From: a virus
IMG/VR virus record: IMGVR_UViG_3300045131_002929
Coordinates: 1 to 64,000 of that record
Strand: one strand, 5' to 3'
DNA: 64,000 nt
The notes under the pieces are model-generated. The model had not been told where the DNA came from, made no database searches, and worked only from the letters and a program-made list of their open reading frames with translations. This document shows, in pieces, positions 1 to 64,000 of this stretch (position 1 is its first letter; each line of letters begins with the position of its first letter). A program made the translations under genes and the position numbers.

Positions 1-95
1 GTGGAGTCGATGATGTCCAGCGCGCTTGCGCCGGCGATCCCGGCCACCCCGTTGCCCGCCCGGCTTTCCATTTTATCGCAAATGACTGTTTTCAT
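1..95 (-). CDS. Partial CDS running off the window; probable paralogue of the adjacent repeat/fibre protein
   Basis: Manual translation from ATG at 95 gives MKTVICDKMESRAGNGVAGIAGASALDIIDS. This resembles the N-terminus of 109..1218 (MSYNTADRVEARTGSVEVVGGARPGALSI). Starts 13 nt after that gene's stop. Confidence 0.6.
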   Translation of the reverse strand, partial: MKTVICDKMESRAGNGVAGIAGASALDIIDS

Positions 96-108
96 AATTG
101 AGGGCCCC

Positions 109-1218
109 TTAAAATTTATTGAAGTGCGGGCTGAGGCAGCTGGCCAGCGAGGTGGGCATGCCAGTGTCGTAGAGGCCCAGACATGCCGCCGCTTTATTGG
201 CAAATAGTATCTTGCCATTGGGTAGCATCACTCCGCCTGAGTATGCGAAATACTTAGGGACCACCATCGGTTCCCTGGCCGGTCCATTCGTATACGTATT
301 GGTCACTGGATCGTAGATGCTGACGAAACCCCAGCTGTGCGGCACAAAGCACACTTTGCCGTTGGGCATGAGCACACCCCCGGCGAAATCAGACCAGCCG
401 CCACCACGTTCGCATTGTGCGGAGAGGGTGTTAGAGGTCGGATCGTACACACAGACATTGGTGCTGTCATGGGGCACTAGGCATACTTTTCCGTCAGACA
501 GCAGCACCCCGCCGGAAAAGGCACAGCCATTGGCGTCAGGCACATACGGGCCGCGTGTATAGGTGTTGTCCCCTGGGTTATACACGTATATGCGGTGTAT
601 GTTATAGTGTGTCACCAGGCACACTTTGCCATCGGGCAGTAGCACCCCACCGGAAAAAAACGGCGGCACGGTCATCACATCTGCCGACATGTCGCATGGG
701 GTTATGGAGTGGGTCGCTGGATCATACACCAGGATGACGGGGCTAAATGACGCGCTATGCGCGCTATACCACGGCACCATGCACACCTTGCCGCTGGGCA
801 GTAGCACTCCGCCTTGATATTGCGCCTCAGCAGGCGTCGCGCAGTCGCTGGCGTACGTGTTGGCGACCGGATCATAGATCCCCACGTAGCCGGATGTCGT
901 CGGGATTAGGCATACCTTGCCATTCGGCAGCAGCACTCCGCCGGAGAACCCGCTGGCTATCGGCCCATTGGTGTAGGTGTTCGATGATGGATCGTATATT
1001 CCGACATAAGCCGCCGTGTCCGGCACCAGGCACACTTTGCCGTTGGGCATGAGCACGCAACCTGAAAACCCCCCGTCAGTGGCCGGTCCCGGCGTGAAGC
1101 TGCCGCGCCACGTGCCGGCGTCGCCGCCTCTTATCGAAAGCGCGCCGGGCCTGGCGCCGCCCACGACCTCAACGGAGCCCGTCCGCGCCTCGACCCTATC
1201 CGCCGTGTTGTAGCTCAT
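109..1218 (-). CDS. Beta-propeller repeat protein (GGVLLPxGKVCxVP blades), putative receptor-binding/fibre protein
   Basis: About 7 repeats of F/Y-x-GGVL[LM]P[NDS]GK[VI]; ends SPHFNKF, like the 1254-aa fibre (TLNKF). Confidence 0.75.
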   Translation of the reverse strand: MSYNTADRVEARTGSVEVVGGARPGALSIRGGDAGTWRGSFTPGPATDGGFSGCVLMPNGKVCLVPDTAAYVGIYDPSSNTYTNGPIASGFSGGVLLPNGKVCLIPTTSGYVGIYDPVANTYASDCATPAEAQYQGGVLLPSGKVCMVPWYSAHSASFSPVILVYDPATHSITPCDMSADVMTVPPFFSGGVLLPDGKVCLVTHYNIHRIYVYNPGDNTYTRGPYVPDANGCAFSGGVLLSDGKVCLVPHDSTNVCVYDPTSNTLSAQCERGGGWSDFAGGVLMPNGKVCFVPHSWGFVSIYDPVTNTYTNGPAREPMVVPKYFAYSGGVMLPNGKILFANKAAACLGLYDTGMPTSLASCLSPHFNKF

Positions 1219-1222
1219 CGGA

Positions 1223-1474
1223 TCACCACCTGTTAGCGATCACGGTGACCCACTCGTAGGTGCTGGCCCCCGTCTGCATGACCATGTCGGCGTAGCTGTT
1301 GCTGCCTGACGTGCGGTAGCGCATCGTGCCGACCGTGGCCGCGGACGGCGTGGAGGCGTCGTCGGCGATTTGTAGGCCGCCCGAGACGCGCAGCTTGGCG
1401 AATGTTGGCGTGTTTGCGACATCCAACCCCAATTGCTGTCTTATGTCAGCCGCATTATCGCTTATAGTTGTCAT
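1223..1474 (-). CDS. Small virion/fibre-associated protein
   Basis: 83 aa, packed tightly between fibre genes; fibre-like composition. Confidence 0.6.
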   Translation of the reverse strand: MTTISDNAADIRQQLGLDVANTPTFAKLRVSGGLQIADDASTPSAATVGTMRYRTSGSNSYADMVMQTGASTYEWVTVIANRW

Positions 1475-1477
1475 TTT

Positions 1478-1849
1478 TTAACCCTCAAATGGGAACATCG
1501 GTGGCGCGTTCGGATCGACTGGGACTGGAGGCGGGTAATTCTTGCTTGGGTCACGCTTATAAGCCTCGTGCAAATAGGCCGATTGAATCATTCCAAATAA
1601 TTGGGCATAACTTACTTTCGATTCAGTCGGCTCCAGTGTGATTGGATCGAAAATTGGAAATTCTTCTGTCATGTCTGGGGTAAAACTGAATCCGGCCAAA
1701 TCCTTTTGGAAATCCGTGTCGTCCTGCGCGACGTTCGCATATTCCCTTTCGAGGCATTCGACAGACCAGCCAGCCATTGATTTGCCAGAGCGGCGGATTC
1801 CGAAATAGCGTGCGGTCATCTGCGGGATAGTGTTGTCTGAGTAGTTCAT
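1478..1849 (-). CDS. Hypothetical protein (possible fibre chaperone)
   Basis: 123 aa, GGAG RBS upstream, directly downstream of the long fibre gene; more AT-rich than its neighbours. Confidence 0.65.
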   Translation of the reverse strand: MNYSDNTIPQMTARYFGIRRSGKSMAGWSVECLEREYANVAQDDTDFQKDLAGFSFTPDMTEEFPIFDPITLEPTESKVSYAQLFGMIQSAYLHEAYKRDPSKNYPPPVPVDPNAPPMFPFEG

Positions 1850-1864
1850 TGGTTCTCTCCTTTT

Positions 1865-4800
1865 TTAGAATTTGTTGAGTGTGCCGCCAAGTAGCAGCGG
1901 CGTGGGGAAATTAAGAGACGCATGGGATATGGCTCCAGCGTATATCCGCGCCTGCGTTGCGTTGAATGGCACGCAGAACACACGCCCGTCGGGCAGCAGG
2001 ACGCCGCCAATGTATGCGTTACCGCCCGGCGCGGCGCCAACGTCGGTGAAACCGCCTGCCGCATCATATATCCGCGCCTGCGTTGCGTTTAATGGCACGC
2101 AGAACACACGCCCGTCGGGCAGCAGGACGCCGCCCTGGTATGCGCCAGCGACCGGCGCGGCGCCAACGTCGGTGAAACCGCCTGCCGCATCATATATCCG
2201 CGCCTGCGTTGCGTTGAATGGCACGCAGAACACACGCCCGTCGGGCAGCAGGACGCCGCCAACGTATGCGCAACCGCCCGGCGCGGCGCCAACGTCGGTG
2301 AAACCGCCTGCCGCATCATATATCCGCGCCTGCGTTGCGTAGTGTGGCACGCAGAACACACGCCCGTCGGGCAGCAGGACGCCGCCCTGGTATGCGCCAG
2401 CGACCGGCGCGGCACCAACGTCGGTGAAACCGCCTGCCGCATCGTATATCCGCGCCTGCGTTGCGACGTATGGCACGCAGAACACACGCCCGTCGGGCAG
2501 CAGGACGCCGCCAACGTATGCGCCAGCGACCGGCGCGGCGCCAACGTCGGTGGACGACCATGCGGCCGTGTCTACCGTCAATCGATTTTTATTCGCAGTA
2601 GTCAGTGATTTGTGTTGTTTGTAAATGGATCTGATCATCAGCGGGGAAATGGTGTCGTAGACATTGGCGACCGACTGCAATTTAATTTTGCCGTCTTTGC
2701 ACAGCACGCCGTCAACATCAACGCCATGCGCGGACGTGACTTCGGCGATATGATTTGTTTTAACGCTGTTGGCGGCGGCCACCGCGACATCCCCGCCAAC
2801 CCTGAGCAGCTCGCTGCCGCCGGGGTCGGTGCCGACGATCACGTCGCCATTTTTCCGCACGGTGACGAAAGGAGCCACTCCGTGCACGTTGGCGTGTCCG
2901 CCGCTTCCGTGCGCGTATCCTATTTTCAACCCGCCAGCGGCGCTGGCGGGCCCGTCGTGCATTATGCCCCACACGTCGAAATCGCTGGTGTTGGCGCCGT
3001 TGACCAGCACAAGCCCGTAGTTTGGCCAGGCACCGTTGTATTGAGTGGCCACCATCAACGCGCTCATAGTTCCCGCCGAGTTGTTGTTGCTGAACAACGC
3101 CGTCGCGCGGGAATCCTCGTAGCATCCGCAAGCACCTGTGAAAGCCGACGGCGTGCGCACTAGGGAATCCTTGAGCAGCACGCCGTCAACATCAACGCCA
3201 TGCGCGGACGTAATCTCTGCGATATGATCCGCCGATAATGATTCCGCAGCCGGGCGGGTCGGGATATTGCCGGACGCGGTGCCCGTGGTGCCGGTGGCTG
3301 CGGTGCCTAGGCCGTGGACGCTGGCGCCGGTCGCGGCGATATGCGTGTCGATCTGGGCGTGCGTGTTCGTGCCGACGCTGGTCAGGTCGCCGTGGCTGCG
3401 CGTGGCGAGCTGCGTCAGGCTGCCGGACTTCAACGCGTAGCCGGACAGATCCTGGTCGCCCGTGTTGATGCCGGACAATGTGCTGATACCCAGCTTCGTC
3501 TTGATCGTGCTGGCGGTCTCGTCGCCGGTGTTGGCCCCGGTGATGGCGTCCAGCTTGGTCTTGTCCGCGGAGGACATCGACCCGGCCGCCGATGTGGTGG
3601 CCGCGCTGATGCTGATGGCGGGCGTGGTCCCGCCGGACGACACGATCGGAGCAGTTCCGGAAACAGCCGTCACCTGCGCCGCGTTGGCGACGTTGCCCAG
3701 TCCCACGTCGGAGCTGATCAGCGACACGACGCCGGTCTTGCCGGCGACGCTGTCCACGGCCCCCGACGTGATGTACACGAACGCCGATCCACTCCAGCGG
3801 TAGGTCTTGTTGGTGTCCAGCGCCACGTAGATCTTGCCCGTTGCCTTCGTCGAAAGCGCGTTCAACGCCGTCAGCGAGGCCGCCTCTACGACGTCGTCCA
3901 CGTAGCTGGGCAACTGCGTAGTGGGCACGAGCCCGTTGGCGTCGAGGCTGGCGTAGCCGCTGGCCTGGCCTTTGTTGGCGGCATTTTCAGCCGTGTAGCC
4001 TAGAGCGGCCTGCTTGGCCGTCCATGCCGTGATTTGGGCGTCCGTCACGAATCTGTTGCTGGAGTCCTGCGTGATGATCGACGGCGCGTGGTTCGCCGGA
4101 TGCGTGTAGTTGGTGGCCCCGGCGGCGATGCCCGCCAGCTTGGTCTGCTCGGCGGCCGTGTAGGCTTTGTTGGTGGCGCCGGACGCGACATCGTCCTGGG
4201 TCAGCGTGATGTCCGCGGAGAGGGCCTTGGCGTTCACCGTGCGGGCGGTGGGCACGCCGCCTAATCCGCTAAGAGTTTGATCGCCGGTGTTGGAGCCCGA
4301 AAGGGTCGTGATCTCCAGCTTGGTTTTGATCGTGGAGGCCGTCTCGTCGCCCGTGTTCGTCCCGGATGTGTTGCCGATGACCGTCTTCTGAGCGTCCGTG
4401 CAGTAGCGTTTATTAGCGGAGTCCGCGATGTCCGCCGTGGTGGCATCGGCGCCGGAAGTGATCAATCCCTTGGAGTCGTATGTGATCTTGGTCTTAGTCG
4501 CTCCGGTGATCGCCGCGTTGGCGACGACCGCCGCGTCGGCTTTCGCGCCCTGTGTGGCCGTGGCGTAGCTGCCGGACGCCTGTTTACCATCCAATGCGGT
4601 CTGCAATCCGGAGACGCCTGAAATTGTATGGGCGGAGCCGTCGGCCTTGGCGGCATGGGCGGACACCGCCGAGCTGGCGGCCCCCGCGGACTCATAACTG
4701 CCTGAGGCCTGCTTGCCGTCGAGCGCCGTCTGCAACCCTGAGATGGCTGAAATCGCCGCGCCTGACTGAAGGGCGCTGTCGGCCTTGGTTCCCTGCGCGG

Positions 4801-5629
4801 CCGTGGCGTAGGCCGACGCGGCGGTCGTGGCGGCCGTGCCCAGGCCCGATATGTCCGCGGCGGCCAGATCCACCGCGCCGACCTTGCCGGCCACGCTCAG
4901 CACGGCGTTGGGCGGTGTGAGCAGCTCCTGCCAGTTGGCCAGCGTAGCGGGCCCGGCCACCTTCAAAATGAACGATTTGCTGACATCCGTGCGGATGGCC
5001 ACGTCGCCCACCTCGGCGGTGGACAGCGCCAGCATGGCGGCCTGGTCGGCGGCGATGAACGTGTCGGTGATGGCCAGCGCCGGCAGCTGGCTGGCGTCTA
5101 CCTTGCCGCCCACCAGGTCGGCCTTGGCCGAGAGGGCCGTGGAGAGGCCGCTGACCGTGGATATGGCGGTCCCGCTTTGAAGCGCGGTGTCGGCCAGCGC
5201 GCCTTGGGCGGCCGTGGCGTATGACCCGGCCGCCTGCTTGCCGTCAAGGGCGTCGACCAGCCCGCTGATCATGGCCATGGCGGTGCCCTGCTGCAAGGCC
5301 GTGTCGGCCTTCGCGCCCTGGGCCGCGGTGGCGTACCCGCCCACCGGCTGCTTGCCGGCCAGCGCGGCCACCAGCCCCGTGATCTGGGCCTGCTCCAGCG
5401 TGAGGGCGTCGGAGCCGTACCGGGCATGGGTGGCCGCGTGCTCGGAAGTCACCCCGATGCTGTTGAACCTGGCGTCGTCGCCCGCGGCCACGGTTCCGGC
5501 CGCGAAGCCGACCGGCAGGCCGGCGTAGGCCACCTTGCCGTCTTTCAGCACAACCCCGTCGACGACCACGCCCTGGGCTGAAGTCGCCTCCTCGATCCGA
5601 TCCAAATAAGCGATGTTACTGCAGCCCAT
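1865..5629 (-). CDS. Long tail-fibre/receptor-binding protein with C-terminal five-repeat propeller
   Basis: 1254 aa with fibre-type repeats (ATAAQGAKAD, GLQTALDGKQ, TNTGDETASTIKTKL, GYASLDANGLVPTTQLPSYVDDV) and five 42-aa C-terminal repeats. Confidence 0.85.
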   Translation of the reverse strand: MGCSNIAYLDRIEEATSAQGVVVDGVVLKDGKVAYAGLPVGFAAGTVAAGDDARFNSIGVTSEHAATHARYGSDALTLEQAQITGLVAALAGKQPVGGYATAAQGAKADTALQQGTAMAMISGLVDALDGKQAAGSYATAAQGALADTALQSGTAISTVSGLSTALSAKADLVGGKVDASQLPALAITDTFIAADQAAMLALSTAEVGDVAIRTDVSKSFILKVAGPATLANWQELLTPPNAVLSVAGKVGAVDLAAADISGLGTAATTAASAYATAAQGTKADSALQSGAAISAISGLQTALDGKQASGSYESAGAASSAVSAHAAKADGSAHTISGVSGLQTALDGKQASGSYATATQGAKADAAVVANAAITGATKTKITYDSKGLITSGADATTADIADSANKRYCTDAQKTVIGNTSGTNTGDETASTIKTKLEITTLSGSNTGDQTLSGLGGVPTARTVNAKALSADITLTQDDVASGATNKAYTAAEQTKLAGIAAGATNYTHPANHAPSIITQDSSNRFVTDAQITAWTAKQAALGYTAENAANKGQASGYASLDANGLVPTTQLPSYVDDVVEAASLTALNALSTKATGKIYVALDTNKTYRWSGSAFVYITSGAVDSVAGKTGVVSLISSDVGLGNVANAAQVTAVSGTAPIVSSGGTTPAISISAATTSAAGSMSSADKTKLDAITGANTGDETASTIKTKLGISTLSGINTGDQDLSGYALKSGSLTQLATRSHGDLTSVGTNTHAQIDTHIAATGASVHGLGTAATGTTGTASGNIPTRPAAESLSADHIAEITSAHGVDVDGVLLKDSLVRTPSAFTGACGCYEDSRATALFSNNNSAGTMSALMVATQYNGAWPNYGLVLVNGANTSDFDVWGIMHDGPASAAGGLKIGYAHGSGGHANVHGVAPFVTVRKNGDVIVGTDPGGSELLRVGGDVAVAAANSVKTNHIAEVTSAHGVDVDGVLCKDGKIKLQSVANVYDTISPLMIRSIYKQHKSLTTANKNRLTVDTAAWSSTDVGAAPVAGAYVGGVLLPDGRVFCVPYVATQARIYDAAGGFTDVGAAPVAGAYQGGVLLPDGRVFCVPHYATQARIYDAAGGFTDVGAAPGGCAYVGGVLLPDGRVFCVPFNATQARIYDAAGGFTDVGAAPVAGAYQGGVLLPDGRVFCVPLNATQARIYDAAGGFTDVGAAPGGNAYIGGVLLPDGRVFCVPFNATQARIYAGAISHASLNFPTPLLLGGTLNKF
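1941..2551 (-). repeat. About five near-identical 126-bp tandem repeats (42-aa blades)
   Basis: tatatccgcgcctgcgttgcg recurs at 1941, 2067 and onward with a 126-bp period. Confidence 0.95.
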
Positions 5630-5691
5630 GGCGCCCCCCCCTGATCCTGTTTTATTTTTATTTCAATGGAATGTCATTTTTCAGTCTATGG

Positions 5692-5719
5692 AAAGGGCCG
5701 GGGGTCGGACCCGGCCCTT
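5692..5719 (-). terminator. Probable intrinsic terminator/hairpin after the 466-aa fibre gene
   Basis: Minus strand AAGGGCCGGG-loop-CCCGGCCCTT followed by a short T run. Confidence 0.5.
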
Positions 5720-5725
5720 GGGTGC

Positions 5726-7126
5726 TTAGAACACGCCGCCGTCGACGATGGCGACATAGAGGTCGTCCCCGTCGAGCTTGATGGAGACGGCGTCGACGTT
5801 GACCTTGAGGGATCCGTCGGAGTCCTGGCCGAGGCCGAGTCCGGCCACGTCGCTGTTGATCTTGGCGGCCGTGACGGCGTCGTCCTTGATCTTGCCGGTG
5901 AGGACGGCGTCGGTGGCCAACTTGGCGTCGGTGACGTTCTCGTCGGCGATCTTGGCGGTCGTGACGTTGCTGTTGAGGATCTTGGACGTGATGACCGAGT
6001 CGGCGGCCAGCTTGGCGTCGGTGACGTTGTAGTCGGCGATCTTGGGGGTCGTGATGGCGCTGCTCTTGACTTGGAGCGTGTCTACCCCGGAGGCCTTGAT
6101 CTGGATCTTGCCGGAGCTGACTTCGATCATGGTTCCGTCGACGGCCACGCCGGCGCCGTTGGCGCTAAGCGCGATCGGGGCGACGTTGGCCGTGGTGACG
6201 TCGGACTTGATCCTGAGCTGCCCGTCGGTCAGGTCGGAGCTGAGCTCCAAGCCGCCGGTGGATTCAAGGTCGAGCCCGACCTCGTCCGCGGGGAGGACCT
6301 TGATGCCCGCGCCCATGTTGATGCTGATGGTGTTGCCGCTCTTGGACAATCCGGAGCCAGCGTCGATCTGGCCGGCGCCGGAGAACTGGACCCACCCGGC
6401 GCCCTCAGCGTCGAAAGTGTAACCCGCGTCGAACTCCTTGTCGAGGACGGCCCAGTTGGCCTCAGGCATGACGCCGGAGTTCCAGGCGCCGCTGGCGACG
6501 GTGTAGATCTTGTTGTCGGTGGAGAGGACCACGCGGTAGCCGTCGGCCAAGGCGGCCGCGGACGGGAGGGCCGCCACGATCTTGTCGACAGGCGGCTTCC
6601 AGGTCAAGCCTGTGATGCTGTTGTCGACGTAGTTCTTGGTCTTGTCGGAAGACCAGAGCTTGGTGGAGCTGACGGATGCGTCGTCGATGACGCGGTGGAT
6701 GGTCTCGTCTGCGATATGGTCTGCGGCGGCCTCGGCGGTGACCGAGTGGGTCCCGTCGTCGATGCGCGTGACCATGCCGCTGCTGACCTGGGTGGCGAGC
6801 ACTTTGGCGTACGTGCCGTCGGCCAAGTCGTCGATGCTGGTGGCGGAGGCCTGGACCCAGCCGGTGACGGATCCCTGGTCGAGCCAGAGGATCTTGGTGT
6901 CGGTCGCGAAGTACAGCTGGCCGGGAGTCTTGGCGGTGCCCTTGGCGGAGTCAGCCCCGCTCTTGACCTTGCCGATCAGATTCTTGTTCTTGTCCTCGTC
7001 CACGACGTAGACCTGCTTGGTGTCCGTGGTGAAAAGAATTTCACCGATGGCCAAGCTGGAGCCGAGGAGTGCGTCGAGATTCTCTTGCGAGCCGCGTTTG
7101 ATTTGGATCTTCTGGAAGTTAGCCAT
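5726..7126 (-). CDS. Fibre/appendage protein: Mtd-N-like start, decameric V-T-x-A-K-[IL] repeats, C-terminal DGGVF
   Basis: Starts KIQIKRG...GEILFTTDTKQ; 10-aa repeats at about 5855-6085; paralogous to 7204..8361. Confidence 0.8.
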   Translation of the reverse strand: MANFQKIQIKRGSQENLDALLGSSLAIGEILFTTDTKQVYVVDEDKNKNLIGKVKSGADSAKGTAKTPGQLYFATDTKILWLDQGSVTGWVQASATSIDDLADGTYAKVLATQVSSGMVTRIDDGTHSVTAEAAADHIADETIHRVIDDASVSSTKLWSSDKTKNYVDNSITGLTWKPPVDKIVAALPSAAALADGYRVVLSTDNKIYTVASGAWNSGVMPEANWAVLDKEFDAGYTFDAEGAGWVQFSGAGQIDAGSGLSKSGNTISINMGAGIKVLPADEVGLDLESTGGLELSSDLTDGQLRIKSDVTTANVAPIALSANGAGVAVDGTMIEVSSGKIQIKASGVDTLQVKSSAITTPKIADYNVTDAKLAADSVITSKILNSNVTTAKIADENVTDAKLATDAVLTGKIKDDAVTAAKINSDVAGLGLGQDSDGSLKVNVDAVSIKLDGDDLYVAIVDGGVF

Positions 7127-7203
7127 TGCTATCCCCTTTTTCGTTTCTGTTTCTGCCTTGTCTCTACACTATATGCGAAGGCTCCCTCGCGGGGCCGGAC
7201 GTC

Positions 7204-8361
7204 TTAGAACGTGCCGCCGTCGATGGCGGACACCGTGAGCACCTGCGAGCCTGAATTGCCCGCCATGGCGAGCACGTTGGGATCGTACGATATGGAGATG
7301 CCGCTGCCGTCGCCGGCCACGGAGAGGCCGCCGTCGACCGCCGCTACGGTCGGATCCAGCGCCGCCGGTAGGACGGCCTGCTGCGCCAGCTTCAGCGTGG
7401 CGTAGGTCTCCTGCCCCGTCTGTGATATGACAAACTCGGGTCCCACCGCCACGGCGACCTCGTTGTCCAGCCGGATCAAACCGGCGCCGAACGTCAAGGC
7501 GGCCGACGCGCTGAACTGGACCCAGCCCGCGCCCACTCCGCCGTTCTGCGTGTCGGCGTTGTAGGTCCACGCGCTGTCGTCGGTCTTGACCAGCACCGCC
7601 CAGTTGTCCACGGGCGCCGTCACGACCCAGGAGGTCGTGGCCAGGTCGTACGTGTAGATGGCCTGGTCGTCGTCGGTGGTCATCCAGCGCATGCCGTCGG
7701 CCATTCCGGTGAAGGCGAGCCGCTCGGCCTTGGTGCCCATCATGTCCACGGGCTCGCGCCACGTGAAGCCCTCCACGGCCGCGTCGATGTAATCCTTGGC
7801 CTTCTTGCCGGACCACAGCTTGGCGGCGTCGTAGGAGCTGTCGTCGATGACGTGGTGCAGGACGGACGTGTCGGCCAGCGGCGCGCCGGTCTCGTCCAGC
7901 TCGTTGACGTGGTGGTAGAGCTCGTCGGCGGTCAGCGCCGCGCCGCCCTCGGCGGTGGCCGTGGGGGCGTACAGTTTGACGATCTTGCCCGCGCCGTCGC
8001 CGGTTCCGGTCTCGGTCGCCTTGATCTTGTTGTAGAGGCTGCCGTCGGGCACGCCATCCAGGTCGCGGCTGCCCACCTGCTCCCAGGTCGCGCCTACTCT
8101 TTTAAGCCAGAGCTTGCCGGTGTCGTCACAAAAAAACAAAGACCCTGCGGGTAGCTCCCCCGCGAGCCGCTCGGCGTTGGTGCCGACCTGCACGCCGCCG
8201 ATGAGATTCTGAGTGTGGACGCCTTGGACGACCGTGTTCACGAACACCTGCTTGGTGTCGGTCGTGAAGATGATCTCACCGTCGTCGAAGGCGCCGCCGG
8301 GCAGGGCCTGCATGGCCTCCAGCGTGCCACGTCTGAGTAGTATCTTGCTTGGTTTCGCCAT
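7204..8361 (-). CDS. Fibre/appendage protein, paralogue of 5726..7126, C-terminal DGGTF
   Basis: Shares KILLRRG...GEIIFTTDTKQ, HHVIDDSS..KLWS..K.K.Y.D, NWAVL and GAGWVQFS with its neighbour. Confidence 0.8.
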   Translation of the reverse strand: MAKPSKILLRRGTLEAMQALPGGAFDDGEIIFTTDTKQVFVNTVVQGVHTQNLIGGVQVGTNAERLAGELPAGSLFFCDDTGKLWLKRVGATWEQVGSRDLDGVPDGSLYNKIKATETGTGDGAGKIVKLYAPTATAEGGAALTADELYHHVNELDETGAPLADTSVLHHVIDDSSYDAAKLWSGKKAKDYIDAAVEGFTWREPVDMMGTKAERLAFTGMADGMRWMTTDDDQAIYTYDLATTSWVVTAPVDNWAVLVKTDDSAWTYNADTQNGGVGAGWVQFSASAALTFGAGLIRLDNEVAVAVGPEFVISQTGQETYATLKLAQQAVLPAALDPTVAAVDGGLSVAGDGSGISISYDPNVLAMAGNSGSQVLTVSAIDGGTF

Positions 8362-8397
8362 TGTCGACTCCCCTGTTCAGTTAGATTACTATAATAC

Positions 8398-9063
8398 CTA
8401 GAATACGCCGCCGTCTACCCCGTCCAGCATCGATCCGCCCACCGCCTCGTCGACTCTGGCTATCGTCTGCCGCGTGGCCTCCTCCCAGCCAGGCGTGAAC
8501 GCGCCTTGGTACAGCCCCACCTTGGCCGTGGCCCTGTACAGCGTCGCCGGACCCTCAAGCGGGTACGTGCCCTCCCGTATGGACTCCGAGATCCTGATCG
8601 CGTCGCTGCACAGCAGCTCGGACAAGTAAGTCACCGTGAATTCTTTGCCGGACTGATCCACCACGCGGTCGCCCAGCGCGACGAGCGCGGCGGCCTCCGT
8701 GTCATCGCAGGTCAGCGAGACAGAATACTCGTAGTTGGCCAAGCTGACCGGCGCCACCGCCGACAACTCGCCCGACGTCGATAGCGCGGGCCTGTACGTC
8801 CGCTGCCCGGGCGTGCCCAGCGTGGACGCGTAGTCCGAATCCTCCGCGGGCGTGTTCGGCCCGGCGGCGTAGGCCACGCCACCGTCCACGAAGTCCGCGG
8901 GCTCGCCTTCCCAACCCGCCACGGCGAACTCAGAGGCCGCCGAGTCGGTTATGACGTCGCCGGTCTGCAGGTAGGGCGCCTTGAACGGATCCTGGAAGTA
9001 CAAGTTGAAGGCGTGTGGGCTGCCCGCCGACACGGCGTATATCCACACTTTCTGATTCAGCAT
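8398..9063 (-). CDS. Hypothetical virion protein ending in DGGVF
   Basis: 221 aa in the structural operon; same C-terminal motif as the two downstream genes. Confidence 0.7.
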   Translation of the reverse strand: MLNQKVWIYAVSAGSPHAFNLYFQDPFKAPYLQTGDVITDSAASEFAVAGWEGEPADFVDGGVAYAAGPNTPAEDSDYASTLGTPGQRTYRPALSTSGELSAVAPVSLANYEYSVSLTCDDTEAAALVALGDRVVDQSGKEFTVTYLSELLCSDAIRISESIREGTYPLEGPATLYRATAKVGLYQGAFTPGWEEATRQTIARVDEAVGGSMLDGVDGGVF

Positions 9064-9067
9064 GGCG

Positions 9068-9574
9068 TCAACCCATTTTTAGGTACAAAATCGAATCTGT
9101 GTCACCCACGATGGTGTTGTAGGCCGACACCCGGATCTGCGTCAGGTCCCTGTTGGTCTTGAATGTGCCCGCCGATGGCGCGCCGATGTTCCACGCTATT
9201 CTGGCCGGGGCCGTGCGGTACACGATCGAGGCGTCGATCAGGGTCTTGCCCACGTTGTGGATGAGGATCAGGTCGGTGGTGGCCATGGTGCCCAGGTCCG
9301 TGCTGATCCGCGCGTCGCCCGAGACCACGCCCTGCAGCAGCAGCCACCCGTCCGGGATGCCGCCGGCCGGGGCGTTGGCTATCTTGGCGGTCACGGTGTT
9401 GGTCGGCGTCACCGCGTCGTAGCCGAGCCGGATCAGGTACTCGACCGTCTTGAACTTGTCGTCGACGTACTTCTTCGGCGCGGCCTCGCAGTCCAGCGTG
9501 GGTGCCGCGTACACTTTGCCGATCTTGAACGTCGACCGCATCGTGCCTGCCAGATCGGAAAGAAAACGGACCAT
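9068..9574 (-). CDS. Hypothetical virion protein
   Basis: N-terminus SDLAGTMRSTFKIG matches ADLVGTMRDTFRIG of 9632..10240; contains a fibre-type AAPKKYVD motif. Confidence 0.7.
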   Translation of the reverse strand: MVRFLSDLAGTMRSTFKIGKVYAAPTLDCEAAPKKYVDDKFKTVEYLIRLGYDAVTPTNTVTAKIANAPAGGIPDGWLLLQGVVSGDARISTDLGTMATTDLILIHNVGKTLIDASIVYRTAPARIAWNIGAPSAGTFKTNRDLTQIRVSAYNTIVGDTDSILYLKMG

Positions 9575-9597
9575 GCTGAACCTCGCCGATGGAAATT

Positions 9598-9628
9598 GGA
9601 AAGCGGGGGCTTTACGGGGCCCCCGCTA
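9598..9628 (-). terminator. Probable intrinsic terminator
   Basis: Minus strand AGCGGGGGC-loop-GCCCCCGCT-TT immediately after the stop of 9632..10240. Confidence 0.55.
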
Positions 9629-9631
9629 ATG

Positions 9632-10240
9632 TCAGACGTATTCGACGTAGATGTCGGCCGCGCCCTGCGTGGCTCCGCCGACCACGAGCGCGTATGTGAC
9701 AGGCAAGCTACTGGGCCCGACGGACAGGTCCACCGCGATCTCATAGCGGCCGACGGCCAGCAGGTCGTTGTCCGCGGCGGCCATGTAGGCGGCCGGGCTG
9801 GCGCCGTATCCGACGGTGACCGTGGGCGTCCCGTTGAAGGCGGCCGTGACGTCGACGTAGACGCGCTTGATGACGCTGTTCGCATTGGCCGTGAACACGT
9901 TGCCGGAAGCGGAGGCGCTGGTGAAATTCTTGGTGGCCGTGCTGGAGCCGCCCGAGGAGGCCGCCGGCGTGATGAACGACAACGCGCCATTGCCATCCGT
10001 GGACAGCACTTGGCCGGACGTGCCCGCGTTGGCTGGCAGCGTGAATGTCAAAGCACCGGCCGCGCTGCTGGCCAGCGTGGTCTTGTCCACGGTGACCGCG
10101 CTCGCCTTGATGGCGGCGTCGGCGCTGTCGGCGGCGTTGCGCGCCGTGACCACGCCAGAGACGTTTTTCAACCTGACGGATCCGATCCTGAACGTGTCCC
10201 GCATTGTGCCGACTAAGTCGGCGATGATCTTGTTGGCCAT
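9632..10240 (-). CDS. Virion spike/fibre protein
   Basis: Fibre motif TFTLPANAGTSGQVLSTDGNGALSF; C-terminal beta-rich domain similar to that of 10245..10814. Confidence 0.75.
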   Translation of the reverse strand: MANKIIADLVGTMRDTFRIGSVRLKNVSGVVTARNAADSADAAIKASAVTVDKTTLASSAAGALTFTLPANAGTSGQVLSTDGNGALSFITPAASSGGSSTATKNFTSASASGNVFTANANSVIKRVYVDVTAAFNGTPTVTVGYGASPAAYMAAADNDLLAVGRYEIAVDLSVGPSSLPVTYALVVGGATQGAADIYVEYV

Positions 10241-10244
10241 TGCC

Positions 10245-10814
10245 TCACCCCTTATTGGCTATTTCCACTCTGACGGCCGCCGAACCGGAGGTGGCCCCCG
10301 CGCCCGGCGACACATATACGAAAACGTCGAAAGGCCCCTCGAACTCATGCTCGCGCGTGAATTCGCACAGCACGCCCAGGTCGACGTCGTCCGCGCCCAG
10401 CAGGAACGAATGGTCGGCGGCCACCCCTACGGTCAGCGAGGCGCCGGCGCCGTTCCACGCGGATTCGACCGACGCCGTCACGGATAGGATGGAGCAGTCG
10501 GCCGATACGGCGGCCACCATGGAGCTTGCCGGGCTGGCGTAGTCCACCGTCGACTCTATGACGCGGACGCCAGGATAGCCGCGCGGGCCTGGCTGGCCTG
10601 GCTGGCCTGGCGGGCCTGGCGGGCCTGGCGTGAAGTAGGCAGTGCCGGTGTCGGTCCAACCGGTAGGGTCGACCCACACGTAGGTGTGGCCGTCGCTGGT
10701 CACTATGGCGAAATCGCCAGGGCTGGCGGTGGGGTAGGTCGACACCAGCTCGGCTAGGCTGCTGTAAGTGCCTAGGGATTCGTCAATTACCCCGCCTGGA
10801 TTTGAGACTGGCAT
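10245..10814 (-). CDS. Collagen-like (Gly-X-Y) virion protein
   Basis: Start re-assigned to ATG 10814 (MPVSNPGG...); GPPGPPGQPGQPGPRGYPG at about 10569-10629; C-domain paralogous to 9632..10240. Confidence 0.75.
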   Translation of the reverse strand: MPVSNPGGVIDESLGTYSSLAELVSTYPTASPGDFAIVTSDGHTYVWVDPTGWTDTGTAYFTPGPPGPPGQPGQPGPRGYPGVRVIESTVDYASPASSMVAAVSADCSILSVTASVESAWNGAGASLTVGVAADHSFLLGADDVDLGVLCEFTREHEFEGPFDVFVYVSPGAGATSGSAAVRVEIANKG

Positions 10815-11098
10815 CGGGCTGGTCCTCCATGGTCGACCTTGCGGGCCGCCTCCAAACGCTCCCTTACTACCCGCCTGAGCTCCAGCTGCTTCGAGGCATA
10901 CGCTTTTGGCTCGACCAACGCCTTGCCGGACCTGAACAGCTTGCGCATGTCCTCTCCGGCCATATCGTCCAGCGCCTCGAGTATGAAATAGACCACGTTC
11001 CTGTAGCCGTTGCTCTCCGTCTCCGATCCTACGCAGGAAAAGACGCCGGTAGCGCAAAGATACGCAGACTCGTCGATGTCTTTTAAGCGGAGGCGCAC
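10787..11098 (-). CDS. Small hypothetical protein, DUF5659-like
   Basis: Pattern DIDESAYLCATG...VYFILE...LFRSGKALVEPKAY..LRRVV resembles small phage DUF5659 proteins (recalled, not searched). Confidence 0.55.
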   Translation of the reverse strand: MRLRLKDIDESAYLCATGVFSCVGSETESNGYRNVVYFILEALDDMAGEDMRKLFRSGKALVEPKAYASKQLELRRVVRERLEAARKVDHGGPARCQSQIQAG

Positions 11099-11101
11099 TT
11101 G

Positions 11102-11395
11102 TCAACCCTCCACATAGGAGATGTTTTTGCCTGCCGACGCGCAGTACACGGCAATAGGGCCTGTGTAGTAGTTGAGATAGTTCATCTCATAGACGCCGCC
11201 GTTCGGACTGAGGCGAATCCCTTTATGAGCCTCGGCCGTCTCATACAAAGCGAGATACATGACAGCGTCGCTGTCGTTGCATATGCAGGCGTACCTGCGG
11301 GCCGGGTTCTGCGCCAGGACGAGCACCGAGGCTGCGGCGACCGTGGCGATGGACCTCGGCGCCGCGGAGCTGACGCGTTCGATATATGTGTTCAT
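11102..11395 (-). CDS. Small beta-rich virion protein
   Basis: AAGGA RBS; NPARRYACICNDSD..MYL..GIRLSPNGGVYE pattern. Confidence 0.7.
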   Translation of the reverse strand: MNTYIERVSSAAPRSIATVAAASVLVLAQNPARRYACICNDSDAVMYLALYETAEAHKGIRLSPNGGVYEMNYLNYYTGPIAVYCASAGKNISYVEG

Positions 11396-11402
11396 GTTAT
11401 CC

Positions 11403-11672
11403 TTAGATTAGAGGTGCCCTGCGCCACTTGCGTCGCTCGACACAAAAGTAAATATAGCCCCCTGAAACGGCCCTGTCGCCCGGTTCGCCGTCCGAGTCGG
11501 GGCGGCGCGGCGCTTTGACGACCCTGGCCACCGCGCCTTCCAGCCGCGGGCAGACGCCTTTCGCGGAGGATGTCGCCAGTCGCGAGGCGGCGGCGCCTTC
11601 GGCCGCCGTCAAATGCAGCGCGAAGCCGGGCTCCGCGTGCGCGACTGGTTTTACCCTCGGCGGCGGTTTCAT
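11403..11672 (-). CDS. Small protein with fibre-type G..G..A...Y.Y......W.R..L motif
   Basis: ATGA overlap with the upstream gene; resembles the N-terminal ~85 aa of 35246..38974. Confidence 0.6.
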   Translation of the reverse strand: MKPPPRVKPVAHAEPGFALHLTAAEGAAASRLATSSAKGVCPRLEGAVARVVKAPRRPDSDGEPGDRAVSGGYIYFCVERRKWRRAPLI

Positions 11673-12358
11673 CCAAAAGCCTCGTCGATCGGGGCCGATT
11701 CCTTGTCCGAGCTTGCGATTAGAAAGTCCGCCAGCTCGTCGCGGGTGGCGTCCTTGGCCATCTCATGGCTGCCGCCGGCCTTAACCGCAGCCAGCATCAG
11801 CGCTTTTTTCGACATCTTGGAATAGCGTGAGCGGTCCGGGGCGCTTTTAACCTCGGCCTTGGCTTCGACTTCAGCTGCGTCGAAGGAGCCCCTGCCCCAT
11901 ACGGCATCTTCGAAACTGACCGGGCTCGCATCCTTCAAGGCAGCGGCCTCCTCGCCCGTGATGGCGTCGAACACGGACGCGGCGGGCGGAGCCAGGGCTT
12001 CGCCCACGTCGCGAATGCCGTCCACGAGGGTGTCTTCGCCTTTAAGCGGATCCGAATAGGCCGTCTCGGCGGCGGGCGCTGGTTTGGCGGCGGGCGCCGG
12101 GGTCTGTTCGCAGGCGGCCGCGTCGTCGGCGCCTACTTTGAATTCTGTGATCAGCGCCACCTGGACCCGACCGGCCGCCAAATCGGACCTGATCTGCCTG
12201 ATGTTGCCTGGAAATTGGATATTGTGAGTGTAGACGTCCCCGTCCAGCGTGATGGACTGCCCCTGCGCGAGGTTGACGCCGCCGGAGCAGGCCCAGCCGT
12301 ACGTCTGTTTGGAGGCCGTAGGGTTCGTTATCTTCGTTTTTACCATGATTCGCTCCAT
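11669..12358 (-). CDS. Hypothetical protein downstream of the capsid gene
   Basis: 229 aa; own TATATT element at 12380-12385; short helical C-terminal segment. Confidence 0.7.
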   Translation of the reverse strand: MERIMVKTKITNPTASKQTYGWACSGGVNLAQGQSITLDGDVYTHNIQFPGNIRQIRSDLAAGRVQVALITEFKVGADDAAACEQTPAPAAKPAPAAETAYSDPLKGEDTLVDGIRDVGEALAPPAASVFDAITGEEAAALKDASPVSFEDAVWGRGSFDAAEVEAKAEVKSAPDRSRYSKMSKKALMLAAVKAGGSHEMAKDATRDELADFLIASSDKESAPIDEAFG

Positions 12359-12400
12359 ACTTTGTATTGCTTCTACGTGAATATAGCAGCTGGCCTAGAC

Positions 12401-12436
12401 TAAAAAAAAGCCCCGGGCTTGAGGCCAGGGGCTTCC
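12401..12436 (-). terminator. Intrinsic terminator after the major capsid gene
   Basis: Minus strand AAGCCCCTGGC..GCCCGGGGC followed by T8. Confidence 0.8.
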
Positions 12437-12454
12437 TAAGCGCTGATCGCGCCC

Positions 12455-13459
12455 TTAGATGGCTGCGCCCGTCTTCCAGCTGTGGTTGGCCGTGCCGCCG
12501 AAGTCGCAGCGGGCGACGGCCGCGCTGTTGCCGACCGCGGCGCCGATGCACTCGTAGCAGAACCAGTCGATGAAGAAGTCTTCCTTCTTCGTCGAGAGGG
12601 TGACGTCGTCCAGCACGAAGAAGCGGCCAAGGAACTTGGGCTCCGCGAACTGATAGATGACGCCGGTGGGGACGAGGTCGGTCTTGATCGTGACGACCCA
12701 CTTGAGCCCCATGATCTGGCGCTCGCCGAAGCCGTTGACGAACATCTCCTCGGAGAGGTCGCCACCGACTTCGTTACGCGTGAGGCCTGCGACATCCCAG
12801 ACGGTGATGTTGTTGACCAGCGCGACGGAGGGGTTCAAGTGGCGGTTGGAGGACGGCAGGGCTTTGCGCATCTCCTTGAGGGTGGTGCGGGTCATGCCGT
12901 TGTATGTGATGTTCTGGCAGAAGTCGATCTCCGCGTTGTAGGAGTTGGCGTCCTGCGTGGCGGCCGCGTTGACGTTGGCCGGGTTGCCCTGCGTGACGAT
13001 ATAGTCCACGACTTGGAGGTACTTGCGGTCCTCTTCGGCCATGATGCGCTTGAGCATGATGTCCTCGAGGATCTGCTTGATGTCCATGTCGTAGGTCAAC
13101 AGGGTGTTGACGTCGGCGCGGAACCGGCGGGACATGATGCGGTCGAACATCACGCGGAAGCGCGGGCCCTTGATGTAATGCCCGATGGGGAGCGTTCCGA
13201 AAGGCACGCTGTAGGCGGCCGGGGAGTTTGGCTCCTTGTCGAGGATGATCACGGGTTTGTCGGTGTCGACCTGGCGGTCCAGGTCGGCGGGCTCGACTTT
13301 GACGGGCGGTTGGAGGCGGCGGGCGAATCCATCCTCATAGAGGCGCATGCGGAGGTAGTCTTCGACACCCTCCTGGGCCTGCTTGCGGATCACGCTGTCG
13401 GACGAGGTGAACCCGTTGATGAGGGTCTCGTTCACCATGCGGACTGTTGGGTCTTGCAT
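12455..13459 (-). CDS. Major capsid protein (HK97 fold)
   Basis: 334 aa after protease/scaffold/decoration genes; LYEDGFARRL, IMAEEDRKYL, QIMGLKWVVTIKTDLVP, YECIGAAVGN..AVAR motifs; strongly biased codons; AAAGGAG RBS; terminator follows. Confidence 0.85.
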   Translation of the reverse strand: MQDPTVRMVNETLINGFTSSDSVIRKQAQEGVEDYLRMRLYEDGFARRLQPPVKVEPADLDRQVDTDKPVIILDKEPNSPAAYSVPFGTLPIGHYIKGPRFRVMFDRIMSRRFRADVNTLLTYDMDIKQILEDIMLKRIMAEEDRKYLQVVDYIVTQGNPANVNAAATQDANSYNAEIDFCQNITYNGMTRTTLKEMRKALPSSNRHLNPSVALVNNITVWDVAGLTRNEVGGDLSEEMFVNGFGERQIMGLKWVVTIKTDLVPTGVIYQFAEPKFLGRFFVLDDVTLSTKKEDFFIDWFCYECIGAAVGNSAAVARCDFGGTANHSWKTGAAI

Positions 13460-13477
13460 TGTAATGGGCTCCTTTGA

Positions 13478-14014
13478 TTATGAGTTGACTGCGGGCATGT
13501 GGGTCGTCCAGAAGGACAGGACCGACTTGTTGTCCGCGTTGGTGGAGGAGCCCCTGGAGACGACGCCCAGGACATGATTCGACGAGTAGAGGTCGGCGGA
13601 CAAGGTGACCTTGCCGATGTCGGCCCCGACCGCGAACGTGAGCAGGTCGTTCGGCTTGTAGATGCCGACGACGAACTCGGTGGTCTGGATCTCGTACCCG
13701 CCCGTGGCGACGAGGCCGGACTGGACTCCGCCGGACATATTGCCGATGTCGGAGTTCGCGTCGAACTCGTTGGTGCCTTGGATGGCGAAGATCGCCATTG
13801 GGGCGTTGTGGGCCACGAGGGCCGTGGCGAGGACGCCGGCGCCGAGGCCGGAGACGAACTTGCCGTTGGCGTTAAGCGTGAGAACTCCGCCTTGGCGAAC
13901 GGATTCGCCTGAAGCGGCCTCGGCTGAGAAGTCGAGGGCGTACATCTGTGAGCGGCCGGAAAGCTCGATGATCGAATGGTCGAACATCTGAGCGGGGGTC
14001 AGTGTGCCTGGCAT
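13478..14014 (-). CDS. Probable capsid decoration/cement protein
   Basis: 178 aa, beta-rich, directly upstream of the capsid gene, AGGAGG RBS, biased codons. Confidence 0.6.
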   Translation of the reverse strand: MPGTLTPAQMFDHSIIELSGRSQMYALDFSAEAASGESVRQGGVLTLNANGKFVSGLGAGVLATALVAHNAPMAIFAIQGTNEFDANSDIGNMSGGVQSGLVATGGYEIQTTEFVVGIYKPNDLLTFAVGADIGKVTLSADLYSSNHVLGVVSRGSSTNADNKSVLSFWTTHMPAVNS

Positions 14015-14041
14015 TGCTATTGCCTCCTGGTCATTTGTTGC

Positions 14042-14374
14042 TTATTGCTTGTACGGTATACCGAACCGCTCGTAGAACTTGCGGTCAGATTCACGGATCG
14101 TGGACGGAGCGGACGCCTTTTTCGGAAGCGCCGCCGGTTTGCCGAGCGACCAGACCTTGCCCTCGTCGGCAGCCTTCTTGCTGAGGGCCGCCATCTTGGC
14201 CACGTCGGTCGTGCCGGTCGCCTCCTGGACGTTGCGGACGAATTGCTCGGCGCCCACCTTCCAGGCCTGCAGCGAGCTGATCTCGGCCGCCATCTTGTCC
14301 ATCTTGCGCGTCTGCGCCTCGACGACGTTGTTGGCGGCCTCCATGAAGTCGAGAACCTCTCTTGGGTCGATCAT
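14042..14374 (-). CDS. Head-module coiled-coil protein with KxA motifs
   Basis: 110 aa; MDKMAA, VAKMAA, LSKKAA, LPKKAS. Confidence 0.75.
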   Translation of the reverse strand: MIDPREVLDFMEAANNVVEAQTRKMDKMAAEISSLQAWKVGAEQFVRNVQEATGTTDVAKMAALSKKAADEGKVWSLGKPAALPKKASAPSTIRESDRKFYERFGIPYKQ

Positions 14375-14386
14375 TGGATTTGCCCC

Positions 14387-15490
14387 TTACTTGAGAAGTC
14401 CGTGGCGGAAGTCGCGGACGACATTTTTAAGATTCTCGAACTGCTCGGCGGCCGTCTTCATCAGAAAGGCCTGTTTGTCGGCCGCGCCCAGCTTGTCGAA
14501 CCAGACCTTCTGCTCCGCGGCTGTCTTCTTGAGGTAGGACTCCTGCGCGGTCTTGTGCAGCTTGGCGAAGGCCTGCTGCTGAGCCGCCGCCTGCTTGCGC
14601 ATGACGAGGGAGCGCTCCATGGCCTGCTTCGCCACCTCGGGGGCCTCGCCGTCGAGCTCGTTCACGGCAGCCTCGATGACTTCCGGCGGAATGCCCATGC
14701 CGATGAGGTCCTGCAGGAGCTGCGCGGCGTCGTCGGGGCTCGGAGCGCCGCCATCCGGCGCGCCGGAGGCGTCCATCTCGGGGATCTCGCCGCCGGGCAT
14801 GGGCGCCGCGCCTTCGTCGCCGTCGGGCTCGCTGGCGTCGCCGTCGGCGGGCATGACGCTGTCCGGGTCTTCCGCCGCGACATCGTCGAGCATCTTGGAA
14901 GCGGTGTCGTCGTCGACTCCGAGGGAGTCTTTGACCGCCTTCTCGTCCTCGGCCCGCTTGGCCAAGCCGAGCTTATAGGATTCGACAAAGTCGACGTAGG
15001 CCTGGTCGGCTGCGGTCTTGACGAGCTTTTCAGCTTGGGGGACCCGGCCGAGGGCCGCTACTTTCTCAAGGATCTTATCGCCCAGGCGGCGGGCCCTCTG
15101 CATCTCATTCGCCATAAACCGTTCCTCCGATTCTTTGTTCATACTTGCGTCTTGCGTGTTGAAATCCCCGGTAACGCCTTGCGGGCGGCTCGGCGCTTTG
15201 TTCGCGGAGCCTTTGGAAGTGGCGCTCTGTCCGTTCGGGATAGCCTCTGCGTAGTCGGAATCCTTCTCCCTGCCGAACTCGCCCTCCTGTGGGTTGGTCC
15301 GCTCCTCCGCCGACACGCCGTCCGTACGGCAGCACACGTTGGCCTTCTCAGTGCCGGCGGGGTAGCCGCCGACATCCTTGGCCTCGACGTCCTCGGTTCC
15401 GCCGCGGTCGGCCGCCTTCTTCTCGAAAGCGATCTTGCCGAGGAAGCTGTCGATGAATCCCAAAGCCTGCTCATTGCTTGTCTTGTGCAT
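14387..15490 (-). CDS. Probable scaffolding protein
   Basis: Acidic and helical, between protease and capsid genes; about 11 KxA motifs. Confidence 0.65.
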   Translation of the reverse strand: MHKTSNEQALGFIDSFLGKIAFEKKAADRGGTEDVEAKDVGGYPAGTEKANVCCRTDGVSAEERTNPQEGEFGREKDSDYAEAIPNGQSATSKGSANKAPSRPQGVTGDFNTQDASMNKESEERFMANEMQRARRLGDKILEKVAALGRVPQAEKLVKTAADQAYVDFVESYKLGLAKRAEDEKAVKDSLGVDDDTASKMLDDVAAEDPDSVMPADGDASEPDGDEGAAPMPGGEIPEMDASGAPDGGAPSPDDAAQLLQDLIGMGIPPEVIEAAVNELDGEAPEVAKQAMERSLVMRKQAAAQQQAFAKLHKTAQESYLKKTAAEQKVWFDKLGAADKQAFLMKTAAEQFENLKNVVRDFRHGLLK

Positions 15491-15565
15491 GGAAAAATAC
15501 CCCTGTGTAAGTTCTATCCACTGTTAGTAGCATAACATTGAGGCCGTCCGGCTGCAAGCTTAACC

Positions 15566-17023
15566 TCAATCTTCGTCTTTTTTAACCTTCTGCAGCATGG
15601 CGGCCATGACCTCCGGACCTTCTTTGCCCTTCAAAGCCGACAGGAGATACTTGCCGTACTCTTCCGAAAGCGCCTTCGCCTTCTTGTCCCCGGACCCTCC
15701 TTCTTTTACTTCGCCGGCCGCGGGTATGCGCTTCAACATCCCGGCCGCCGGCTTTCTCATGATGGTTATCGAAATCCGCCTGGCCAGCGGGGCCTCGGCG
15801 AGCGAGTGGCCGTCCATGAGCCCGGATACGAGCCGACCTATCCCGCCAAGCATCGAGGACGAGCCTTCGTACGCGTCGTCGGACAGCATCGCAGGCAGAT
15901 CGGGCGAGGCGAGCATCGAACGGAACACACCCGGCAGCTCATCCTTGGCCGGCTGGACTATATCCTTGATCTCGTTGAACTTATCACCCATGACGAGCTT
16001 GAGGAACATGTCGATGGGCAGCACGACGCTGCCGCGCGACATGGCGGCGAACGACCCGGGCAGGTCGGCGGCCATCTTACTCAGCGCGCCCTCGCCGTCC
16101 ACGCCCCAGCCCGCCGCCTTGGAAAAGGCGAGCATGACGTCCGCCGCCCAGGGGGCGGTCGACGCGCGCTCGACGTCGGCCTCGACCGCGGCCAGCTTGC
16201 GCAGCAGGGCGAGCTTGCCGATCTCCCTGATCGGGGCGGGCGGTCTGAACCCCTCCAGCAGCGCCAGCTCGTGGGAGCTGACGACCTGCGTGCGCGACGC
16301 CACCTTGCGCAGCGCGAAAGCGATTTTGTCGGCCGGCCGGAACACGCAGCTGATGTCGTGGAACTTAGGGCAGTCGTTGATGGCGAACACCTGGTGGCCT
16401 AGCTTAGTGAGCTCCAGCGGGTGGTCCGCTATGTGCGAGCAGCTTTCGCCGACGGTCCGCCGCTGGTGCGAACATACCGAACAGGTGTCGAACGGGACCA
16501 CAGCGCCCATCGACCAGTACACAGGCTCCTCGCGGGCGATCTTCTCCAACTCCTTTTCCCAGAGCTTGTTGTCCAGTTGGATGATCAGCTCGCCGCGGCC
16601 CATCTTCTCGTTGTAGCATTCCATGGCGATCTTGCCGAGCGCCGCGTCCGGATTCTTGTTGTCGGAGTGGTGCCTGTAGACGTAGGCGCCGTCGCTGAAC
16701 GTTTTGTGGAACTCGCGCAGGCCGCCCTTCAACTGGGCTGTCTTGGGCATGCCCCGCTTCGGCTCGGAAAAAGTGAAGGGCGTCGCGGATCCGTTGAACC
16801 AGTCGCTGTTCGCGTTGGGGCCGTATAGCGCGCCGTCGCCTGTGGTTATGACGTGCACGTAGGACGCGTTCTTGTCGAGCGCCATCCCTTTAAGCCTGTC
16901 GTCGAATACCGCGGCCCGCTTCTCCATGGCCGTCTTGTCCAGGCCTTTGGAGCAGGCGTGTATGAGCTTGGCGACGGGTTCGTCGAACTGGAAGCTGGCC
17001 GGCAGTACTATCTTTTCGATCAT
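15566..17023 (-). CDS. Prohead maturation protease (HK97/assemblin-like) with Zn-finger insert
   Basis: YRHH, WSMG and FHDISCVFRPAD motifs; CSVC-x9-C-x-H directly after the predicted catalytic Ser; position in the head module. Confidence 0.75.
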   Translation of the reverse strand: MIEKIVLPASFQFDEPVAKLIHACSKGLDKTAMEKRAAVFDDRLKGMALDKNASYVHVITTGDGALYGPNANSDWFNGSATPFTFSEPKRGMPKTAQLKGGLREFHKTFSDGAYVYRHHSDNKNPDAALGKIAMECYNEKMGRGELIIQLDNKLWEKELEKIAREEPVYWSMGAVVPFDTCSVCSHQRRTVGESCSHIADHPLELTKLGHQVFAINDCPKFHDISCVFRPADKIAFALRKVASRTQVVSSHELALLEGFRPPAPIREIGKLALLRKLAAVEADVERASTAPWAADVMLAFSKAAGWGVDGEGALSKMAADLPGSFAAMSRGSVVLPIDMFLKLVMGDKFNEIKDIVQPAKDELPGVFRSMLASPDLPAMLSDDAYEGSSSMLGGIGRLVSGLMDGHSLAEAPLARRISITIMRKPAAGMLKRIPAAGEVKEGGSGDKKAKALSEEYGKYLLSALKGKEGPEVMAAMLQKVKKDED

Positions 17024-18231
17024 CAGGCGTACTCCTTGTCTGGTCTGATCGACGCGGAGTCGGCGTATCCGACCTGGTCGCCCCGCTCCTTGGTCTTGGC
17101 GGCGCCGGTCCCGAGCATGTCCTTTAGCTCAAACTGGTCCAACATCCCGCCCTGCGTCAGGTACCGGCGCATGGCCGCGCGGATCCACAGCTTGTTGCCT
17201 GCGAGCGACGGGGTGGTGCGCCTTATGTCATTGTAAGCCTGCAGAGCGTCCATCAGCGGATACCCGTTCAAGACTGGGTCGAATTTGTAGAGCTTCAGAA
17301 AATCGGCTTTGGACTCGACGGCCTTCAAAGCCCCCGAGAGCTTGGCCGGCATGCCGTTGTCAGGGTCCAGCCCTTCGGCTACGCTCGGCGCGCCGCCGGC
17401 GCCCAGCATGGACACTATATTGTCAGCGACTCCCATCTCGCCCGCGGCGGTCTTTGAAAAAAAAACAGCGAGCTCGGCCTCGGCGGCGGCGGCCTTGTCC
17501 AGCTCGCCGACGATCTGGCTCAGCGCGATGTAAGGCGCGTCGGCGGGTAGGAAGACGGCCGACGCGGTCTTCGCCAGCGGCGCCGACATGCGGCAGAACC
17601 GCGACTTCGAGGCGGTCTTGGCGATGAGCTCGGCTCCGCGGGCGACGCCGTGGGCGTTGACGACGTTCTGCGCGAACGAGGCGCGCGCCTCGTCGGACAG
17701 CGGCTCCAGTAATCCGGCGAGCTTATGGAATAGACACTCCGCCGAGGTCCTGGCCTTGCCGATGGAACGCCTGAGCTCCTCCTCCGAGGCTTTCACTACG
17801 GACTCGGCCGCGGCCTGCTTGCGGAAAGCGGTGGCCGGGCTGGGCTGCGCGGTCGCGAACCTCTCGGCGGAGGCTGCTTTGACCATTGCCGGCTGGAAGG
17901 CCCTGGAGGCGAAATCCACTGGGCGGGACTCGGCGGCCGACTTGGACGCGGCGGCCGGTCTGTCCTCGAAGACGCGGGACAGGATCGCCTCTGGCCGGGC
18001 CAAGGGGAAATCCTCGGCGCGGCGGTCTGACGACGCGGCCTTCAGAAAGGCCACGCTCTTCGCCTTGTTGTACATCTCGGCCACGCGGCACACCTCAGGC
18101 GCCGTGAGCCCTCTGCCCGCGGCGGCCTTGTAGACGGCCTCGCTAGGATCCTCGAGGCCCCTGGACAGCTCCGCGGCTTTGTCCAGCACACTGAGAAGCA
18201 GCCGTTCCCTCTCTTTTGGCATCCTATCCAT
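17023..18231 (-). CDS. Head-associated hypothetical protein, KxA-rich
   Basis: 402 aa; about 11 KxA motifs; overlaps both neighbours. Confidence 0.75.
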   Translation of the reverse strand: MDRMPKERERLLLSVLDKAAELSRGLEDPSEAVYKAAAGRGLTAPEVCRVAEMYNKAKSVAFLKAASSDRRAEDFPLARPEAILSRVFEDRPAAASKSAAESRPVDFASRAFQPAMVKAASAERFATAQPSPATAFRKQAAAESVVKASEEELRRSIGKARTSAECLFHKLAGLLEPLSDEARASFAQNVVNAHGVARGAELIAKTASKSRFCRMSAPLAKTASAVFLPADAPYIALSQIVGELDKAAAAEAELAVFFSKTAAGEMGVADNIVSMLGAGGAPSVAEGLDPDNGMPAKLSGALKAVESKADFLKLYKFDPVLNGYPLMDALQAYNDIRRTTPSLAGNKLWIRAAMRRYLTQGGMLDQFELKDMLGTGAAKTKERGDQVGYADSASIRPDKEYA

Positions 18232-19072
18232 TCGTAGCTCCTGATGTTTCTAGCAGCCTTGGTTCCGCCGGACCCGCGTCCAGCGCTCCCGAGGCCATTT
18301 TTATTCCGCCCGATATGCCTGCCAGCACGTCCGCGATTTCCGATGCCGCCTTCGGCATGTCCGATTTGTCGGACTTGGACCCCGACAAAGCCACACTAAA
18401 GCGTTGAACCTCCATCGGATCCGACGCCGACACGCTCAAGGCCTCCCACGATTTGCTCCATACATACAGCGACCGCAGATTGCGGCCGTCGTTGTCCAGC
18501 CAGTCCTTGTCGGCCGCCGTCATCTTGGATCTGTCGAGGATGATGCGCCGGAATCTATCCACGCCGCCGGCCACAGCTATCTGTTTATAGCCGATCGACG
18601 TGAACATGCTATGTTCATAAGCCTTCAAATACACATGCAGCAACGCTTTCTGCGACGCGATGACCAGTTCGTCCTCCACGTCGTAGAAGCATTCCAGATA
18701 AGTCTGGGCGAGGCCTTTTGGACAAGCCAGATCCCGCGCGATCGCGGCGGGCTTGGCGCCGCCCAGGGCCAGCGCCTCCATGGCGTGCCTGATGTTGTCA
18801 GGCCTGCGGGACTCCTTCAACATGAACGCCAAATGCACGAAACCGTGCTTCGACATCAAATAGTTGTCGTCTGACTCTATCTTGGCCTTGCTGACCATTC
18901 TGTCCATGAGGTAGGCGGTAAGCCTCCTCAGCGTCTTGTCCTCGTTCTCTTTGAATTGTACGGTCTTGTTCTTGCCTTTTTTGGCCAAGGCGGCCAGTTT
19001 AACGGCCTTTTGATGCCGCCAATCTGGCTCGCGTAGAACAAGAGGCGTCTCAAGCCTGGCGTCCTGCTCCAT
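18224..19072 (-). CDS. Hypothetical protein
   Basis: 282-aa ORF packed tightly in the operon. Confidence 0.75.
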   Translation of the reverse strand: MEQDARLETPLVLREPDWRHQKAVKLAALAKKGKNKTVQFKENEDKTLRRLTAYLMDRMVSKAKIESDDNYLMSKHGFVHLAFMLKESRRPDNIRHAMEALALGGAKPAAIARDLACPKGLAQTYLECFYDVEDELVIASQKALLHVYLKAYEHSMFTSIGYKQIAVAGGVDRFRRIILDRSKMTAADKDWLDNDGRNLRSLYVWSKSWEALSVSASDPMEVQRFSVALSGSKSDKSDMPKAASEIADVLAGISGGIKMASGALDAGPAEPRLLETSGATNG

Positions 19073-19078
19073 TGTGCC

Positions 19079-21334
19079 CTACCCCATAGACTCTACGCTG
19101 TCAGTGTCGCCTAGATCCCCTCCGATGCTGCCTCGCGTCTCGTTCGTGAGCGAGTCGAAGTCCGTCGACTTCTCCTTTAAGAAAAGAATGAGATCGCCGA
19201 GCGTGGCGAACACGCTGCGCAGCGAATCCTCGAGCTTGCTCATAGACTGCGTTCCGAACTGCTCGGCGTACTTGTCGTTGTGCCAGTAGAACAGGAACAG
19301 CATTCTGCCGAGGCGGTCCATCGCCTTCGTCAGATCCTGCAGATACCCGCCGGTGGCCTCGAGCGGTTTGCTGGTGCCCGCCAGCGCCGCGAGGATGGAC
19401 GTGTCCATGACCTCTTTGACGCCCTGGTTGCTGGCGTCCATGGCGGCGTTGAGCGCCTGGGCCGGCATCATCCTGTTCGTAGTCTCCAGCGGGGCCTGCT
19501 CCGTGGACATCCGCGCGCCCGAGCCGGGCTGGTCGCGCTGCAGCTGGTAGAGGCCGGTGCCCGAGTCGCTGGTGTAGTCCTCAGCCATTTTCAACATGTA
19601 GGAAACACTGGCGCCCCTGAACCCGCCGCCCTTCCGCTCGGCCGCCAGCAGGATGGCCTCGGCCTCCTCCTTGCGTATGCCGCAGTCGCGGGCCAGGTGC
19701 AGCATCGCCGCGAGCTTCGAAAGCGAGGGCCTGCCGCCCTTCGGGCTCTCCACGCTGAAGCCGCTGCGGTCGGCGTACACCTTGAGCCGCTTCAGGCCGG
19801 CCTGTTTGCCCATGTGGTAGATCATCACGTCGGAGTCGCCGAGCTGGAAAGGCCGGGCGCCTTCGTACATCTTGTAGTAGACGGTCCCTGTCGGCACTGC
19901 CAGCTCGCCTTTGAACACGCGCAGCTTGCCGTTGGCGCCGGTGAAGCGGATCGTCTTGACGTTGCCGGCGCAGCAGCCGCAGGCCGGCAGTACGTCGCGG
20001 CCGGTCAGGAATCTGGAGCGGTGGTCGGACCCATAGGGCAGATGGACCAGCGCCGCGTCGCCCGAGAGGTCTACGAGCAGGAGCTGCTGGCCTTTCGAGT
20101 CGAGGTAGGCGTCCTTGTCGAACGCCTTGACGTTTTTCAGTTTGTCGTAGGCGGCCTCGGGCAGTCGGGAGCACTGCGTCACGTGAACCTGCTTGGCCGG
20201 GACGCGGTGGTAGCCCTTCTCAGGCTCCGCCGTCGAGATCAGGAACACGTCGTCGGTCGGATGCAGATTGCCGTGCGACGAGCCGCCGCCTTTGACGTTG
20301 GCCCGGAGGATCAGGAAAGCCGCGGTGGTTCCGTCCTGCATCAGCACGTTGTAGATGCCGCTGGCGGCCGGGTTCGTGAAGTTGAAATTGTTGGACTCGG
20401 AGTTGTAGACCTGGGTGGTCTGCCGCCTGGAGTCGCGGATGAGCACGCCCTCGTCGATCAGCTTGGCCTTCTCGTCGTCGGAGAGGCCCGCGACCCGCGG
20501 GTCGTCCACTCCGTTGATGACGTCCAGCCCGCCGGACTGCTCCGACTTGGAGGCGGCTTCCGTCTTTACGTCGCTATCCGGCAAGCCGTCGTCGCGGTGC
20601 TCGCCGCCGCTCGGCTCCGTCTTAAGCATGACCCTCGACTCGCGGACCGGGCCGCCATCCGCCTTGGACGCGCTTACGGCGTACTCGGTCAGGCTGCCGC
20701 GGTTGCCCTTGGACGCCTCTTTGGCTTTCGTCGAGTCAGCCTCGTCGGCGGCCTTGGCCATGGCGCGCAAATCATCCGGGGAGTAATATTTGAGGACGGC
20801 GTTGGCGAAATCGGGCTTGTTCTCCATAGTCCGCGCGAACGTCATGAACGCCTCGGAGCCCAGCTTGCCGAAGCCCTGGATCAGATTGTCGACGGGCTCC
20901 GCCGGCGGGAGCCATCCGCTGTTGCCGGGGGACAGATCGGCCTCCTCGGAGATCTTCTCGTGGGGCGCGAGCATAAGGTGGATGAGATCCGGCTTCTTGG
21001 TCTTGACCTTGGCCCGGTCGACGCCGACGCCGAAACTCTTGATCCGCCCTTTGCGGACTAGGCTGAACCAGCCGTCGTTGAGCGGCGTCATGAGATCCAT
21101 GTCGCGCATGTACATCATCTCCTGGCCCTTGAGCCTGCCTTTGATGAAGAAGGCGGGCACGTAGACCCACATGCCGTCGACGACGAAAGCCATGACTCCG
21201 ACGCCTTTGGTGTCGTCCTCGCTCTTATCGATGAGCTGGAAGCCGACTCGGAACGGGTAGAGCGCGGGAACGCGCTCCTGGAGGCGGGCGTCGGCCAGTT
21301 GGGCGAGCTTCAATTCGAAATTACTGTCGAACAT
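19079..21334 (-). CDS. Large head-module protein of unknown function
   Basis: 751 aa, AGGGG RBS, upstream TATATT element, several KxA motifs. Confidence 0.75.
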   Translation of the reverse strand: MFDSNFELKLAQLADARLQERVPALYPFRVGFQLIDKSEDDTKGVGVMAFVVDGMWVYVPAFFIKGRLKGQEMMYMRDMDLMTPLNDGWFSLVRKGRIKSFGVGVDRAKVKTKKPDLIHLMLAPHEKISEEADLSPGNSGWLPPAEPVDNLIQGFGKLGSEAFMTFARTMENKPDFANAVLKYYSPDDLRAMAKAADEADSTKAKEASKGNRGSLTEYAVSASKADGGPVRESRVMLKTEPSGGEHRDDGLPDSDVKTEAASKSEQSGGLDVINGVDDPRVAGLSDDEKAKLIDEGVLIRDSRRQTTQVYNSESNNFNFTNPAASGIYNVLMQDGTTAAFLILRANVKGGGSSHGNLHPTDDVFLISTAEPEKGYHRVPAKQVHVTQCSRLPEAAYDKLKNVKAFDKDAYLDSKGQQLLLVDLSGDAALVHLPYGSDHRSRFLTGRDVLPACGCCAGNVKTIRFTGANGKLRVFKGELAVPTGTVYYKMYEGARPFQLGDSDVMIYHMGKQAGLKRLKVYADRSGFSVESPKGGRPSLSKLAAMLHLARDCGIRKEEAEAILLAAERKGGGFRGASVSYMLKMAEDYTSDSGTGLYQLQRDQPGSGARMSTEQAPLETTNRMMPAQALNAAMDASNQGVKEVMDTSILAALAGTSKPLEATGGYLQDLTKAMDRLGRMLFLFYWHNDKYAEQFGTQSMSKLEDSLRSVFATLGDLILFLKEKSTDFDSLTNETRGSIGGDLGDTDSVESMG

Positions 21335-21360
21335 TTGATGACCCCTGTGTTTTTTAGCGT

Positions 21361-21534
21361 CTATTTTTGAATATAACGCGGAGAAGATCCCAAAAGCCGC
21401 CGAGCCAGGTAGTCGCGCCCGCTTTTGTCCGCATCCTGGGCTGCCGGCTTGTCTTCGCGCCGCGGGCTGCGCTCGTTCAGGTATTTCACCAACGGGATTA
21501 TGATGTCGTCGGCCAATGGCGCGAGTCCTTCCAT
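21361..21534 (-). CDS. 57-aa ORF missing from the ORF track, coupled to the RNAP gene
   Basis: TGATG overlap with the RNAP stop and GGAGG RBS; MEGLAPLADDIIIPLVKYLNERSPRREDKPAAQDADKSGRDYLARRLLGSSPRYIQK. Confidence 0.65.
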   Translation of the reverse strand: MEGLAPLADDIIIPLVKYLNERSPRREDKPAAQDADKSGRDYLARRLLGSSPRYIQK

Positions 21535-24533
21535 CAGAGCCTCCCGCTGACGATCTTCGGGATGTAGGACGTGCCCGCCGGATCCGAGGTGGAGCCGCGC
21601 GAGGCCGAATCTATCAGCGAGCTTTTGAGATTGAAGCCGCCCAGCCGCGTCTGCCAGTCCGGATCGTCGGTGCCGATGTCCAGCACGCTCGACACGACCG
21701 GCCGGAACTGCGGCGGGTCGGCGTGGGCGAGCACCGTCTTGACTCCGGCCGCCGCCAGCTTTTCAGCCGCCGACTTCGAAACCCTGTCGCCTATGAGCAT
21801 GTGCATATAGGGAGCCTCGAGATACATGCCCGCCGCCTGCCTGGCCGACACTGTCTGCGTGCCCGGCCGCGGCTCCCAGTCCGCGGTGAGCGCCGAATGG
21901 CTGACGACGTCGCCCGGGAAATGGCCGTTCACGCCGTCCAGATCGGTGATCTCCACCCGCGACAGGAACGACTTGGCCATGACCTCCGAATTGCGGCGGT
22001 GGTTGGCCGCCCCGTTCTCCTTCAACGTGGCGGCCAGCAGGCCCACGTAGTACTGGCGCGCTTCGCCCAGTCCTTTGAGCTCCGCTATCCTGGCGGGGTT
22101 CGGTATCCCGGAGGCGAGCGCGTCGCCGGCCTCCACATGGTCGCCTGTCTTTATCTTCAGAGCGGATGTCTGCGGTATGTAGATCTTGTTTTTGCCTATG
22201 GTGGCGTACCAGCCGCCCTGGTCCGCCTTGTCCAGCGAGGCCACCGATCCGTCCTCGGGGGCGAGCGGGGCCCAGTCCGGCGAGCTTTTCGGAACCTGGA
22301 AGATCTGGTTGACGGCTTTGAATCCTTTCGTCTTCTTATCGTCCACGCCCGCCACGCCGCCCGTATGCTTGGAGCTGATGACGGCCTGCGTCATGGGCTC
22401 GGCTATCGCGGCGGCGGAGGTGAGGCCTATGTGGTCGCCTATGGCCGGCAGGTCGCCGGACTCGCGCATGCCCGCGCATTTCGAGCAGACGCCCTCCGGC
22501 ATCCGGCAGGTCACGGCGGACCGGATCACGATCCGGCTGCCCTCCAAAGCAGTCAAATCCCTGGCCGTCAGCACATGGCCCCTGTCGAGTCCGCCTGCGG
22601 GGGCGGCCAGCAGGGCGCCTACGTTGTCCGGGTTCGAGCCGTCGACGGTCATGCCGACGCCGTCCGCGCCGCAGTCGTCGGCCGTAACCACCTCTCTATG
22701 AGCGGCATGCTTCAGCTGCTTGGAGTTGGACACGATGGCCCCGTTAGCCAGCACAAATAAATGGCGGGGGCAGTCCACCTCTATATCGAAAGTCTCAGCC
22801 TCGCCGGCGCACTTCGACCCTTGATACGTGAAAGAGTACGACATATCCCTTGCACTGCCTGTGAAGCCTTCCATCAACATTTTTAGATGGGCCATCTTAC
22901 GACCGCGCATCGGAATCTCATCCAGAAAACGCCTAACGCTGCATGAGTTGGAGACGCAGATGGTATAGACCGGCCTATTTCCGGTTACAGCCACGTCGTA
23001 GCGCCTCATTAGTCTCGTCTTTCCAACCCCAGCGCAGGATTTAATGACAGGCGAGGAATAGATGCCGAACCGCACTTCCATGAGCTCTTTGACTTTACCA
23101 ACCAGTTTCTCAGAAGTCATACCCAGTCTCAGAACAGGCAGCTTCGACAAATTTGAAGGCGTGGCGCACCCGTCAGTCGACCAGATCCCTCCCAGCAGCT
23201 CGGCCACGGACAACTTATCCCAGCCTTCAACGACGTCCGGTATGGTTTTCTCCCAGCTTCTTTTACCAAAAAGACCCAGCTTTTTTAATAGCGATGTGAA
23301 CGCGCTCGGTATGCTTTTTATGCTGCGCCCGTTCGACACATACCCGCTGGGCCCTCCGCACCCGACATAAAATTCTATGTCCGGCGCTTTATACCCAGGC
23401 CTGACTATCCTGGTTAGTGACAAGCCGTGTCTGTCTAGATAAGAATTCAAAAAATCCACGAGAGTGTCGTCCGCGCACGAGAACGTCGCGTTATGTCCGG
23501 ACGTGCATCCGTCTCCGAGCAGCGCGCCTATGAAAAAAGCCAAATCAAAACGCCTTCCATGGTTAGACTCGAACCCGAAAGCAGGTTTCAATGAAAAGTT
23601 CTTCCGTGCGTCACCCAAAGGTCTTACAGCCAAGGGCTTGGAACTGATTTTTCCACGTTTGAACGCAGCCAGGGCTCTATGTTCTGCTGTCGCTACTATG
23701 GAGATGGATTCCCTGCGCGCCGCGCCTTTCCTGAACACGAACTCCTTGACCGCCCTTGTGCCATTGTTGAACTTGGCTGTGACGCGCGTCTCAAAAGCCC
23801 TGCCTGTGGTGTCCGCGCCCATAACCCGATCGCCGACCTCGATATCCCGTATCTTTTTAACGCTGAAGTCGGCCATACGGACCAGCGTGTCGCCGTGCAG
23901 GCATAGGTAGCCCGCGTCAGGTGTGGCCATCTGCAGATCGATCAGACCTTTGCGGGCGCCGTACGCCCCGGCCCAGAACTCGGCGGGCGTGACGCCCTCG
24001 CCGTACCCGTGCAGGCCTGGTATCGGCACCGGCCGCTCTTTATGGTCGACCACCACCATGTCGCCGAAAAGAAGCTGCATGGCCTGCGACAAACTGCCGC
24101 GGGCGCCGATGATGGCGTGGTCTATGAAGGTGTTCTTGTTCATGCCCGTGGCCGTGATCAGGCCCTGCACCTTGGCCATCTCGGGCAGCATCGCCTTGAC
24201 GATCATCTGGCCTTTGTCCTTGGGCGATATCTTGGGGTCCTGGGAGATGGCGCGGACTTTGGCCCGCAGCGCGGTCCTTAGATCGGCCAGCTCCTTAGGC
24301 GGCTCCAGGTCGTCCAGGCCTGGGCTGGCCCTGCCGCCGAAGCTGGATCCGGCCAGCAGCGAGACCCTTTCGACGTTGCGCATGACCTCGGGCCATCGAT
24401 CGGGATCCTCGCGGGCGTACGCGTCGAGCACGGCGTTGAGCTTTTTACTGTCGAAGGGCGCGCTGATGTCTTTGTGGCCGGGCGGCAGCGCCTCGGCCAT
24501 CATCACGCGGCCTATGGTCGTGGTCTCAGCCAT
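21534..24533 (-). CDS. Phage multi-subunit RNA polymerase beta' subunit, C-terminal half, intein-containing
   Basis: TTIGR start; bridge helix GARKGLID..T..AGYL/SKQL; DDCG and C-x6-C-x2-C Zn site; trigger loop IAEPMTQ..SSKHTGG; terminal IVSGRL. No NADFDGD motif. Confidence 0.92.
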   Translation of the reverse strand: MAETTTIGRVMMAEALPPGHKDISAPFDSKKLNAVLDAYAREDPDRWPEVMRNVERVSLLAGSSFGGRASPGLDDLEPPKELADLRTALRAKVRAISQDPKISPKDKGQMIVKAMLPEMAKVQGLITATGMNKNTFIDHAIIGARGSLSQAMQLLFGDMVVVDHKERPVPIPGLHGYGEGVTPAEFWAGAYGARKGLIDLQMATPDAGYLCLHGDTLVRMADFSVKKIRDIEVGDRVMGADTTGRAFETRVTAKFNNGTRAVKEFVFRKGAARRESISIVATAEHRALAAFKRGKISSKPLAVRPLGDARKNFSLKPAFGFESNHGRRFDLAFFIGALLGDGCTSGHNATFSCADDTLVDFLNSYLDRHGLSLTRIVRPGYKAPDIEFYVGCGGPSGYVSNGRSIKSIPSAFTSLLKKLGLFGKRSWEKTIPDVVEGWDKLSVAELLGGIWSTDGCATPSNLSKLPVLRLGMTSEKLVGKVKELMEVRFGIYSSPVIKSCAGVGKTRLMRRYDVAVTGNRPVYTICVSNSCSVRRFLDEIPMRGRKMAHLKMLMEGFTGSARDMSYSFTYQGSKCAGEAETFDIEVDCPRHLFVLANGAIVSNSKQLKHAAHREVVTADDCGADGVGMTVDGSNPDNVGALLAAPAGGLDRGHVLTARDLTALEGSRIVIRSAVTCRMPEGVCSKCAGMRESGDLPAIGDHIGLTSAAAIAEPMTQAVISSKHTGGVAGVDDKKTKGFKAVNQIFQVPKSSPDWAPLAPEDGSVASLDKADQGGWYATIGKNKIYIPQTSALKIKTGDHVEAGDALASGIPNPARIAELKGLGEARQYYVGLLAATLKENGAANHRRNSEVMAKSFLSRVEITDLDGVNGHFPGDVVSHSALTADWEPRPGTQTVSARQAAGMYLEAPYMHMLIGDRVSKSAAEKLAAAGVKTVLAHADPPQFRPVVSSVLDIGTDDPDWQTRLGGFNLKSSLIDSASRGSTSDPAGTSYIPKIVSGRL
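22725..23903 (-). mobile_element. Intein (393 aa) with LAGLIDADG homing endonuclease
   Basis: Starts CLHGDTLVRMAD; block B ATAEHR; FIGALLGDG and LLGGIWSTDG; ends TFDIEV...FVLANGAIVSN with Ser at +1; more AT-rich than the exteins. Confidence 0.92.
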
Positions 24534-24534
24534 C

Positions 24535-24861
24535 TTACTTCTCGCCTATAGGTTTATCCTCTAGGATCATGTCGTGCAGCCTATGCCCCAAAGCGTTGAA
24601 GATGCCTTCGCCTGCCGCGCCTTTGGGGTCGGCGTGGTCGGCCCTACCGCTCTCGTGCCGCACGACCACCACCTTACGGACGGGATCGGGGGCGGCGTCG
24701 TACATGGCCCGCTGAGCCTCCGTGAGCAGCGCGCCGTCCGGCCCGACGAGCCCTGCCGGCGTCCATTTGACGCCGAAGGACTTGAGCTTGTCGGAGACCA
24801 TGGAGCCGCCGTCCACGGCCTCGACCGCGGCCTTGTGCAGCTTTTTATCGAAAAGGGCCAT
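24535..24861 (-). CDS. Hypothetical protein with N-terminal LHKAA
   Basis: 108 aa, coupled to its neighbours. Confidence 0.7.
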   Translation of the reverse strand: MALFDKKLHKAAVEAVDGGSMVSDKLKSFGVKWTPAGLVGPDGALLTEAQRAMYDAAPDPVRKVVVVRHESGRADHADPKGAAGEGIFNALGHRLHDMILEDKPIGEK

Positions 24862-25754
24862 CAGTACCCCCTGTCCACGGCGCGCATCCGGCTCATGGCG
24901 TTCTGGATTCTGGCGGCGGCCGTGGGCGGGCCGCGCTTGAGCGGGCGCAGCGCGGCCTGCACCTGCATGCCAGGCATGGGGGCGCCGGCTGGACCTGGCG
25001 CCGGCATCATCGGCGGGGCGAGCCCTGGCGGGGCCATGCCAGGCGGCGGTATGCCCGCGCCTGGATCCTGCTGGGCCATGGCGTCGAGCGCCTGGGGCGT
25101 GAAAGGCTGCTGGGTCTGGTCGAGCGCGCCTTCGTCAGGCGGCGCGGCGTCGGGCGGCGGGGTGCCGCCGGCCGCCTCCACGTCGGACTGGCCCACGTCG
25201 CCGGGCTTGACGCCGAGCGCGGCCGGGGATATCCCCAGCTGGCCGGCCATCGCGAAAAGCATCCGCTCGATCTCGTCGAGCCTGTCTGAAAGTTCGGCGA
25301 CCGTCGCCTTGCCGGAGCCATCGCTTTTGTTCGACTCATGGGCGTCCAGGATCTTGGGCATCATGTCCATCAGCGCCTCCATGGTGACCGGCGTGCCGCT
25401 CGGCGGCGGGGCGCCTGGGTCCATTCCAGGGGGCGGGCCTGCCGGCGGCGGCGCGCCTGGCGGGGGCGGGGCCATGCTGGGATCCACGCCGGCGCCTAGG
25501 CCCATGCTCTGCAGGATCTGGCTCATGGTGGCGGGGTCGATGGGGCCTTGCGGGCCGACCGGGCCTTGCGGGGTCACCTGGATGCCTTGCTGCTGCAGCG
25601 CCTGCGCCACCTGCGGCGACGCCATCATCTGCATCATGGTGGCCGGGTCCATGGCCGGGGCCGGCGCGGCGGGCGGCGGCGTGGGCGGCATAGGCGAGAA
25701 AGCCACTTTGCGCATCAATCTGGTTGTCAATCTATGAAATCTGGTGTCTTCCAT
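24861..25754 (-). CDS. Pro/Met/Gly-rich disordered protein with N-terminal MRKVA
   Basis: 297 aa, low complexity, short central coiled coil. Confidence 0.75.
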   Translation of the reverse strand: MEDTRFHRLTTRLMRKVAFSPMPPTPPPAAPAPAMDPATMMQMMASPQVAQALQQQGIQVTPQGPVGPQGPIDPATMSQILQSMGLGAGVDPSMAPPPPGAPPPAGPPPGMDPGAPPPSGTPVTMEALMDMMPKILDAHESNKSDGSGKATVAELSDRLDEIERMLFAMAGQLGISPAALGVKPGDVGQSDVEAAGGTPPPDAAPPDEGALDQTQQPFTPQALDAMAQQDPGAGIPPPGMAPPGLAPPMMPAPGPAGAPMPGMQVQAALRPLKRGPPTAAARIQNAMSRMRAVDRGY

Positions 25755-25816
25755 GCTCCGATTCTCCTTTTTATAAAGTAGCCGCCGTGCGTGATAGAGA
25801 AAAACGTAAAATAAAA

Positions 25817-26932
25817 CTATGCCGTCCTAGCCGCGGCACCACTACCGCCTGTCCCTGCCATCCGTATAAGGGCTTTAGCCAAGGCGGCCATCTCCTCGTC
25901 GCTGGAGTCTTCAAAGCGCACATCACTGACAGCCTTCCGTCCATCATTACTACCGGACGCGCGTAGAAGCCTGCTCAATCTACGGACCCCAGCCTCGGTC
26001 GGCACGTCATGTTCAGCCTTGATGGCGTCATTCCTTACAGGCGCAGGCGGAAGCCTACTGACCGCCGTAAGTCCGTCAGGCGCCATTGCCTTCCCTGCAT
26101 TATGCTGGTCTATATTGGCCCCGGCGGCACGCATCCTTAGCGACGGATCGACGCCGCGCCAGTAGGCGGCCCGCGCGTCCGACTCGCGCTGCTGCGGGTT
26201 GTACGCGCTGAGGTAGTCCCGCAGCTGCGACCGGCTGGTCGGCGCGGAATACATTTTATCGTCGACGTTGTCGCTGTCGAGCCAGCGCTGGAACGACCGC
26301 GGGCCGTTCGGCCGGCCTTCGAAGGCGGTCGCCACATCCTTGGCGTAATCCGCGTAGGGCTCGGTCCGCGGCGGGGGCGCCGGCCGGTCGGCGGTCAGCT
26401 GGTTGGCGTTGTTGAGCGTCCGCAGCCTGGTCATCTCGCTGTTGTACCGCTCGTATTCGTCGCGTGACTGCGCCTCGCCGTCCCACCCTAGGAACCTACC
26501 ATCCTTTGACACAGACTGGTTGCCGGCTCTGGCCGCGGGCGACATGAAAGGCGCGGGCTCGCCGGTGCCGTCCCCGGGGTCTTCGTATCTAACCTGCGGG
26601 GCGGGGCCTGGCGGGCCCGCGTAGCCCGCGGCGCGCGCGGCCAGGTCGAAGGCCCGGGCCTTCTGCTCGAAGGTCCGCCCCTGCACGGGCTGCGGCGCGT
26701 TCGGGTCCACGCTGGTTATGCGCGTGGTCTGCCCGCCGCCTTGGCGCCACACCTGCTGGCCGGCGTCGGTGTCCGCCCGGCTCACGTAGTCGTTGCCTTG
26801 CGGGTTGGCCGGGCCGGGGTCCACAAGCGGTGTTTCCTTATCGTTGTTTATCTGCCGCCAAACAGGCGGCTGGGCGGCCGCGGCCGCTTTGCAAAGCTCC
26901 ATGCGCACTTTATCGGAATACACGGCGCCCAT
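25817..26932 (-). CDS. Hypothetical protein with N-terminal LCKAA
   Basis: 371 aa, G-rich RBS. Confidence 0.7.
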   Translation of the reverse strand: MGAVYSDKVRMELCKAAAAAQPPVWRQINNDKETPLVDPGPANPQGNDYVSRADTDAGQQVWRQGGGQTTRITSVDPNAPQPVQGRTFEQKARAFDLAARAAGYAGPPGPAPQVRYEDPGDGTGEPAPFMSPAARAGNQSVSKDGRFLGWDGEAQSRDEYERYNSEMTRLRTLNNANQLTADRPAPPPRTEPYADYAKDVATAFEGRPNGPRSFQRWLDSDNVDDKMYSAPTSRSQLRDYLSAYNPQQRESDARAAYWRGVDPSLRMRAAGANIDQHNAGKAMAPDGLTAVSRLPPAPVRNDAIKAEHDVPTEAGVRRLSRLLRASGSNDGRKAVSDVRFEDSSDEEMAALAKALIRMAGTGGSGAAARTA

Positions 26933-26934
26933 GG

Positions 26935-27297
26935 CTAAGCCCCCCGTACTTTGTTAAGCGCCGCGGACGCGGCCGCGCGGCCCTTGTCGCCGGCCCAGCC
27001 GGACGCGGCCGCGAGGGCCAGCGCCAGGGCGGGCGGAATCGTCAGGCCCGCGCCCAGGCCGAGCGCGCCTTTCGATAAGGCGTCGGCGGCCATGCTGGCC
27101 GTATCCTCCATGAAGCCGTTGCCGGCATAGGCCGGCTCGGCGGTCAGCTTGCCGCGCAGGTAGCCGAACAGCGACTTATTGGCCGCGGCCAGCTCGCCGC
27201 CCAGGCCTTTCGCGGCCGTGGCGGCGCCGGCGGGCAAGCGCGCGGCGGCCTGTTTGACCAGGCGCGCCGTCCGGCTGTCATATTCGCGTGTGTTCAA
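26935..27297 (-). CDS. Ala/Gly-rich protein with hydrophobic C-terminal segment and N-terminal LVKQAA
   Basis: 120 aa, TTG start after a GGGGG RBS; upstream TATATT. Confidence 0.6.
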   Translation of the reverse strand: MNTREYDSRTARLVKQAAARLPAGAATAAKGLGGELAAANKSLFGYLRGKLTAEPAYAGNGFMEDTASMAADALSKGALGLGAGLTIPPALALALAAASGWAGDKGRAAASAALNKVRGA

Positions 27298-27364
27298 ATC
27301 GGCCCCCAGTCTTCAACATGCCGAAAAAAGTAGTGAGCAAGGCTGTGTGTAATATAATGGCGGC

Positions 27365-28234
27365 TCAGCCTGGCGGCGGCTGGGCCGGAATGGCGGCCCA
27401 CTGCCTGGCGTCAAGGCCTGCGGCCGGCTGCGCCTGGCTTGCGACGGAGGCCGTCGGGGCGGCGGCGGGCTTCGGGTCGTGCTTCGCGTGCCACGCTTTT
27501 TGCTGCTCGGCGAAGGCCGCGGCGCCGGCGTCATGGTCGGCCAGCCTTTTGTCATTGGCGGCGGCCCACTCCGCAAGCGCGCCTTTGGACTTGCCGCCAT
27601 TGGACTGCGCCCACGCCGCGTCGAGGTCCTCGGCGGAGCCCGGCCGCGGCCGGGCCGGCTCGGCTTGGGTCGCGGCCGGGGCGGGCTTCGCGGCCTGAAT
27701 GCCGCCCCACTGCCTGGCGTCAAGGCCGTCAAGGCCTGATGCGGCCGGCTCCGGCTTAGGGGCCGCGGCGGCCTGGGCCTGGTTCACGGCCGTCGGCCGC
27801 GGCCAAAGCCGCTCGAACTCCGCGGCGGCCGCCGCCCTGGACTGCGCCAGCGCATTGTCCACTGGCTTGGCGGCCGTCGGCCGCGGCGCCTGCGCCTTCA
27901 TAGGCTGCCTGAAGACGGCGCCGCCCGGATCGAAGCGCGGCGCGGCGCCGTCGAGGTTGTTCTGCCGCATCCGGGCCATGTTGTCGAAGGGGTTGCCCGC
28001 CGTGGCCTTCGGCGCGCTGGCCGGGTCATAGGCGGCGCGCTCGGCCTGCGCCAGACCGGATGCGTAGCCGCCGGCCGCCCGAACGGGCGCGGGGCGGCCG
28101 CGCGCGTCATAGCCTAGCCGGTCGTTGTAAGCCTCGGCCTTGGCCTTGTTGCCGCCGAAGGCGTCCTCGGCCGCCATTTTATCCATAAGTCCGCGGATGG
28201 CCGTCCTAGCCTGCTTTGAAAGTATCGAAGCCAT
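27365..28234 (-). CDS. Ala/Pro-rich protein with N-terminal LSKQA/MDKMAA and a duplicated GLDARQW motif
   Basis: 289 aa; cactgcctggcgtcaaggcc occurs twice (about 27399 and 27708). Confidence 0.7.
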   Translation of the reverse strand: MASILSKQARTAIRGLMDKMAAEDAFGGNKAKAEAYNDRLGYDARGRPAPVRAAGGYASGLAQAERAAYDPASAPKATAGNPFDNMARMRQNNLDGAAPRFDPGGAVFRQPMKAQAPRPTAAKPVDNALAQSRAAAAAEFERLWPRPTAVNQAQAAAAPKPEPAASGLDGLDARQWGGIQAAKPAPAATQAEPARPRPGSAEDLDAAWAQSNGGKSKGALAEWAAANDKRLADHDAGAAAFAEQQKAWHAKHDPKPAAAPTASVASQAQPAAGLDARQWAAIPAQPPPG

Positions 28235-28238
28235 TTCA

Positions 28239-28421
28239 TCACACCATTGTGGATTCGGCCGGGCCCGCCTGCGCGGGCTGCGGCGCGTTCTCGTTCGGGT
28301 TGGGTTTGGCGGCCACGCCCGGGGGCCGCGGTTTGACGCCGGCGCGGCGCGCCGCGAGCCTTAGGTCCGCCAGCGAGCCGGCGGCCTTATCGAACAGATC
28401 CTTGTTGTATAGTTCAACCAT
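28239..28421 (-). CDS. Small protein with FDKAAG
   Basis: Start set at ATG 28421 (MVELYNKDLFDKAAG); TATATT about 20 nt upstream. Confidence 0.6.
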   Translation of the reverse strand: MVELYNKDLFDKAAGSLADLRLAARRAGVKPRPPGVAAKPNPNENAPQPAQAGPAESTMV

Positions 28422-28484
28422 ATGGGGCGCCCTCACTGTGGAATATAGCGCGCCGCCTACTTCAAACCAAACGTGGAGTTCTCT

Positions 28485-28940
28485 ATGCCGGACGACTCAA
28501 GGGCGCGCGACAACGAGCGGAAAAGGCGCATCGAAAAGAATGAGACGCTGCTGAGACGGTTTGAAGAAACCGTTATCGACTGTGAAGCCTACCTAAAGCG
28601 CACGGACGGCCAAATCAAAGCCAAGGCCGACCAGATCAAGCGGCAGACGGCCGAACTGGCGGCGGCGAGGCTGAAACTCGGCCGCATGCGCTCGAACGCC
28701 AAGGAGGTGGCCGCATATGAGCGCGAGAAGGCCGAATGTGAAACTAAGCTGGCGGCGGCGGCGGCCGAAATGGCCACCCTGGAATCCTATGCCCAGGGAA
28801 TGAGGGATCATCTGGCCTACCTACAGGGAATCATCGAGCGGATCAAGGCGGAGCTGGCGGATCTACGGGCCGGCGGCGATGACGAGCCTAAGGGCCGGCG
28901 GCGCGCCAACCGTAAAAGGGGCAGGCCGCCGGCCCAGTAA
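28485..28940 (+). CDS. Coiled-coil protein with basic C-terminus
   Basis: GGAG RBS before ATG 28485; heptad-like charged helix; the only plus-strand gene in this stretch. Confidence 0.7.
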   Translation: MPDDSRARDNERKRRIEKNETLLRRFEETVIDCEAYLKRTDGQIKAKADQIKRQTAELAAARLKLGRMRSNAKEVAAYEREKAECETKLAAAAAEMATLESYAQGMRDHLAYLQGIIERIKAELADLRAGGDDEPKGRRRANRKRGRPPAQ

Positions 28941-28974
28941 AAAAAACCAAGGCGGCGTTCAATTGCCGCAGGGC
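28939..28974 (-). terminator. Possible intrinsic terminator
   Basis: Minus strand GCGGC-loop-GCCGC, then CTTGG and a long T run. Confidence 0.45.
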
Positions 28975-29096
28975 CGCGGCGCCGGCCGCGGGGGCGCCGG
29001 AATGGCGGCGGCGGTCTCCGCGTCATCCAGCCGGCGCCAGTACTGATCCGGCGTCATCGTCGACCGCCAGGCCTGCTTTATGTTCTGCTTTTCCAT
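28959..29096 (-). CDS. Possible 45-aa protein
   Basis: MEKQNIKQAWRSTMTPDQYW..., G-rich RBS, ends at a terminator-like element. Confidence 0.4.
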   Translation of the reverse strand: MEKQNIKQAWRSTMTPDQYWRRLDDAETAAAIPAPPRPAPRPCGN

Positions 29097-29101
29097 AAAA
29101 A

Positions 29102-29214
29102 TAGCCCCCGGGGGTGTTTTACCGGCGGAAAAGCGGGCCACCCCGGGGGCTAGGGTACCCATTATTAAAGAAGGTGGGGGGCGCGGCCCGGCTGGCGGCC
29201 CGGTCGGCCGGGGG
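29102..29214. repeat. Inverted repeat plus first copy of a 25-bp direct repeat
   Basis: tagcccccgggggtg...caccccgggggcta (29102-29152); ggctggcggcccggtcggccggggg at 29190-29214 and 30473-30497. Confidence 0.85.
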
Positions 29215-29369
29215 CCTTATTATATTAAGGTCGTTTAATAATATATTTTGGCGGATTTTTTATCCCACGCGCGGGAAGGGAAGTCCCCCACCCCTGGGGT
29301 CCCCCCGGTTGGCCGCGCCCCAAAATTCAAATCGTTTGGTTTGACCTGGGGCGGCGTGGCTGGGCGGGC

Positions 29370-29528
29370 TAAAGAAAAGACAGGCGGGCCAGGCGGCCAC
29401 TGTTCGCTTTCGCGAGCGAGAAGCTTCGAGGGTTGGTTGGTTGGGCGGCGCGCGGCGCGGACCCCGGGGCAAGCGGCCAAGCCGCCTCCATCGAGTCCGC
29501 GCCGCAATCCCCCACGCCGCTGTAATGG
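29370..29528 (-). ncRNA. Candidate ~160-nt structured small RNA
   Basis: Lies between promoter motif copy 1 and a T-rich tract. 13-bp stem GCGGCGCGGACUC/GGGUCCGCGCCGC, inner hairpin and UCGC-GAAA-GCGA tetraloop. Confidence 0.45.
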
Positions 29529-29533
29529 GACTG

Positions 29534-29587
29534 CAATGGATAATGCCCTGCCCGGGCCTTTTCTTCAGCCCCCTCCTATAAGGTTCC
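29534..29587 (-). promoter_or_regulatory. Bipartite early promoter motif, copy 1
   Basis: GGAACCTTATAGGAGGG...GGGCATTATCCATTG. Confidence 0.7.
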
Positions 29588-29592
29588 GGGAA

Positions 29593-29637
29593 GCTGGGCG
29601 GGCTAAGAAAAAGGCCGGATCCCCGCGAGGGGCCGGC
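29593..29637 (-). terminator. Terminator with conserved TTAGCCCGCCCAGC tail
   Basis: GCCGGCCCC..GGGGATCCGGC hairpin plus T-rich tract after the 113-aa ORF. Confidence 0.7.
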
Positions 29638-29644
29638 AGAGGTT

Positions 29645-29986
29645 TTAGTTGCCGCGCTCCAACTGGTCGAAATGTCTACGGACAAGTATAGCCCACCTCA
29701 TCGCCACATCTAGGTGGCGATGAAATTGAATAGCCCCTGTTCTGCCGCACTGGACGAACCAGCCGGCGGTTTCGTCCGAGGCCGCTTTCACGTAGAAGTC
29801 CGGGTGATGCCCGAACTCGCCAGGCGCGGGCCTTGTCCAGTCCGTCGTCACACGGACAGTTGGCTCTGAGCTCGGCAGAAGCTCCCATGCATCTCTCATT
29901 GCTGAGCGCTGCTGAGGTGCGAGCGTCTCCGCCCTCGACCATCCTAACAATCTGTTGATTAAGTCGCATGTGTCTACTGCGTTCAT
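29645..29986 (-). CDS. Early hypothetical protein (113 aa)
   Basis: Start re-assigned to ATG 29986 after GGAAGGAAAGG; lies between promoter copy 2 and a terminator. Confidence 0.7.
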   Translation of the reverse strand: MNAVDTCDLINRLLGWSRAETLAPQQRSAMRDAWELLPSSEPTVRVTTDWTRPAPGEFGHHPDFYVKAASDETAGWFVQCGRTGAIQFHRHLDVAMRWAILVRRHFDQLERGN

Positions 29987-30054
29987 GATGATCCTTTCCT
30001 TCCCGGCAGGCGCCGCGTCGGCCCGCAGACGGTCGGGAATGTTGGTTCCGCCTG

Positions 30055-30110
30055 CAATGGATAATGCCCTGGCCGGCCCGTTTATTAAGCCTTCCCTCCT
30101 ATAAGGTTCC
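30055..30110 (-). promoter_or_regulatory. Bipartite early promoter motif, copy 2
   Basis: GGAACCTTATAGGAGGG..GCTTAATAAA..CCAGGGCATTATCCATTG. Confidence 0.75.
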
Positions 30111-30412
30111 AAAACAACCGTCCCGCCGCGACACACCGAAGGCAGCCTTGGCCCTACCACTCTTTCGAAGTGAGGCTGAGGCTGCCCTTGCTGAGTAATT
30201 CAGGCCCGCCCGCTGAAACGACCCTCGGCGCTCTTCCAGGCCGCGTTTGTCCACTAGGGAACGCTGACGCCCTTACTAAACCGCCCAAAGCCGAACCGAC
30301 GAACGGACTATTCCGGGGCCGGCCGCCCGCCTGGGCTTCGCGCTAGCTGGTCCACTGTCCGGAATCCCGGGGGTAGGTCGCGCTACTGACCAGGCCGGCG
30401 AACCGGCCCGCT
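30111..30412 (-). ncRNA. Candidate ~300-nt structured non-coding RNA
   Basis: Directly downstream of a sigma70-type promoter; no ATG ORF seen; 5' GGCCGG-UUCG-CCGGCC hairpin; 3' long hairpin capped by GAAA. Confidence 0.55.
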
Positions 30413-30418
30413 ACACAT

Positions 30419-30447
30419 ACTATATATAAGGTATAAGGGGCCGTCAA
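30419..30447 (-). promoter_or_regulatory. Near-consensus sigma70 promoter
   Basis: TTGACG (30447-30442), 17-nt spacer, TATAGT (30424-30419). Confidence 0.8.
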
Positions 30448-30559
30448 GTCCGCGGGGCGGAAAAAGCGGCCAGGCTGGCGGCCCGGTCGGCCGGGGGGTG
30501 GGGGGGGCAGGCATGGCCGTGTGTGCGGGGCCGGCCCGAACGAGCCCTTGAGCTTGCTG

Positions 30560-30608
30560 GCCCTGGCCCGGCCTTTTATTAAGCCGGCGCTCCCTCCTAT
30601 AAGGTTCC
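30560..30608 (-). promoter_or_regulatory. Bipartite motif, copy 3 (lacks the CATAAT-like end)
   Basis: GGAACCTTATAGGAGGG...GCTTAATAAAAGGCCGGGCCAGGGC, then diverges. Confidence 0.65.
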
Positions 30609-30698
30609 GTTTAGACTAATCCGCCCCACAAGGTCAGCTAGGGTCTTCGGCCTTGGGAGTGCCCGCTTGCACGCCCATGCCAGCCCTTACTACGTAAG

Positions 30699-30752
30699 GG
30701 CTGGGCAGGCTAAAAAAAAGCCAGGCGCCGCCCTTGCGGGCAGCTGCCTGGC
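30699..30752 (-). terminator. Terminator with conserved TTAGCCTGCCCAGC tail
   Basis: GCCAGGC..CCCGCAAGGG..GCCTGGC followed by T8. Confidence 0.8.
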
Positions 30753-30768
30753 CCGTGGCCCTGTCGGG

Positions 30769-31305
30769 TCACGGGTTGGCCGTGGCCGTGGCAGGGGCCG
30801 GGGCGGCCGGGGCCAGCCTGGCCATGTCCACGGTCAGCTGGGTCACCAGCTGGGTCAGCCGGTTCTGGGCCTGGCCCAGCTGGGTCACCAGCTGGGTCAG
30901 GTCCGGCCGGGCCATGTCCGGCCCCTGCTGGGCCTGCTGGGGCTGGGGCGGGGCGGCCTGCCGGGGCGGGGCCGCCTGCTGGGCAGCCCGCTCCTCCGCC
31001 GCCTCGAGGAGCGCTATGTAGCGCTCCTCTACCGCTGAGCTCGGGACCGCCTTCTGGGCGGTCCAGAACTCCGAGGCCTCCCGGCGGAGCCAGGCTCCGG
31101 CGCGGTGGCCTAGGACCGCCCCGTCCGCGGTGCCGCCGATTCCGGCGCCGATGGCGGCGCCGGCGAGGCCGCCGAGGACTGAGCCGCCGGCGACGCCCAT
31201 GGCGCCGCCGGGGACCGACGCGACCGTGAGGCCGCCGAGGCCCCCGGCCACGCCGCCGGCCACGCCGCCCAGAATCCCTCCCAGAATCGTTGCTGTTTTG
31301 ATCAT
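30769..31305 (-). CDS. Glycine-zipper putative membrane protein
   Basis: AGGAGG RBS; long GxxxG array at the N-terminus; LTQLVTQL twice; own promoter and terminator. Confidence 0.8.
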   Translation of the reverse strand: MIKTATILGGILGGVAGGVAGGLGGLTVASVPGGAMGVAGGSVLGGLAGAAIGAGIGGTADGAVLGHRAGAWLRREASEFWTAQKAVPSSAVEERYIALLEAAEERAAQQAAPPRQAAPPQPQQAQQGPDMARPDLTQLVTQLGQAQNRLTQLVTQLTVDMARLAPAAPAPATATANP

Positions 31306-31399
31306 TTGCTACCTCCTGTGTCCGGACCTGACTGGCTGTCGCGCTGGCCACATGCCATGCCGTCGACGCCGCGGCTGACCGGTCCGATAGGGTCCGCCG

Positions 31400-31461
31400 C
31401 AATTGATTATGCCCTGGCCCGGCCTTTTATTAAGCGGCGGGGGCCCCTCCTATGAGGTTCC
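31400..31461 (-). promoter_or_regulatory. Bipartite early promoter motif, copy 4
   Basis: GGAACCTCATAGGAGGG...GCTTAATAAAAGGCCGGGCCAGGGCATAATCAATTG. Confidence 0.75.
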
Positions 31462-31510
31462 AGCGGGCCGGGGTTGCCGGCTTGGCTTGCCGCCTTGGGG
31501 GTATTGCCCC

Positions 31511-31542
31511 GGGCAGGCTAAAAAAAGCCCTTGCGGGCCTTT
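31511..31542 (-). terminator. Terminator with TTAGCCTGCCC tail
   Basis: GCCC-GCAA-GGGC followed by a T run. Confidence 0.6.
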
Positions 31543-31571
31543 GGGCCGGGCTTGAACCGGCCTTGGCGTTA

Positions 31572-31760
31572 TCAATGCCTGCCGGCCCTGAGGCCGGCCA
31601 CGCCGACCGCCATGCAGAGCTCGAAGAGCTCTGCCGGCGTCAGGCCGGCGGCCGCAGCCTGCGGGCCGAGCTCTTCGCAGGCGGCCTTGGCGGCCGCCTG
31701 CATTTGTCTTTCGGTGGCCATGTAGGCCACCTTGGCTTCGATAATATCCTTGAGCTTCAT
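31572..31760 (-). CDS. Small early hypothetical protein
   Basis: 62 aa, poly-G RBS. Confidence 0.65.
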   Translation of the reverse strand: MKLKDIIEAKVAYMATERQMQAAAKAACEELGPQAAAAGLTPAELFELCMAVGVAGLRAGRH

Positions 31761-31785
31761 TTTACCCCCCCCCCTTTTTTTTGTT

Positions 31786-32730
31786 TTACTTCAGCCTGGC
31801 GCCAAGGCGGCGCGCCATGGCCAAGGCCATCTCCTCGGCCTTGGCCGCCGATCCCCAGCCGCCGCGGTCGCAGCCGGCGATCACGGCCTTGCCGCCCGAG
31901 GTCGGACCCCAGACCTCTTTGGCCAACTGGGCGCAGTCGACGCCATCGATGGCGTCGCAGAGGCTGACGGTCGTCGCGAAGGGCGCGCAGCCCTGCCACG
32001 ACACGACCGCCTTGTACAGGACGCCGTCGTGCCTGTACAGGTGGTTCACGAAGGCCGGGCGTCCGCCCTTCTCCGGGGCGCGCCTGATCACGACGGCGTG
32101 GCCGACGTCGGCCAGGTCCTCGAAGGACTCGGCTTCGAGGGACTCGTTGGCTTTCGCCCAGCAGGCGCGCTTGGCCTCGAGGGCGGCGTCGCCGGCGATG
32201 GCGCGGCGCCAAATGGAGAACCACTCCTCGACGAGGGCGGTGACGTCCATAGACGTCTGGCCCTCCGCCCAGAGCGGCGTCCTGGGCGCGCACGCCCACA
32301 TGGTCTCGATGACGCGGGCCGCGGCGTCGTTCATGGCCCAGAGTTCGGCCTTGATCTCGGGCAGGCGGTGCGGCCCGCGGACGTCGACGTCGACCGCGGC
32401 CGCGTAGCGCGCGGCCTGAACCGCCAGGTCGCTGTCCTGGAGCTCGACTCCGAGCATGGCGGCTAAGCCGAGCGCGGCGTCGAGGTCGATGTGGCTCGCC
32501 ACACCGTATGCGGCGGGCTTCTCGCCGATCTGGAGGCGGCGGACGCATGGCGCGTCCTCGTTTTCCCGCCCTTCGTGGTGGTCCCAATCGACCGCGGCGG
32601 CGATCCCGGCGGGCCTCTGGCCGCCCCAGGTGGCCTCGCACAATCCGACCCGGAGTCCGTCGCGGACGGCCTCGAGGGCGGCTGAGGTGGCTGCTTCGGC
32701 GGTTTTGAACATAATGATGCGGTAGCTCAT
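31786..32730 (-). CDS. Early protein with DHH and SHxDLD motifs (possible DHH-type phosphoesterase)
   Basis: AGGAGG RBS; DWDHH precedes ASHIDLDA; late GGKAVIAG. Confidence 0.6.
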   Translation of the reverse strand: MSYRIIMFKTAEAATSAALEAVRDGLRVGLCEATWGGQRPAGIAAAVDWDHHEGRENEDAPCVRRLQIGEKPAAYGVASHIDLDAALGLAAMLGVELQDSDLAVQAARYAAAVDVDVRGPHRLPEIKAELWAMNDAAARVIETMWACAPRTPLWAEGQTSMDVTALVEEWFSIWRRAIAGDAALEAKRACWAKANESLEAESFEDLADVGHAVVIRRAPEKGGRPAFVNHLYRHDGVLYKAVVSWQGCAPFATTVSLCDAIDGVDCAQLAKEVWGPTSGGKAVIAGCDRGGWGSAAKAEEMALAMARRLGARLK

Positions 32731-32835
32731 TTCAAAATCCTCCTATTGATTTTGAGCTTTGACTTTATTCAGCATGCGGGTGGGCGCGCATGCCTTCGAT
32801 ATGTTTCGTTAAGTGCCTACCGAGCTATCCAGGGC

Positions 32836-33153
32836 TCACTCATAGTCGGAGCCCTCCAGGAAAGGGCTGGCGGCCCGGCTGGCGGCCAGCACTCGGCTGA
32901 CCTGGATGACTTCTGGGGCGGCGCCCCCGAAGCCTACGACCTCGACCGCCGTATCGTGTACGGCGGTCACACGGACTATCTCCGTGACGGGCTTGCCGTC
33001 GCGGAGATACTTGACCCAGACCACGTCCTGTGGCCTGAGATCTAGCGCGGCCACCGCCTCGGGGGGCGGCGGGTTGAACTGCGGGCAGCGGGCCCCGCAG
33101 GATCCGATCTGGCCGCAGTGGGCCAGATCCTGCTGACACTCGAACTTATGCAT
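32836..33153 (-). CDS. Early hypothetical protein, Cys-rich N-terminus
   Basis: GAGGAG RBS, 105 aa. Confidence 0.7.
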   Translation of the reverse strand: MHKFECQQDLAHCGQIGSCGARCPQFNPPPPEAVAALDLRPQDVVWVKYLRDGKPVTEIVRVTAVHDTAVEVVGFGGAAPEVIQVSRVLAASRAASPFLEGSDYE

Positions 33154-33154
33154 T

Positions 33155-33457
33155 TTAGCTCCTCAAATACTCTTTGGTCTCAGCGATGGCCAGCTTCACC
33201 ACCTCATCGACGATGCGGTGGCCGGCTTGACGCAGGCCAGCGGCCAGCCTGGCGCGGACAAGCCGCCGCCAGACCTTGGCGGACCGGAGGCGGGCGTACC
33301 CGCCTTCCGGGATCTCGAGCGCGTCGACGGACGCGCTCATATGGGCCATCAAGGCGATGGCCCGATCGAACCGCCGCAGCTCGTCAGGAGCCGCGGCCTT
33401 AACGCCCGGGGACCATGTCCAGTCCCCGAACGAATTCCGCTGCGGATCCATATCCAT
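33155..33457 (-). CDS. Early hypothetical protein
   Basis: AGGAGG RBS before ATG 33457. Confidence 0.7.
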   Translation of the reverse strand: MDMDPQRNSFGDWTWSPGVKAAAPDELRRFDRAIALMAHMSASVDALEIPEGGYARLRSAKVWRRLVRARLAAGLRQAGHRIVDEVVKLAIAETKEYLRS

Positions 33458-33468
33458 AGAATTCCTCC

Positions 33469-33810
33469 TTAGTTGCCGCCGCATTGGCAGCAGTCAAACC
33501 CCTGACGGTCGCGTCCGTCCGGGCCGTTGTTGCACCCGCAGTAGGTGCAATAATCGTCGGCCTCATGGCCGACTTCCGGGACGTCCCGCTGAAAATAACT
33601 TCTCAGCGTGTCGACGCGACCGTCGCTCCAACGCCGGACGGCGTCCCGCACGAAGCGGGTCGCGCCGTCGAGCTGGCAGGAGCGCTCCTCGCCTACCGGC
33701 GCGGGCTCCTGCGCGATAATCGCGCCCGCGGGCAGATCGCCCGCGTCGTTGCTGGCGTGGTGGTACCACGCCAGGCCCTTGTCGGGCATCCGGTAGAGGA
33801 TACCCATCAC
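33469..33810 (-). CDS. Early protein with C-terminal Zn ribbon
   Basis: CTYCG...CCQCG; overlaps the upstream stop. Confidence 0.7.
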   Translation of the reverse strand: MMGILYRMPDKGLAWYHHASNDAGDLPAGAIIAQEPAPVGEERSCQLDGATRFVRDAVRRWSDGRVDTLRSYFQRDVPEVGHEADDYCTYCGCNNGPDGRDRQGFDCCQCGGN

Positions 33811-34106
33811 TCCACCTCGCGGCGGAGTGCTTCGAGTGCGTCGTCCGACGCCCTCCTGAGATCCATCGCCAGGCTGGCCAGCCTTGCGGCGGCCGCCTGG
33901 ATTGCCGGCTCCTCCGAGCCGGCTTCGAATTCCCAGGCCACGGCGGCTGCCGTGGCCGCGAAAGAGCCCGCGGCCGTGAGGCCGCTGACCTGGTTGTCAA
34001 CCAGGCCGGCTCTAATGTCCCAGGCGTCGCCGCCCAGGACATCGACGCCCGTCAAACGGGCGGCCAGGATTTCCACCTGGCCCAGGAGTTCCATGACGTT
34101 CCCCAT
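33807..34106 (-). CDS. Early hypothetical protein
   Basis: AGGAGG RBS; first gene after promoter copy 5. Confidence 0.75.
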   Translation of the reverse strand: MGNVMELLGQVEILAARLTGVDVLGGDAWDIRAGLVDNQVSGLTAAGSFAATAAAVAWEFEAGSEEPAIQAAAARLASLAMDLRRASDDALEALRREVE

Positions 34107-34228
34107 AAATCCTCCTACGGGTTGGGGGTTTCAATGACAAAGGCCGGCCACCTCGACGGTGGCCGGCCTGGGTGCCTGGACCGAACAGACCCGCGCGCTT
34201 GCCGCGGCCTTGCGGCTAATGGCCCGTC

Positions 34229-34293
34229 CAATTGATTATGCCCATTTAAGGTCTTTTATTAAGCGCGGGCCGGGCGCCCTCCTTAAAGGTTCC
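34229..34293 (-). promoter_or_regulatory. Bipartite early promoter motif, copy 5
   Basis: GGAACCTTTAAGGAGGG...GCTTAATAAAAG..GGGCATAATCAATTG; back-to-back with a plus-strand TATATT at 34302. Confidence 0.75.
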
Positions 34294-34341
34294 GCGGCCG
34301 CTATATTAACAACTAGCCAACAACCAACCGTGGAGTCAGAT

Positions 34342-34692
34342 ATGAGCCTGCTTTCAAAGACAGCCCGCGAGTTCCTAGCCTTCAGGAAGCGAGCCGCGAT
34401 GAGCCCGCCGAAAGACCAGCCGGAGCCGGCGGCCAGCCCCGAGGCGGCCATGGCCGAGGCCCAGCAGGCGGCGCAGATGGAGCTGGAGCGCGCCAAGCTG
34501 GACGCGCAGACCATGGTCCAGGCGGAAAAGACCAAGATCGAAGCCGAGAACGAGGTGCGCAGGATGCGCGAGGAGGCGAAAACGGCGCAGCAGCCGCAGC
34601 CTGGCGCGGATTCTTCGCAGATGGCGCCGCCGAACCCCTTGGGCAATCCGCCGCCCGGGCTGCCCGCGCAAGGCGGCATGCCGCAGGCTTAA
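34342..34692 (+). CDS. Coiled-coil/Pro-rich protein with N-terminal LSKTA and FRKRAA
   Basis: GGAG RBS before ATG 34342; first gene of the right arm. Confidence 0.75.
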   Translation: MSLLSKTAREFLAFRKRAAMSPPKDQPEPAASPEAAMAEAQQAAQMELERAKLDAQTMVQAEKTKIEAENEVRRMREEAKTAQQPQPGADSSQMAPPNPLGNPPPGLPAQGGMPQA

Positions 34693-34731
34693 AGGCCGCA
34701 GGGCAGCTTCACAGCCGGGAGGGCACGCCGC

Positions 34732-34998
34732 ATGGACAAGCCGTTCGCACCCCGCGACCCCATAGCCCACGGGCCGGTCGACGGAACCCACCTGACCGAC
34801 TACTGGCGGGCCGCATGCCTGCGCGACGCCGACGCCGCCGGCCCGGGCATGGTGCCGGCCGGCCTGGCCGCGTGCAGGGACGCCGCGCCGGGCGCCAGAG
34901 GCTGGCCGGGCGCGCGGACCATACTCCAACCTGACGGAAAAATAATGTTCCACGACGGCGGCGCCTGGCGCGGGCTGCAGGAGGACGCGGGATGGTAG
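34732..34998 (+). CDS. Hypothetical protein
   Basis: GGAGGG RBS, 88 aa. Confidence 0.55.
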   Translation: MDKPFAPRDPIAHGPVDGTHLTDYWRAACLRDADAAGPGMVPAGLAACRDAAPGARGWPGARTILQPDGKIMFHDGGAWRGLQEDAGW

Positions 34999-35246
34999 AG
35001 CAGCTGAAGGGCGGGGCCGCCGACGGCAGGCCGGCGCGGACCTTCGACAAGGCCGACCTGGCCAAGGGGCGCGCCGTGGAGCGCGAGCACACGGCCGACC
35101 CGCGGGCCGCGGCCGAGATAGCCAAGGACCACCTGGCCGAGTTCCCGGACTATTACGCCGAGCTGGCGCGGATGGAGGCCAAACTGGAGCGGCGCGAGCT
35201 GAACAAGCGCGCATATCTGCTCGGCTACCTAAGGCGGGACCGCTGA
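34992..35246 (+). CDS. DUF5661-like phage protein
   Basis: LAKGRAVEREHT.D..AAEIAKDHLAEFPDYY..L..ME pattern. Confidence 0.7.
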   Translation: MVEQLKGGAADGRPARTFDKADLAKGRAVEREHTADPRAAAEIAKDHLAEFPDYYAELARMEAKLERRELNKRAYLLGYLRRDR

Positions 35247-38200
35247 TGGCGCCCAAACTCAATTTCAAACCGCACGGCCGCGGCCTGCACCTGGACGCGG
35301 CCTCGAAGGCCCGGGCCACGCGCGTCGTCGAATCGGGCGGCGCGCTGATGTCGCCCGCGCTTTTCGGCGTGTACAAGCCGGCCGCAGTGCCCGCCTCTAA
35401 ATCCGCGTCGGGCGCCGAAGGCCAGTGGGCCGTGGACGAGAACTACTACTACTGGAACGCAGGCGGCCGCTGGCATAGGTCGGCGCTGGCCGCTTGGAGC
35501 CCGGAACTGTTCGGCTCGAGCAGCAGCAGCAGCAGCACAGGCGGCGAAAGCTTCTCGTCGGACAGCAGCTGGGGCACCTCCAGCAGCTCGAACAGCTCCA
35601 GCAGCTCGTCGCTTTCCGACTTGTCAAGCCTGAGCTCCAACTCCTCCAGCTCGTCGAACTCCTCCAGCTCGTCCAGCCAGTCGAGCTCCTCAAGCTCGTC
35701 CAGCAAGTCCAGCCAGTCGAGCTCCTCAAGCTCGTCCAGCCGCGGCGACGACTGCGAATGGATCCAGCGCTCGCCGCCTAAAGGCCCGCCGGCGCCGGGA
35801 CTCTGGTCGGCCTGCGCCATGAGCCGCGGCGGCAGGCTGCGCGCGGCGGCTGAGTATGGCGGCCGCATATGGACGTCCACGGACCACGGCGTGAGCTGGC
35901 AGGGCCGCGGATGGGCCAGCGGCGGCGCCATAGGCGACCTGCCCAAGGATCCGAACACGACGCCCTACGACATGGCGCGGCAATGGTGCCTGCTGACGGC
36001 GGCCGACGACGACAGCCGGCTGGTGGCCGCCGAGGACGGCGGCTTGATATGGGTCAGCACGGACTGCGGCATGCACTGGGCCGCGGGCACGGGCCTGGCG
36101 CCGCGCGAGTGGCGCGGGCTGGCGCTGCGCACCACGGACGGCGTGCGGCTGGCGGCCTTGGCCCTGGACGGCACGCTGGCCCTATCCTCGAACGGCGGGC
36201 AGTCGTGGACCGAATCGGCCGGACCCTGCGTCAACGCCTACGCGCTGGCCGCCGCGGCGGGCGCGACCGGGTCGAACGACATACTGGCCGTGGCCGGCTC
36301 GCCAGGCTACGTGCACATATCCCAGGACTCGGGCGCGACGTGGTCGGCCAGGGAGTCGCTGGACAAGCGCGACTGGCGCGGCCTTGCCATGGACGACGAC
36401 GGCCTTGTGCTGTACGCCTGCGCCGATAAGGAGCACTGCTGGAAATCGCTGAACGGCGGCGTGGCGTGGTCGAAGCTGGAGTCGCTGGGAAGCGGCGACT
36501 GGTCCGACGTGGCATGCGGGCCGGACGGCTCCTGCCTGATGCTGGGCGAGAACGCGGGCGCGCTGCGCGTCAGCTACGACTACGGCGGTAGCTGGCGGCG
36601 CATGGCGGCCGTGCAGCAGGACAACCTGAGCAGCTCCAGCGACGCCGTGAACGGCTGGACCGGCGTGGCCATGTCGGGCACCGGCTTCTACCTGATGGCC
36701 TGCGCGTACGGCGGCGGCGTCTGGACGTACGGATGCCTGAGCTCCACATCCTCGTCCTCCCAAGGCGACGCGTGCGCCTGGGTGGAGCGCTGGCAGCTGG
36801 GCACGCACCTTTGGCGCGCCGTGGCCTACTCGCCGCGCGGCGACCGCTGCGTGGCCGTCGGGCTCGGCGTCGGCGTGTGGCTGGGCGAGTTCCATGGCAC
36901 GCGCTGGAAGGTGTGGCCCGCCCCGCTGCAGCCCGGCCTGCCGCCCGCCTACGCCTCGCAGTCCGGCTCGCCGGAGAACCCCAACATGGACTACAGCAGC
37001 TCGAGCAGCTCGAGCAGCTCGCTGTCGTCGGAGCAGAGCAGGGCCACGAAGGGCTGGAACTGCTGCGCCATAAGCGCGGACGGATCGGTGGCCCTTATAG
37101 GCCAGGACGGCGGCAGCCTGCAGATTACGAAGACCTTCGGCGCCAGCTGGACCGTGGCCGCGGGGATAGCCCGCTGGTCGAGCTGCTCCATATCGGAGAA
37201 CGGCAACAAGATGATAGCCGGCACCAACGGCGGCCGCGTGTGGATCTCGCAGGACAAAGGCACCACATGGGTCGAGCAGACGCGCCTGCCTAGGACGCGC
37301 TGGCTGGCCGTGCTTATGGAGGGCGACGGCCGCAGGGCCTTCGCGGCCAGCAGCATCGGCATGATCTACGGCCTGGGCCTGCGCGACTGGTTCGAATCCA
37401 GCAGCTCCAGCTCCAGCTCGGGATCCGCCGACGACCCGGTGGTGACGCTCGCCGGCCTGCCGCCAGCCAAGACCAACAATAGAACGGCGGCCGTCACCGT
37501 GCTGAGCGGGCCCGACATAGGCCGCGGCCTGGTCACGCATTACGGCTATTCGGTGGACGGCGGCGAATATGAGTTCGAAGTGCCGCTGGCCGAGCCCCTG
37601 CTGCTGGCCAACCTTTCCGAAGGGCCGCACAAACTACGCGTGGTCGGCCGTTACCAGTACGACCTGCACGGCAATACGGGCGGGTATGAGGGGATCGACC
37701 ACCCGCTGGAGCATTCGTGGGCCGTGGACACCGTGCCGCCGCAGGCCGTCACCCTGACCGGGATCTCGCTCGCGCTGGCCAACAGCTCGACGGCCAACAT
37801 CACGGTGCACGCCGCCGCCGACGTGGTCGGCTACCTATGGCGGCTGGACGACGGCCCGTGGGTGGACGACGTGGTGCCGATCGGCGCGCCGCTGATCCAG
37901 CTGACGGGCCTTGCCGAGGGCCGCCATGTGGTGCACGTCAAAGGCGTGGACGCGGTCGGCAACTGGCAGGCGGCCCCCACCGTGACCGACAGCGCGGCCT
38001 GGACCGTGGACACGGTGCCGCCGGCCTACGTGGCCCTTACAGCGCCCGCCGCGCTCGTCACGAACTCGACAGTGGCCGCCTTCACCGTCAGCGGCGCGGT
38101 CGACGTGGTGGCGTACAAGTGGCGGCTGGACGCGGGCGCATGGGGCAACGAGGTGGCCATATCCAGCCCGGTCATAAGCCTAGCCGGCCTGGCCGAGGGC

Positions 38201-38974
38201 GTCCACCAGCTGTTCGCGCTGGGCCGCGACGCCGCCGGCAACTGGACGGCCGCGGAAGCCGCCAGCCAGCAGTGGACGGTCGACCTGACCCCGCCCGCGG
38301 CCACGGTGGCGGGCTACCCGGTCGGACCGGTCAACTACGCGTCCACCAACATAGCCGTGGGCGGCGCCGGCGTGGTGTCGTACCAATACAAAGTCAACGC
38401 GGCCGGCACGTATACGGCCGACATACCCGTAGGCACGCCGCTCGTGGCCACCGGACTGGCCAACGGCTTGAACAGGATCTACGTCCGCGGCAGGGACGCC
38501 GCCGGCAACTTGCAGCCCGCCGCGAGCGCCACGCAGACCGGCGAATGGACCGTGGACACCACGCCGCCGCCAGCCGTGACGCTGACGGGCGGCTTGACGG
38601 GCCTGACGACCGCGAAGGCCACCGTCTTCACAGTCGCCGCCGACGCTGACGTGGCCGCCTACAAATGGGAACTGTTCACGAACGGGACCGGCCACGGCCT
38701 GAGCCAGGCCATACCCATATACCTGACCGACTCCATCCACATACTCGACACGATATCGGAGGGCGAGCATTACATTAGGGTCATAGGCTATGACCTGGCG
38801 GGCAACCCGCAGCCGACGCCCACCATAAGCCAAACCTGGACGCTGGACACGACGGCGCCCGTGGCGCAGCTCAGCGGGGTGCCCGTAGGGGCCACATCGA
38901 CGCGCGGCGCCACCGTGACCGTAGGCGGATCAGGGGTCGTCAAATACAAATACGAGCTGGTGTACCATGTTTAG
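35246..38974 (+). CDS. Adhesin-like virion protein: poly-Ser linkers, BNR/Asp-box propellers, Ig-like repeats; ends in half an Ig domain
   Basis: S-x-D-x-G-x-x-W boxes; four full repeats ending W[AT][VL]D[TL]; terminates ...VGGSGVVKYKYELVYHV. Confidence 0.85.
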   Translation: MAPKLNFKPHGRGLHLDAASKARATRVVESGGALMSPALFGVYKPAAVPASKSASGAEGQWAVDENYYYWNAGGRWHRSALAAWSPELFGSSSSSSSTGGESFSSDSSWGTSSSSNSSSSSSLSDLSSLSSNSSSSSNSSSSSSQSSSSSSSSKSSQSSSSSSSSRGDDCEWIQRSPPKGPPAPGLWSACAMSRGGRLRAAAEYGGRIWTSTDHGVSWQGRGWASGGAIGDLPKDPNTTPYDMARQWCLLTAADDDSRLVAAEDGGLIWVSTDCGMHWAAGTGLAPREWRGLALRTTDGVRLAALALDGTLALSSNGGQSWTESAGPCVNAYALAAAAGATGSNDILAVAGSPGYVHISQDSGATWSARESLDKRDWRGLAMDDDGLVLYACADKEHCWKSLNGGVAWSKLESLGSGDWSDVACGPDGSCLMLGENAGALRVSYDYGGSWRRMAAVQQDNLSSSSDAVNGWTGVAMSGTGFYLMACAYGGGVWTYGCLSSTSSSSQGDACAWVERWQLGTHLWRAVAYSPRGDRCVAVGLGVGVWLGEFHGTRWKVWPAPLQPGLPPAYASQSGSPENPNMDYSSSSSSSSSLSSEQSRATKGWNCCAISADGSVALIGQDGGSLQITKTFGASWTVAAGIARWSSCSISENGNKMIAGTNGGRVWISQDKGTTWVEQTRLPRTRWLAVLMEGDGRRAFAASSIGMIYGLGLRDWFESSSSSSSSGSADDPVVTLAGLPPAKTNNRTAAVTVLSGPDIGRGLVTHYGYSVDGGEYEFEVPLAEPLLLANLSEGPHKLRVVGRYQYDLHGNTGGYEGIDHPLEHSWAVDTVPPQAVTLTGISLALANSSTANITVHAAADVVGYLWRLDDGPWVDDVVPIGAPLIQLTGLAEGRHVVHVKGVDAVGNWQAAPTVTDSAAWTVDTVPPAYVALTAPAALVTNSTVAAFTVSGAVDVVAYKWRLDAGAWGNEVAISSPVISLAGLAEGVHQLFALGRDAAGNWTAAEAASQQWTVDLTPPAATVAGYPVGPVNYASTNIAVGGAGVVSYQYKVNAAGTYTADIPVGTPLVATGLANGLNRIYVRGRDAAGNLQPAASATQTGEWTVDTTPPPAVTLTGGLTGLTTAKATVFTVAADADVAAYKWELFTNGTGHGLSQAIPIYLTDSIHILDTISEGEHYIRVIGYDLAGNPQPTPTISQTWTLDTTAPVAQLSGVPVGATSTRGATVTVGGSGVVKYKYELVYHV

Positions 38975-41891
38975 CGGCGAGATCGACGTCGGCGTGCCGA
39001 TCATCATACCCTCCGGCTCGCCGGACGGCTCGTACACCGTGCGCGTGGTCGGCTGCGACGCTGCCGGCAACTGGCAGCCGGTGGAGCTGGCCACCGAGCC
39101 GCCCGAGTGGACCGTCTACACCAAGTTCAACATGACCATGGCCACGCCGCTTGGCGTCGGCACGGCCAGCCCCGCCACGGCCCAGTCAGGCCCTGGCGAG
39201 GCGGTGGCCATAAGCGCCTTGGCCGGATCCGGCTACATATTCTCCCGGTGGGTCGCCACGGGACCGGCCACATTCGAGGACTACGAATCCGCCGTGACCA
39301 CGGTCACGCTGGCCGGCGACGCCTCCGTGCGCGCCGTGTTCGGCACGCTGGTCGTGAGCTACACGCTGAACTACTCGGCCCAGGCCCACGGGGCCGTAAC
39401 CGGCGAGGCCGTCCAGGTGGTAGTCCGGGGCGCGGGCGGATCTTCCGTCACGGCTGTGGCCGAAGCCGGCTATCATTTCAGCGGATGGAGCGACGGGGTC
39501 ATGTCTGCCACCCGCGTGGACTCCAACGTCATGGCCAGCATCGCCGTATCCGCGCACTTCGCGCTGGACGCCGCGCTGTACACCGTGATCTTCGCCGCGG
39601 GCGCGCACGGCTCGCTCTCGGGCGACCTGACTCAGTCGGTGGCTTACGGCGACAGCTGCACAAGGGTGTTCGCCCTGTCCGCGACAGGCTACCGATTTTC
39701 CAGATGGAGCGACGGCTCGACCTATTCGTACCTCACGTTGACCGGCGTGACGTGCGACATGACGCTGACCGCTTTCTTCGAGATAGAGACAGGATATAGG
39801 TACTTGAAGTACCAGGCGTCGACGGGCGGCAGCATAGCGGGCAACGCCGACCAGTCGATCCCCACCGACAGCACAGGCTCTCAAGTCACGGCCGTCGCTC
39901 TGGCCGGCTATCACTTCAAAATCTGGAGCGACGGGTCGGCGCGGGCCACCAGGACGGACACTGCCGGCTATGACAAGACGTTCACGGCCTATTTCGAAGT
40001 GAATTTCTTCACCGTGGCCTACGCGGCCACGGATGGCGGCTCCGTGACGGGAACCCTGATCCAGAAGATCAACGCCGGCAGCTTTGGGTCCGAAGTCGTG
40101 GCCACGCCCGACGAAGGGCACCATTTCACCTACTGGAGCGACGGGCTGGCCACGGCCGCACGGACGGAGTACGACGTCACCTACAACATGACGCTGACCG
40201 CCAACTTCCTGCCCGACGCCAGCAACGTCACGCTGGCCTACTCCGCGGGCCTGCACGGCGCGATCGAAGGCGTGGCCACGCAATCCGTGCCCGTTGGCGG
40301 CTCGGGCTCGCAGGTAACGGCGGTTCCGGACGCGGGCTACAGATTCGCCTACTGGGACGACGGCGTGGGCACGGCCGCGCGCACCGACTCGAACGTCATG
40401 TTCGGCAAGGCCCCCACCGCCTACTTCGAACGTTTGAAATACACCCTGGAGTATACGGCGGAATACGGCGGCGAGATCCAAGGGACCACTCTGCAGACCG
40501 TGTCCCCGGGCGGCGACGGCACTTACGTGGCGGCCGGGGCCCATACTGGATACCGTTTCATCAAGTGGTCGGACGGCCTGGCCACAGCGGGCCGCGTAGA
40601 CTGGAACGTGACTTGCAGCTTATCCGTGTCCGCTTTCTTCGATATCATCAAAAGCGCATACGTGCTGACCTACACGGCCGGAATGGGCGGCTCGATATCA
40701 GGCTCGAAGACGCAGCTAGTCGCCAGCGGGGGCACTGGATCCTCTGTGACCGCCATGCCCGCCGCGGGCCATCATTTCGTGATGTGGAGCGACGGGCTGG
40801 CCACAGCCGCCCGGACGGACTCCTTAGTGTACTGCGACAAGGCGCTCACGGCCTACTTCGCCGCCGACTCGGCGGCTTATCTGCTTGCATACGCCACGGA
40901 CGGCAACGGGACGCTGGCGGGCGCCGCGGTCCAGTCCGTAGCGTCCGGCGGCTCCGGCACCGAAGTCGTGGCCGTGGCGAACACGGGATACCACTTCAGC
41001 GGTTGGAGCGACGGGTACGCGCGGGGGGCCCGCACCGACCTGAACGTCAAAATGGATATAACGGCCACGGCCATGTTCGCGCTGGGCGGCCAGAACTGCG
41101 TGGTGACATATTCCGCCGGGCCATGCGGCTCGGTTACCGGAATACTCACCCAGTCGGTGGCCCAGGGCGGCGCGTGCACGGCCGTGACGGCCGTGCCGGA
41201 CTCCGGCTACCACTTCGTGACGTGGAGCGACGGGTCGACGTCGGCCACCAGGACCGACCTAGGCGTGGCCTGCGACCGAACGTACATGGCCGTGTTCGAC
41301 CCGAGCGTGTACACGGCCGACTATAGGGCAGGGCCGAACGGGTCTATCAGTGGATCAGCGCACCAGTTGATATCGCACGGTCACAATGCCAGCTCAGTGA
41401 CGGGCGTGCCTTCAGGTTATTATAGAAAGTCCCACTGGAGCGACGGATACCCGTTGACGGCGAACATGGGCGTGCGCGTAGACCAAGCCGTGGACCACAA
41501 CATAGACGCCGCGATCTACTTCTATCTGCCAACTTACAGCGTCTCAGTCTCCGCGGGGGCAGGCGGCACGGCCACCCCTGACACCGTGGGCGGCGCCATC
41601 GCCATGGCGGGCGAAACCGTGGTCGCGCTGCGCGCCGAGCCCGCCGTCGGATACGTGTTCAGCAAGTGGACGGTGCTGCGCGGCAGCGCGCCCGCTGCCC
41701 CTACGGCTGCGGACACTACGGTCACGGTGGGCGCCGACACCTCGATAAGGGCCGACTTCGCCGTCCTCGTGCCGAGCGCCGCCTTCGTAAGCGGTGTTCC
41801 GACCGGAACCACGAACGTGCAAGGCGGCACAGTCGTCGTCGGTGGGTCGAACGTGGTATCGTATAAGTATGAAATAGTCAAAGTCAGTTAG
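38967..41891 (+). CDS. InlB-B/Flg_new-type repeat protein flanked by two half Ig domains
   Basis: Ten ~73-aa repeats with G[YH]xxxxW[SD]DG plus two divergent ones. Confidence 0.85.
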   Translation: MFSGEIDVGVPIIIPSGSPDGSYTVRVVGCDAAGNWQPVELATEPPEWTVYTKFNMTMATPLGVGTASPATAQSGPGEAVAISALAGSGYIFSRWVATGPATFEDYESAVTTVTLAGDASVRAVFGTLVVSYTLNYSAQAHGAVTGEAVQVVVRGAGGSSVTAVAEAGYHFSGWSDGVMSATRVDSNVMASIAVSAHFALDAALYTVIFAAGAHGSLSGDLTQSVAYGDSCTRVFALSATGYRFSRWSDGSTYSYLTLTGVTCDMTLTAFFEIETGYRYLKYQASTGGSIAGNADQSIPTDSTGSQVTAVALAGYHFKIWSDGSARATRTDTAGYDKTFTAYFEVNFFTVAYAATDGGSVTGTLIQKINAGSFGSEVVATPDEGHHFTYWSDGLATAARTEYDVTYNMTLTANFLPDASNVTLAYSAGLHGAIEGVATQSVPVGGSGSQVTAVPDAGYRFAYWDDGVGTAARTDSNVMFGKAPTAYFERLKYTLEYTAEYGGEIQGTTLQTVSPGGDGTYVAAGAHTGYRFIKWSDGLATAGRVDWNVTCSLSVSAFFDIIKSAYVLTYTAGMGGSISGSKTQLVASGGTGSSVTAMPAAGHHFVMWSDGLATAARTDSLVYCDKALTAYFAADSAAYLLAYATDGNGTLAGAAVQSVASGGSGTEVVAVANTGYHFSGWSDGYARGARTDLNVKMDITATAMFALGGQNCVVTYSAGPCGSVTGILTQSVAQGGACTAVTAVPDSGYHFVTWSDGSTSATRTDLGVACDRTYMAVFDPSVYTADYRAGPNGSISGSAHQLISHGHNASSVTGVPSGYYRKSHWSDGYPLTANMGVRVDQAVDHNIDAAIYFYLPTYSVSVSAGAGGTATPDTVGGAIAMAGETVVALRAEPAVGYVFSKWTVLRGSAPAAPTAADTTVTVGADTSIRADFAVLVPSAAFVSGVPTGTTNVQGGTVVVGGSNVVSYKYEIVKVS

Positions 41892-41899
41892 GAGCGGCC

Positions 41900-44800
41900 A
41901 TGGCCTGGAGCGACGAAATACCTGTCGGGACGCCGATAACCATCCCCTTGGACCTGGTGGACGGAGTGTACCGCATCCTGGTGATAGGTAAGGCCCCCGC
42001 GGGCAACTGGCAGGCCACCGCGCTGACCAGTTCCAACTGGACGCTGGACACGACGGCGCCCACGGCTGTGATCGGGTCGCCGCCGGCCAGTCTCACAAAC
42101 CTCACCTCTTTCTCGATCGCTATAACGGGCGCAGGGGTAACCCAGTACAAATACGCATTGAACGGCGGCGCGTACAGCCAGCCCAGTAGCATAAGCTCGC
42201 GCATCGCCCTAAGCGGGCTCGCCGATGGAGCTTACTCGCTGGACGTGGTCGGGCGCGACGCGGTCGGCAACTGGCAGACGACGCCCACGACCTACAGTTG
42301 GGTAGTGGACACCACGGCCGCCGTGGCCGTGCTCTCCAATACCCCGCAGCCCGTGACCCAAGAAACTTCGGCGACTATCTCCGTGGACGGAACCGACGTG
42401 GTGGCCTATATGTATAAGCTGAATGGCGGAGCATGGTCCGCCTCCACCCCGGTGGCCACGCCTATAGCTCTGGCTAACCTTACTGAGGGGACCTATTCGC
42501 TATCCGTCAAAAGCGTGGACGCGGCCGGCAACTGGCAGGTGGCGCCCACGACCTACAGTTGGGTAGTGGACACCACGGCCCCCATCGCGGTGCTGTCCAA
42601 CGCTCCACAGCCCGTGACCGCGGCGACTTCGGCGACTATATACGTGGGCGACGACGTGGTGGCCTATATGTATAAGCTGAATGGCGGAGCATGGTCCACT
42701 TCCACCCCGGTGGCCACGCCTATAACCCTGTCGAACCTTACTGAGGGGGCTTACACGCTGGACGTGGTCGGGCGCGACGCGGCCGGCAACTGGCAGGTGG
42801 CGCCCACGACCTACAGTTGGGTAGTGGACACCACGGCCCCCATCGCGGTGCTGTCCGGAGTTCCGCAGCCGCTATTCCTAACGATTGATGTTAGTCATGC
42901 GCATATATACGTGGGCGGAACCGACGTGGTGGCCTATATGTATAAGCTGAATGGCGGAGCATGGTCCACTTCCACCCCGGTGGCCACGCCTATAGGCGTG
43001 GACCTTTACCACGGAGCTTACTCTCTGGAAGTGGTCGGCTGCGACGCGGTCGGCAACTGGCAGACGACGCCCACGACCTACAGTTGGGTAGTGGACAAGC
43101 CGCTGTTTGCTGTGCTGTCCGGCGCTCCGGAGGAACATACCAAAGAGACTTCGGCGACTATATACGTGGGCGGCGACGACGTGGTGGCCTATATGTATAG
43201 GCTGAATGCCGGGTTATGGTCCGCCTCCACCCCGGTGGCCACGCCTATAACCCTGTCGAACCTTACTGAGGGGGCTTACACGCTGGACGTCAAAGGCTTG
43301 AATCCGGAGAGCAGCTTGCCGACGTGGAACCGCCTGCACTACTGGGTGGTGGACACGACGGCGCCCACGGCTGTGATCTGGTCGCCGCCGGCCAGTCTCA
43401 CAAACCTCACCTCTTTCTCGATCAATATAACGGGCGCAGGGGTAACCCAGTACAAATACGCGTTGAACGGCGGCGCGTACAGCCAGCCCATTAGCATAAG
43501 CTCGCACATCGCCCTAAGCGGGCTCGCCGATGGAGCTTACTCTCTGGAAGTGGTCGGCTGCGACGCGGCCGGCAACTGGCAGACGACGCCCACCACGGCC
43601 AGCTGGACGGTCGACGCCACGGCCCCCATCGCGGTGCTGTCCAACGCTCCACAGCCCGTGACCGCGGCGACTTCGGCGACTATCTCCGTGGGCGGAACCG
43701 ACGTGGTGGGATATGCGTATAGGCTGAATGGCGGAGCATGGTCCAATTACGTCCCGGTGGCCACGCCTATAACCCTGTCGAACCTTGCTAAGGGGGCTTA
43801 CTCGCTGTACGTGGCCGGCCACGACGCGGCCGGCAACTGGCAGGTGGCGCCCACGACCTACAGTTGGGTAGTGGACGAGGCGCTCACGGCCGTGCTCGGC
43901 GGCAGCGTGCCGAGCGGGGTCTACACCCAGTATGTCCAAGGGATAAGCGTGGGCGGCTACGGCGTGACTCACTATAAATATTCGCTCAACGGCGGGGCCT
44001 ACACCGACGAGGCGCCTATAAGCGCGGCTATAGATCTGCCTATGTTGCCGGACGGCGAATACACGCTGGACGTCATAGGCAGGGGGCTGGCGGGGAACTG
44101 GCTGGGCACCCCCACCCACGCCGCCTGGTCTTTACTGATACCGCCGCCTGTGGCTACGGTAAGCGGCATCCTCAACCCTTCTCTCAGCACTGTAAACGCC
44201 TCCATAGGCGGAGCAAGGGTGGCCGCGTTTAACTACAAGCTAGACCAGATGACTACTATAGGTCCCGTCGTCGCAAGCGGGTACGGGCTCAGTCTGAACA
44301 TCGAGCCCAACGGGCCGCATCAGTTGTCTGTGTGGGGAATCGACCTCGCAGGCCGGGTGCAGACTACGCCTACGGTTGTAGAGTGGACCGTGGACTCCGC
44401 CCAGCCTGTATTCAACCTAGTCTATGACGCCGGCGGCGCGAACGGCACCGTTCCGTTCGATAACAAATGGTATTTTATGAACAGCAAGGTGTATCTAGCT
44501 AGCGCGTCCACTTTGAACTACCCCTCTAAAAAGTTCAACAGCTGGTTTATGTCCGACTACGGCTCTAGGAATCCCGGTGAATACATAATGACGCCTACCG
44601 CAGCGCCCCAAGGCGGGCATATTATTTTCTGCCAAGCCCAGTGGACCATTTTTAATTGGTATGCCGCTAATTCCAGTATTCTGTATATCACCGGTGTTGT
44701 CAATAACGTGCCCCAGAGCGGAACCGTCACAATACCCTATTCCTTAGGGCACCAAGCTGTAACTGTAATTGGCAACAATTGTTTTAAAGATATGTCGGCC

Positions 44801-45298
44801 ATATCCAGTGTGGTTTTGAACTGCACCTCGCTTAGCGAAATACAAAGCCAGGCGTTCGCCGGCTGCAGCGGAATGACTTCCATAACCACGCCTAACTCCC
44901 TGACCCGCTTAGGCGTTAGCGCGTTCGAAGGGTGCTCCAGCCTGACGGCCTTTACGATCCCTGTCGACTTGACCGTTATTCAAAACCGCGCCTTCTACGG
45001 CTGCTCCAGTATATCTTCAATCAATATAGGCGCCACGAATGTTAGCTTGGTAGGCGAGGCCGCCTTCCAAGGCTGCGCCAGCTTGAGCGACTTGTCTTTC
45101 GGTACGACGCTGCAGGTTGTAGGCGCGAACGCTTTCACGGGCACTGGCATCACCCATGCACACTTCAAAGGCAACGCGCCGTCCATTCAATCCACATCCT
45201 ACCCGGCAGGCACCGTGCTGCATTATGTTCCAGGCAAGACCGGCTGGACTAATCCGATGGCAGGTTTCACGACCGTAGGCGACGAAACACCCTACTAG
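41900..45298 (+). CDS. Ig-like tandem-repeat protein with C-terminal BspA-type leucine-rich repeats
   Basis: About nine ~87-aa repeats; AFxGCxxL LRRs; AGGAG RBS; begins with half an Ig domain. Confidence 0.85.
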   Translation: MAWSDEIPVGTPITIPLDLVDGVYRILVIGKAPAGNWQATALTSSNWTLDTTAPTAVIGSPPASLTNLTSFSIAITGAGVTQYKYALNGGAYSQPSSISSRIALSGLADGAYSLDVVGRDAVGNWQTTPTTYSWVVDTTAAVAVLSNTPQPVTQETSATISVDGTDVVAYMYKLNGGAWSASTPVATPIALANLTEGTYSLSVKSVDAAGNWQVAPTTYSWVVDTTAPIAVLSNAPQPVTAATSATIYVGDDVVAYMYKLNGGAWSTSTPVATPITLSNLTEGAYTLDVVGRDAAGNWQVAPTTYSWVVDTTAPIAVLSGVPQPLFLTIDVSHAHIYVGGTDVVAYMYKLNGGAWSTSTPVATPIGVDLYHGAYSLEVVGCDAVGNWQTTPTTYSWVVDKPLFAVLSGAPEEHTKETSATIYVGGDDVVAYMYRLNAGLWSASTPVATPITLSNLTEGAYTLDVKGLNPESSLPTWNRLHYWVVDTTAPTAVIWSPPASLTNLTSFSINITGAGVTQYKYALNGGAYSQPISISSHIALSGLADGAYSLEVVGCDAAGNWQTTPTTASWTVDATAPIAVLSNAPQPVTAATSATISVGGTDVVGYAYRLNGGAWSNYVPVATPITLSNLAKGAYSLYVAGHDAAGNWQVAPTTYSWVVDEALTAVLGGSVPSGVYTQYVQGISVGGYGVTHYKYSLNGGAYTDEAPISAAIDLPMLPDGEYTLDVIGRGLAGNWLGTPTHAAWSLLIPPPVATVSGILNPSLSTVNASIGGARVAAFNYKLDQMTTIGPVVASGYGLSLNIEPNGPHQLSVWGIDLAGRVQTTPTVVEWTVDSAQPVFNLVYDAGGANGTVPFDNKWYFMNSKVYLASASTLNYPSKKFNSWFMSDYGSRNPGEYIMTPTAAPQGGHIIFCQAQWTIFNWYAANSSILYITGVVNNVPQSGTVTIPYSLGHQAVTVIGNNCFKDMSAISSVVLNCTSLSEIQSQAFAGCSGMTSITTPNSLTRLGVSAFEGCSSLTAFTIPVDLTVIQNRAFYGCSSISSINIGATNVSLVGEAAFQGCASLSDLSFGTTLQVVGANAFTGTGITHAHFKGNAPSIQSTSYPAGTVLHYVPGKTGWTNPMAGFTTVGDETPY
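42040..43880 (+). repeat. Near-identical ~260-bp tandem DNA repeats encoding Ig-like domains
   Basis: ggcaactggcag..gcccacgacctacagttgggtagtggac recurs repeatedly; the unit at about 42045 is nearly duplicated at about 43350. Confidence 0.9.
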
Positions 45299-45312
45299 GG
45301 GGGCAATGAAGC

Positions 45313-46671
45313 ATGGCCTACTCAGAATCATCCATGAGCTCCCTGTCCTCGGACTCCACCGAGCTGCTGAACTCCACCAGCTCGGACTCCTCAGCCTCCT
45401 TCGCCATGGGCAAGGGCGCGGCTGGCAGCTTCGCCTGGTGGCCCACGCGGGCCCCCGTGGCGGACTGGCGCGCCATGGCCGCCAGCCACGACTGCTCGCT
45501 CATACTGGCCGCCGCGGACCGCGAGGCCGGCGGCGGGCTGCACGTGAGCCAGGACGGCGGCCACACCTGGCTGCCCTGCTGGAGCTCCTACCCTAGAAGC
45601 TGGCGGGCCGTGGCCGTGTCGCGCAGGGGCGAGATGATGGCCGCCTGCGACTCCATGGGCATGATCTACGCCACCCACGCCGCCTACGACTCGTCGTCCA
45701 CGCCCGGCGACGCCTGGCACTGGAAGGCGCAGCCCTCCGCGGGCGAGCGCGACTGGCGCGGGGTGGCCATAGGCGAGGAAGGCAATTTCCTGGTGGCCGT
45801 GGCGGCCGGCGGGCGGCTGTGGACCAAGTACTGCCAGGACAACGACATGAGCACCTCGAGCGTCAGCGTGGCCGGCGACAGCAGCTCCTCCGCGAACGAC
45901 TGCGTAGTCTCGTTCAACAGCAAGGGCGGGGCCGCCGTAGAGCCGCTGCGCGTGAACGCCGGCTACTCCATAGCGCTGGGCGAATGGCCGAGGCCGACGC
46001 GGGCCGCGCGCTCGTTCGGCGGGTGGTGCTCCGACTTCCAGTGCCTGACTTTGTTCGACGAGTCGGCCGTCGTCAACTACGACCTGACTTTGTTCGCCAA
46101 GTGGAACAAAGCCACGGGCGCGGCCTTCCACGCCAACGGCGGCGGCGACATACCGGATCAGAGCGCGACGCTTGTCAACGGGCAGTATTACGTGACGGCG
46201 CCGCCGGCGCCGGTAAGGGCCGGCCACACCTTCCAAGGGTGGTATGCTGACGAACTGCTGCAAGGGGCCTTATTCGACTTCGCGGCGCCCATATCAGGAT
46301 TCCGCGACCTGTACGCCAAGTGGCAGATCGACACCTACGCCGTGACTTTCAACAGCAACGGCGGCACGGCCGTGGGGCCGCAGTCGGTGGTGTTCAACAA
46401 CCAAGTAGCCAAGCCGGCCGACCCCGTGTTCGCCGGCTACAGGCTGATCGGGTGGTTCCTAGGGTCGGCGGAATCGTCCTACGATTTCAATTCGGGGGTC
46501 CAAGGTGCTATGGTTCTTAAGGCGAAGTGGACCATATACATTCCAAGCGCAGCCAGCGAGAACCTGTTCGACGACGGGGCGCAGAACCTTATGATGTCCG
46601 CCGGCGACGACCACGAGATAGAGATGAACGAGGCCATCGCGCTGTCCCAAGGCGGCTGCGAGCCTTTCTAA
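45313..46671 (+). CDS. Ser-rich, propeller plus Listeria/Bacteroides (InlB-B) repeat protein
   Basis: Ser-rich N-terminus; three F.[SA].GG...P......F.GW...L.AKW repeats. Confidence 0.8.
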   Translation: MAYSESSMSSLSSDSTELLNSTSSDSSASFAMGKGAAGSFAWWPTRAPVADWRAMAASHDCSLILAAADREAGGGLHVSQDGGHTWLPCWSSYPRSWRAVAVSRRGEMMAACDSMGMIYATHAAYDSSSTPGDAWHWKAQPSAGERDWRGVAIGEEGNFLVAVAAGGRLWTKYCQDNDMSTSSVSVAGDSSSSANDCVVSFNSKGGAAVEPLRVNAGYSIALGEWPRPTRAARSFGGWCSDFQCLTLFDESAVVNYDLTLFAKWNKATGAAFHANGGGDIPDQSATLVNGQYYVTAPPAPVRAGHTFQGWYADELLQGALFDFAAPISGFRDLYAKWQIDTYAVTFNSNGGTAVGPQSVVFNNQVAKPADPVFAGYRLIGWFLGSAESSYDFNSGVQGAMVLKAKWTIYIPSAASENLFDDGAQNLMMSAGDDHEIEMNEAIALSQGGCEPF

Positions 46672-46685
46672 CCAGGAGAATCGAC

Positions 46686-47006
46686 ATGTTCGTACGCAAG
46701 GTAATGGCGCTGGGCACGTTGCCCGAAGCCGCCGACGCCGTGTACACGGCCCCCGCCGACGTCACCGGGCTGATCCACAACGTCACGCTGCACAACAAGT
46801 CCGTCAACGCGCAGACCGTCACGCTGCAGTACCACTCGGGGTCCGTGGACTACCAGATGTACAGGCTGCAGATCCCGGCGGCCGACACGGTCAGCCTGGG
46901 CTTCTACAACGAGGGCTTCGTGGTCATGACCGGATGCTCGCTGCGCGGCTACGCCACGGAGGCCGGGGCCGTCAACGTGAAGGTCGACGGAACCGAGGAG
47001 TCTTAA
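46686..47006 (+). CDS. Small beta-sandwich virion protein
   Basis: AGGAG RBS before ATG 46686; VYTAPA...NVTLHN pattern. Confidence 0.75.
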   Translation: MFVRKVMALGTLPEAADAVYTAPADVTGLIHNVTLHNKSVNAQTVTLQYHSGSVDYQMYRLQIPAADTVSLGFYNEGFVVMTGCSLRGYATEAGAVNVKVDGTEES

Positions 47007-47007
47007 T

Positions 47008-50000
47008 ATGCTCAAGCAGGCCTCCAAGCGCAGGGCCGGCGACGGCAGGCCTGTGCCCCATTTCGACGTCGCCGACATGGGCGCGAGCTCGTGGTCGGAC
47101 AAGACGACCAAGCTGCTGCTCCACTTCGACGGGTCCATGCTGGACGGGTCGCTCTACTCAAGGTCCGTGCTGCCGGCGGGCGACGCGCGCCTGGACTCCA
47201 CGTCGTCCAGCCTGGGCGGCTCGTCGCTGCGCGTGACCGGCGCCTCGCATCTGGACGTCATGCTGGGACCGGACGCGCTGCCGGGTTCGCGCAGCCTGTC
47301 CATCGAGGGCTTCTTCCTGGTGGACTCCGTGAGCTCGACGTTCAGGGTGTGGGAGTGGTTCCAGGACGCCGCGAACAACCTGGCGCTCGACTACGTGGCC
47401 AACACGGGGTGGAAGGTGAGCAGGCTGGACGCGGGGACGCAGACGACTCTGCTGATAGGGTCGGCGGCCGCCATCCAGACGTGGCTCCACGTCGCCGTGA
47501 CCCGGGTCGGGACCACTTGGCGCCTACTGGTCGACGGGGTCGAACAGGCCGCTTTGGCCTACCAGTGGTCACCCGTGTGGACGTTCGGCTCCACCTTCAG
47601 GCTGGGCCGCAACTACGCCGCCGCGTCGGCTATGGTAGGCAACGTCGACGAGGTCAGGCTGGTCGTGGGCGGGCCCGTGGTGGCTTCCGTGCCTACGGCC
47701 AGGTATGGCGTCGCCGAGCTGCTGACCGGCAGGGGCGCGCAGCTCGTCGACATTAACGGCGCCGGAGTCTACTACTGGGGCGTCTCGCCCGAGGGCGGCG
47801 GCGAACCCGTCGCCTGCAGGTGCGGCGACTACCTGCTGGTCTTCGGCCGGCGCCTGACGCGCGGCGGCTCGATCTTCGAATGCGTCGTCGACACGATGGC
47901 GCTGCAATGGCTGGGCAACGTCAGCTGGGGCGGCTACGACTACGAGCCCTGGCGCGGCTACGTCGAAGCGGTCGGCCAATGCCTGGTCGTAGGCGCCAGG
48001 GCGCTAATGGTGCGCTCCGCCGGCAACCCTGGGCTTATGCTTGGCGACGCGCTAAGTTCGTACTCCGTGAACGGTTACGCCGCGGTAAGCAATAGCGTCG
48101 TCAGGGATAACGACTGCTTCTACGTGGGCAACGCCGGATCCATACGCATGGCCAAATTGGGCGGCGGCGCGTTGTTCACATGGTTCGACGGCATATCGAC
48201 CACTTATCTCACGCACATGCCGGCGGCCTGCATAACCGCCGCGGGCGCCGACAACGGGGTGCGTGTGGCCGCGTTGCGCTCTGGGTCGCAGTACGGCTCC
48301 GGGTGCCAGGCGCTGGTGGTAGGGCGCGGCGGGCTGGTCTCGGCCTACTCGTCGCTCATCGTGACGCTGACGGATCCGATCACCCGGCTGTCCGCGGACG
48401 TGAGCCTGGCCCAGCTGCCTGAGCTTTTCGTGGGCGTGTCCGCGTTCTGTTGGAAGGGCGTGTGCTCCGCCACCCATGTCTACCTGGCGCTGAACTCGCT
48501 CAACGGGTCGCCCGCCGGGATAATCGTCAGGCTGCCGATGGCGGATTGGTCGCTGGCCGGCGTGGAGGCCTTGCGCCTGCACTCGGTCGACGCGCGGCTG
48601 GTCAACATATCGGGCCTGGCCTATGACGGCCGGCACGTGTACTGCCTCGCGTCGGGCCTTGCCGGCGGCGCGCTGGCCAAGGTCGACGAGCTTAACTTCA
48701 CAGCGTCCGGCGTGGAGGTGGTGGAGCTGGGCCCCAACAGCTGGGTGTGGTCCGAGCTTGTGGACTTCGATTCCTACTTGTGCGCCGTGTCCAGGGCGCG
48801 GGCGGTCAAGATTCCCTGCCGCGTCCACTCCGCCGCCTATTTCGAATGTTCCGACGCAGAGCTGCCCTACCCGCTGCCTATTTCGACGGTATCGCTGCTG
48901 CAGATGACGGGCGGTGCGGCTTTCGACGAGACGCTGCGCGGATCGCGCGTGACATCCACGAACGTGGCCTTCGCCGCGTCGGGCGGCAAGTTCACAGGCA
49001 AGGCCTCCATCGTGGGCACTAATTCCTTGCTGACGCTGTACCCGAGCCCGGCCGGCCCGAACTTCCCCATATGCCGCCCCGGCGACTACAACACGGTGGG
49101 CGCCTACACGCTGGACTTCTGGCTGAAGTTCGACGCGCTGCCGACGGACTACAGAACGGTGTTCAACACAGGCGTCGAGGACTATGGGTTTATGGCCCTT
49201 TATTTTAAGCCCGGGAGTTCCCCCAAGATGATTTGCAAAACACATTACGAAGGCGAGTCTCGTAAGCTGCTTGCTGATACCCCGGTCGGCACGTGGTTCC
49301 ATGTGGAGTTTTCCGTGGAGAACCGCGTTGGCCGAAACAGTGGAGCGCGGCTATTTTTGAACGGTAAATCGCAGGTAGACGTTTCTCTGACGGTGTCGCC
49401 TGTTTTAGCCTTGGCCGGCGGCGGCGCGGCTATGAGCTATGGCGGCAGCTTGTTCCTAGTGGCCAGCGGCGGGAATTACTCCGCCTTGTCGGCGCCCAGC
49501 GCCAACATAACCACGCTGGGCGTGTCGCCCAATGGGCAGTTCATGCTCGCGGCCGTGTCCGGCGGCAGCATGTACGCGTCCATCGACGGCGGGGCCAGCT
49601 GGACGACTAGGTCCGCGGCGGGCGTGTTGTCGTGGACTAACCTGATATGCCGCGACGACGGCAGCTGCGTGGCTAGCGTGTGGAACAACGCGACGTACTA
49701 TGAGTCTTCCAATTTTGGCGAATCGTGGTCCGCCAAGTCCGTCGGCACAACCACCACCCGCATAGTCATGTCGTCGGATGGTAGGTACAGGCTTGGCGCC
49801 GGGTCGACTGATGGATGGTATTACGGCAATCCCACCATGCACATATCTTCCGATTACGGCGCCACATGGTCCACTTATAATTACGGCTCAGTCGGCGCAT
49901 TTACGAATAGCGTGGCAATGTCCGCGTCCGGCGCCGTCATGGCCGGCGCGGCGGCGTTGTACGCGGCGAATCTGCCTACCCACGAACGCTACGTGTATAT

Positions 50001-50502
50001 CAGCGTGAACTACGGCGCCACATGGACGCAGCTTACGGGGGCAGGCGGCCGTAACAGCTGGACATGCTGCGCGGTGTCGGCGGACGGCGCGAAGGCAGCC
50101 TTCGCGGCTGTGGGCTCGCGGCTATGGATCTACACCGTGGCGACCGGAACGTTCGACGAGATCACCGACGTGCCCGAGAAGCCGGCTTGGAACTCCGTGG
50201 CGTTGTCCGCGGACGGCTCCAAGGCTTACGCGTTGTCCGGCGACGGCTATCTGTACCGAGTCGATGTGACGGCTGGCACCTTGGAGCCGTCGAACGGCGT
50301 TTTGAATTTTCAGGCCATAGTCGGAGCGGCCGTAGCAAACTATTGGGGGGTGAATCAGTGCGGCATCGGCTACCACAATCAATTCTTCTTCGGCAACGCC
50401 TGGCAAGCCGCCTGGCCCGGCATGCACGTGTCGGACATAAGGCTGACGAACGACGTGCTGCACACCGCCGATTTCACGCCGCCAGCGCAGAAGACGCTTT
50501 GA
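47008..50502 (+). CDS. LamG/concanavalin-like plus propeller receptor-binding protein
   Basis: TKLLLHFDG, TWLHVAVTR..TWRLLVDG, GNVDEVRL; a second LamG (YTLDFWLK...SDIRLT...DFTPP) is interrupted by Asp-box repeats. Confidence 0.8.
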   Translation: MLKQASKRRAGDGRPVPHFDVADMGASSWSDKTTKLLLHFDGSMLDGSLYSRSVLPAGDARLDSTSSSLGGSSLRVTGASHLDVMLGPDALPGSRSLSIEGFFLVDSVSSTFRVWEWFQDAANNLALDYVANTGWKVSRLDAGTQTTLLIGSAAAIQTWLHVAVTRVGTTWRLLVDGVEQAALAYQWSPVWTFGSTFRLGRNYAAASAMVGNVDEVRLVVGGPVVASVPTARYGVAELLTGRGAQLVDINGAGVYYWGVSPEGGGEPVACRCGDYLLVFGRRLTRGGSIFECVVDTMALQWLGNVSWGGYDYEPWRGYVEAVGQCLVVGARALMVRSAGNPGLMLGDALSSYSVNGYAAVSNSVVRDNDCFYVGNAGSIRMAKLGGGALFTWFDGISTTYLTHMPAACITAAGADNGVRVAALRSGSQYGSGCQALVVGRGGLVSAYSSLIVTLTDPITRLSADVSLAQLPELFVGVSAFCWKGVCSATHVYLALNSLNGSPAGIIVRLPMADWSLAGVEALRLHSVDARLVNISGLAYDGRHVYCLASGLAGGALAKVDELNFTASGVEVVELGPNSWVWSELVDFDSYLCAVSRARAVKIPCRVHSAAYFECSDAELPYPLPISTVSLLQMTGGAAFDETLRGSRVTSTNVAFAASGGKFTGKASIVGTNSLLTLYPSPAGPNFPICRPGDYNTVGAYTLDFWLKFDALPTDYRTVFNTGVEDYGFMALYFKPGSSPKMICKTHYEGESRKLLADTPVGTWFHVEFSVENRVGRNSGARLFLNGKSQVDVSLTVSPVLALAGGGAAMSYGGSLFLVASGGNYSALSAPSANITTLGVSPNGQFMLAAVSGGSMYASIDGGASWTTRSAAGVLSWTNLICRDDGSCVASVWNNATYYESSNFGESWSAKSVGTTTTRIVMSSDGRYRLGAGSTDGWYYGNPTMHISSDYGATWSTYNYGSVGAFTNSVAMSASGAVMAGAAALYAANLPTHERYVYISVNYGATWTQLTGAGGRNSWTCCAVSADGAKAAFAAVGSRLWIYTVATGTFDEITDVPEKPAWNSVALSADGSKAYALSGDGYLYRVDVTAGTLEPSNGVLNFQAIVGAAVANYWGVNQCGIGYHNQFFFGNAWQAAWPGMHVSDIRLTNDVLHTADFTPPAQKTL

Positions 50503-50527
50503 CAAAACGTAAAACAGAGTAAAAAAA

Positions 50528-52006
50528 ATGACAGATGGCGTGATCTACTTCAACGTCGGCACCAAGTGCCTCCACAGGCTGGCCGTGTCGCTGCGCTCAA
50601 TGCGCAGAATACACTCAGGGCCCTGCGCCGCACTTTGCGCCGACGAATGCCCGCGATGGTTCGCGGAGCTGGCCCGCGCGCTCGACGTCGAACTCCGCGC
50701 CTTCGATCCTGAAGGGCTGCCCCCGCTGGTATTGAAGGCGCGGCTGCACCGCCACAGCCCTTTCGACCGCTCGCTCTTCATAGACGCGGACACGCTGGTG
50801 ACCGGCCGCTTCGACGAGCTTTTCGACCTGATAGGCGAATATGGCTTCGCCGTGGGCCGCTTCGCCGGATGGCGCACCAAGGGCCGGACCATCGCCAGCC
50901 GCATAGCGGCCATGGCCCCGGCGTGCGGGCCGGCCATGGTGGCCGCCGCCTTGGCCTACGGCCCGGCTGTGAACACCGGGGTGTTCGGCTTCACGAAGGA
51001 TTCGAAATTTTTAGAGCCGTGGGCGGACCTTACGCTGCGCGCCCACGAGCTCGGGTGCTCCCGCATACCGGACGAGCTCGCGTGCCAGATGCTGCTGCCC
51101 GCCATCCGCAGCGCGACTTTCGACGAACGCTACGGCGAGTCGGTGAAATTCGGCAAGCTGGGTCCGACCACCCGCATAGTCCATTACCACGGCCGCAAGC
51201 ACGCGCAGGGCTTCCCGGCATGCGGCGAGTGGAAGCGGGCCTACTGGGAGCTCATGGCCGAATGCACGGACGAGGTCCGGGCCGGCCTGGCCGCGGACCT
51301 CGGCGACAAGACGCTGCGCAACTACCGGCGGCGCGAGGCGCTGACCTTCGTCACGGCGGTGGATCCGGGCTATCTGGCCAGCCTGCGGGCCAACTTTCCG
51401 CTTATGGCGGAGGTCGCCGGAATAGCTGGCGAGCCTTGGATCTGCTATGTGAACGGGATTCCCATCGACGACCCGCGGCTTGACTTCCTGAAGGGCCGCG
51501 CCCTTGTGCGAGCCTGGGACTTCGACGCGCCCACCCAGCGCGAGCGGATGCTGACCTGTTTCGTGAAGGCCGCGCCGTTCGACGTCAAGACGCCGCGCTG
51601 GGTCAAGGTGGACGCTGACGTCCGGCCGAGTGGCGCCGCTTTCAAATTCGAGGCGGGCTGGCGCGGCGCGGCGCTCGTAGGCCACCGCTGGCATTACACC
51701 AAGCCTGGCCGATGGCTGCGCGGCCTGGAGGAATGGGCGGACGCCCACCCAGGTTTCGCGGGCAGCGCCCGGCTGTTCACGGCGGGCCATCTGGTGGACG
51801 CCGACGCGCAGCTTCGCTACGGCCACCCCAGGATAGCCTCGTTCATGTGCGCGCACGACACGGCGTTCACGCGTAGATGCGCCGAGCTGGCGGGCCCGGG
51901 GCGGCTGCCGGTGCCCAGCCACGACACTTTCCTATGGTACTGCGCGGCGCGGCTGGGCGAGCCTATCGCCCGTACCAACTTCAAGAAGAAGGGCTTCCAC
52001 CCATGA
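50528..52006 (+). CDS. Two-domain GT-A glycosyltransferase (GT8-like N-domain)
   Basis: SPFDRSLFIDADTL, VNTGVFGF, IVHYHG; second DxD in WVKVDAD. Confidence 0.75.
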   Translation: MTDGVIYFNVGTKCLHRLAVSLRSMRRIHSGPCAALCADECPRWFAELARALDVELRAFDPEGLPPLVLKARLHRHSPFDRSLFIDADTLVTGRFDELFDLIGEYGFAVGRFAGWRTKGRTIASRIAAMAPACGPAMVAAALAYGPAVNTGVFGFTKDSKFLEPWADLTLRAHELGCSRIPDELACQMLLPAIRSATFDERYGESVKFGKLGPTTRIVHYHGRKHAQGFPACGEWKRAYWELMAECTDEVRAGLAADLGDKTLRNYRRREALTFVTAVDPGYLASLRANFPLMAEVAGIAGEPWICYVNGIPIDDPRLDFLKGRALVRAWDFDAPTQRERMLTCFVKAAPFDVKTPRWVKVDADVRPSGAAFKFEAGWRGAALVGHRWHYTKPGRWLRGLEEWADAHPGFAGSARLFTAGHLVDADAQLRYGHPRIASFMCAHDTAFTRRCAELAGPGRLPVPSHDTFLWYCAARLGEPIARTNFKKKGFHP

Positions 52007-52734
52007 TAGAGCTGAACGCGCAGTGCCACTCGTTCGGCATGCGGCTATGCTGGATGCTGTCCAGCCTGGCCGACCAGCGCGGAGCCGCCGGCCTGTTCAA
52101 AGTGTCCGTGGCCTACGCCGCCGACGAGCCGGGGGCGCTGGCCGCCTGCAGAGTGCTGGACTATTTCAAGGGCCGCCTGAGCCTAGTCCGCAGGGAGTAC
52201 CCCGACATGGCCGCCATGATGCTGCGCGGCCGCACCCGCTCGGCGGCCGCCATGGACACGGACGCGGAGTGGATCTTCTTCGCGGACTGCGACGCCGTGT
52301 ACCACCCGGACTACATGGCGGCGCTCGCGTCGGAGCTAGGTCGCCTGCGCGGCGAGGCCGCCGGCAAGTGCGTCTGGTCGGCGCGGCGCACGATGGCCGT
52401 GGAGGCCGGCGAGGCGCTGGTGGGCTCGATGGCCAGGCCGGCCTATGTCCCTGACTCTTTCAAAAGGGCCGACGCCGTCTCCACTGCGTGGTCGAAGCCG
52501 TGCCCCTGCGTGGGCAACACCCAGATAGCCCTGGCCGCCGACGTGAGGGCGCGCGGCGGGTACTCGCCCGGCAAAGCCGACGCCAGCTGGCTGGCCGGCG
52601 CGGGCAACACGAAGAGCGACGTCGGCTTCAGAAGGTCGATGGACGGATGCCTCAGGCTCGAGCTGCCTGATCAGATACACATAAACCACAAGCGCGACGC
52701 GGGTTCCGGCAGGCACCTGACGGAGCAAAGGTAG
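52003..52734 (+). CDS. GT2-like glycosyltransferase
   Basis: ATGA overlap at 52003; LSSLADQ, R...R......AEWIFFADCDAVYHPD, terminal HINH. Confidence 0.7.
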   Translation: MIELNAQCHSFGMRLCWMLSSLADQRGAAGLFKVSVAYAADEPGALAACRVLDYFKGRLSLVRREYPDMAAMMLRGRTRSAAAMDTDAEWIFFADCDAVYHPDYMAALASELGRLRGEAAGKCVWSARRTMAVEAGEALVGSMARPAYVPDSFKRADAVSTAWSKPCPCVGNTQIALAADVRARGGYSPGKADASWLAGAGNTKSDVGFRRSMDGCLRLELPDQIHINHKRDAGSGRHLTEQR

Positions 52735-52744
52735 CAGTAAAAAA

Positions 52745-53752
52745 ATGCCAAGGATGGTCAGTCTCAAGGAGGATCCGGCCGACGACGCCTCGCTGCGGCA
52801 CGGATACGACAGGCACGTCGGCGACGACTGCGGCAGCCGGACTATGGCCGGCACCTATAGGTTCGGCCAGTACTGCCCCATGTTTTTCACGCAGGAAGGC
52901 GCGACAGCCCACCTGGAGGGCATGTACAGGGGCCGGGCCTGCTTCCTCATAGGCGGCGGGCCGAGCTTGGCCACCCACGACCTGGAGCAGCTGCGCAAAG
53001 CCGGCTGCCTGACCTTCGGGCTGAACAACTCGGCCAAGGTCTTCCGGCCGGACCTGTGGACGTGCGTCGACGACCCTGGCCGCTTCCTGTACTCCGTGTG
53101 GCAGGATCCCCGGATAATGAAGCTGGTGCCCATGGCCCACTTCAAAAAGAATCTGTGGACCAGCTGCTTCGTCGGCGGCCAGCCTCAGTGGCGGCGGGCC
53201 GGCACCACGGTTGGCGACATGCCCAACGTCTGGGGCTTCAGGCGCAACGAGAAGTTCGCGGCGCACCGCTTCCTGACGGAGAACACGATCAACTGGGGGT
53301 GCCACAAGGACTTCGGCGGCTGCCGCTCCGTCATGATCGCGGCCATGCGCCTTATGTGGGAGCTCGGGATACGGACCGTCTACCTGCTCGGCGTCGACAT
53401 GAAGATGACCCAGGAGCGCGGCTACGCGTTCGACGAGGGCCGCAGCCCGAACGCCGTGCGCAACAACGAGCACACCTACGCGCGCATGCTGAGCGAATAC
53501 TTCCCGAAGCTGAAGCCTGAGTTCGACGCCCACGGCTACAAGGTGTACAACTGCAACCCGGACAGCTGCCGCGGCATATTCCCGCACAAGCCCTTCGCGG
53601 AGTGCGTGGCCGAGGCCAACGCCGCGATAGGCGACACGGCCAGGGAGCGGACGGAGGGCATGTACCTGGTCCTGGAGGAGAAGGAGCGGCTGGGCACGGC
53701 CGAGGCCGCCCTGGAGGCGACCAAAGGCTTGAAGCCCGCCAAAGAATCCTAA
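52745..53752 (+). CDS. DUF115/Maf-like (sialyltransferase-type fold) transferase
   Basis: CFLIGGGPSL, FGLNN, PDLWTCVD, LGIRTVYLLGVDM, VYNCNPDS. Confidence 0.65.
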   Translation: MPRMVSLKEDPADDASLRHGYDRHVGDDCGSRTMAGTYRFGQYCPMFFTQEGATAHLEGMYRGRACFLIGGGPSLATHDLEQLRKAGCLTFGLNNSAKVFRPDLWTCVDDPGRFLYSVWQDPRIMKLVPMAHFKKNLWTSCFVGGQPQWRRAGTTVGDMPNVWGFRRNEKFAAHRFLTENTINWGCHKDFGGCRSVMIAAMRLMWELGIRTVYLLGVDMKMTQERGYAFDEGRSPNAVRNNEHTYARMLSEYFPKLKPEFDAHGYKVYNCNPDSCRGIFPHKPFAECVAEANAAIGDTARERTEGMYLVLEEKERLGTAEAALEATKGLKPAKES

Positions 53753-53805
53753 GCGATATACTAACATAAGATGCTTGCGTCAAATTTCCAACAGAGTGGA
53801 CAGAC

Positions 53806-54057
53806 ATGGCCGACGAGAATGGATACAAAACCCTTGCGCCGATGGTCCACTACGGGGTCAACCGCAAATACGGCCCGCACATCGGCATAGGCGGCGCCGG
53901 CGCCAAAGTGCATCTATATCCGCAGTTCATCCACATAGGCGGGGCCGACGACGCGGAGCGCGTGCCGCTGACCCCTAGGCAGGTTCGGCTGGTCTCGAAG
54001 ATAATAGAGCAGATGGGCCGGCTGCCGGCCCAGACCGGAGATTCCAATGCTACCTGA
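53806..54057 (+). CDS. Hypothetical protein
   Basis: 83 aa after a TATACT element. Confidence 0.6.
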   Translation: MADENGYKTLAPMVHYGVNRKYGPHIGIGGAGAKVHLYPQFIHIGGADDAERVPLTPRQVRLVSKIIEQMGRLPAQTGDSNAT

Positions 54058-54961
54058 CATCTGTCTCACATGCGGCGACAACGAGTCGGCCACCGCCATC
54101 GGCAGGCCGGAAGGCGTGGGCGGCGGGGTGCCCGACTCGGCGTCGCTGTCGCAGACCGGCATGGCCTCGCGCGGCTCGATAGGCGGCCGCTGCAAGAACA
54201 AGCCTGTGCTGTCCATGGTCAGCCGTTCCGCCCGCACCTTCGTCGTCGCGCTTCAGCGCGCCGACGGATCGCCCGTCGACCTTACAGGCCTGACCGCCGA
54301 GTTCGCCGCCAAAGAGGACAACAGGGCGATCACATTCTACATCCGCAAGCCGATGGTCGTGGCCGACGCCGCGGACGGGCTGCTCACGGTGGATCTGCTG
54401 CCGGACGAGGTTCTCCATGGCGGCGTGTGGCTGGCCGCCATCCTGCTTAGCGGGACGCCAGGCCTGCTCGCCACTTACGACTTGTGGCTCCACGTCGAGA
54501 AAAGCATCCTGTCCTCCGACAGGAAGAACAACATGGTCACGATTCCAGAGCTGCGGCTGGTCCTCATGGACCGCTGCCCGGCCGACAATCCGCTGCTGGA
54601 CGACGTGGACTTCTCGGACTCCGACCTCTGCAGCGCCATCACGCTGCCCGTCTACGAGTGGAACGAGACCCCACCCGTGCTCGAGCAATACACCTACACG
54701 CCGGCCACGTTCCCCTATAAGTACAACTGGCTGCAGGCCGCGGCCGGCGAGGCGATGCGCATAACGGCGCGCAGGCTGTCGCGCAACAGGCTGGTGTACA
54801 CGGCCGGCGGCGTGAACGTGGACGACCTGGCCCGGGCGCAGGTCTACGCGCAGATGGGCCAGGAGCTGCGCGACGAGTGGAAGACTTGGATGATGCGCGA
54901 GAAGGTAAGGCTGAACGCCGAACAGATATACGGAGGGGTCCGCTCGCGGATCTACTACTGA
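54047..54961 (+). CDS. Probable head-tail adaptor/neck protein
   Basis: ADGSPVDLTG beta domain, then ELRLVLMD..P..N.LLD..DFSD...WNETPP and YTAGGVNVDD; upstream of sheath. Confidence 0.6.
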   Translation: MLPDICLTCGDNESATAIGRPEGVGGGVPDSASLSQTGMASRGSIGGRCKNKPVLSMVSRSARTFVVALQRADGSPVDLTGLTAEFAAKEDNRAITFYIRKPMVVADAADGLLTVDLLPDEVLHGGVWLAAILLSGTPGLLATYDLWLHVEKSILSSDRKNNMVTIPELRLVLMDRCPADNPLLDDVDFSDSDLCSAITLPVYEWNETPPVLEQYTYTPATFPYKYNWLQAAAGEAMRITARRLSRNRLVYTAGGVNVDDLARAQVYAQMGQELRDEWKTWMMREKVRLNAEQIYGGVRSRIYY

Positions 54962-55899
54962 TGGCCGACTATTTCGGAGTCGTCGAAGTCCTTACCACGC
55001 CGGACGACGTCCGGACGGTATGGTGGCGTATGGGCCGCAACTTCAGCCCGGGCGCCCTGGCGCCGCGGTTCTATGTGGACTGGGGCCGCGCAGCCGGGCC
55101 GTGGACATGCCTGAACCCGACTGCGCCTGTGGTCGGCGACTGCCTGTTCGTGGATTCCGCGAGACGGACCTTCGACATGCAGAAGGATCTTTGGTACAGG
55201 GTAAGGGCGGAGTGGGGCGCCTACAGAGACGCGTCGCTGCCCTGCCAGGCGCTGGGCACGCTGAACGCGCAGGCCCGCCTGACAGCCAAGGCCATCGTCA
55301 AATCCCTGTACACCGGAATGAAGAAGGGCGGGATCCACGGGTTCCTGCTGCGGCGTAGGGACTGGGGGCCCAAATGCTCGACCTGCGCCGACTGGGACAC
55401 CGAGGAGCCTACCATAGGCGACTGCCCCGAATGCCACGGCGTAGGCGTGGCCGGCGGCTACTACCCCGGCGTCGACTGCTGGGTGGAGATCGTACAGCCG
55501 CGGGCCCGCGCCCGCTCGCTGACCGAGGGCGGCCTCGGCGTGGCCGACCCGCAGACCGTCACGGGCCGCTGCGTGGCTTACCCCTGGATCACGGCCGGCG
55601 ACCTTTTCGTGCCGGCGCGCTCCAACGAGCGTTTCATCATACGCAAGATCGACCACCTGGCCGACATGGAGACGAAGCCCATCCTGTTCCTGCTCACCAT
55701 GAACAGGCTGCCGGAGACGTCGCCCGCCATGAACGTGCCGATAGCCGGCAGGCCTGAGGTCTTCACGGTGGAGGCCGGGCCTTGCGTCGCGGTACCCGCC
55801 ACGCCGCCCATACCCGACTCGGAGGACGAGCAGGTGCGTTCCTCCGCCGCTTCCGACGACGCCGGATGGCGCAGAGGCTTGAAACACGAACCCTGGTGA
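54961..55899 (+). CDS. Probable neck/head-closure protein with Zn finger
   Basis: TGATG coupling; CSTC...CPECHGVG..GGY; GDLFV...ERFII. Confidence 0.6.
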   Translation: MADYFGVVEVLTTPDDVRTVWWRMGRNFSPGALAPRFYVDWGRAAGPWTCLNPTAPVVGDCLFVDSARRTFDMQKDLWYRVRAEWGAYRDASLPCQALGTLNAQARLTAKAIVKSLYTGMKKGGIHGFLLRRRDWGPKCSTCADWDTEEPTIGDCPECHGVGVAGGYYPGVDCWVEIVQPRARARSLTEGGLGVADPQTVTGRCVAYPWITAGDLFVPARSNERFIIRKIDHLADMETKPILFLLTMNRLPETSPAMNVPIAGRPEVFTVEAGPCVAVPATPPIPDSEDEQVRSSAASDDAGWRRGLKHEPW

Positions 55900-55902
55900 G
55901 CC

Positions 55903-56556
55903 ATGGCCGATTTCACAGAACCAGTATGGACTACGCCGCAGGACGTCGAGCCCTGCGTCCGCTCGTCCATGGAGCGGGACCGGGACCCTTTCAAAATAAC
56001 CGGCCTGGTCGTGCAATTCCTGAGGAGCCGATTCTTCACCGGCGCGAACATAGGCAACCCGGATCTTAAAGGCTACCTATGGTCGGCCGACGACGCCGCC
56101 AGCCGGATCCTGATAGAGCCAGCTTTCCGGTACAAGACGCGCGACGTTGGCAGAAGACCTGCTTATCTCGTTGCCAGACAGCAAGTGGCAGCCGAGCAGA
56201 CGGCTTTGAGCGGCAGCCGGATGACCATGATGTCGGAGAACAGAGGCGGCCTTACCGGGGTCTGCTACAACATGATCGTCAAGGGCTCGCACCAGATAGC
56301 CTGCGTCGGTCAGACGGGAGCGGAGGCCGAGGCGCTGGCCATCGAGGCGTTCTACGCCTGCATGGAGTTCGCGCCCGTGTTGAAAAGCGAGGGCGCGCTG
56401 GGTAGATTAAGCGTAGATGGAATGGGTCCGCTGCAGAAGATCGATGAGAACCAGGAGAATCTATCGGTGGTCGTATCGCTGTCCTGGGCCTACACCCATA
56501 GCTGGACGCTTTCGCAAACGGCGCCCATCTTGAAAAGTATAATAGCAGTCAACTAA
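55903..56556 (+). CDS. Probable tail completion/terminator protein
   Basis: Directly before the sheath; RPAYLV and alpha/beta pattern. Confidence 0.5.
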   Translation: MADFTEPVWTTPQDVEPCVRSSMERDRDPFKITGLVVQFLRSRFFTGANIGNPDLKGYLWSADDAASRILIEPAFRYKTRDVGRRPAYLVARQQVAAEQTALSGSRMTMMSENRGGLTGVCYNMIVKGSHQIACVGQTGAEAEALAIEAFYACMEFAPVLKSEGALGRLSVDGMGPLQKIDENQENLSVVVSLSWAYTHSWTLSQTAPILKSIIAVN

Positions 56557-56569
56557 AAGAGAGGCGCAA

Positions 56570-59236
56570 ATGGCATACGTTCAACCGCAACTCAAGATCC
56601 ACGAGGAGTTCACAACGGCGCAGGCCTCCGGCGTATCGCCGCTGTACGCGTGCCTCGTCGGACCCAAGTACAAACTACACCGCTACTCACAGAGCGCCGA
56701 GAAGGCTCTGCTAGGCGCCTACTCCCCGAGCGTCGCGCTCACCGGCGCATACCCCGGCAAAGTCGCGGGCGGCGTGGTCGACCAGGCCTCCGTGTCCGTG
56801 TGGCTCGAAAAAGGCAGGCTGGCCTACTACAGCGGCGCCGATTTCGCCATGCCGGCCGGATCCGCGGCGGGCACCAACAAACTGGCCTCCGACAAGACCT
56901 TGCGCGCTTCGATCGGCTACGACCGCGACGCCGCCTTCGGGTCGCGCGACGTGTCGCTCAACGACCGCGTCGAAGTCACATGGACCGAGGGGGCGGACAC
57001 CGGCTACAGGGCCACCCGCGTGATGGGCTTCATCAACGAGGTGGAGGCGGCTGTCGAAAACGTCGTCGCGGGGGCCAACAAGGCCGCCGTGGCCGTCGGC
57101 TCCGTCGCCGTCGCCAGCAACACGATCGACGCGCTGGCCGAGCTCACGCCCGCCGCCGTCGCGGGCAGCGCCTACTCCGGCATCCGATATGGATACCCCG
57201 AGGAGGTCTACACGGTCCGCGTGACGAAGTCCGGCGGCAGCGGCGTGGCCGAGGCCATGATCCTCTCCGACTCCGGCACCGACGACGTCCTCAACAAGGT
57301 GGTCAACTTCACGTCCACCGACATCGGAACCCGCGGCGTCAAGCTCAAATTGACGGCCGACTCGGGCACCGGGCTGTTGACGCTCGGCGAGGAGATCGTC
57401 GTCAACGCCAGCCAGACGTACGCTGTTCCGACGCTCACGCCGAACGCGACGTACGGCGGGCCGGCCGACACGACCTACATCGTCCAGTGCATGCTGGGCG
57501 GAACCGTCGGGATCAACACCGTCGACAACCCAGCCCCCGCCTATAAGGTGACCACGACCAACGGCGTGGACGCCATGGCCTCCACGCAGATCCTCGCGGC
57601 AGGCTCCATCGCCATCGGCAACTACGGAGTGTGCCTAACGGTGGCCTCCGGCGCGAAGTTCTGCAAAGGCGACTCATGGACCGTCAAAGCCAACGCCGAC
57701 ACGTTCGGCGCGATCAAGACGATGGTCCTGGCCGACAAGCTGGTCGACGAGACCGACGCGAACATCAAGTGCACGACGGCCTCGACCGTGACCATCAAGA
57801 TCGGGCTGCCGGCGGACGTCAAACTGCCGCGCGCCGCCTACGCGCTCACCTCGAGCGCGGTCACGGTGCCAGCGGGGCTGACCTACCGCGGCAACTACCT
57901 CGGATCCGACCAGACCTTCCCGGTCATGGCCGGCGACATGTACGTCGACTACCGCGAGTTCATCGCCTCGGGGGCCAACGAGGTCCGCGCCGTGGGCAGC
58001 TCCGCAGACGTGCTCGCGCTCCTCGGACCGGCCAGCGAATCCAACCCTCTCGCCCTCGCCGCCGATTTGGCGCTCGCGAACAGCGGCGGATCGCCCGTCT
58101 ATTACGTCCAGGTCGCCTCCGACGACGTCGCGGGCTACACCGCGGCCCTGGACGCCACGACCAACACGCAGGAGGTCTACTCCCTCGTGCCTTTGACCAA
58201 GGCCGAGGCTGTGAAGAGCCTGGTGGCCGCCCACGTGGCCGACCAGTCCTCCGCCTACAAGAACAACTGGCGCATCGCCTGGTTCGGATCCTCCATCGGG
58301 GATCAGAAGCCCGTCTACGTCAGCGAGGCCGGCATGGACGTACTTGCCACCGTGGTCAAGCCCGGTGGCAACGAGTACGCGGACCTGATCAGCAGCAACG
58401 GCAAGTTCGTCACCAACGAGGTGGCCGTCGGCGATGTGATCCGGTACAACTACCAGCCCAGCACGAGCGGCGTCACGACCTACACGGAAGGCGTGGTCGT
58501 GGCCGTGGTCTCCGAGGACGAGCTGCGCATCTCCGCGCTCGACGAGGAGAACTTCGACAACGAGATCAAGATCGAGCTTTGGCGCCCGCGCTCGCAGACG
58601 GCCATGGCCGGCGACATCGCGGCCGAGTCCAACGGATACGGCAACCGCCGCGTCCGCAACATCTGGCCCGACGCCCTGCCCTTGGAAGACGGAACGGAAG
58701 TCCCGAGCCAGTTCCTGGCCGCGGCCCTCGCGGGCCTGCGTTCAGGCTCCGCGCCCCACCAGCCCTTGACCAACGTGTCGATCGCCGGTTTCGGAATTCC
58801 GACCAGGACCAACATGTTCCCGGCCTCCGACCTGAACACGATCGCGGGCGGCGGCACTTGGATCGTGATGTCCAGCTCCGGCGACGTCATCACGCGCCAT
58901 CAGCTGACCACCGACATGAGCGACATCAACATGCGCGAGGACACCGTCACGTGCAACGTCGACTCGCTCGCCAGGCGGTACCGCTCCGGGTTCGCCGACC
59001 TGACGGGCAAGGGCAACGTGTCGCAGGAGATGCTGGACGTCATCCGCATGCGGCTGCTGTCCGTCTCGTCCGCGATCCTCGCCGTGGCGTGGCCCGCCGC
59101 CATCGGACCGCAGATGCAGGGCTTCGATATAACGGGCATCTGGATCGACCCCGTCCTGAAAGACCAGGTGCACGTCAGGGTGACTCCGTTGCTGCCCTAC
59201 CCGTTGAACAACCTGGACGTCTACATCACCATCTAA
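56570..59236 (+). CDS. Contractile tail sheath protein
   Basis: MAYVQPQLKIHEE start; FLAAALAGL, PLTNVSIAG, LNTIAGGG, RHQLTT, LPYPLNNLDVYITI end; 888 aa. Confidence 0.88.
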   Translation: MAYVQPQLKIHEEFTTAQASGVSPLYACLVGPKYKLHRYSQSAEKALLGAYSPSVALTGAYPGKVAGGVVDQASVSVWLEKGRLAYYSGADFAMPAGSAAGTNKLASDKTLRASIGYDRDAAFGSRDVSLNDRVEVTWTEGADTGYRATRVMGFINEVEAAVENVVAGANKAAVAVGSVAVASNTIDALAELTPAAVAGSAYSGIRYGYPEEVYTVRVTKSGGSGVAEAMILSDSGTDDVLNKVVNFTSTDIGTRGVKLKLTADSGTGLLTLGEEIVVNASQTYAVPTLTPNATYGGPADTTYIVQCMLGGTVGINTVDNPAPAYKVTTTNGVDAMASTQILAAGSIAIGNYGVCLTVASGAKFCKGDSWTVKANADTFGAIKTMVLADKLVDETDANIKCTTASTVTIKIGLPADVKLPRAAYALTSSAVTVPAGLTYRGNYLGSDQTFPVMAGDMYVDYREFIASGANEVRAVGSSADVLALLGPASESNPLALAADLALANSGGSPVYYVQVASDDVAGYTAALDATTNTQEVYSLVPLTKAEAVKSLVAAHVADQSSAYKNNWRIAWFGSSIGDQKPVYVSEAGMDVLATVVKPGGNEYADLISSNGKFVTNEVAVGDVIRYNYQPSTSGVTTYTEGVVVAVVSEDELRISALDEENFDNEIKIELWRPRSQTAMAGDIAAESNGYGNRRVRNIWPDALPLEDGTEVPSQFLAAALAGLRSGSAPHQPLTNVSIAGFGIPTRTNMFPASDLNTIAGGGTWIVMSSSGDVITRHQLTTDMSDINMREDTVTCNVDSLARRYRSGFADLTGKGNVSQEMLDVIRMRLLSVSSAILAVAWPAAIGPQMQGFDITGIWIDPVLKDQVHVRVTPLLPYPLNNLDVYITI

Positions 59237-59291
59237 GCAACCGACCGGCGCCTAAACGGGGCGCCGGTCATAAAAGAAAGGCAGATAAAAC

Positions 59292-59888
59292 ATGGCTGAC
59301 GCAAACACATACACGGACGTCTTCGGCTCGGCGCTTCAGTTTGGCGGATCCTGGAAACTGGACGGCGCCATTCTGACGTTCACAACCGGCGGATCGTTCG
59401 GCGGCGACACTGTCGGAGTCAACAACGACGGTACGACCAAAATCACAAAGGGCACAGTCAAGCAGGGGAAGCTTACTTACGAGCTCGTGGTCCAGGACGT
59501 GCAGTTCACCTACAAACGCCCGGTCAACAGGCTGTTGTCTTTGACGAGCGCCAAGCAGTACATGGTCACAGGCAGGGGCATGGGTCAGTTGCAGATCTCG
59601 TCCATCATGGGTAAGAAGGACGACATGTACCTTTTCATCCAGACGTTCTCCAACCCTTGCAACGTCGGCTCCAACATCATCTCGCTCAAAGCTTGCGACA
59701 ACGCGTGCCCCGTTCAAGCGGAAGCGGGCGAGGAGGCCAGCAAAGGCAAACCGCAGATCTTCAACCTGCTCTACGTGCTGCTCGACAGCATCGCGGCCCA
59801 GGTGCAGGTAGGCGAGCTCTCCTATGTGACCGAGACGATCACCGGAGTCTTCGGAGGCCTTAACCTCGAGACTGAAATCAAAAACTGA
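59292..59888 (+). CDS. Probable tail tube protein
   Basis: Directly after the sheath, beta-rich, strong RBS, followed by a terminator. Confidence 0.7.
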   Translation: MADANTYTDVFGSALQFGGSWKLDGAILTFTTGGSFGGDTVGVNNDGTTKITKGTVKQGKLTYELVVQDVQFTYKRPVNRLLSLTSAKQYMVTGRGMGQLQISSIMGKKDDMYLFIQTFSNPCNVGSNIISLKACDNACPVQAEAGEEASKGKPQIFNLLYVLLDSIAAQVQVGELSYVTETITGVFGGLNLETEIKN

Positions 59889-59920
59889 AAAGTAACGACC
59901 TTCGACAAGACAGCGCGAAC

Positions 59921-59962
59921 AGCCGCCGGCTGCCCGGACGCCGGGCCCGGCGGCTTTCTCTT
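59921..59962 (+). terminator. Intrinsic terminator after the tube gene
   Basis: AGCCGCCGG...CCGGCGGCT followed by TTCTCTT. Confidence 0.7.
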
Positions 59963-60009
59963 AATCAAGCGCAGGCCGTGATCCGTACGGCCCTCATCAG
60001 CGGGGAACC

Positions 60010-63000
60010 ATGTCCAACAGATCCGCGTTCCTATCCACCGACACGACCCGGCCGGCCTATCAAAGCACGCAGCTGGACGTGGACCGCGCGCGCTCGGAAG
60101 CCGAGAGCCTGCTCAACATAAGAGCCGCTGGCCTATTCTGCATAGCCACCGTGCTTTACGCCATACCCGGCACGGGGCTTTTCAAAGTTCTAGGCGGCTT
60201 CTCCGCCGGAGTCATGACCGCCATGGCCGTGGCCGACGCCGGCGGCCGCCTGCCCGGCGCCAAGTTCACGCCGGCCTACCCGCCCGGCAGCCGCGTGCTG
60301 CTATACAGGCGCAAACACGGCGACCACCCCAATCTGCCCGACGCCCTGATCATCGGATTCCTGCCCGACAGCGCGCTGACCACTTCCGACACGACCAACT
60401 CCGGGCTGCGCCTGCGGCATATACACGACACGCCGCCACGCTTCCGCGCCGCGCCCAACGGCGTCTGGCAGACCAGGCCCGAGGTGAAGGCCGGCATGGT
60501 CAGCGACGAGTCCATGCGCGTGAACTACTCGCACGGCAAACCGCTGGACGCCGCCGACGGCGACTACATGGTCTCGAACGCCTTCGGCGGCGGGCTGCTG
60601 ATCTCCGATCTGATGCTGGCCCTGAAGGCGTCGCCGTCGGCCAAGATCGAAATGTTTCTGCCGGACTCGAAAGTCCGCATCACTTCCGATACTTTCGTAC
60701 ATGCCGGAATGTGCCACGACTTCAAGATACTGGAGGCCTTCGGCGGCGCGAACCGCTCAGAGGATTTCGGGTTCACGCCTTTCGACCTGCTGGGCCTGGC
60801 CCCCGGGGCCTCACTGAAGGAATCCTCCGAGGCGGACCTGCGCGACCTCCGGCTGTACCTCGACCCCGCGAAGAAGCCTTATGGCCATAGGCCGCTGGCC
60901 AGGGTGTCCCGAATGGCCGGGCCCGTCTTCGACGGCCTGCACGACCAGGTCTGCTCCGTGGGGCTGATCGGAACCGGCGGCGCGCAGGACGCCTACAAGA
61001 CCGCCGTGGCCGCCCTGTCGCTTAGGGTGGACGGGGTAGGCAGGCTGTACGGCGCCCGCGAGGCCTCGCTGCTGCGGACGCTGCTCATACCCGTGTTCGA
61101 CGAGAGCGACTTCAAAGAGGAGGTCGGCGAGTATCGCGGCAACACGACAGGCCCCGACGGCGCGCCCATAGCCCTGAACGACCCCGCGTACGCGCCTGCG
61201 CCTGAGACGCTGCGTATGAGCCCGCGCGAGGCCCTGGCCCGCGACGCGGCCAGGCAGACCAGCTCCGAGGACAACGCCGCGGAAGCCGCGGCCGACAGCG
61301 GCGAGTCGCTGCGGACGTTCCAGGCGTGGGGCTACTCCGCGGGCGAGCCCGGGTCGCCGGAAGACGTCACGGACCAGGCCACCGTCAAATACTTCGGCAT
61401 AGAAGACCTGCGCCAGCCCGTGTCTGCGGTGGACGCGGAAAAAGCCAAGCAGCTGGATGTGGACATAACGTTCGGGTCGGCCTACGCCGCGATAGCCGAC
61501 AACGCGGATCTGAAATGCCGCCTGCTGGCGAACCTCAGCACGAAATGGGACGCCCCCGAGGTCGACGCCATATTAAACGCCGCGAGGGCGCTCAGCTCGG
61601 ACCCGCCGGACGCGGGGGCCGAGGCGCGGACAGTCGACTCCCTAGGCTCCACCGGCGAGTTCCTGAAGTTCATGACGATGCCACCCCTCGAGGAGAAGGA
61701 GCAGCGCTACGGCGAGTGCGGCCAGGTCCGCACCATGCTGAACCCTTTCGCGGACTTCGCCAAGGCCACCGACAAGCCGAGCGAGAAGCTCGTGAAGGAG
61801 GACGGCGGCGACAAATTCAAGATCTATGGCAACACCTGCGGCGTCCGTTGCCTGGAGGATGGCTCCGTCGTATTGTCCGGCGGCTTCGGCGAGGAGATAA
61901 GGATGCACCGCGGCAACATCTACCTGACATGCCCGGGCAGTATATACATGCAGCCCGGCAAGGACTTCGTCGCGATGGCGCCGCGGAACGCCGTGCTGAA
62001 GGCGGCGGACGGTTTCGCGGAGGTCACCTCCGGCGGCGTGGTGAACGTGGCGGGCGGCAACGACGTCAACATCTGCGCCGGCATGACCGGCAACACCGGC
62101 GTGCTGGTGCTGGAGAGCAAATCGAAATGCGGACTGCCGCAGCCGGCCGACAGATGGGGCAAGGAAGGCGGATGGGGTGGCATAAGCGCCCAGGAGCGGT
62201 ACGAAAGACTGTCGATAGTCGACACGGAAGCCGCGGAGCCTTCGGCCGGAACAGGCGGCGGCGTGGTGATACGCTCCAACACGGACGCCGCGCTCATAAC
62301 GGACAGCCTGCTCGTGGACGGCCCCGCGGCGGACAAGCCGCCGAACGTGGAGATGTTCGCGCGCGACCTGCTGACCCACTCGAGGCGCAGCATGCACTAC
62401 CTAGACAAGAACGGCGTCATGGCCGTGGTGGGCAAAGACGGCACTTCATGCTCGCTGACGAGTCTCGGCATGGCACTTGCCGCCCCCTGGACCAGCATAA
62501 TGACCAACCAGATGGACATCTACGGCAAGACCTTGAACACGGCGTGGCTCGGCCGCGGATCCGACGGCAAGCCCTACCATGAGACCGTGACGCTGGTTAC
62601 GAACCCGAACCCCGCCGTCAACGTGGCCGGCACGCTGACGGCGCCCCATCTGGTGGACGCCTCGCTGAGCGCCGGGATGGACGATCTGAACGCCTTCTTC
62701 GAGTATAAGCGCAGCTTCGCCACGGAGGCCGGCCTGGATCTATCGCCGGATCTCGCGGGGTACAACGCCGTCCCGCTGGCCGAATCCGACATCCCCTCCG
62801 CGAAGAGCGGCGGGGCCTGGTCCATCACGGCATTGTTCCCATGCAGCAGGGCGTACGGCACGTCCACGCTTGTGTTCCCCGAGGCCTTCTGGCAGACCGC
62901 GCTGGCCGACTCCATCACATGGAACGAGCCGCAGATGCCCCTGCATGCGAACCTGCTCCCCTACAGCATGCCCTGGCCGGGGTACGACGCCTGGAACGAC

Positions 63001-63105
63001 CCGCGCTCCTATCAGTACATAAAAATCGAGGACGGCAAATGGACGACGGCCATGGCGCCGCTCAGGGCCGGCTATAGGATAAACGAGAAGTCGATGGTTG
63101 AGTGA
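60010..63105 (+). CDS. Baseplate hub/spike protein (gp5/VgrG-like)
   Basis: OB-like PPGSRVLLY...IIGFLP; beta-helix-like EDGSVVLSGGFGEEIRMHRGNIYLTCPGSIYMQPG. Confidence 0.6.
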   Translation: MSNRSAFLSTDTTRPAYQSTQLDVDRARSEAESLLNIRAAGLFCIATVLYAIPGTGLFKVLGGFSAGVMTAMAVADAGGRLPGAKFTPAYPPGSRVLLYRRKHGDHPNLPDALIIGFLPDSALTTSDTTNSGLRLRHIHDTPPRFRAAPNGVWQTRPEVKAGMVSDESMRVNYSHGKPLDAADGDYMVSNAFGGGLLISDLMLALKASPSAKIEMFLPDSKVRITSDTFVHAGMCHDFKILEAFGGANRSEDFGFTPFDLLGLAPGASLKESSEADLRDLRLYLDPAKKPYGHRPLARVSRMAGPVFDGLHDQVCSVGLIGTGGAQDAYKTAVAALSLRVDGVGRLYGAREASLLRTLLIPVFDESDFKEEVGEYRGNTTGPDGAPIALNDPAYAPAPETLRMSPREALARDAARQTSSEDNAAEAAADSGESLRTFQAWGYSAGEPGSPEDVTDQATVKYFGIEDLRQPVSAVDAEKAKQLDVDITFGSAYAAIADNADLKCRLLANLSTKWDAPEVDAILNAARALSSDPPDAGAEARTVDSLGSTGEFLKFMTMPPLEEKEQRYGECGQVRTMLNPFADFAKATDKPSEKLVKEDGGDKFKIYGNTCGVRCLEDGSVVLSGGFGEEIRMHRGNIYLTCPGSIYMQPGKDFVAMAPRNAVLKAADGFAEVTSGGVVNVAGGNDVNICAGMTGNTGVLVLESKSKCGLPQPADRWGKEGGWGGISAQERYERLSIVDTEAAEPSAGTGGGVVIRSNTDAALITDSLLVDGPAADKPPNVEMFARDLLTHSRRSMHYLDKNGVMAVVGKDGTSCSLTSLGMALAAPWTSIMTNQMDIYGKTLNTAWLGRGSDGKPYHETVTLVTNPNPAVNVAGTLTAPHLVDASLSAGMDDLNAFFEYKRSFATEAGLDLSPDLAGYNAVPLAESDIPSAKSGGAWSITALFPCSRAYGTSTLVFPEAFWQTALADSITWNEPQMPLHANLLPYSMPWPGYDAWNDPRSYQYIKIEDGKWTTAMAPLRAGYRINEKSMVE

Positions 63106-63202
63106 CGACTGTAAAGCCGCCCCCGCTGTAGATTATATCTGGGCCGTCGTTTCGACGGCGTCAAGTAGCGAGTAGAGCAAACGAGACGAAAGGTAGGAGC
63201 CT

Positions 63203-63703
63203 ATGGACGGAGCAAGCGCGGCAGAGCAGGATATGAACGAGCGGAAGGCATGCCCGCGGTGCGGGTTGCCGCTGGCGAAGGACTACTCCGACAAGCCCTC
63301 GGCCGAAGACCGCAAGAACTACATAAGGGCGGTGCTCGGCGGCAAACGCTTCCAGAAGGAGTTCACCTTCTTCGACGGCGCCCTCAAGGTCATGTTCCAG
63401 GAGATGACCGGCGGGGAGTCCAAGAAGCTGTTCGCGGCTATCAGCGAGCTCGAGTCCGATTCGAACCTAATGCCCAAGGCCGTGCGCATGAAAATGGGAC
63501 TATGCACCGTGTACGTCGACAAAGGCGGCCAGCGCGCGGACACCCTGAACGCCGAAGTCACGCGCGAAAGCCTCGAGGCGGCCTATGACAAGGCCTATGG
63601 CAGCTTGCCCGAGAGCGTGGTGGCCACAGTCCACGGCGCTTTCGCCGCGTTCAACAGCATAGTCGGCAAGATCGGGGAGTCCTGCCTGGATAAAAATTTT
63701 TAA
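63203..63703 (+). CDS. Probable tail assembly chaperone (G-type)
   Basis: 166 aa ending ...DKNF at a slippery heptamer; AGGAG RBS. Confidence 0.6.
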   Translation: MDGASAAEQDMNERKACPRCGLPLAKDYSDKPSAEDRKNYIRAVLGGKRFQKEFTFFDGALKVMFQEMTGGESKKLFAAISELESDSNLMPKAVRMKMGLCTVYVDKGGQRADTLNAEVTRESLEAAYDKAYGSLPESVVATVHGAFAAFNSIVGKIGESCLDKNF

Positions 63704-64000
63704 GTGGGCGTTGGACGAGGCTCGCGGCCAGCGCCCATCATAAGGGCTATATAGACTACGGCAAAATGGAGGCGTGGACGGTCAGGGAAGTCCTGCGCGA
63801 GCATATGGCGCTGGAGGAGGCGGGCCGCGAGCACCATCGGGACGCCCTTATGATGCAAGCCGCGTGCGGATCGAAAATGGCCGAGGCCGCGGACCGCTTC
63901 GTAAAAGCGCACTCGCCTTGGCTGCTGTCGGCGGAGAACGCGCCCAGCCCTGAAGAGGCGGCCGCGTTGAAAGTGAAAGCCCTGGAAGAGCTGTACAGGA
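63694..64000 (+). CDS. -1 frameshift extension of the chaperone (GT-type), partial
   Basis: A-AAT-TTT at 63694-63700 before TAA; the -1 frame (LSGRWTRLAASAHHKGYIDY...) is open to the window end. Confidence 0.6.

What the first reader, a model, noticed from the sequence alone, without database searches (positions are those of the whole stretch)
12455..35246. A hydrophobic-x-K-x-A code marks head-module and candidate internal proteins
Seen: [LMFVI]-x-K-x-A, often followed by A/S, is dense in the scaffold (LGKIA, LEKVA, LVKTA, LAKRA, VAKQA, MRKQA, LHKTA, LKKTA, LMKTA) and in 17023..18231 (LDKAA, VYKAA, FLKAA, MVKAA, FRKQA, IAKTA, LAKTA, FSKTA). It flanks the protease domain (LDKTA, MEKRA before; LRKVA after) and occurs once near the capsid N-terminus (IRKQA). 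It sits within about 25 residues of the start of otherwise unrelated small proteins at 24535, 24861, 25817, 26935, 27365, 28239 and 34342. It looks sparse in sheath, tube and early genes. Known: T4 gp21 and phiKZ gp175 cut head proteins at short Glu-ending motifs that also delimit targeting propeptides. Inference: a Lys-x-Ala-specific maturation/targeting system that identifies the packaged proteome from sequence alone.
Basis: partly seen in the sequence, partly recalled or inferred. Interest (0 to 1): 0.82.

Follow-up and report, generated by a model that had tools for sequence, protein, structure and literature searches.

The report
Lys-x-Ala head-protease cleavage code
The head-assembly proteins of this uncultured Arash-like phage, and of thousands of related phages, carry a strict hydrophobic-x-Lys-x-Ala motif. 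It is most likely the cutting signal of the phage's own T4-type head-maturation protease, a specificity I found described in no paper, although no cleavage has been measured.

Summary
In four adjacent head genes (14042-18231) [LMFVI]-x-K-x-A occurs 37 times against 4.0 expected (z 17). Arg, Glu, Ser or Gly variants and shifted registers are not enriched, and L-x-K-x-A is the top hit of an unbiased pattern scan.

The same motif is enriched in the syntenic genes of seven relatives with 37-65% GC, including Salmonella phage Arash and Vibrio phage D69. It is present at residue ~24 of 119 of 120 capsid-protein homologues. It is 93-95% conserved at two sites flanking the protease domain in 173 protease-family representatives. 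It lies at residues 3-25 of 32 of 168 other genes, against 5.3 expected.

The 485-aa protein at 15566-17023 has the T4 gp21/herpesvirus assemblin fold (Z 9.9). The best reading is a prohead-protease recognition and cleavage code with T4-like N-terminal leaders. Cleavage itself, the scissile bond and packaging are untested.

The claim that the motif identifies the packaged proteome goes too far. The portal has no motif, and the beta-prime piece of the RNA polymerase that is abundant in Arash virion preparations shows no enrichment.

The scan has noted this K-x-A code in several other genomes of the family. I found no paper that describes it. I class it as a new variant of a known kind.

The parts
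15566..17023 (-). Prohead protease, 485 aa. The gp21/assemblin-fold domain spans about residues 16-230 and is followed by a helical C-terminal domain. It carries 12 motifs. Family-conserved sites are MEKRA 33-37 (16913-16927), LRKVAS 238-243 (16295-16312) and LRKLAA 274-279 (16187-16204). Candidate catalytic residues are His119 (within 16664-16681) and Ser171 (within 16499-16525).
   Evidence: VIA-align top hit is T4 gp21 5jbl_A (Z 9.9, rmsd 2.9, 138 aa), followed by the VZV, HCMV and KSHV proteases. PHROG 18299 head maturation protease, E 7e-4. Invariant residues. Site conservation is 93-95% in 173 representatives. The model has pLDDT below 50 at 231-249 and 425-444. Inteins sit directly after His119 and after Ser171-Met-Gly/Ala in homologues.
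14387..15490 (-). Scaffold-like acidic protein, 367 aa, with 10 motifs in three clusters separated by two acidic low-complexity stretches.
   Evidence: 10 vs 0.94 expected. Its position between protease and capsid gene is conserved in 7 relatives, with enrichment in 6 of them and none in L007 (2 vs 0.77). Sequence map. No family hit, so the scaffold role is inferred from position and composition.
14042..14374 (-). Small motif-dense core protein, 110 aa, 5 motifs.
   Evidence: 5 vs 0.44 expected. Syntenic small genes in relatives carry 2-4 motifs.
17023..18231 (-). 402-aa protein with 10 motifs, all within residues 16-262, followed by a 140-aa motif-free C-terminal domain. Candidate head-internal protein with a long propeptide cut many times.
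   Evidence: 10 vs 1.25 expected. The predicted fragments are 14-54 aa, then one of 140 aa. Orthologues in all 7 relatives also confine their sites to the first 250-320 residues.
19079..21334 (-). 751-aa virion protein of unknown function with 5 motifs. It is a weak homologue of Arash gp218.
   Evidence: 5 vs 1.27 expected, p 0.01. Five metagenomic orthologues have 7-8 motifs in two clusters, Arash gp218 has 4, and the D69 gene has 2. tblastn links it to Arash gp218. No fold or family lead.
12455..13459 (-). Major capsid protein, 334 aa. It has a single motif, IRKQA, at residues 24-28 (residues 24-29 map to 13373-13390). Predicted N-terminal propeptide of about 26-28 aa.
   Evidence: PHROG 2522 major head protein, E 5e-9. 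Homologous to the Arash gp226 capsid protein. Lys26 and Ala28 are invariant in 48 aligned homologues. The motif is present within the first 35 residues in 119 of 120 homologues and in all 8 genomes compared.
24535..28436 (-). Six consecutive genes of unrelated, partly Ala/Pro-rich proteins: 24535-24861, 24861-25754, 25817-26932, 26935-27297, 27365-28234 and 28239-28436. Each has a motif at residues 5-17. Candidate leader-tagged head-internal proteins.
   Evidence: N-terminal sequences and per-gene shuffle probabilities of 0.015-0.08, joint about 5e-9. Coordinates of each site. Across 8 genomes, 32 of 168 non-dense genes have a motif at residues 3-25 vs 5.3 +/- 2.2 expected. No family hit apart from one weak match (PHROG 26555, E 0.0013) for the five searched; 28239-28436 was not searched.
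34342..34692 (+). 117-aa protein beginning MSLLSKTAREFLAFRKRAAM, with two motifs in the first 18 residues.
   Evidence: ORF listing and translation.
31786..32730 (-). 314-aa protein with MFKTA at residues 7-11. A weaker candidate for a leader-tagged protein.
   Evidence: The single-gene probability of 0.035 is not significant on its own.

Best explanation
The motif [L>M>I,F,V]-x-K-[V/T/E/A/Q, never G, rarely D]-A-[A/S preferred, almost never P]-[E/D/L] is the substrate-recognition and cleavage motif of this phage family's prohead protease. That protease is the gp21/assemblin-fold domain encoded at 15566-17023. By analogy with T4 and phiKZ-type phages, I propose the following sequence of events. 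The protease and the motif-dense core proteins co-assemble inside the procapsid. The protease then frees itself at the conserved sites on either side of its catalytic domain. It cuts the scaffold-like proteins and the long N-terminal part of the 402-aa protein into short peptides. It removes about 26-28 residues from the capsid protein. It also clips 8-21-residue leaders from a set of unrelated small proteins, which therefore probably reside in the head. Shown here: the motif's specificity, enrichment, placement and conservation, and the protease fold. Inferred: that the motif is cut, that the leaders serve in targeting, and which bond is cut. For the scissile bond I lean about 60:40 towards cleavage after the Ala (K-x-A|A/S, as in herpesvirus A|S sites) over cleavage after the Lys (L-x-K|, the register of T4's L-x-E|).
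For: Specificity: 37 vs 4.0 (z 17) in four genes, with no enrichment of Arg/Glu/Ser/Gly variants or shifted registers. LxKxA is the top pattern in an unbiased scan. Codons at the motif are mixed.

Conservation across 37-65% GC: the same syntenic genes are enriched in Arash, D69 and five metagenomic relatives. Protease proteins average 7.2 motifs vs 0.88 expected over 116 representatives at no more than 50% identity.

Placement: sites at profile positions 33 and 238 are kept in 93% and 95% of 173 representatives and lie in low-confidence linkers of the model. The capsid-protein site is present in 119 of 120 homologues. N-terminal placement is 32 vs 5.3 expected.

Enzyme: the fold match to T4 gp21 is Z 9.9, followed by herpesvirus proteases. 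His119 and Ser171 are invariant, and inteins are inserted directly after each in homologues.

Precedent: T4 L/I-x-E, phiKZ S/A-x-E and SPN3US A-x-E motifs; propeptides cut at several sites; self-cleavage of the protease; capsid targeting leaders (PMC9026906; PMC10052503; PMC9958956).

Register: the residue after Ala is A or S in 52% of 269 instances. In a tally of 270 instances Pro occurs there once vs 11.4 expected, and Gly is absent (0 vs 18.9) from the residue between Lys and Ala.
Against: No protein-level datum exists. The Arash virion study reports no termini and its supplement holds no peptide lists. It also reports 100% coverage of the scaffold-like gp223 in virion preparations, which either reflects impure particles or argues against complete removal.

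Some conserved motif copies lie inside the folded protease domain (LEKIA at 159, the V-x-K-P-A-D block at 227), so not every instance can be a cleavage site.

In capsid proteins the residue after Ala is often Q or K rather than A/S.

Pro is depleted over the whole stretch after the motif and enriched before it, so the Pro argument for the register could merely reflect the start of a helix.

There is no sequence-level match to Pfam protease families or to PDB sequences.
Confidence: 0.7

Rival explanations
1. The motif is a docking or targeting motif that is bound but not cut. It would be recognised by the inner capsid surface, the scaffold or the protease's helical C-terminal domain in order to recruit proteins into the procapsid. 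Cleavage, if any, would happen at other sites.
For: N-terminal placement on unrelated proteins fits a targeting signal as well as a cleavage signal. In T4 the targeting and processing determinants of the leader are separable (PMC9026906). The Arash scaffold-like gp223 was recovered with 100% coverage from virion preparations.
Against: Ten copies spread through a scaffold, and conserved copies in disordered linkers on both sides of a protease domain, match the pattern of self-processing and scaffold degradation. A docking motif would not need them. No alternative enriched motif was found: the T4-type [LI]xE (16 vs 16.7) and herpes-type [VLI]xAS (3 vs 3.4) are at expectation, and phiKZ-type [SAG]xE is only mildly over (55 vs 41.5, z 2.6). 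All top patterns of the unbiased scan are parts of this motif.
Confidence: 0.13
2. The motif is a structural feature of amphipathic or coiled-coil helices (a helix-start signature) in head-core proteins. It would be inherited through internal duplication, with no enzyme reading it.
For: Pro and Gly are enriched just before the motif and Pro is depleted after it, as at helix starts. Scaffold-like proteins are helical, and the scaffold C-terminus holds short LxKTAAEQ-like repeats.
Against: Lys cannot be replaced by Arg, nor Ala by Ser or Gly, and neighbouring registers are flat. This is not expected of a helix propensity, least of all in a 64% GC genome that favours Arg. Information outside positions -2 to +4 is about 0.1 bit, so the copies are not long repeats. 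The motif also occurs in non-homologous contexts (capsid N-terminus, protease linkers modelled as disordered, leaders of unrelated proteins) and is positionally conserved at 27-35% protein identity.
Confidence: 0.07
3. The invariant Lys marks a site of covalent modification or cross-linking of head proteins (isopeptide bond, acylation, methylation) rather than proteolysis.
For: The strict requirement for Lys rather than Arg is typical of Lys-directed chemistry. HK97-type capsids use Lys in isopeptide cross-links (established knowledge, not tested here).
Against: No modifying enzyme was identified in the module. Multiple copies in scaffold-type proteins and in short leaders have no precedent for such chemistry. 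The capsid-protein site lies in the N-terminal 28 residues, not in the folded shell domains.
Confidence: 0.04

Closest known systems
Bacteriophage T4 prohead protease gp21 (MEROPS S77), its L/I-x-E cleavage rule, and the capsid targeting sequences of IPI-III and Alt
   Same: Same fold: it is the best structural match (Z 9.9). The protease gene sits in the head module. There are many sites in scaffold or core proteins, sites at both ends of the protease, an N-terminal propeptide on the capsid protein, and short N-terminal leaders ending in the motif on unrelated small proteins. A hydrophobic residue lies two positions before the key charged residue.
   Different: The key residue is Lys rather than Glu, and an obligatory Ala two positions later has no T4 counterpart. 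T4-type [LI]xE is not enriched here (16 vs 16.7). There is no sequence-level similarity to Pfam or PDB entries. The protein has an extra helical C-terminal domain of about 250 aa and an invariant Cys/Cys/Cys/His cluster. The capsid propeptide is about 27 aa rather than 65.
Prohead proteases of phiKZ-like giant phages (phiKZ gp175, 201phi2-1, SPN3US gp245; S/A/G-x-E or A-x-E motif)
   Same: Long propeptides are cut at several redundant sites, and self-cleavage occurs C-terminal to the protease domain. The motif is used to predict head proteins (PMC10052503, PMC9026906). A phage-encoded multisubunit RNA polymerase is present in virions, as reported for the relative Arash (PMC10585845).
   Different: Those enzymes cut after Glu. 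Here [SAG]xE is only mildly over-represented (55 vs 41.5, z 2.6). The portal of this phage carries no motif, whereas the portals of phiKZ-like phages have long propeptides.
Herpesvirus assemblin (MEROPS S21), R- and M-site consensus (V/L/I)-x-A|S
   Same: Same fold class: the VZV, HCMV and KSHV proteases are among the next viral-protease matches (Z 6.9, 5.0 and 4.0). Ala is obligatory, followed mostly by Ser or Ala, with Pro excluded at that place.
   Different: The position two residues before the Ala is Lys here, not hydrophobic. The hydrophobic residue lies four before it. [VLI]xAS is not enriched. Cleavage after Ala is an inference.
HK97 gp4 protease (MEROPS S78), final capsid cleavage Lys103|Ser104
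   Same: It is a precedent for a prohead protease cutting after Lys.
   Different: HK97 has no defined multi-residue motif and no separate scaffold or leader-tagged cargo. The HK97 protease did not appear among the structural matches listed, which does not exclude similarity.

Membership tests
gp21/assemblin-fold prohead serine proteases (MEROPS clan SH: S77, S80, S78, S21) | Assemblin-like beta-barrel fold of the catalytic domain | tested here: met
   The AF2 model (mean pLDDT 78; about 75-93 in blocks over residues 41-230) aligned to 48,161 PDB representatives. T4 gp21 5jbl_A ranks first (Z 9.9, rmsd 2.9, 138 of 165 residues), with VZV at 6.9, HCMV at 5.0 and KSHV at 4.0. Foldseek alone gave only weak herpes-protease rows.
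gp21/assemblin-fold prohead serine proteases (MEROPS clan SH: S77, S80, S78, S21) | Conserved His and Ser nucleophile, in the order His...Ser | tested here: inconclusive
   His119 and Ser171 are invariant in 27 homologues, 52 residues apart. In homologues, inteins sit directly after His119 and after Ser171-Met-Gly/Ala, as is typical of active-site insertions.
gp21/assemblin-fold prohead serine proteases (MEROPS clan SH: S77, S80, S78, S21) | Sequence-profile membership of a curated protease family (Pfam Peptidase_S77, S78 or S80) | tested here: not met
   No Pfam family at E<=0.01. A profile of 27 homologues finds no protease among PDB sequences. The only hit is PHROG 18299 'head maturation protease', E 7e-4.
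gp21/assemblin-fold prohead serine proteases (MEROPS clan SH: S77, S80, S78, S21) | Gene lies in the head module next to the scaffold and capsid genes | tested here: met
   The order is protease, scaffold-like gene, 110-aa gene, 178-aa gene, capsid gene. It is conserved in Arash, D69 and five metagenomic loci.
T4/phiKZ-type cleavage rule | Cleavage C-terminal to Glu at L/I-x-E or S/A/G-x-E | tested here: not met
   [LI]xE is 16 vs 16.7 expected and [SAG]xE is 55 vs 41.5 in the dense genes, while HxKxA[AS] is 26 vs 1.1. This is sequence statistics only; no cleavage was assayed.
T4-type capsid targeting sequence (CTS) leaders | Short N-terminal leader ending in the protease motif on otherwise unrelated proteins | tested here: met
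   Six consecutive genes have the motif at residues 5-17 (joint P about 5e-9). Across 8 genomes, 32 of 168 genes vs 5.3 expected.
T4-type capsid targeting sequence (CTS) leaders | The leader is sufficient to direct a protein into the head and is removed there | not testable with these tools
   This needs fusion-protein packaging assays and virion proteomics.
Herpesvirus-type (V/L/I)-x-A|S site | Ala at P1 with Ser/Ala at P1' and a hydrophobic P3 | tested here: inconclusive
   Ala is obligatory. The next residue is A 27% or S 25%, and Pro occurs 1 of 270 times vs 11.4 expected. However, the residue two before the Ala is Lys, and [VLI]xAS is not enriched. The scissile bond is unknown.

The most novel reading that the evidence does not exclude
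This would be the first gp21/assemblin-fold prohead protease lineage whose specificity is not Glu- or simple Ala|Ser-based. It would read a strict hydrophobic-x-Lys-x-Ala word that is shared by more than 3,000 protease clusters from uncultured phages. The word would double as the end of a leader that loads unrelated proteins into the head. If so, the processed head proteome of a whole, almost unstudied phage family, which has a culturable member in Salmonella phage Arash, could largely be read from sequence and exploited for cargo loading.
Probability: 0.6. Interest if true: 0.68.

Novelty: new variant of a known kind. Interest (0 to 1): 0.6.

Why it matters
Cleavage codes of prohead proteases are known from only a few phage groups: T4 (L/I-x-E), phiKZ-like phages (S/A/G-x-E) and herpesviruses (x-A|S). 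A strict Lys-x-Ala word in a gp21-fold enzyme would show how far the specificity of this ancient protease fold can move.

It would give an immediate annotation rule for a very large group of uncultured phages: 3,340 protease clusters at E<=1e-3. Most head genes in this group are 'hypothetical'. The rule would mark which proteins are scaffold or core, where the mature capsid protein probably starts, and which small proteins are likely head-internal or ejected.

Salmonella phage Arash and the Vibrio phages D69, D148 and D181 are in culture, so the prediction can be tested directly. If the leaders target cargo, they offer a T4-CTS-like packaging tag in a new phage chassis.

Tried and rejected
- A scan of viral contigs with the single protease sequence found no relative. 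Relatives came from protein searches instead.
- Foldseek against the PDB with the whole 485-aa model gave no match at E<=0.001, only weak EBV and KSHV protease rows. The exhaustive VIA-align search was needed.
- A profile search of PDB sequences gave only chance matches, such as RFC and alcohol dehydrogenase.
- The Arash paper's supplement is a gene table without peptide lists, so termini could not be read.
- Literature searches for a Lys/Ala phage cleavage motif found nothing relevant. The phage P1 paper describes a leader but no such motif.
- PHROGs gave no usable lead for five of the six leader-bearing small proteins (one weak hit, PHROG 26555, E 0.0013) or for the extra dense gene outside the window. 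tblastn against cultured phages found nothing for that gene.
- The ESM Atlas gave no usable lead for the 751-aa protein.
- The AF2 model of the capsid protein was poor (mean pLDDT 56; below 50 over most of residues 17-127). It could not show where the motif sits relative to the fold.
- Depletion of the motif in the mature capsid region (5 vs 37.9 expected in 120 homologues) looked striking. I rejected it as evidence because control motifs deviate as much (HxExA 10 vs 46, HxKxG 8 vs 26) and the sequences are related.
- Motifs at residue 1 (MIKTA, MLKQA and the like) were set aside as uninformative.
- A DNA-level cause was rejected. Codons at the motif are mixed, and the motif persists from 37% to 65% GC.


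Full report
CONTEXT. The window is the first 64 kb of a 146.6-kb IMG/VR viral contig estimated to be 79% complete, with about 64% GC. Genes run on the minus strand up to about 34.1 kb (tail side, then head module, then small genes) and on the plus strand from 34342. The only cultured relatives found among 50,697 phage records are Salmonella phage Arash and three Vibrio phages (D69, D148, D181). Identity is 26-27% for the capsid protein and 35% for the protease. Arash was published as an 'orphan' myovirus, and its virion preparations contain abundant phage RNA polymerase subunits. That paper does not mention a protease or processing (PMC10585845).

OBSERVATION. Against residue shuffles of each gene, [LMFVI]-x-K-x-A is roughly ten-fold enriched in four adjacent genes:
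- 14042-14374: 5 vs 0.44
- 14387-15490: 10 vs 0.94
- 15566-17023: 12 vs 1.38
- 17023-18231: 10 vs 1.25
- 19079-21334 is about four-fold enriched: 5 vs 1.27.

The tail-side genes 109-11676 hold a single copy, and the plus-strand genes are at expectation. Pooled, the four dense genes hold 37 copies against 4.0 expected (z 17).

The controls decide against a composition or helix-periodicity artefact. HxRxA is 3 vs 2.7, HxExA 2 vs 3.8, HxKxS 3 vs 1.8, HxKxG 2 vs 1.9, and HKxxA, HxxKA and AxKxH are about 1x. In addition, 37 of the 43 K-x-A triplets have the hydrophobic residue at -2. An unbiased enumeration of exact three-residue patterns at nine spacings ranks LxKxA first (21 vs 1.84, p 1e-15), and every other top pattern is a part or an extension of it. 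Over the whole 146-kb contig the head module is the hot spot. One further dense gene lies outside the window, next to the large terminase: 86947-88173, 408 aa, 10 copies.

N-TERMINAL PLACEMENT. The six consecutive genes 24535-28436 each carry a copy starting at residue 5-17. Per-gene shuffle probabilities of 0.015-0.08 multiply to about 5e-9. Across the window and seven related loci, 32 of 168 genes outside the dense set have a copy at residues 3-25. The expectation is 5.3 +/- 2.2, and the maximum in 400 shuffles was 12. Beyond the motif, the leaders share no obvious sequence.

COMPARATIVE EVIDENCE. The motif is enriched in the syntenic genes of Arash (gp220 9, gp222 6, gp223 8, gp225 6) and D69 (0268 9, 0270 6, 0271 9, 0273 5). 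The same holds in five metagenomic loci whose GC ranges from 37% to 65%. That range, together with the mixed codons at the motif, rules out a DNA-level signal.

In the capsid protein, Lys26 and Ala28 are invariant across 48 aligned homologues. Of 120 homologues at 53-84% identity, 119 have the motif within the first 35 residues, mostly at 24-25. All eight genomes compared agree.

For the protease, a profile search of 1.84 billion representatives finds 3,340 clusters at E<=1e-3 and 1,784 at E<=1e-30. Among 116 full-length representatives the mean is 7.2 copies vs 0.88 expected. Copies at profile positions 33 (before the catalytic domain) and 238 (just after it, consensus LRKVAS) are kept in 93% and 95% of 173 sequences. 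Position 280 is kept in 68% and position 440 in 40%.

THE ENZYME. The AF2 model of the 485-aa protein (mean pLDDT 78) has a confident domain up to about residue 230 and a helical C-terminal domain. It has low-confidence linkers at 231-249 and 425-444, exactly where conserved motif copies lie. Exhaustive structural alignment puts T4 gp21 (5jbl_A) first (Z 9.9, rmsd 2.9, 138 residues). Herpesvirus proteases (VZV 6.9, HCMV 5.0, KSHV 4.0) follow, interleaved with MCE-domain proteins at Z about 6 that I regard as generic beta-barrel matches. No Pfam protease family or PDB sequence matches, so this is a sequence-divergent lineage of the fold.

His119 and Ser171 are invariant. In intein-bearing homologues the inteins sit directly after VYKNH|C and after FSM(A/G)|C, the kind of site inteins favour. 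I take these two residues as the catalytic pair. This remains an inference, because I could not superpose coordinates.

EXTENDED MOTIF AND REGISTER. From 269 instances in eight genomes:
- Position -2: L 48%, M 22%, I 12%, F 10%, V 8%.
- Position -1: favours E.
- Position +1 (between Lys and Ala): favours V, T, E, A, Q.
- The residue after Ala: A 27%, S 25%.
- The next residue: E 24%, L 15%, D 12%.

In a tally of 270 instances, Gly never occurs at +1 (0 vs 18.9 expected) and Asp is rare there (4 vs 18.5). Pro follows the Ala only once (vs 11.4).

Two registers are possible. L-x-K| copies the P3/P1 spacing of T4's L-x-E|. K-x-A|A/S copies the herpesvirus A|S bond, and it is favoured by the small residue and the Pro exclusion after Ala. 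However, Pro is depleted over the whole downstream stretch, and capsid proteins often have Q or K after the Ala. I therefore hold only a 60:40 preference for cleavage after Ala.

MECHANISM PROPOSED. By analogy with T4 and the phiKZ-like phages (PMC9026906; PMC9958956; PMC10052503), the protease co-assembles with the core. It releases itself at sites 33 and 238. It degrades the scaffold-like proteins; predicted fragments are mostly 5-54 aa, plus two acidic stretches of about 110-119 aa. It chops the first 262 residues of the 402-aa protein and leaves a 140-aa C-terminal domain, a layout kept in all seven orthologues. It trims the capsid protein, and it removes leaders from small proteins that then stay in the head. 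Only the sequence statistics, the conservation and the fold are shown. Every biochemical step is inferred.

LIMITS OF THE 'CODE'. The portal (G000 115742-117550) has no copy. The RNA polymerase beta-prime piece in the head module (21534-24533, interrupted by an intein) shows no enrichment, at 2 vs 1.76. The beta/beta-prime-N protein has 6 copies in 2,305 aa (no shuffle expectation was computed). Some conserved copies lie inside the folded protease domain. The motif therefore marks substrates of the protease better than it marks 'the packaged proteome'. A single internal copy in a protein carries no information.

RELATION TO EARLIER NOTES OF THIS SCAN. The same K-x-A code was noted and followed up on several other genomes of this family. 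Another note on this genome pointed to K-x-A in glycine-zipper proteins around 111-119 kb. In my genome-wide count the genes that match that note have one or two copies each, and I ran no shuffles on them. These notes are not independent evidence, and all figures above were computed here.

NOVELTY. I found no paper describing a Lys/Ala prohead-protease motif. The kind of system, a protease code plus leaders, is well known. The specificity and the lineage are new, and the claim is predicted rather than measured.

Noticed in passing
homologues of window 15566-17023 (P0022, P0035, P0036, P0038, P0021, P0040): Many protease homologues are 620-1,270 aa long because one to three inteins interrupt them. 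The inteins are inserted directly after the invariant His119 (VYKNH|C), after Ser171-Met-Gly/Ala (FSMA|C), and before Cys195. The window's own gene has no intein.
   Followed up: partly
window 16430-16489 (protease residues 179-198): An invariant Cys181, Cys184 and Cys195 plus a nearly invariant His197 form a cluster inside the protease domain that looks like a metal-binding site. I know of none in T4 gp21 (from memory, unchecked).
   Followed up: no
G000 86947-88173 (outside the window; L009:2948-4174): This is the only other motif-dense gene in the 146-kb contig (408 aa, 10 copies). It lies next to a 908-aa large terminase (88795-91521) whose N-terminal ~400 residues precede the terminase match. 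It has no PHROG hit and no tblastn match in cultured phages.
   Followed up: partly
window 21534-24533: The C-terminal piece of RNA polymerase beta-prime (Rpb1 domain 5) is interrupted by an intein with a LAGLIDADG endonuclease. It is encoded inside the head module, as in Arash (gp216).
   Followed up: partly
window 28930-34265: The gene-poor stretch carries two repeat families. One is five copies of a 40-nt element (consensus near CAATGGATAATGCCCTGGCCGGCCTTTTATTAAGCC) at 29531, 30052, 30546, 31397 and 34226. The other is five copies of a GC-stem plus A-run element at 28930, 29362, 29596, 30703 and 31511, which would read as terminators on the minus strand. They may be phage promoters and terminators. 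No tRNA genes were found in the window.
   Followed up: partly
window 13478-14014: The 178-aa gene between the small core protein and the capsid gene has no motif in the window or in any of the five metagenomic relatives. This fits a protein that is not processed, such as a decoration or accessory head protein. It has only a weak PHROG hit to a glycosyltransferase family.
   Followed up: no
window 12455-13459: The public gene call for the capsid protein starts at Met8 (327 aa) rather than Met1 (334 aa). The predicted leader would then be 7 residues shorter.
   Followed up: no
window 35246-38974: This 1,242-aa plus-strand protein has long poly-Ser tracts, reflected in the SxSS-type patterns that dominate the non-head genes in the unbiased scan.
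   Followed up: no

Follow-up and report, generated by a model that had tools for sequence, protein, structure and literature searches.

Ig-like domains divided at the same turn by two consecutive gene boundaries of a phage: a candidate half-domain joint between three large proteins

An uncultured phage known from a 146,617-bp genome (IMG/VR record IMGVR_UViG_3300045131_002929) carries three consecutive large genes that meet within Ig-like domains. The window, that is, the whole stretch of DNA analysed here, comprises positions 1 to 64,000 of this record. The question raised by this locus is whether the two boundaries are accidents that broke one giant gene, sites where ribosomes change frame, or true ends of proteins that are joined again through the divided domain. 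A first-pass annotation, made by a model from the letters and the open reading frames (ORFs), had claimed that the domains are split at the same turn at both junctions. The profile matches end and start at model positions 41|42-47 at both sites and bear this out. The peptide strings that it had quoted are all present in the ORFs, and the ORF coordinates agree with its junction geometry, an 8-nt overlap with a +1 shift at the first junction (J1) and an 8-nt gap with AGGAG and a -1 shift at the second (J2). The features are collected in Table 1. Our preferred reading, to which we give a probability of about one half, is that three separately translated proteins are linked head to tail by rebuilding the Ig-like domain.

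Table 1. Genes, domain arrays, half-domains and junctions of the locus, in positions of the window; HMM positions refer to the 87-position domain model
Feature	Position	Strand	Description
Gene 1 (P0001)	35246..38974	+	1242 aa; Ser-rich linkers, BNR/sortilin-like repeats, Ig-like domains
Gene 1 Ig array	37430-38836		5 intact Ig-like domains, followed by the N-half of a sixth
J1 N-half	38837..38971	+	HMM positions 1-41, first three strands; ends 4 residues past strand C
J1 junction	38967..38974	+	ATG (38967) of gene 2 overlaps gene 1 TAG (ends 38974) by 8 nt; gene 2 in +1 frame
Gene 2 (P0002)	38967..41891	+	974 aa; C-half domain, 11 Flg_new_2 (InlB B-repeat-like) domains, N-half domain
J1 C-half	38967..39107	+	HMM positions 47-84, start of gene 2
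J2 N-half	41757..41888	+	HMM positions 6-41, end of gene 2
J2 junction	41889..41899	+	TAG 41889-41891, AGGAG 41890-41894, 5-nt spacer, ATG at 41900; gene 3 in -1 frame
Gene 3 (P0003)	41900..45298	+	1132 aa; C-half domain, Ig-like array, C-terminal BspA-type LRR_5 region
J2 C-half	41900..42037	+	HMM positions 42-85, start of gene 3
Gene 3 Ig array	42038-44383		9 intact Ig-like domains

The repeated unit is an 87-residue Ig-like (FN3-like) domain of the Big_13/Y_Y_Y type. P0003 scored above the Pfam gathering scores of both Big_13 (PF19077; 80.3 bits, cut-off 27) and Y_Y_Y (PF07495; 63.9 bits, cut-off 26.6), and P0001 stayed under the Big_13 cut-off of 27 with 22.7 bits. AlphaFold2 (AF2) modelled an intact copy with a pLDDT of 88.4, placing strands at residues 11-13, 25-30 and 36-41 and then at 50-51, 56-58, 68-73 and 84-86. 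The best Foldseek match of the intact copy was the Y_Y_Y domain of BT4663 (4a2m), and its structural neighbours were FN3/monobody and Y_Y_Y folds. A search of the 146,617-bp genome with the domain HMM found no copies beyond the 14 intact and the split ones. No signal peptides were found in P0001-P0003.

To place the cuts, we trained an HMM on the 14 intact domains alone, with the split copies left out. It matched the end of gene 1 (iE 2.5e-10), the start of gene 2 (iE 1e-6), the end of gene 2 (iE 2.8e-4) and the start of gene 3 (iE 7.7e-8). Both cuts fall in the loop that the AF2 model places after the third strand, between residues 36-41 and 50-51, as in split FN3, where a cut in the loop past strand C leaves ABC and C'EFG fragments. 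Two random breaks in an 87-position domain would lie no more than about 3 positions apart in roughly 8% of cases, and in fewer still if breaks were allowed anywhere in the ~3,350 codons. The shared position on its own is thus suggestive, but not overwhelming, evidence of non-random placement.

Judged by their residues, the half-domains are free of decay. Of 35 consensus residues, the two split domains retain 25 and 21, compared with 20-35 in the intact copies and 22-27 in gene 1's own. The gene 2 and gene 3 proteins begin 1-2 residues ahead of a conserved aromatic residue: the Met-Phe of the J1 C-half places an aromatic residue at the site of Trp or Tyr in intact copies, and the Met-Ala-Trp of the J2 C-half aligns with their Gly-Ala-Trp. 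When J1 was read through in silico, the joined domain aligned with the intact copies, its turn at most one residue shorter, and was predicted to form the same sandwich (pLDDT 71.6, pTM 0.59). The first-pass annotation had also given the halves features of their own. Two features indeed occur in the two split domains alone, namely a Val that follows the YxYx[LI] strand and an Ile-Pro within the fifth strand, but the second half of the fourth intact domain of gene 1 is similar, so the halves are private only in part. Protein identity between the J1 and J2 regions is ~45-51% and their DNA has diverged, which indicates that neither was recently copied from the other. In the domain tree, the split domains stand in a polytomy with those of gene 1, leaving their sister relation unsettled, so that a single old origin of the split is neither supported nor excluded.

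J2 looks like an adapted gene boundary. Compared with the intact paralogue p1_d4, it carries a 14-nt insertion that holds the stop codon TAG and AGGAG, and the ribosome-binding site formed in this way, partly within the 8-nt gap (41892-41899), is as good as any in this phage. Upstream of the ATG of gene 3, and in its frame, the former turn is still visible as Ala-Ala codons. J1 is different, as the gene 2 start is preceded by no more than a weak purine/GGTG element and there is no clear ribosome-binding site; because of this, we infer that gene 2 may be translated by coupling to gene 1. The DNA upstream of the starts is locally AT-rich, J1 lying in the lowest 8.7% and J2 in the lowest 2.5% of 36-nt windows, but this is a weak signal as this strand is AT-rich in intact copies as well. 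Folding of the junction RNA is weaker than that of shuffled sequences (z +0.95 and +1.5). Promoters and terminators beyond chance, phase-variation repeats and inteins were not seen at either junction.

These observations bear on the possibility that one giant fibre gene was broken twice by recent frameshifts of no functional relevance. The halves would then be intact for want of time, the locus would be an incipient pseudogene or a defective variant, and the downstream products would be unattached or unneeded. A single indel separates each junction from a fused ORF, no relative was found that could show persistence in this singleton phage, J1 has no good ribosome-binding site, and frameshifted Ig arrays do exist in other metagenome contigs (L008 and L009). 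However, breaks that arose independently would be expected to hit one and the same 5-residue turn twice in less than about 8% of cases, and the combination of a stop, AGGAG and a correctly spaced ATG in the J2 insert is unlikely to come from one random event. Moreover, in both downstream frames the first possible start is an ATG directly before the conserved aromatic residue, ~6.3 kb of ORF downstream of J1 stays open, and the divergence between the two regions argues against one being recently copied from the other. We consider recent breakage unlikely, although it deserves to be taken seriously.

It could also be argued that the stops are false and result from indel errors or mis-joins in repeated Ig-coding DNA. 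The source is a metagenome assembly, and the repeats of gene 3 do confuse assemblers, as the final 200 nt of an independent JGI metagenome contig (L001) switch to another repeat copy. That same contig nevertheless reproduces the J2 sequence identically, with no indel. The junction sequences are unique and not derived from repeats, and no homopolymers occur at J1 or J2. Other ORFs of this genome run unbroken up to 2,305 codons, which indicates that indel errors are rare, and what J2 has gained over the fused form reads as a gene boundary. An artefact is the least probable of the explanations that we weighed.

A further explanation is that ribosomes shift frame at the junctions (+1 at J1 and -1 at J2), or couple there, to yield a fused polyprotein of ~3,350 residues. 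In 2006, Fraser et al. reportedly described phage structural proteins that gain Ig-like domains through programmed frameshifting, and Listeria phage PSA is an example of such frameshifting. These cases resemble the present locus in having Ig-like domains in phage structural genes and a frame change at a gene boundary; there, a whole domain is added via a slippery site, whereas here the frame changes within the domain, the downstream genes have independent starts, and neither slippery site nor structure was found. Specifically, the 16-nt window of J2 allowed for a -1 shift contains no X XXY YYZ heptamer. J1 has no properly spaced Shine-Dalgarno (SD) sequence for a frameshift, and its last sense codon and stop (GUU UAG C) are only loosely like a prfB-type +1 site. 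Downstream of both junctions, RNA structure did not exceed that of shuffles (z 0.23 and -0.03), so that neither junction combines a slippery site with a stimulatory structure or a spaced SD. In addition, the conserved aromatic residue comes from Met-Phe, which a ribosome shifting at GUU-UAG would bypass, and J2 has a canonical initiation site. The annotation had argued against a single error or recoding rule as the cause of both junctions; this argument is right, and the two junctions would need opposite shifts. We think that recoding is very improbable.

We searched for relatives and for other split connectors. IMG/VR, searched with P0001, P0002, P0003 and the tail sheath, and INPHARED, searched by blastn, yielded no relative. 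A scan of JGI metagenomes found just InlB-repeat proteins that are 27-30% identical and do not have this Ig domain. In sets of 5.8 and 1.8 billion proteins, the only matches were fragments of the same phage and generic repeat proteins, and the 90% clusters contained two short contigs besides that of the window and nothing else. The two C-halves were also used in an exhaustive profile search; of its 1,637 matches, the best 150 included no split connector. Two proteins among these 150 (P0207 and P0251) were considered as halves starting at the turn and rejected; longer frames are open upstream, the starts are non-ATG codons chosen by the gene caller, and there are frameshifts at domain borders. 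When the second-half signature that the split domains share was written as a degenerate DNA motif, IMG/VR gave 7 matches, all by chance.

Half-domain reassembly would work as follows. The three ORFs would be real late genes of a contractile-tailed phage, each translated separately, and an ancestral array of Ig-like domains (Big_13/Y_Y_Y, FN3-like) would have been broken at two places, both of them in the loop that follows the third strand. The upstream protein would end in strands A-B-C and the downstream protein would begin with C'-E-F-G, and during or after translation the two fragments may assemble into one complete beta-sandwich in which strand B pairs with E, and C with F, between the chains. 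This non-covalent joint would chain the products of genes 1, 2 and 3 into a fibre of ~3,350 residues, with the BNR/Ser-rich part proximal, the InlB repeats in the middle and the Ig/LRR part distal. The gene order and the tight junctions, with a stop/start overlap at J1 and an 8-nt gap with a strong ribosome-binding site at J2, would favour co-translational pairing.

Half-domain complementation is what the first-pass annotation had proposed, as a natural connector that would allow modular extension. The anatomy that it described is right and the mechanism is the best fitting one and has precedents; association itself we can only infer, with weak support from co-folding. Co-folding the J1 halves gave an ipSAE of 0.40 (best control 0.00), a value that may reflect memory of the Ig fold, as such models tend to reassemble the halves of any known fold. 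At least 96% of the contacts were common to the runs, and the pLDDT of the partners was at least 73. In the calibration, 58 of 80 solved complexes reached the mark, as did 2 of 110 mismatched pairs, counts that are rough here as our own alignments were used; scores of 0.60 or less occurred in just 7 of the 80 solved complexes and in both false passes.

Gene 2 has both types of half, a C-half at its start and an N-half at its end. Alternative pairings are therefore conceivable: the halves of separate real proteins might pair with another virion protein, swap between copies of one protein or serve as disordered docking tails. Against such arrangements, no other gene in the genome has any part of the domain, and the order of N-half and C-half across each junction exactly rebuilds one domain. 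We regard pairing away from the gene neighbour as improbable.

How would such a joint compare with known systems? In chaperone-usher pili, incomplete Ig-like folds are completed by the neighbouring subunit, by donor-strand complementation or exchange, giving head-to-tail fibres. There, the subunits are small and repeated, with a single missing G strand and an N-terminal extension, one strand is donated, and a periplasmic chaperone and an usher are needed. In contrast, half a domain and not one strand is missing here, and Pfam and PHROGs gave no chaperone or usher matches among the neighbouring genes. A phage example is the baseplate tripod of Lactococcus phage Tuc2009, in which a C-terminal hairpin of BppU completes Ig-like domain 2 of BppA in a titin-Ig-like composite (PMC4742702). 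As would be the case here, this is a joint of the adsorption apparatus in which polypeptides from two neighbouring genes form one beta-sandwich. Tuc2009 donates a 25-residue hairpin to the C-terminal domain of the partner, whereas here the domain is divided near its middle (3 + 4 strands), the halves are collinear from C to N terminus, and the division occurs twice in series.

The closest comparison is an engineered one. According to PMC11666773, the fragments of an FN3 monobody whose CD loop is cut (Asn45|Ser46) recover their fold and form a functional domain when mixed 1:1 (Dutta et al. 2005), and the CD-loop cut is the most efficient monobody split. The split monobody has a far lower stability, with a Tm of ~45 compared with 78 C for the intact one, which shows that a joint made of half-domains may be weak. 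Both systems have the same class of seven-stranded beta-sandwich, whose cut follows the third strand near the midpoint (residue 45 of ~94 there and 41-46 of 87 here). The monobody split is man-made and concerns a single domain, whereas the present one would be natural, lies at two consecutive gene boundaries and would join proteins of ~1,000 residues, with their association predicted.

A more speculative idea, which we think is rather unlikely, is that the half-domain pairs are a reusable plug and socket. Gene 2, with a plug at one end and a socket at the other, would then be an optional or iterable extender that allows one operon to yield fibres of varied length and composition (1-3, 1-2-3 or 1-2-2-3), and new modules could be swapped by recombination at the connector.

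If the halves reassemble, this would be a natural counterpart of the engineered split FN3, a genetically encoded and enzyme-free connection between the ends of very large proteins. This would account for fibres longer than any single gene product, and distal receptor-binding modules would be exchangeable while the proximal anchor stays undisturbed. The pairs would also offer small orthogonal tags (~45 + 47 residues) for protein engineering. For the annotation of phage fibre loci, gene boundaries within a domain need not be errors or pseudogenes.

Two consecutive gene junctions in this phage, J1 between genes 1 and 2 and J2 between genes 2 and 3, each lie inside one 87-residue Ig-like domain. 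The breaks had been described in the first-pass annotation, whose coordinates and peptide strings all proved correct on re-checking. We made an HMM only from the 14 intact copies of the domain and scanned the whole genome in six frames. HMM positions 1-41 are found at the C-terminal end of gene 1, 47-84 and 6-41 at the N- and C-terminal ends of gene 2, respectively, and 42-85 at the N-terminal end of gene 3; the same scan found domain pieces in no further ORF. When an intact copy was modelled with AlphaFold2 (pLDDT 88.4, pTM 0.78), three strands (11-13, 25-30, and 36-41) preceded a turn and four (50-51, 56-58, 68-73, and 84-86) followed it, and therefore both cuts fall in the loop following the third strand. 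By this model, strands A-B-C stay with the upstream protein and strands C'-E-F-G with the downstream one. The nearest folds in Foldseek were the BT4663 Y_Y_Y domain, FN3/monobody, and PKD domains, and the nearest solved sequences were PKD domains.

Fibre genes and neighbouring features of the operon
Feature	Coordinates	Strand	Length	Content
Gene 1 (P0001)	35246-38974	+	1242 aa	BNR/sortilin-like repeats and Ser-rich linkers, then Ig-like domains
Gene 2 (P0002)	38967-41891	+	974 aa	11 Flg_new_2 (InlB B-repeat) domains
Gene 3 (P0003)	41900-45298	+	1132 aa	9 Big_13/Y_Y_Y Ig-like domains and a BspA-type LRR_5 region
Recent block duplication in gene 3	42038-43864			Ig-like domains
Downstream adhesin-like protein	45313-53752 region		452 aa	Flg_new repeats
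Downstream adhesin-like protein	45313-53752 region		1164 aa	Laminin_G_3 and BNR-like repeats
Tail-sheath gene (PHROGs)	56570-59236	+

The source virus record is one contig of 146,617 bp, and the window covers its first 64 kb. The operon that begins with gene 1 reaches the tail-sheath gene, and the phage is therefore contractile-tailed. It is very divergent; the majority of its large structural ORFs have no PHROG match, and relatives of the sheath were not found in IMG/VR. Among the large ORFs tested, PHROG matches were limited to the tail sheath, an SbcC-like nuclease, and a DnaB-like helicase (56570-64000, L017, L018). Genes 1 to 3 carry adhesin-type domains, have no signal peptides, and are best read as encoding virion fibre proteins. 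Gene 1 has an ambiguous start (35246-35820), as the public call (P0189) has 1051 aa and the longest ORF additionally includes an N-terminal part with a long poly-Ser tract. The two adhesin-like proteins that follow also have no signal peptides, and beyond them are genes with a sialyltransferase-like PHROG match; no split domain was found at the junctions in that region.

The split pattern is genuine, with nothing that plainly marks it as an artefact, and we consider an artefact very improbable. Contig L001 (2,165 bp; JGI metagenome 3300044991) spans 40066-42230 with zero indels, and thus J2 is reproduced in a second assembly. It has 3 differences in all, each within the last 75 nt, where the contig moves over to a different copy of the repeat. 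The longest uninterrupted ORFs in the genome reach 2,305 codons, so random indel error is rare, and neither homopolymer nor repeat-derived sequence was found at J1 or J2. Within the block duplicated in gene 3, domains 1 and 6 differ very little (branch lengths in the tree of about 0.06-0.07), and domains 2, 3, and 7 group. At its end, L001 passes from copy 1 into copy 6, which shows that assemblies of this block can be chimeric. In two unrelated metagenome contigs (L008, 5630-6100; L009, 1-600), the frame changes that break Ig-domain arrays lie between domains rather than within one, and these interruptions may be sequencing errors or pseudogenes. No relatives were found by searching with the three fibre proteins, the sheath, and a DNA motif specific to the connector, or by an exhaustive profile search; all hits were same-phage pieces, generic repeat proteins, or chance matches. 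Two proteins with apparent starts at the same turn (P0207 and P0251) were rejected as gene-calling artefacts.

The two junctions are built differently. At J1, the ATG of gene 2 (+1 frame) and the TAG of gene 1 lie in an 8-nt overlap, and 13 nt separate the last strand-C codon from the Ser codon after the conserved aromatic position, versus 15 nt in intact copies. Read-through with a one-base skip aligns to the intact copies with a turn shorter by at most one residue, places the Phe following the initiator Met at the conserved Trp/Tyr, and is predicted as the same sandwich at lower confidence (pLDDT 71.6). The homologous spacing at J2 is 32 nt. Relative to an intact paralogue (p1_d4, the fourth Ig-like domain of gene 1), J2 has a 14-nt insertion bearing a TAG stop and an AGGAG motif, followed by the old turn's two Ala codons in the gene 3 frame and then by ATG, a layout that results in Met-Ala-Trp in place of Gly-Ala-Trp. 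With its 5-nt spacer, this AGGAG is a ribosome-binding site equal to any in the operon; we estimate the chance of such a site preceding a given ATG at about 1%. J2 shows signs of being a gene boundary under selection. In the frames of genes 2 and 3, the ATG is the earliest possible start after the previous in-frame stop.

A ribosomal frame shift at the junctions is likewise very improbable. The GUU UAG C context at J1 is loosely prfB-like, but an upstream Shine-Dalgarno element at proper spacing is absent, and the shift would skip Met-Phe, the source of the conserved aromatic residue. At J2, a -1 shift would be confined to 16 nt (41873-41888) that contain no X XXY YYZ heptamer. The RNA 3' of the junctions folds no better than shuffles (z of 0.23 and -0.03). 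The junction regions are less structured than shuffled sequence (z of +0.95 and +1.5), which suits initiation sites, and no promoter or terminator was found at J1 or J2.

The main rival, that these are two recent, inconsequential frameshifts, seems unlikely to us. Across the 35 consensus columns on which nine or more of the 14 intact copies agree, the J1 domain keeps 25 residues and the J2 domain 21, compared to 20-35 in the intact copies, which themselves defined the consensus, and 22-27 in gene 1's own five. The turn Gly is the only consensus residue missing at both junctions. The split domains share 45-51% identity, at most marginally above their identity to other copies, and their DNA has diverged. 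The maximum-likelihood tree places them in a polytomy with the gene 1 domains and therefore supports neither a single origin with duplication nor two origins over the other. Two states found in no intact copy are shared by both: Val immediately following strand C and, in the fifth strand, Ile-Pro.

For the J1 halves, of 45 and 52 residues, co-folding with alignments of the matching halves from all copies gave an ipSAE of 0.40 across three runs, compared to 0.00 for the best of three controls, and was graded as weak support. The runs had at least 96% of contacts in common, with a partner pLDDT of 73. When the method was calibrated, 58 of 80 solved complexes passed the threshold, as did 2 of 110 mismatched pairs, with scores of 0.60 or lower in only 7 of the 80 and in both false passes; these counts apply only roughly here because custom alignments were used. 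As the fold is well known, the prediction may just reassemble a familiar domain; it gives a small push toward pairing of the J1 halves, not a demonstration. That the half-domains engage in other pairings appears quite unlikely.

There are precedents for such a split domain. A monobody (FN3 scaffold) whose CD loop was opened at Asn45/Ser46, topologically the same cut as here, refolds at 1:1 peptide mixing and binds its target, with a Tm of about 45 C versus about 78 C when intact (PMC11666773, 2024); that paper cites Dutta et al. (2005) for the earlier finding that no other fragments complemented as efficiently. The baseplate tripod of phage Tuc2009 contains a composite similar to a titin Ig domain, in which a beta-sheet of BppA domain 2 is completed by a C-terminal BppU hairpin of 25 residues (PMC4742702). 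One Ig-like domain made from two gene products is therefore already known in a phage adsorption device. We found no description in the literature of a half-and-half, collinear, serially used domain split. The most economical mechanism, to which we give a probability of about 0.5, is that the domain would be rebuilt non-covalently across each junction, chaining the three proteins as one fibre. Compared to the known systems, this is a new form of inter-subunit beta-sandwich completion.
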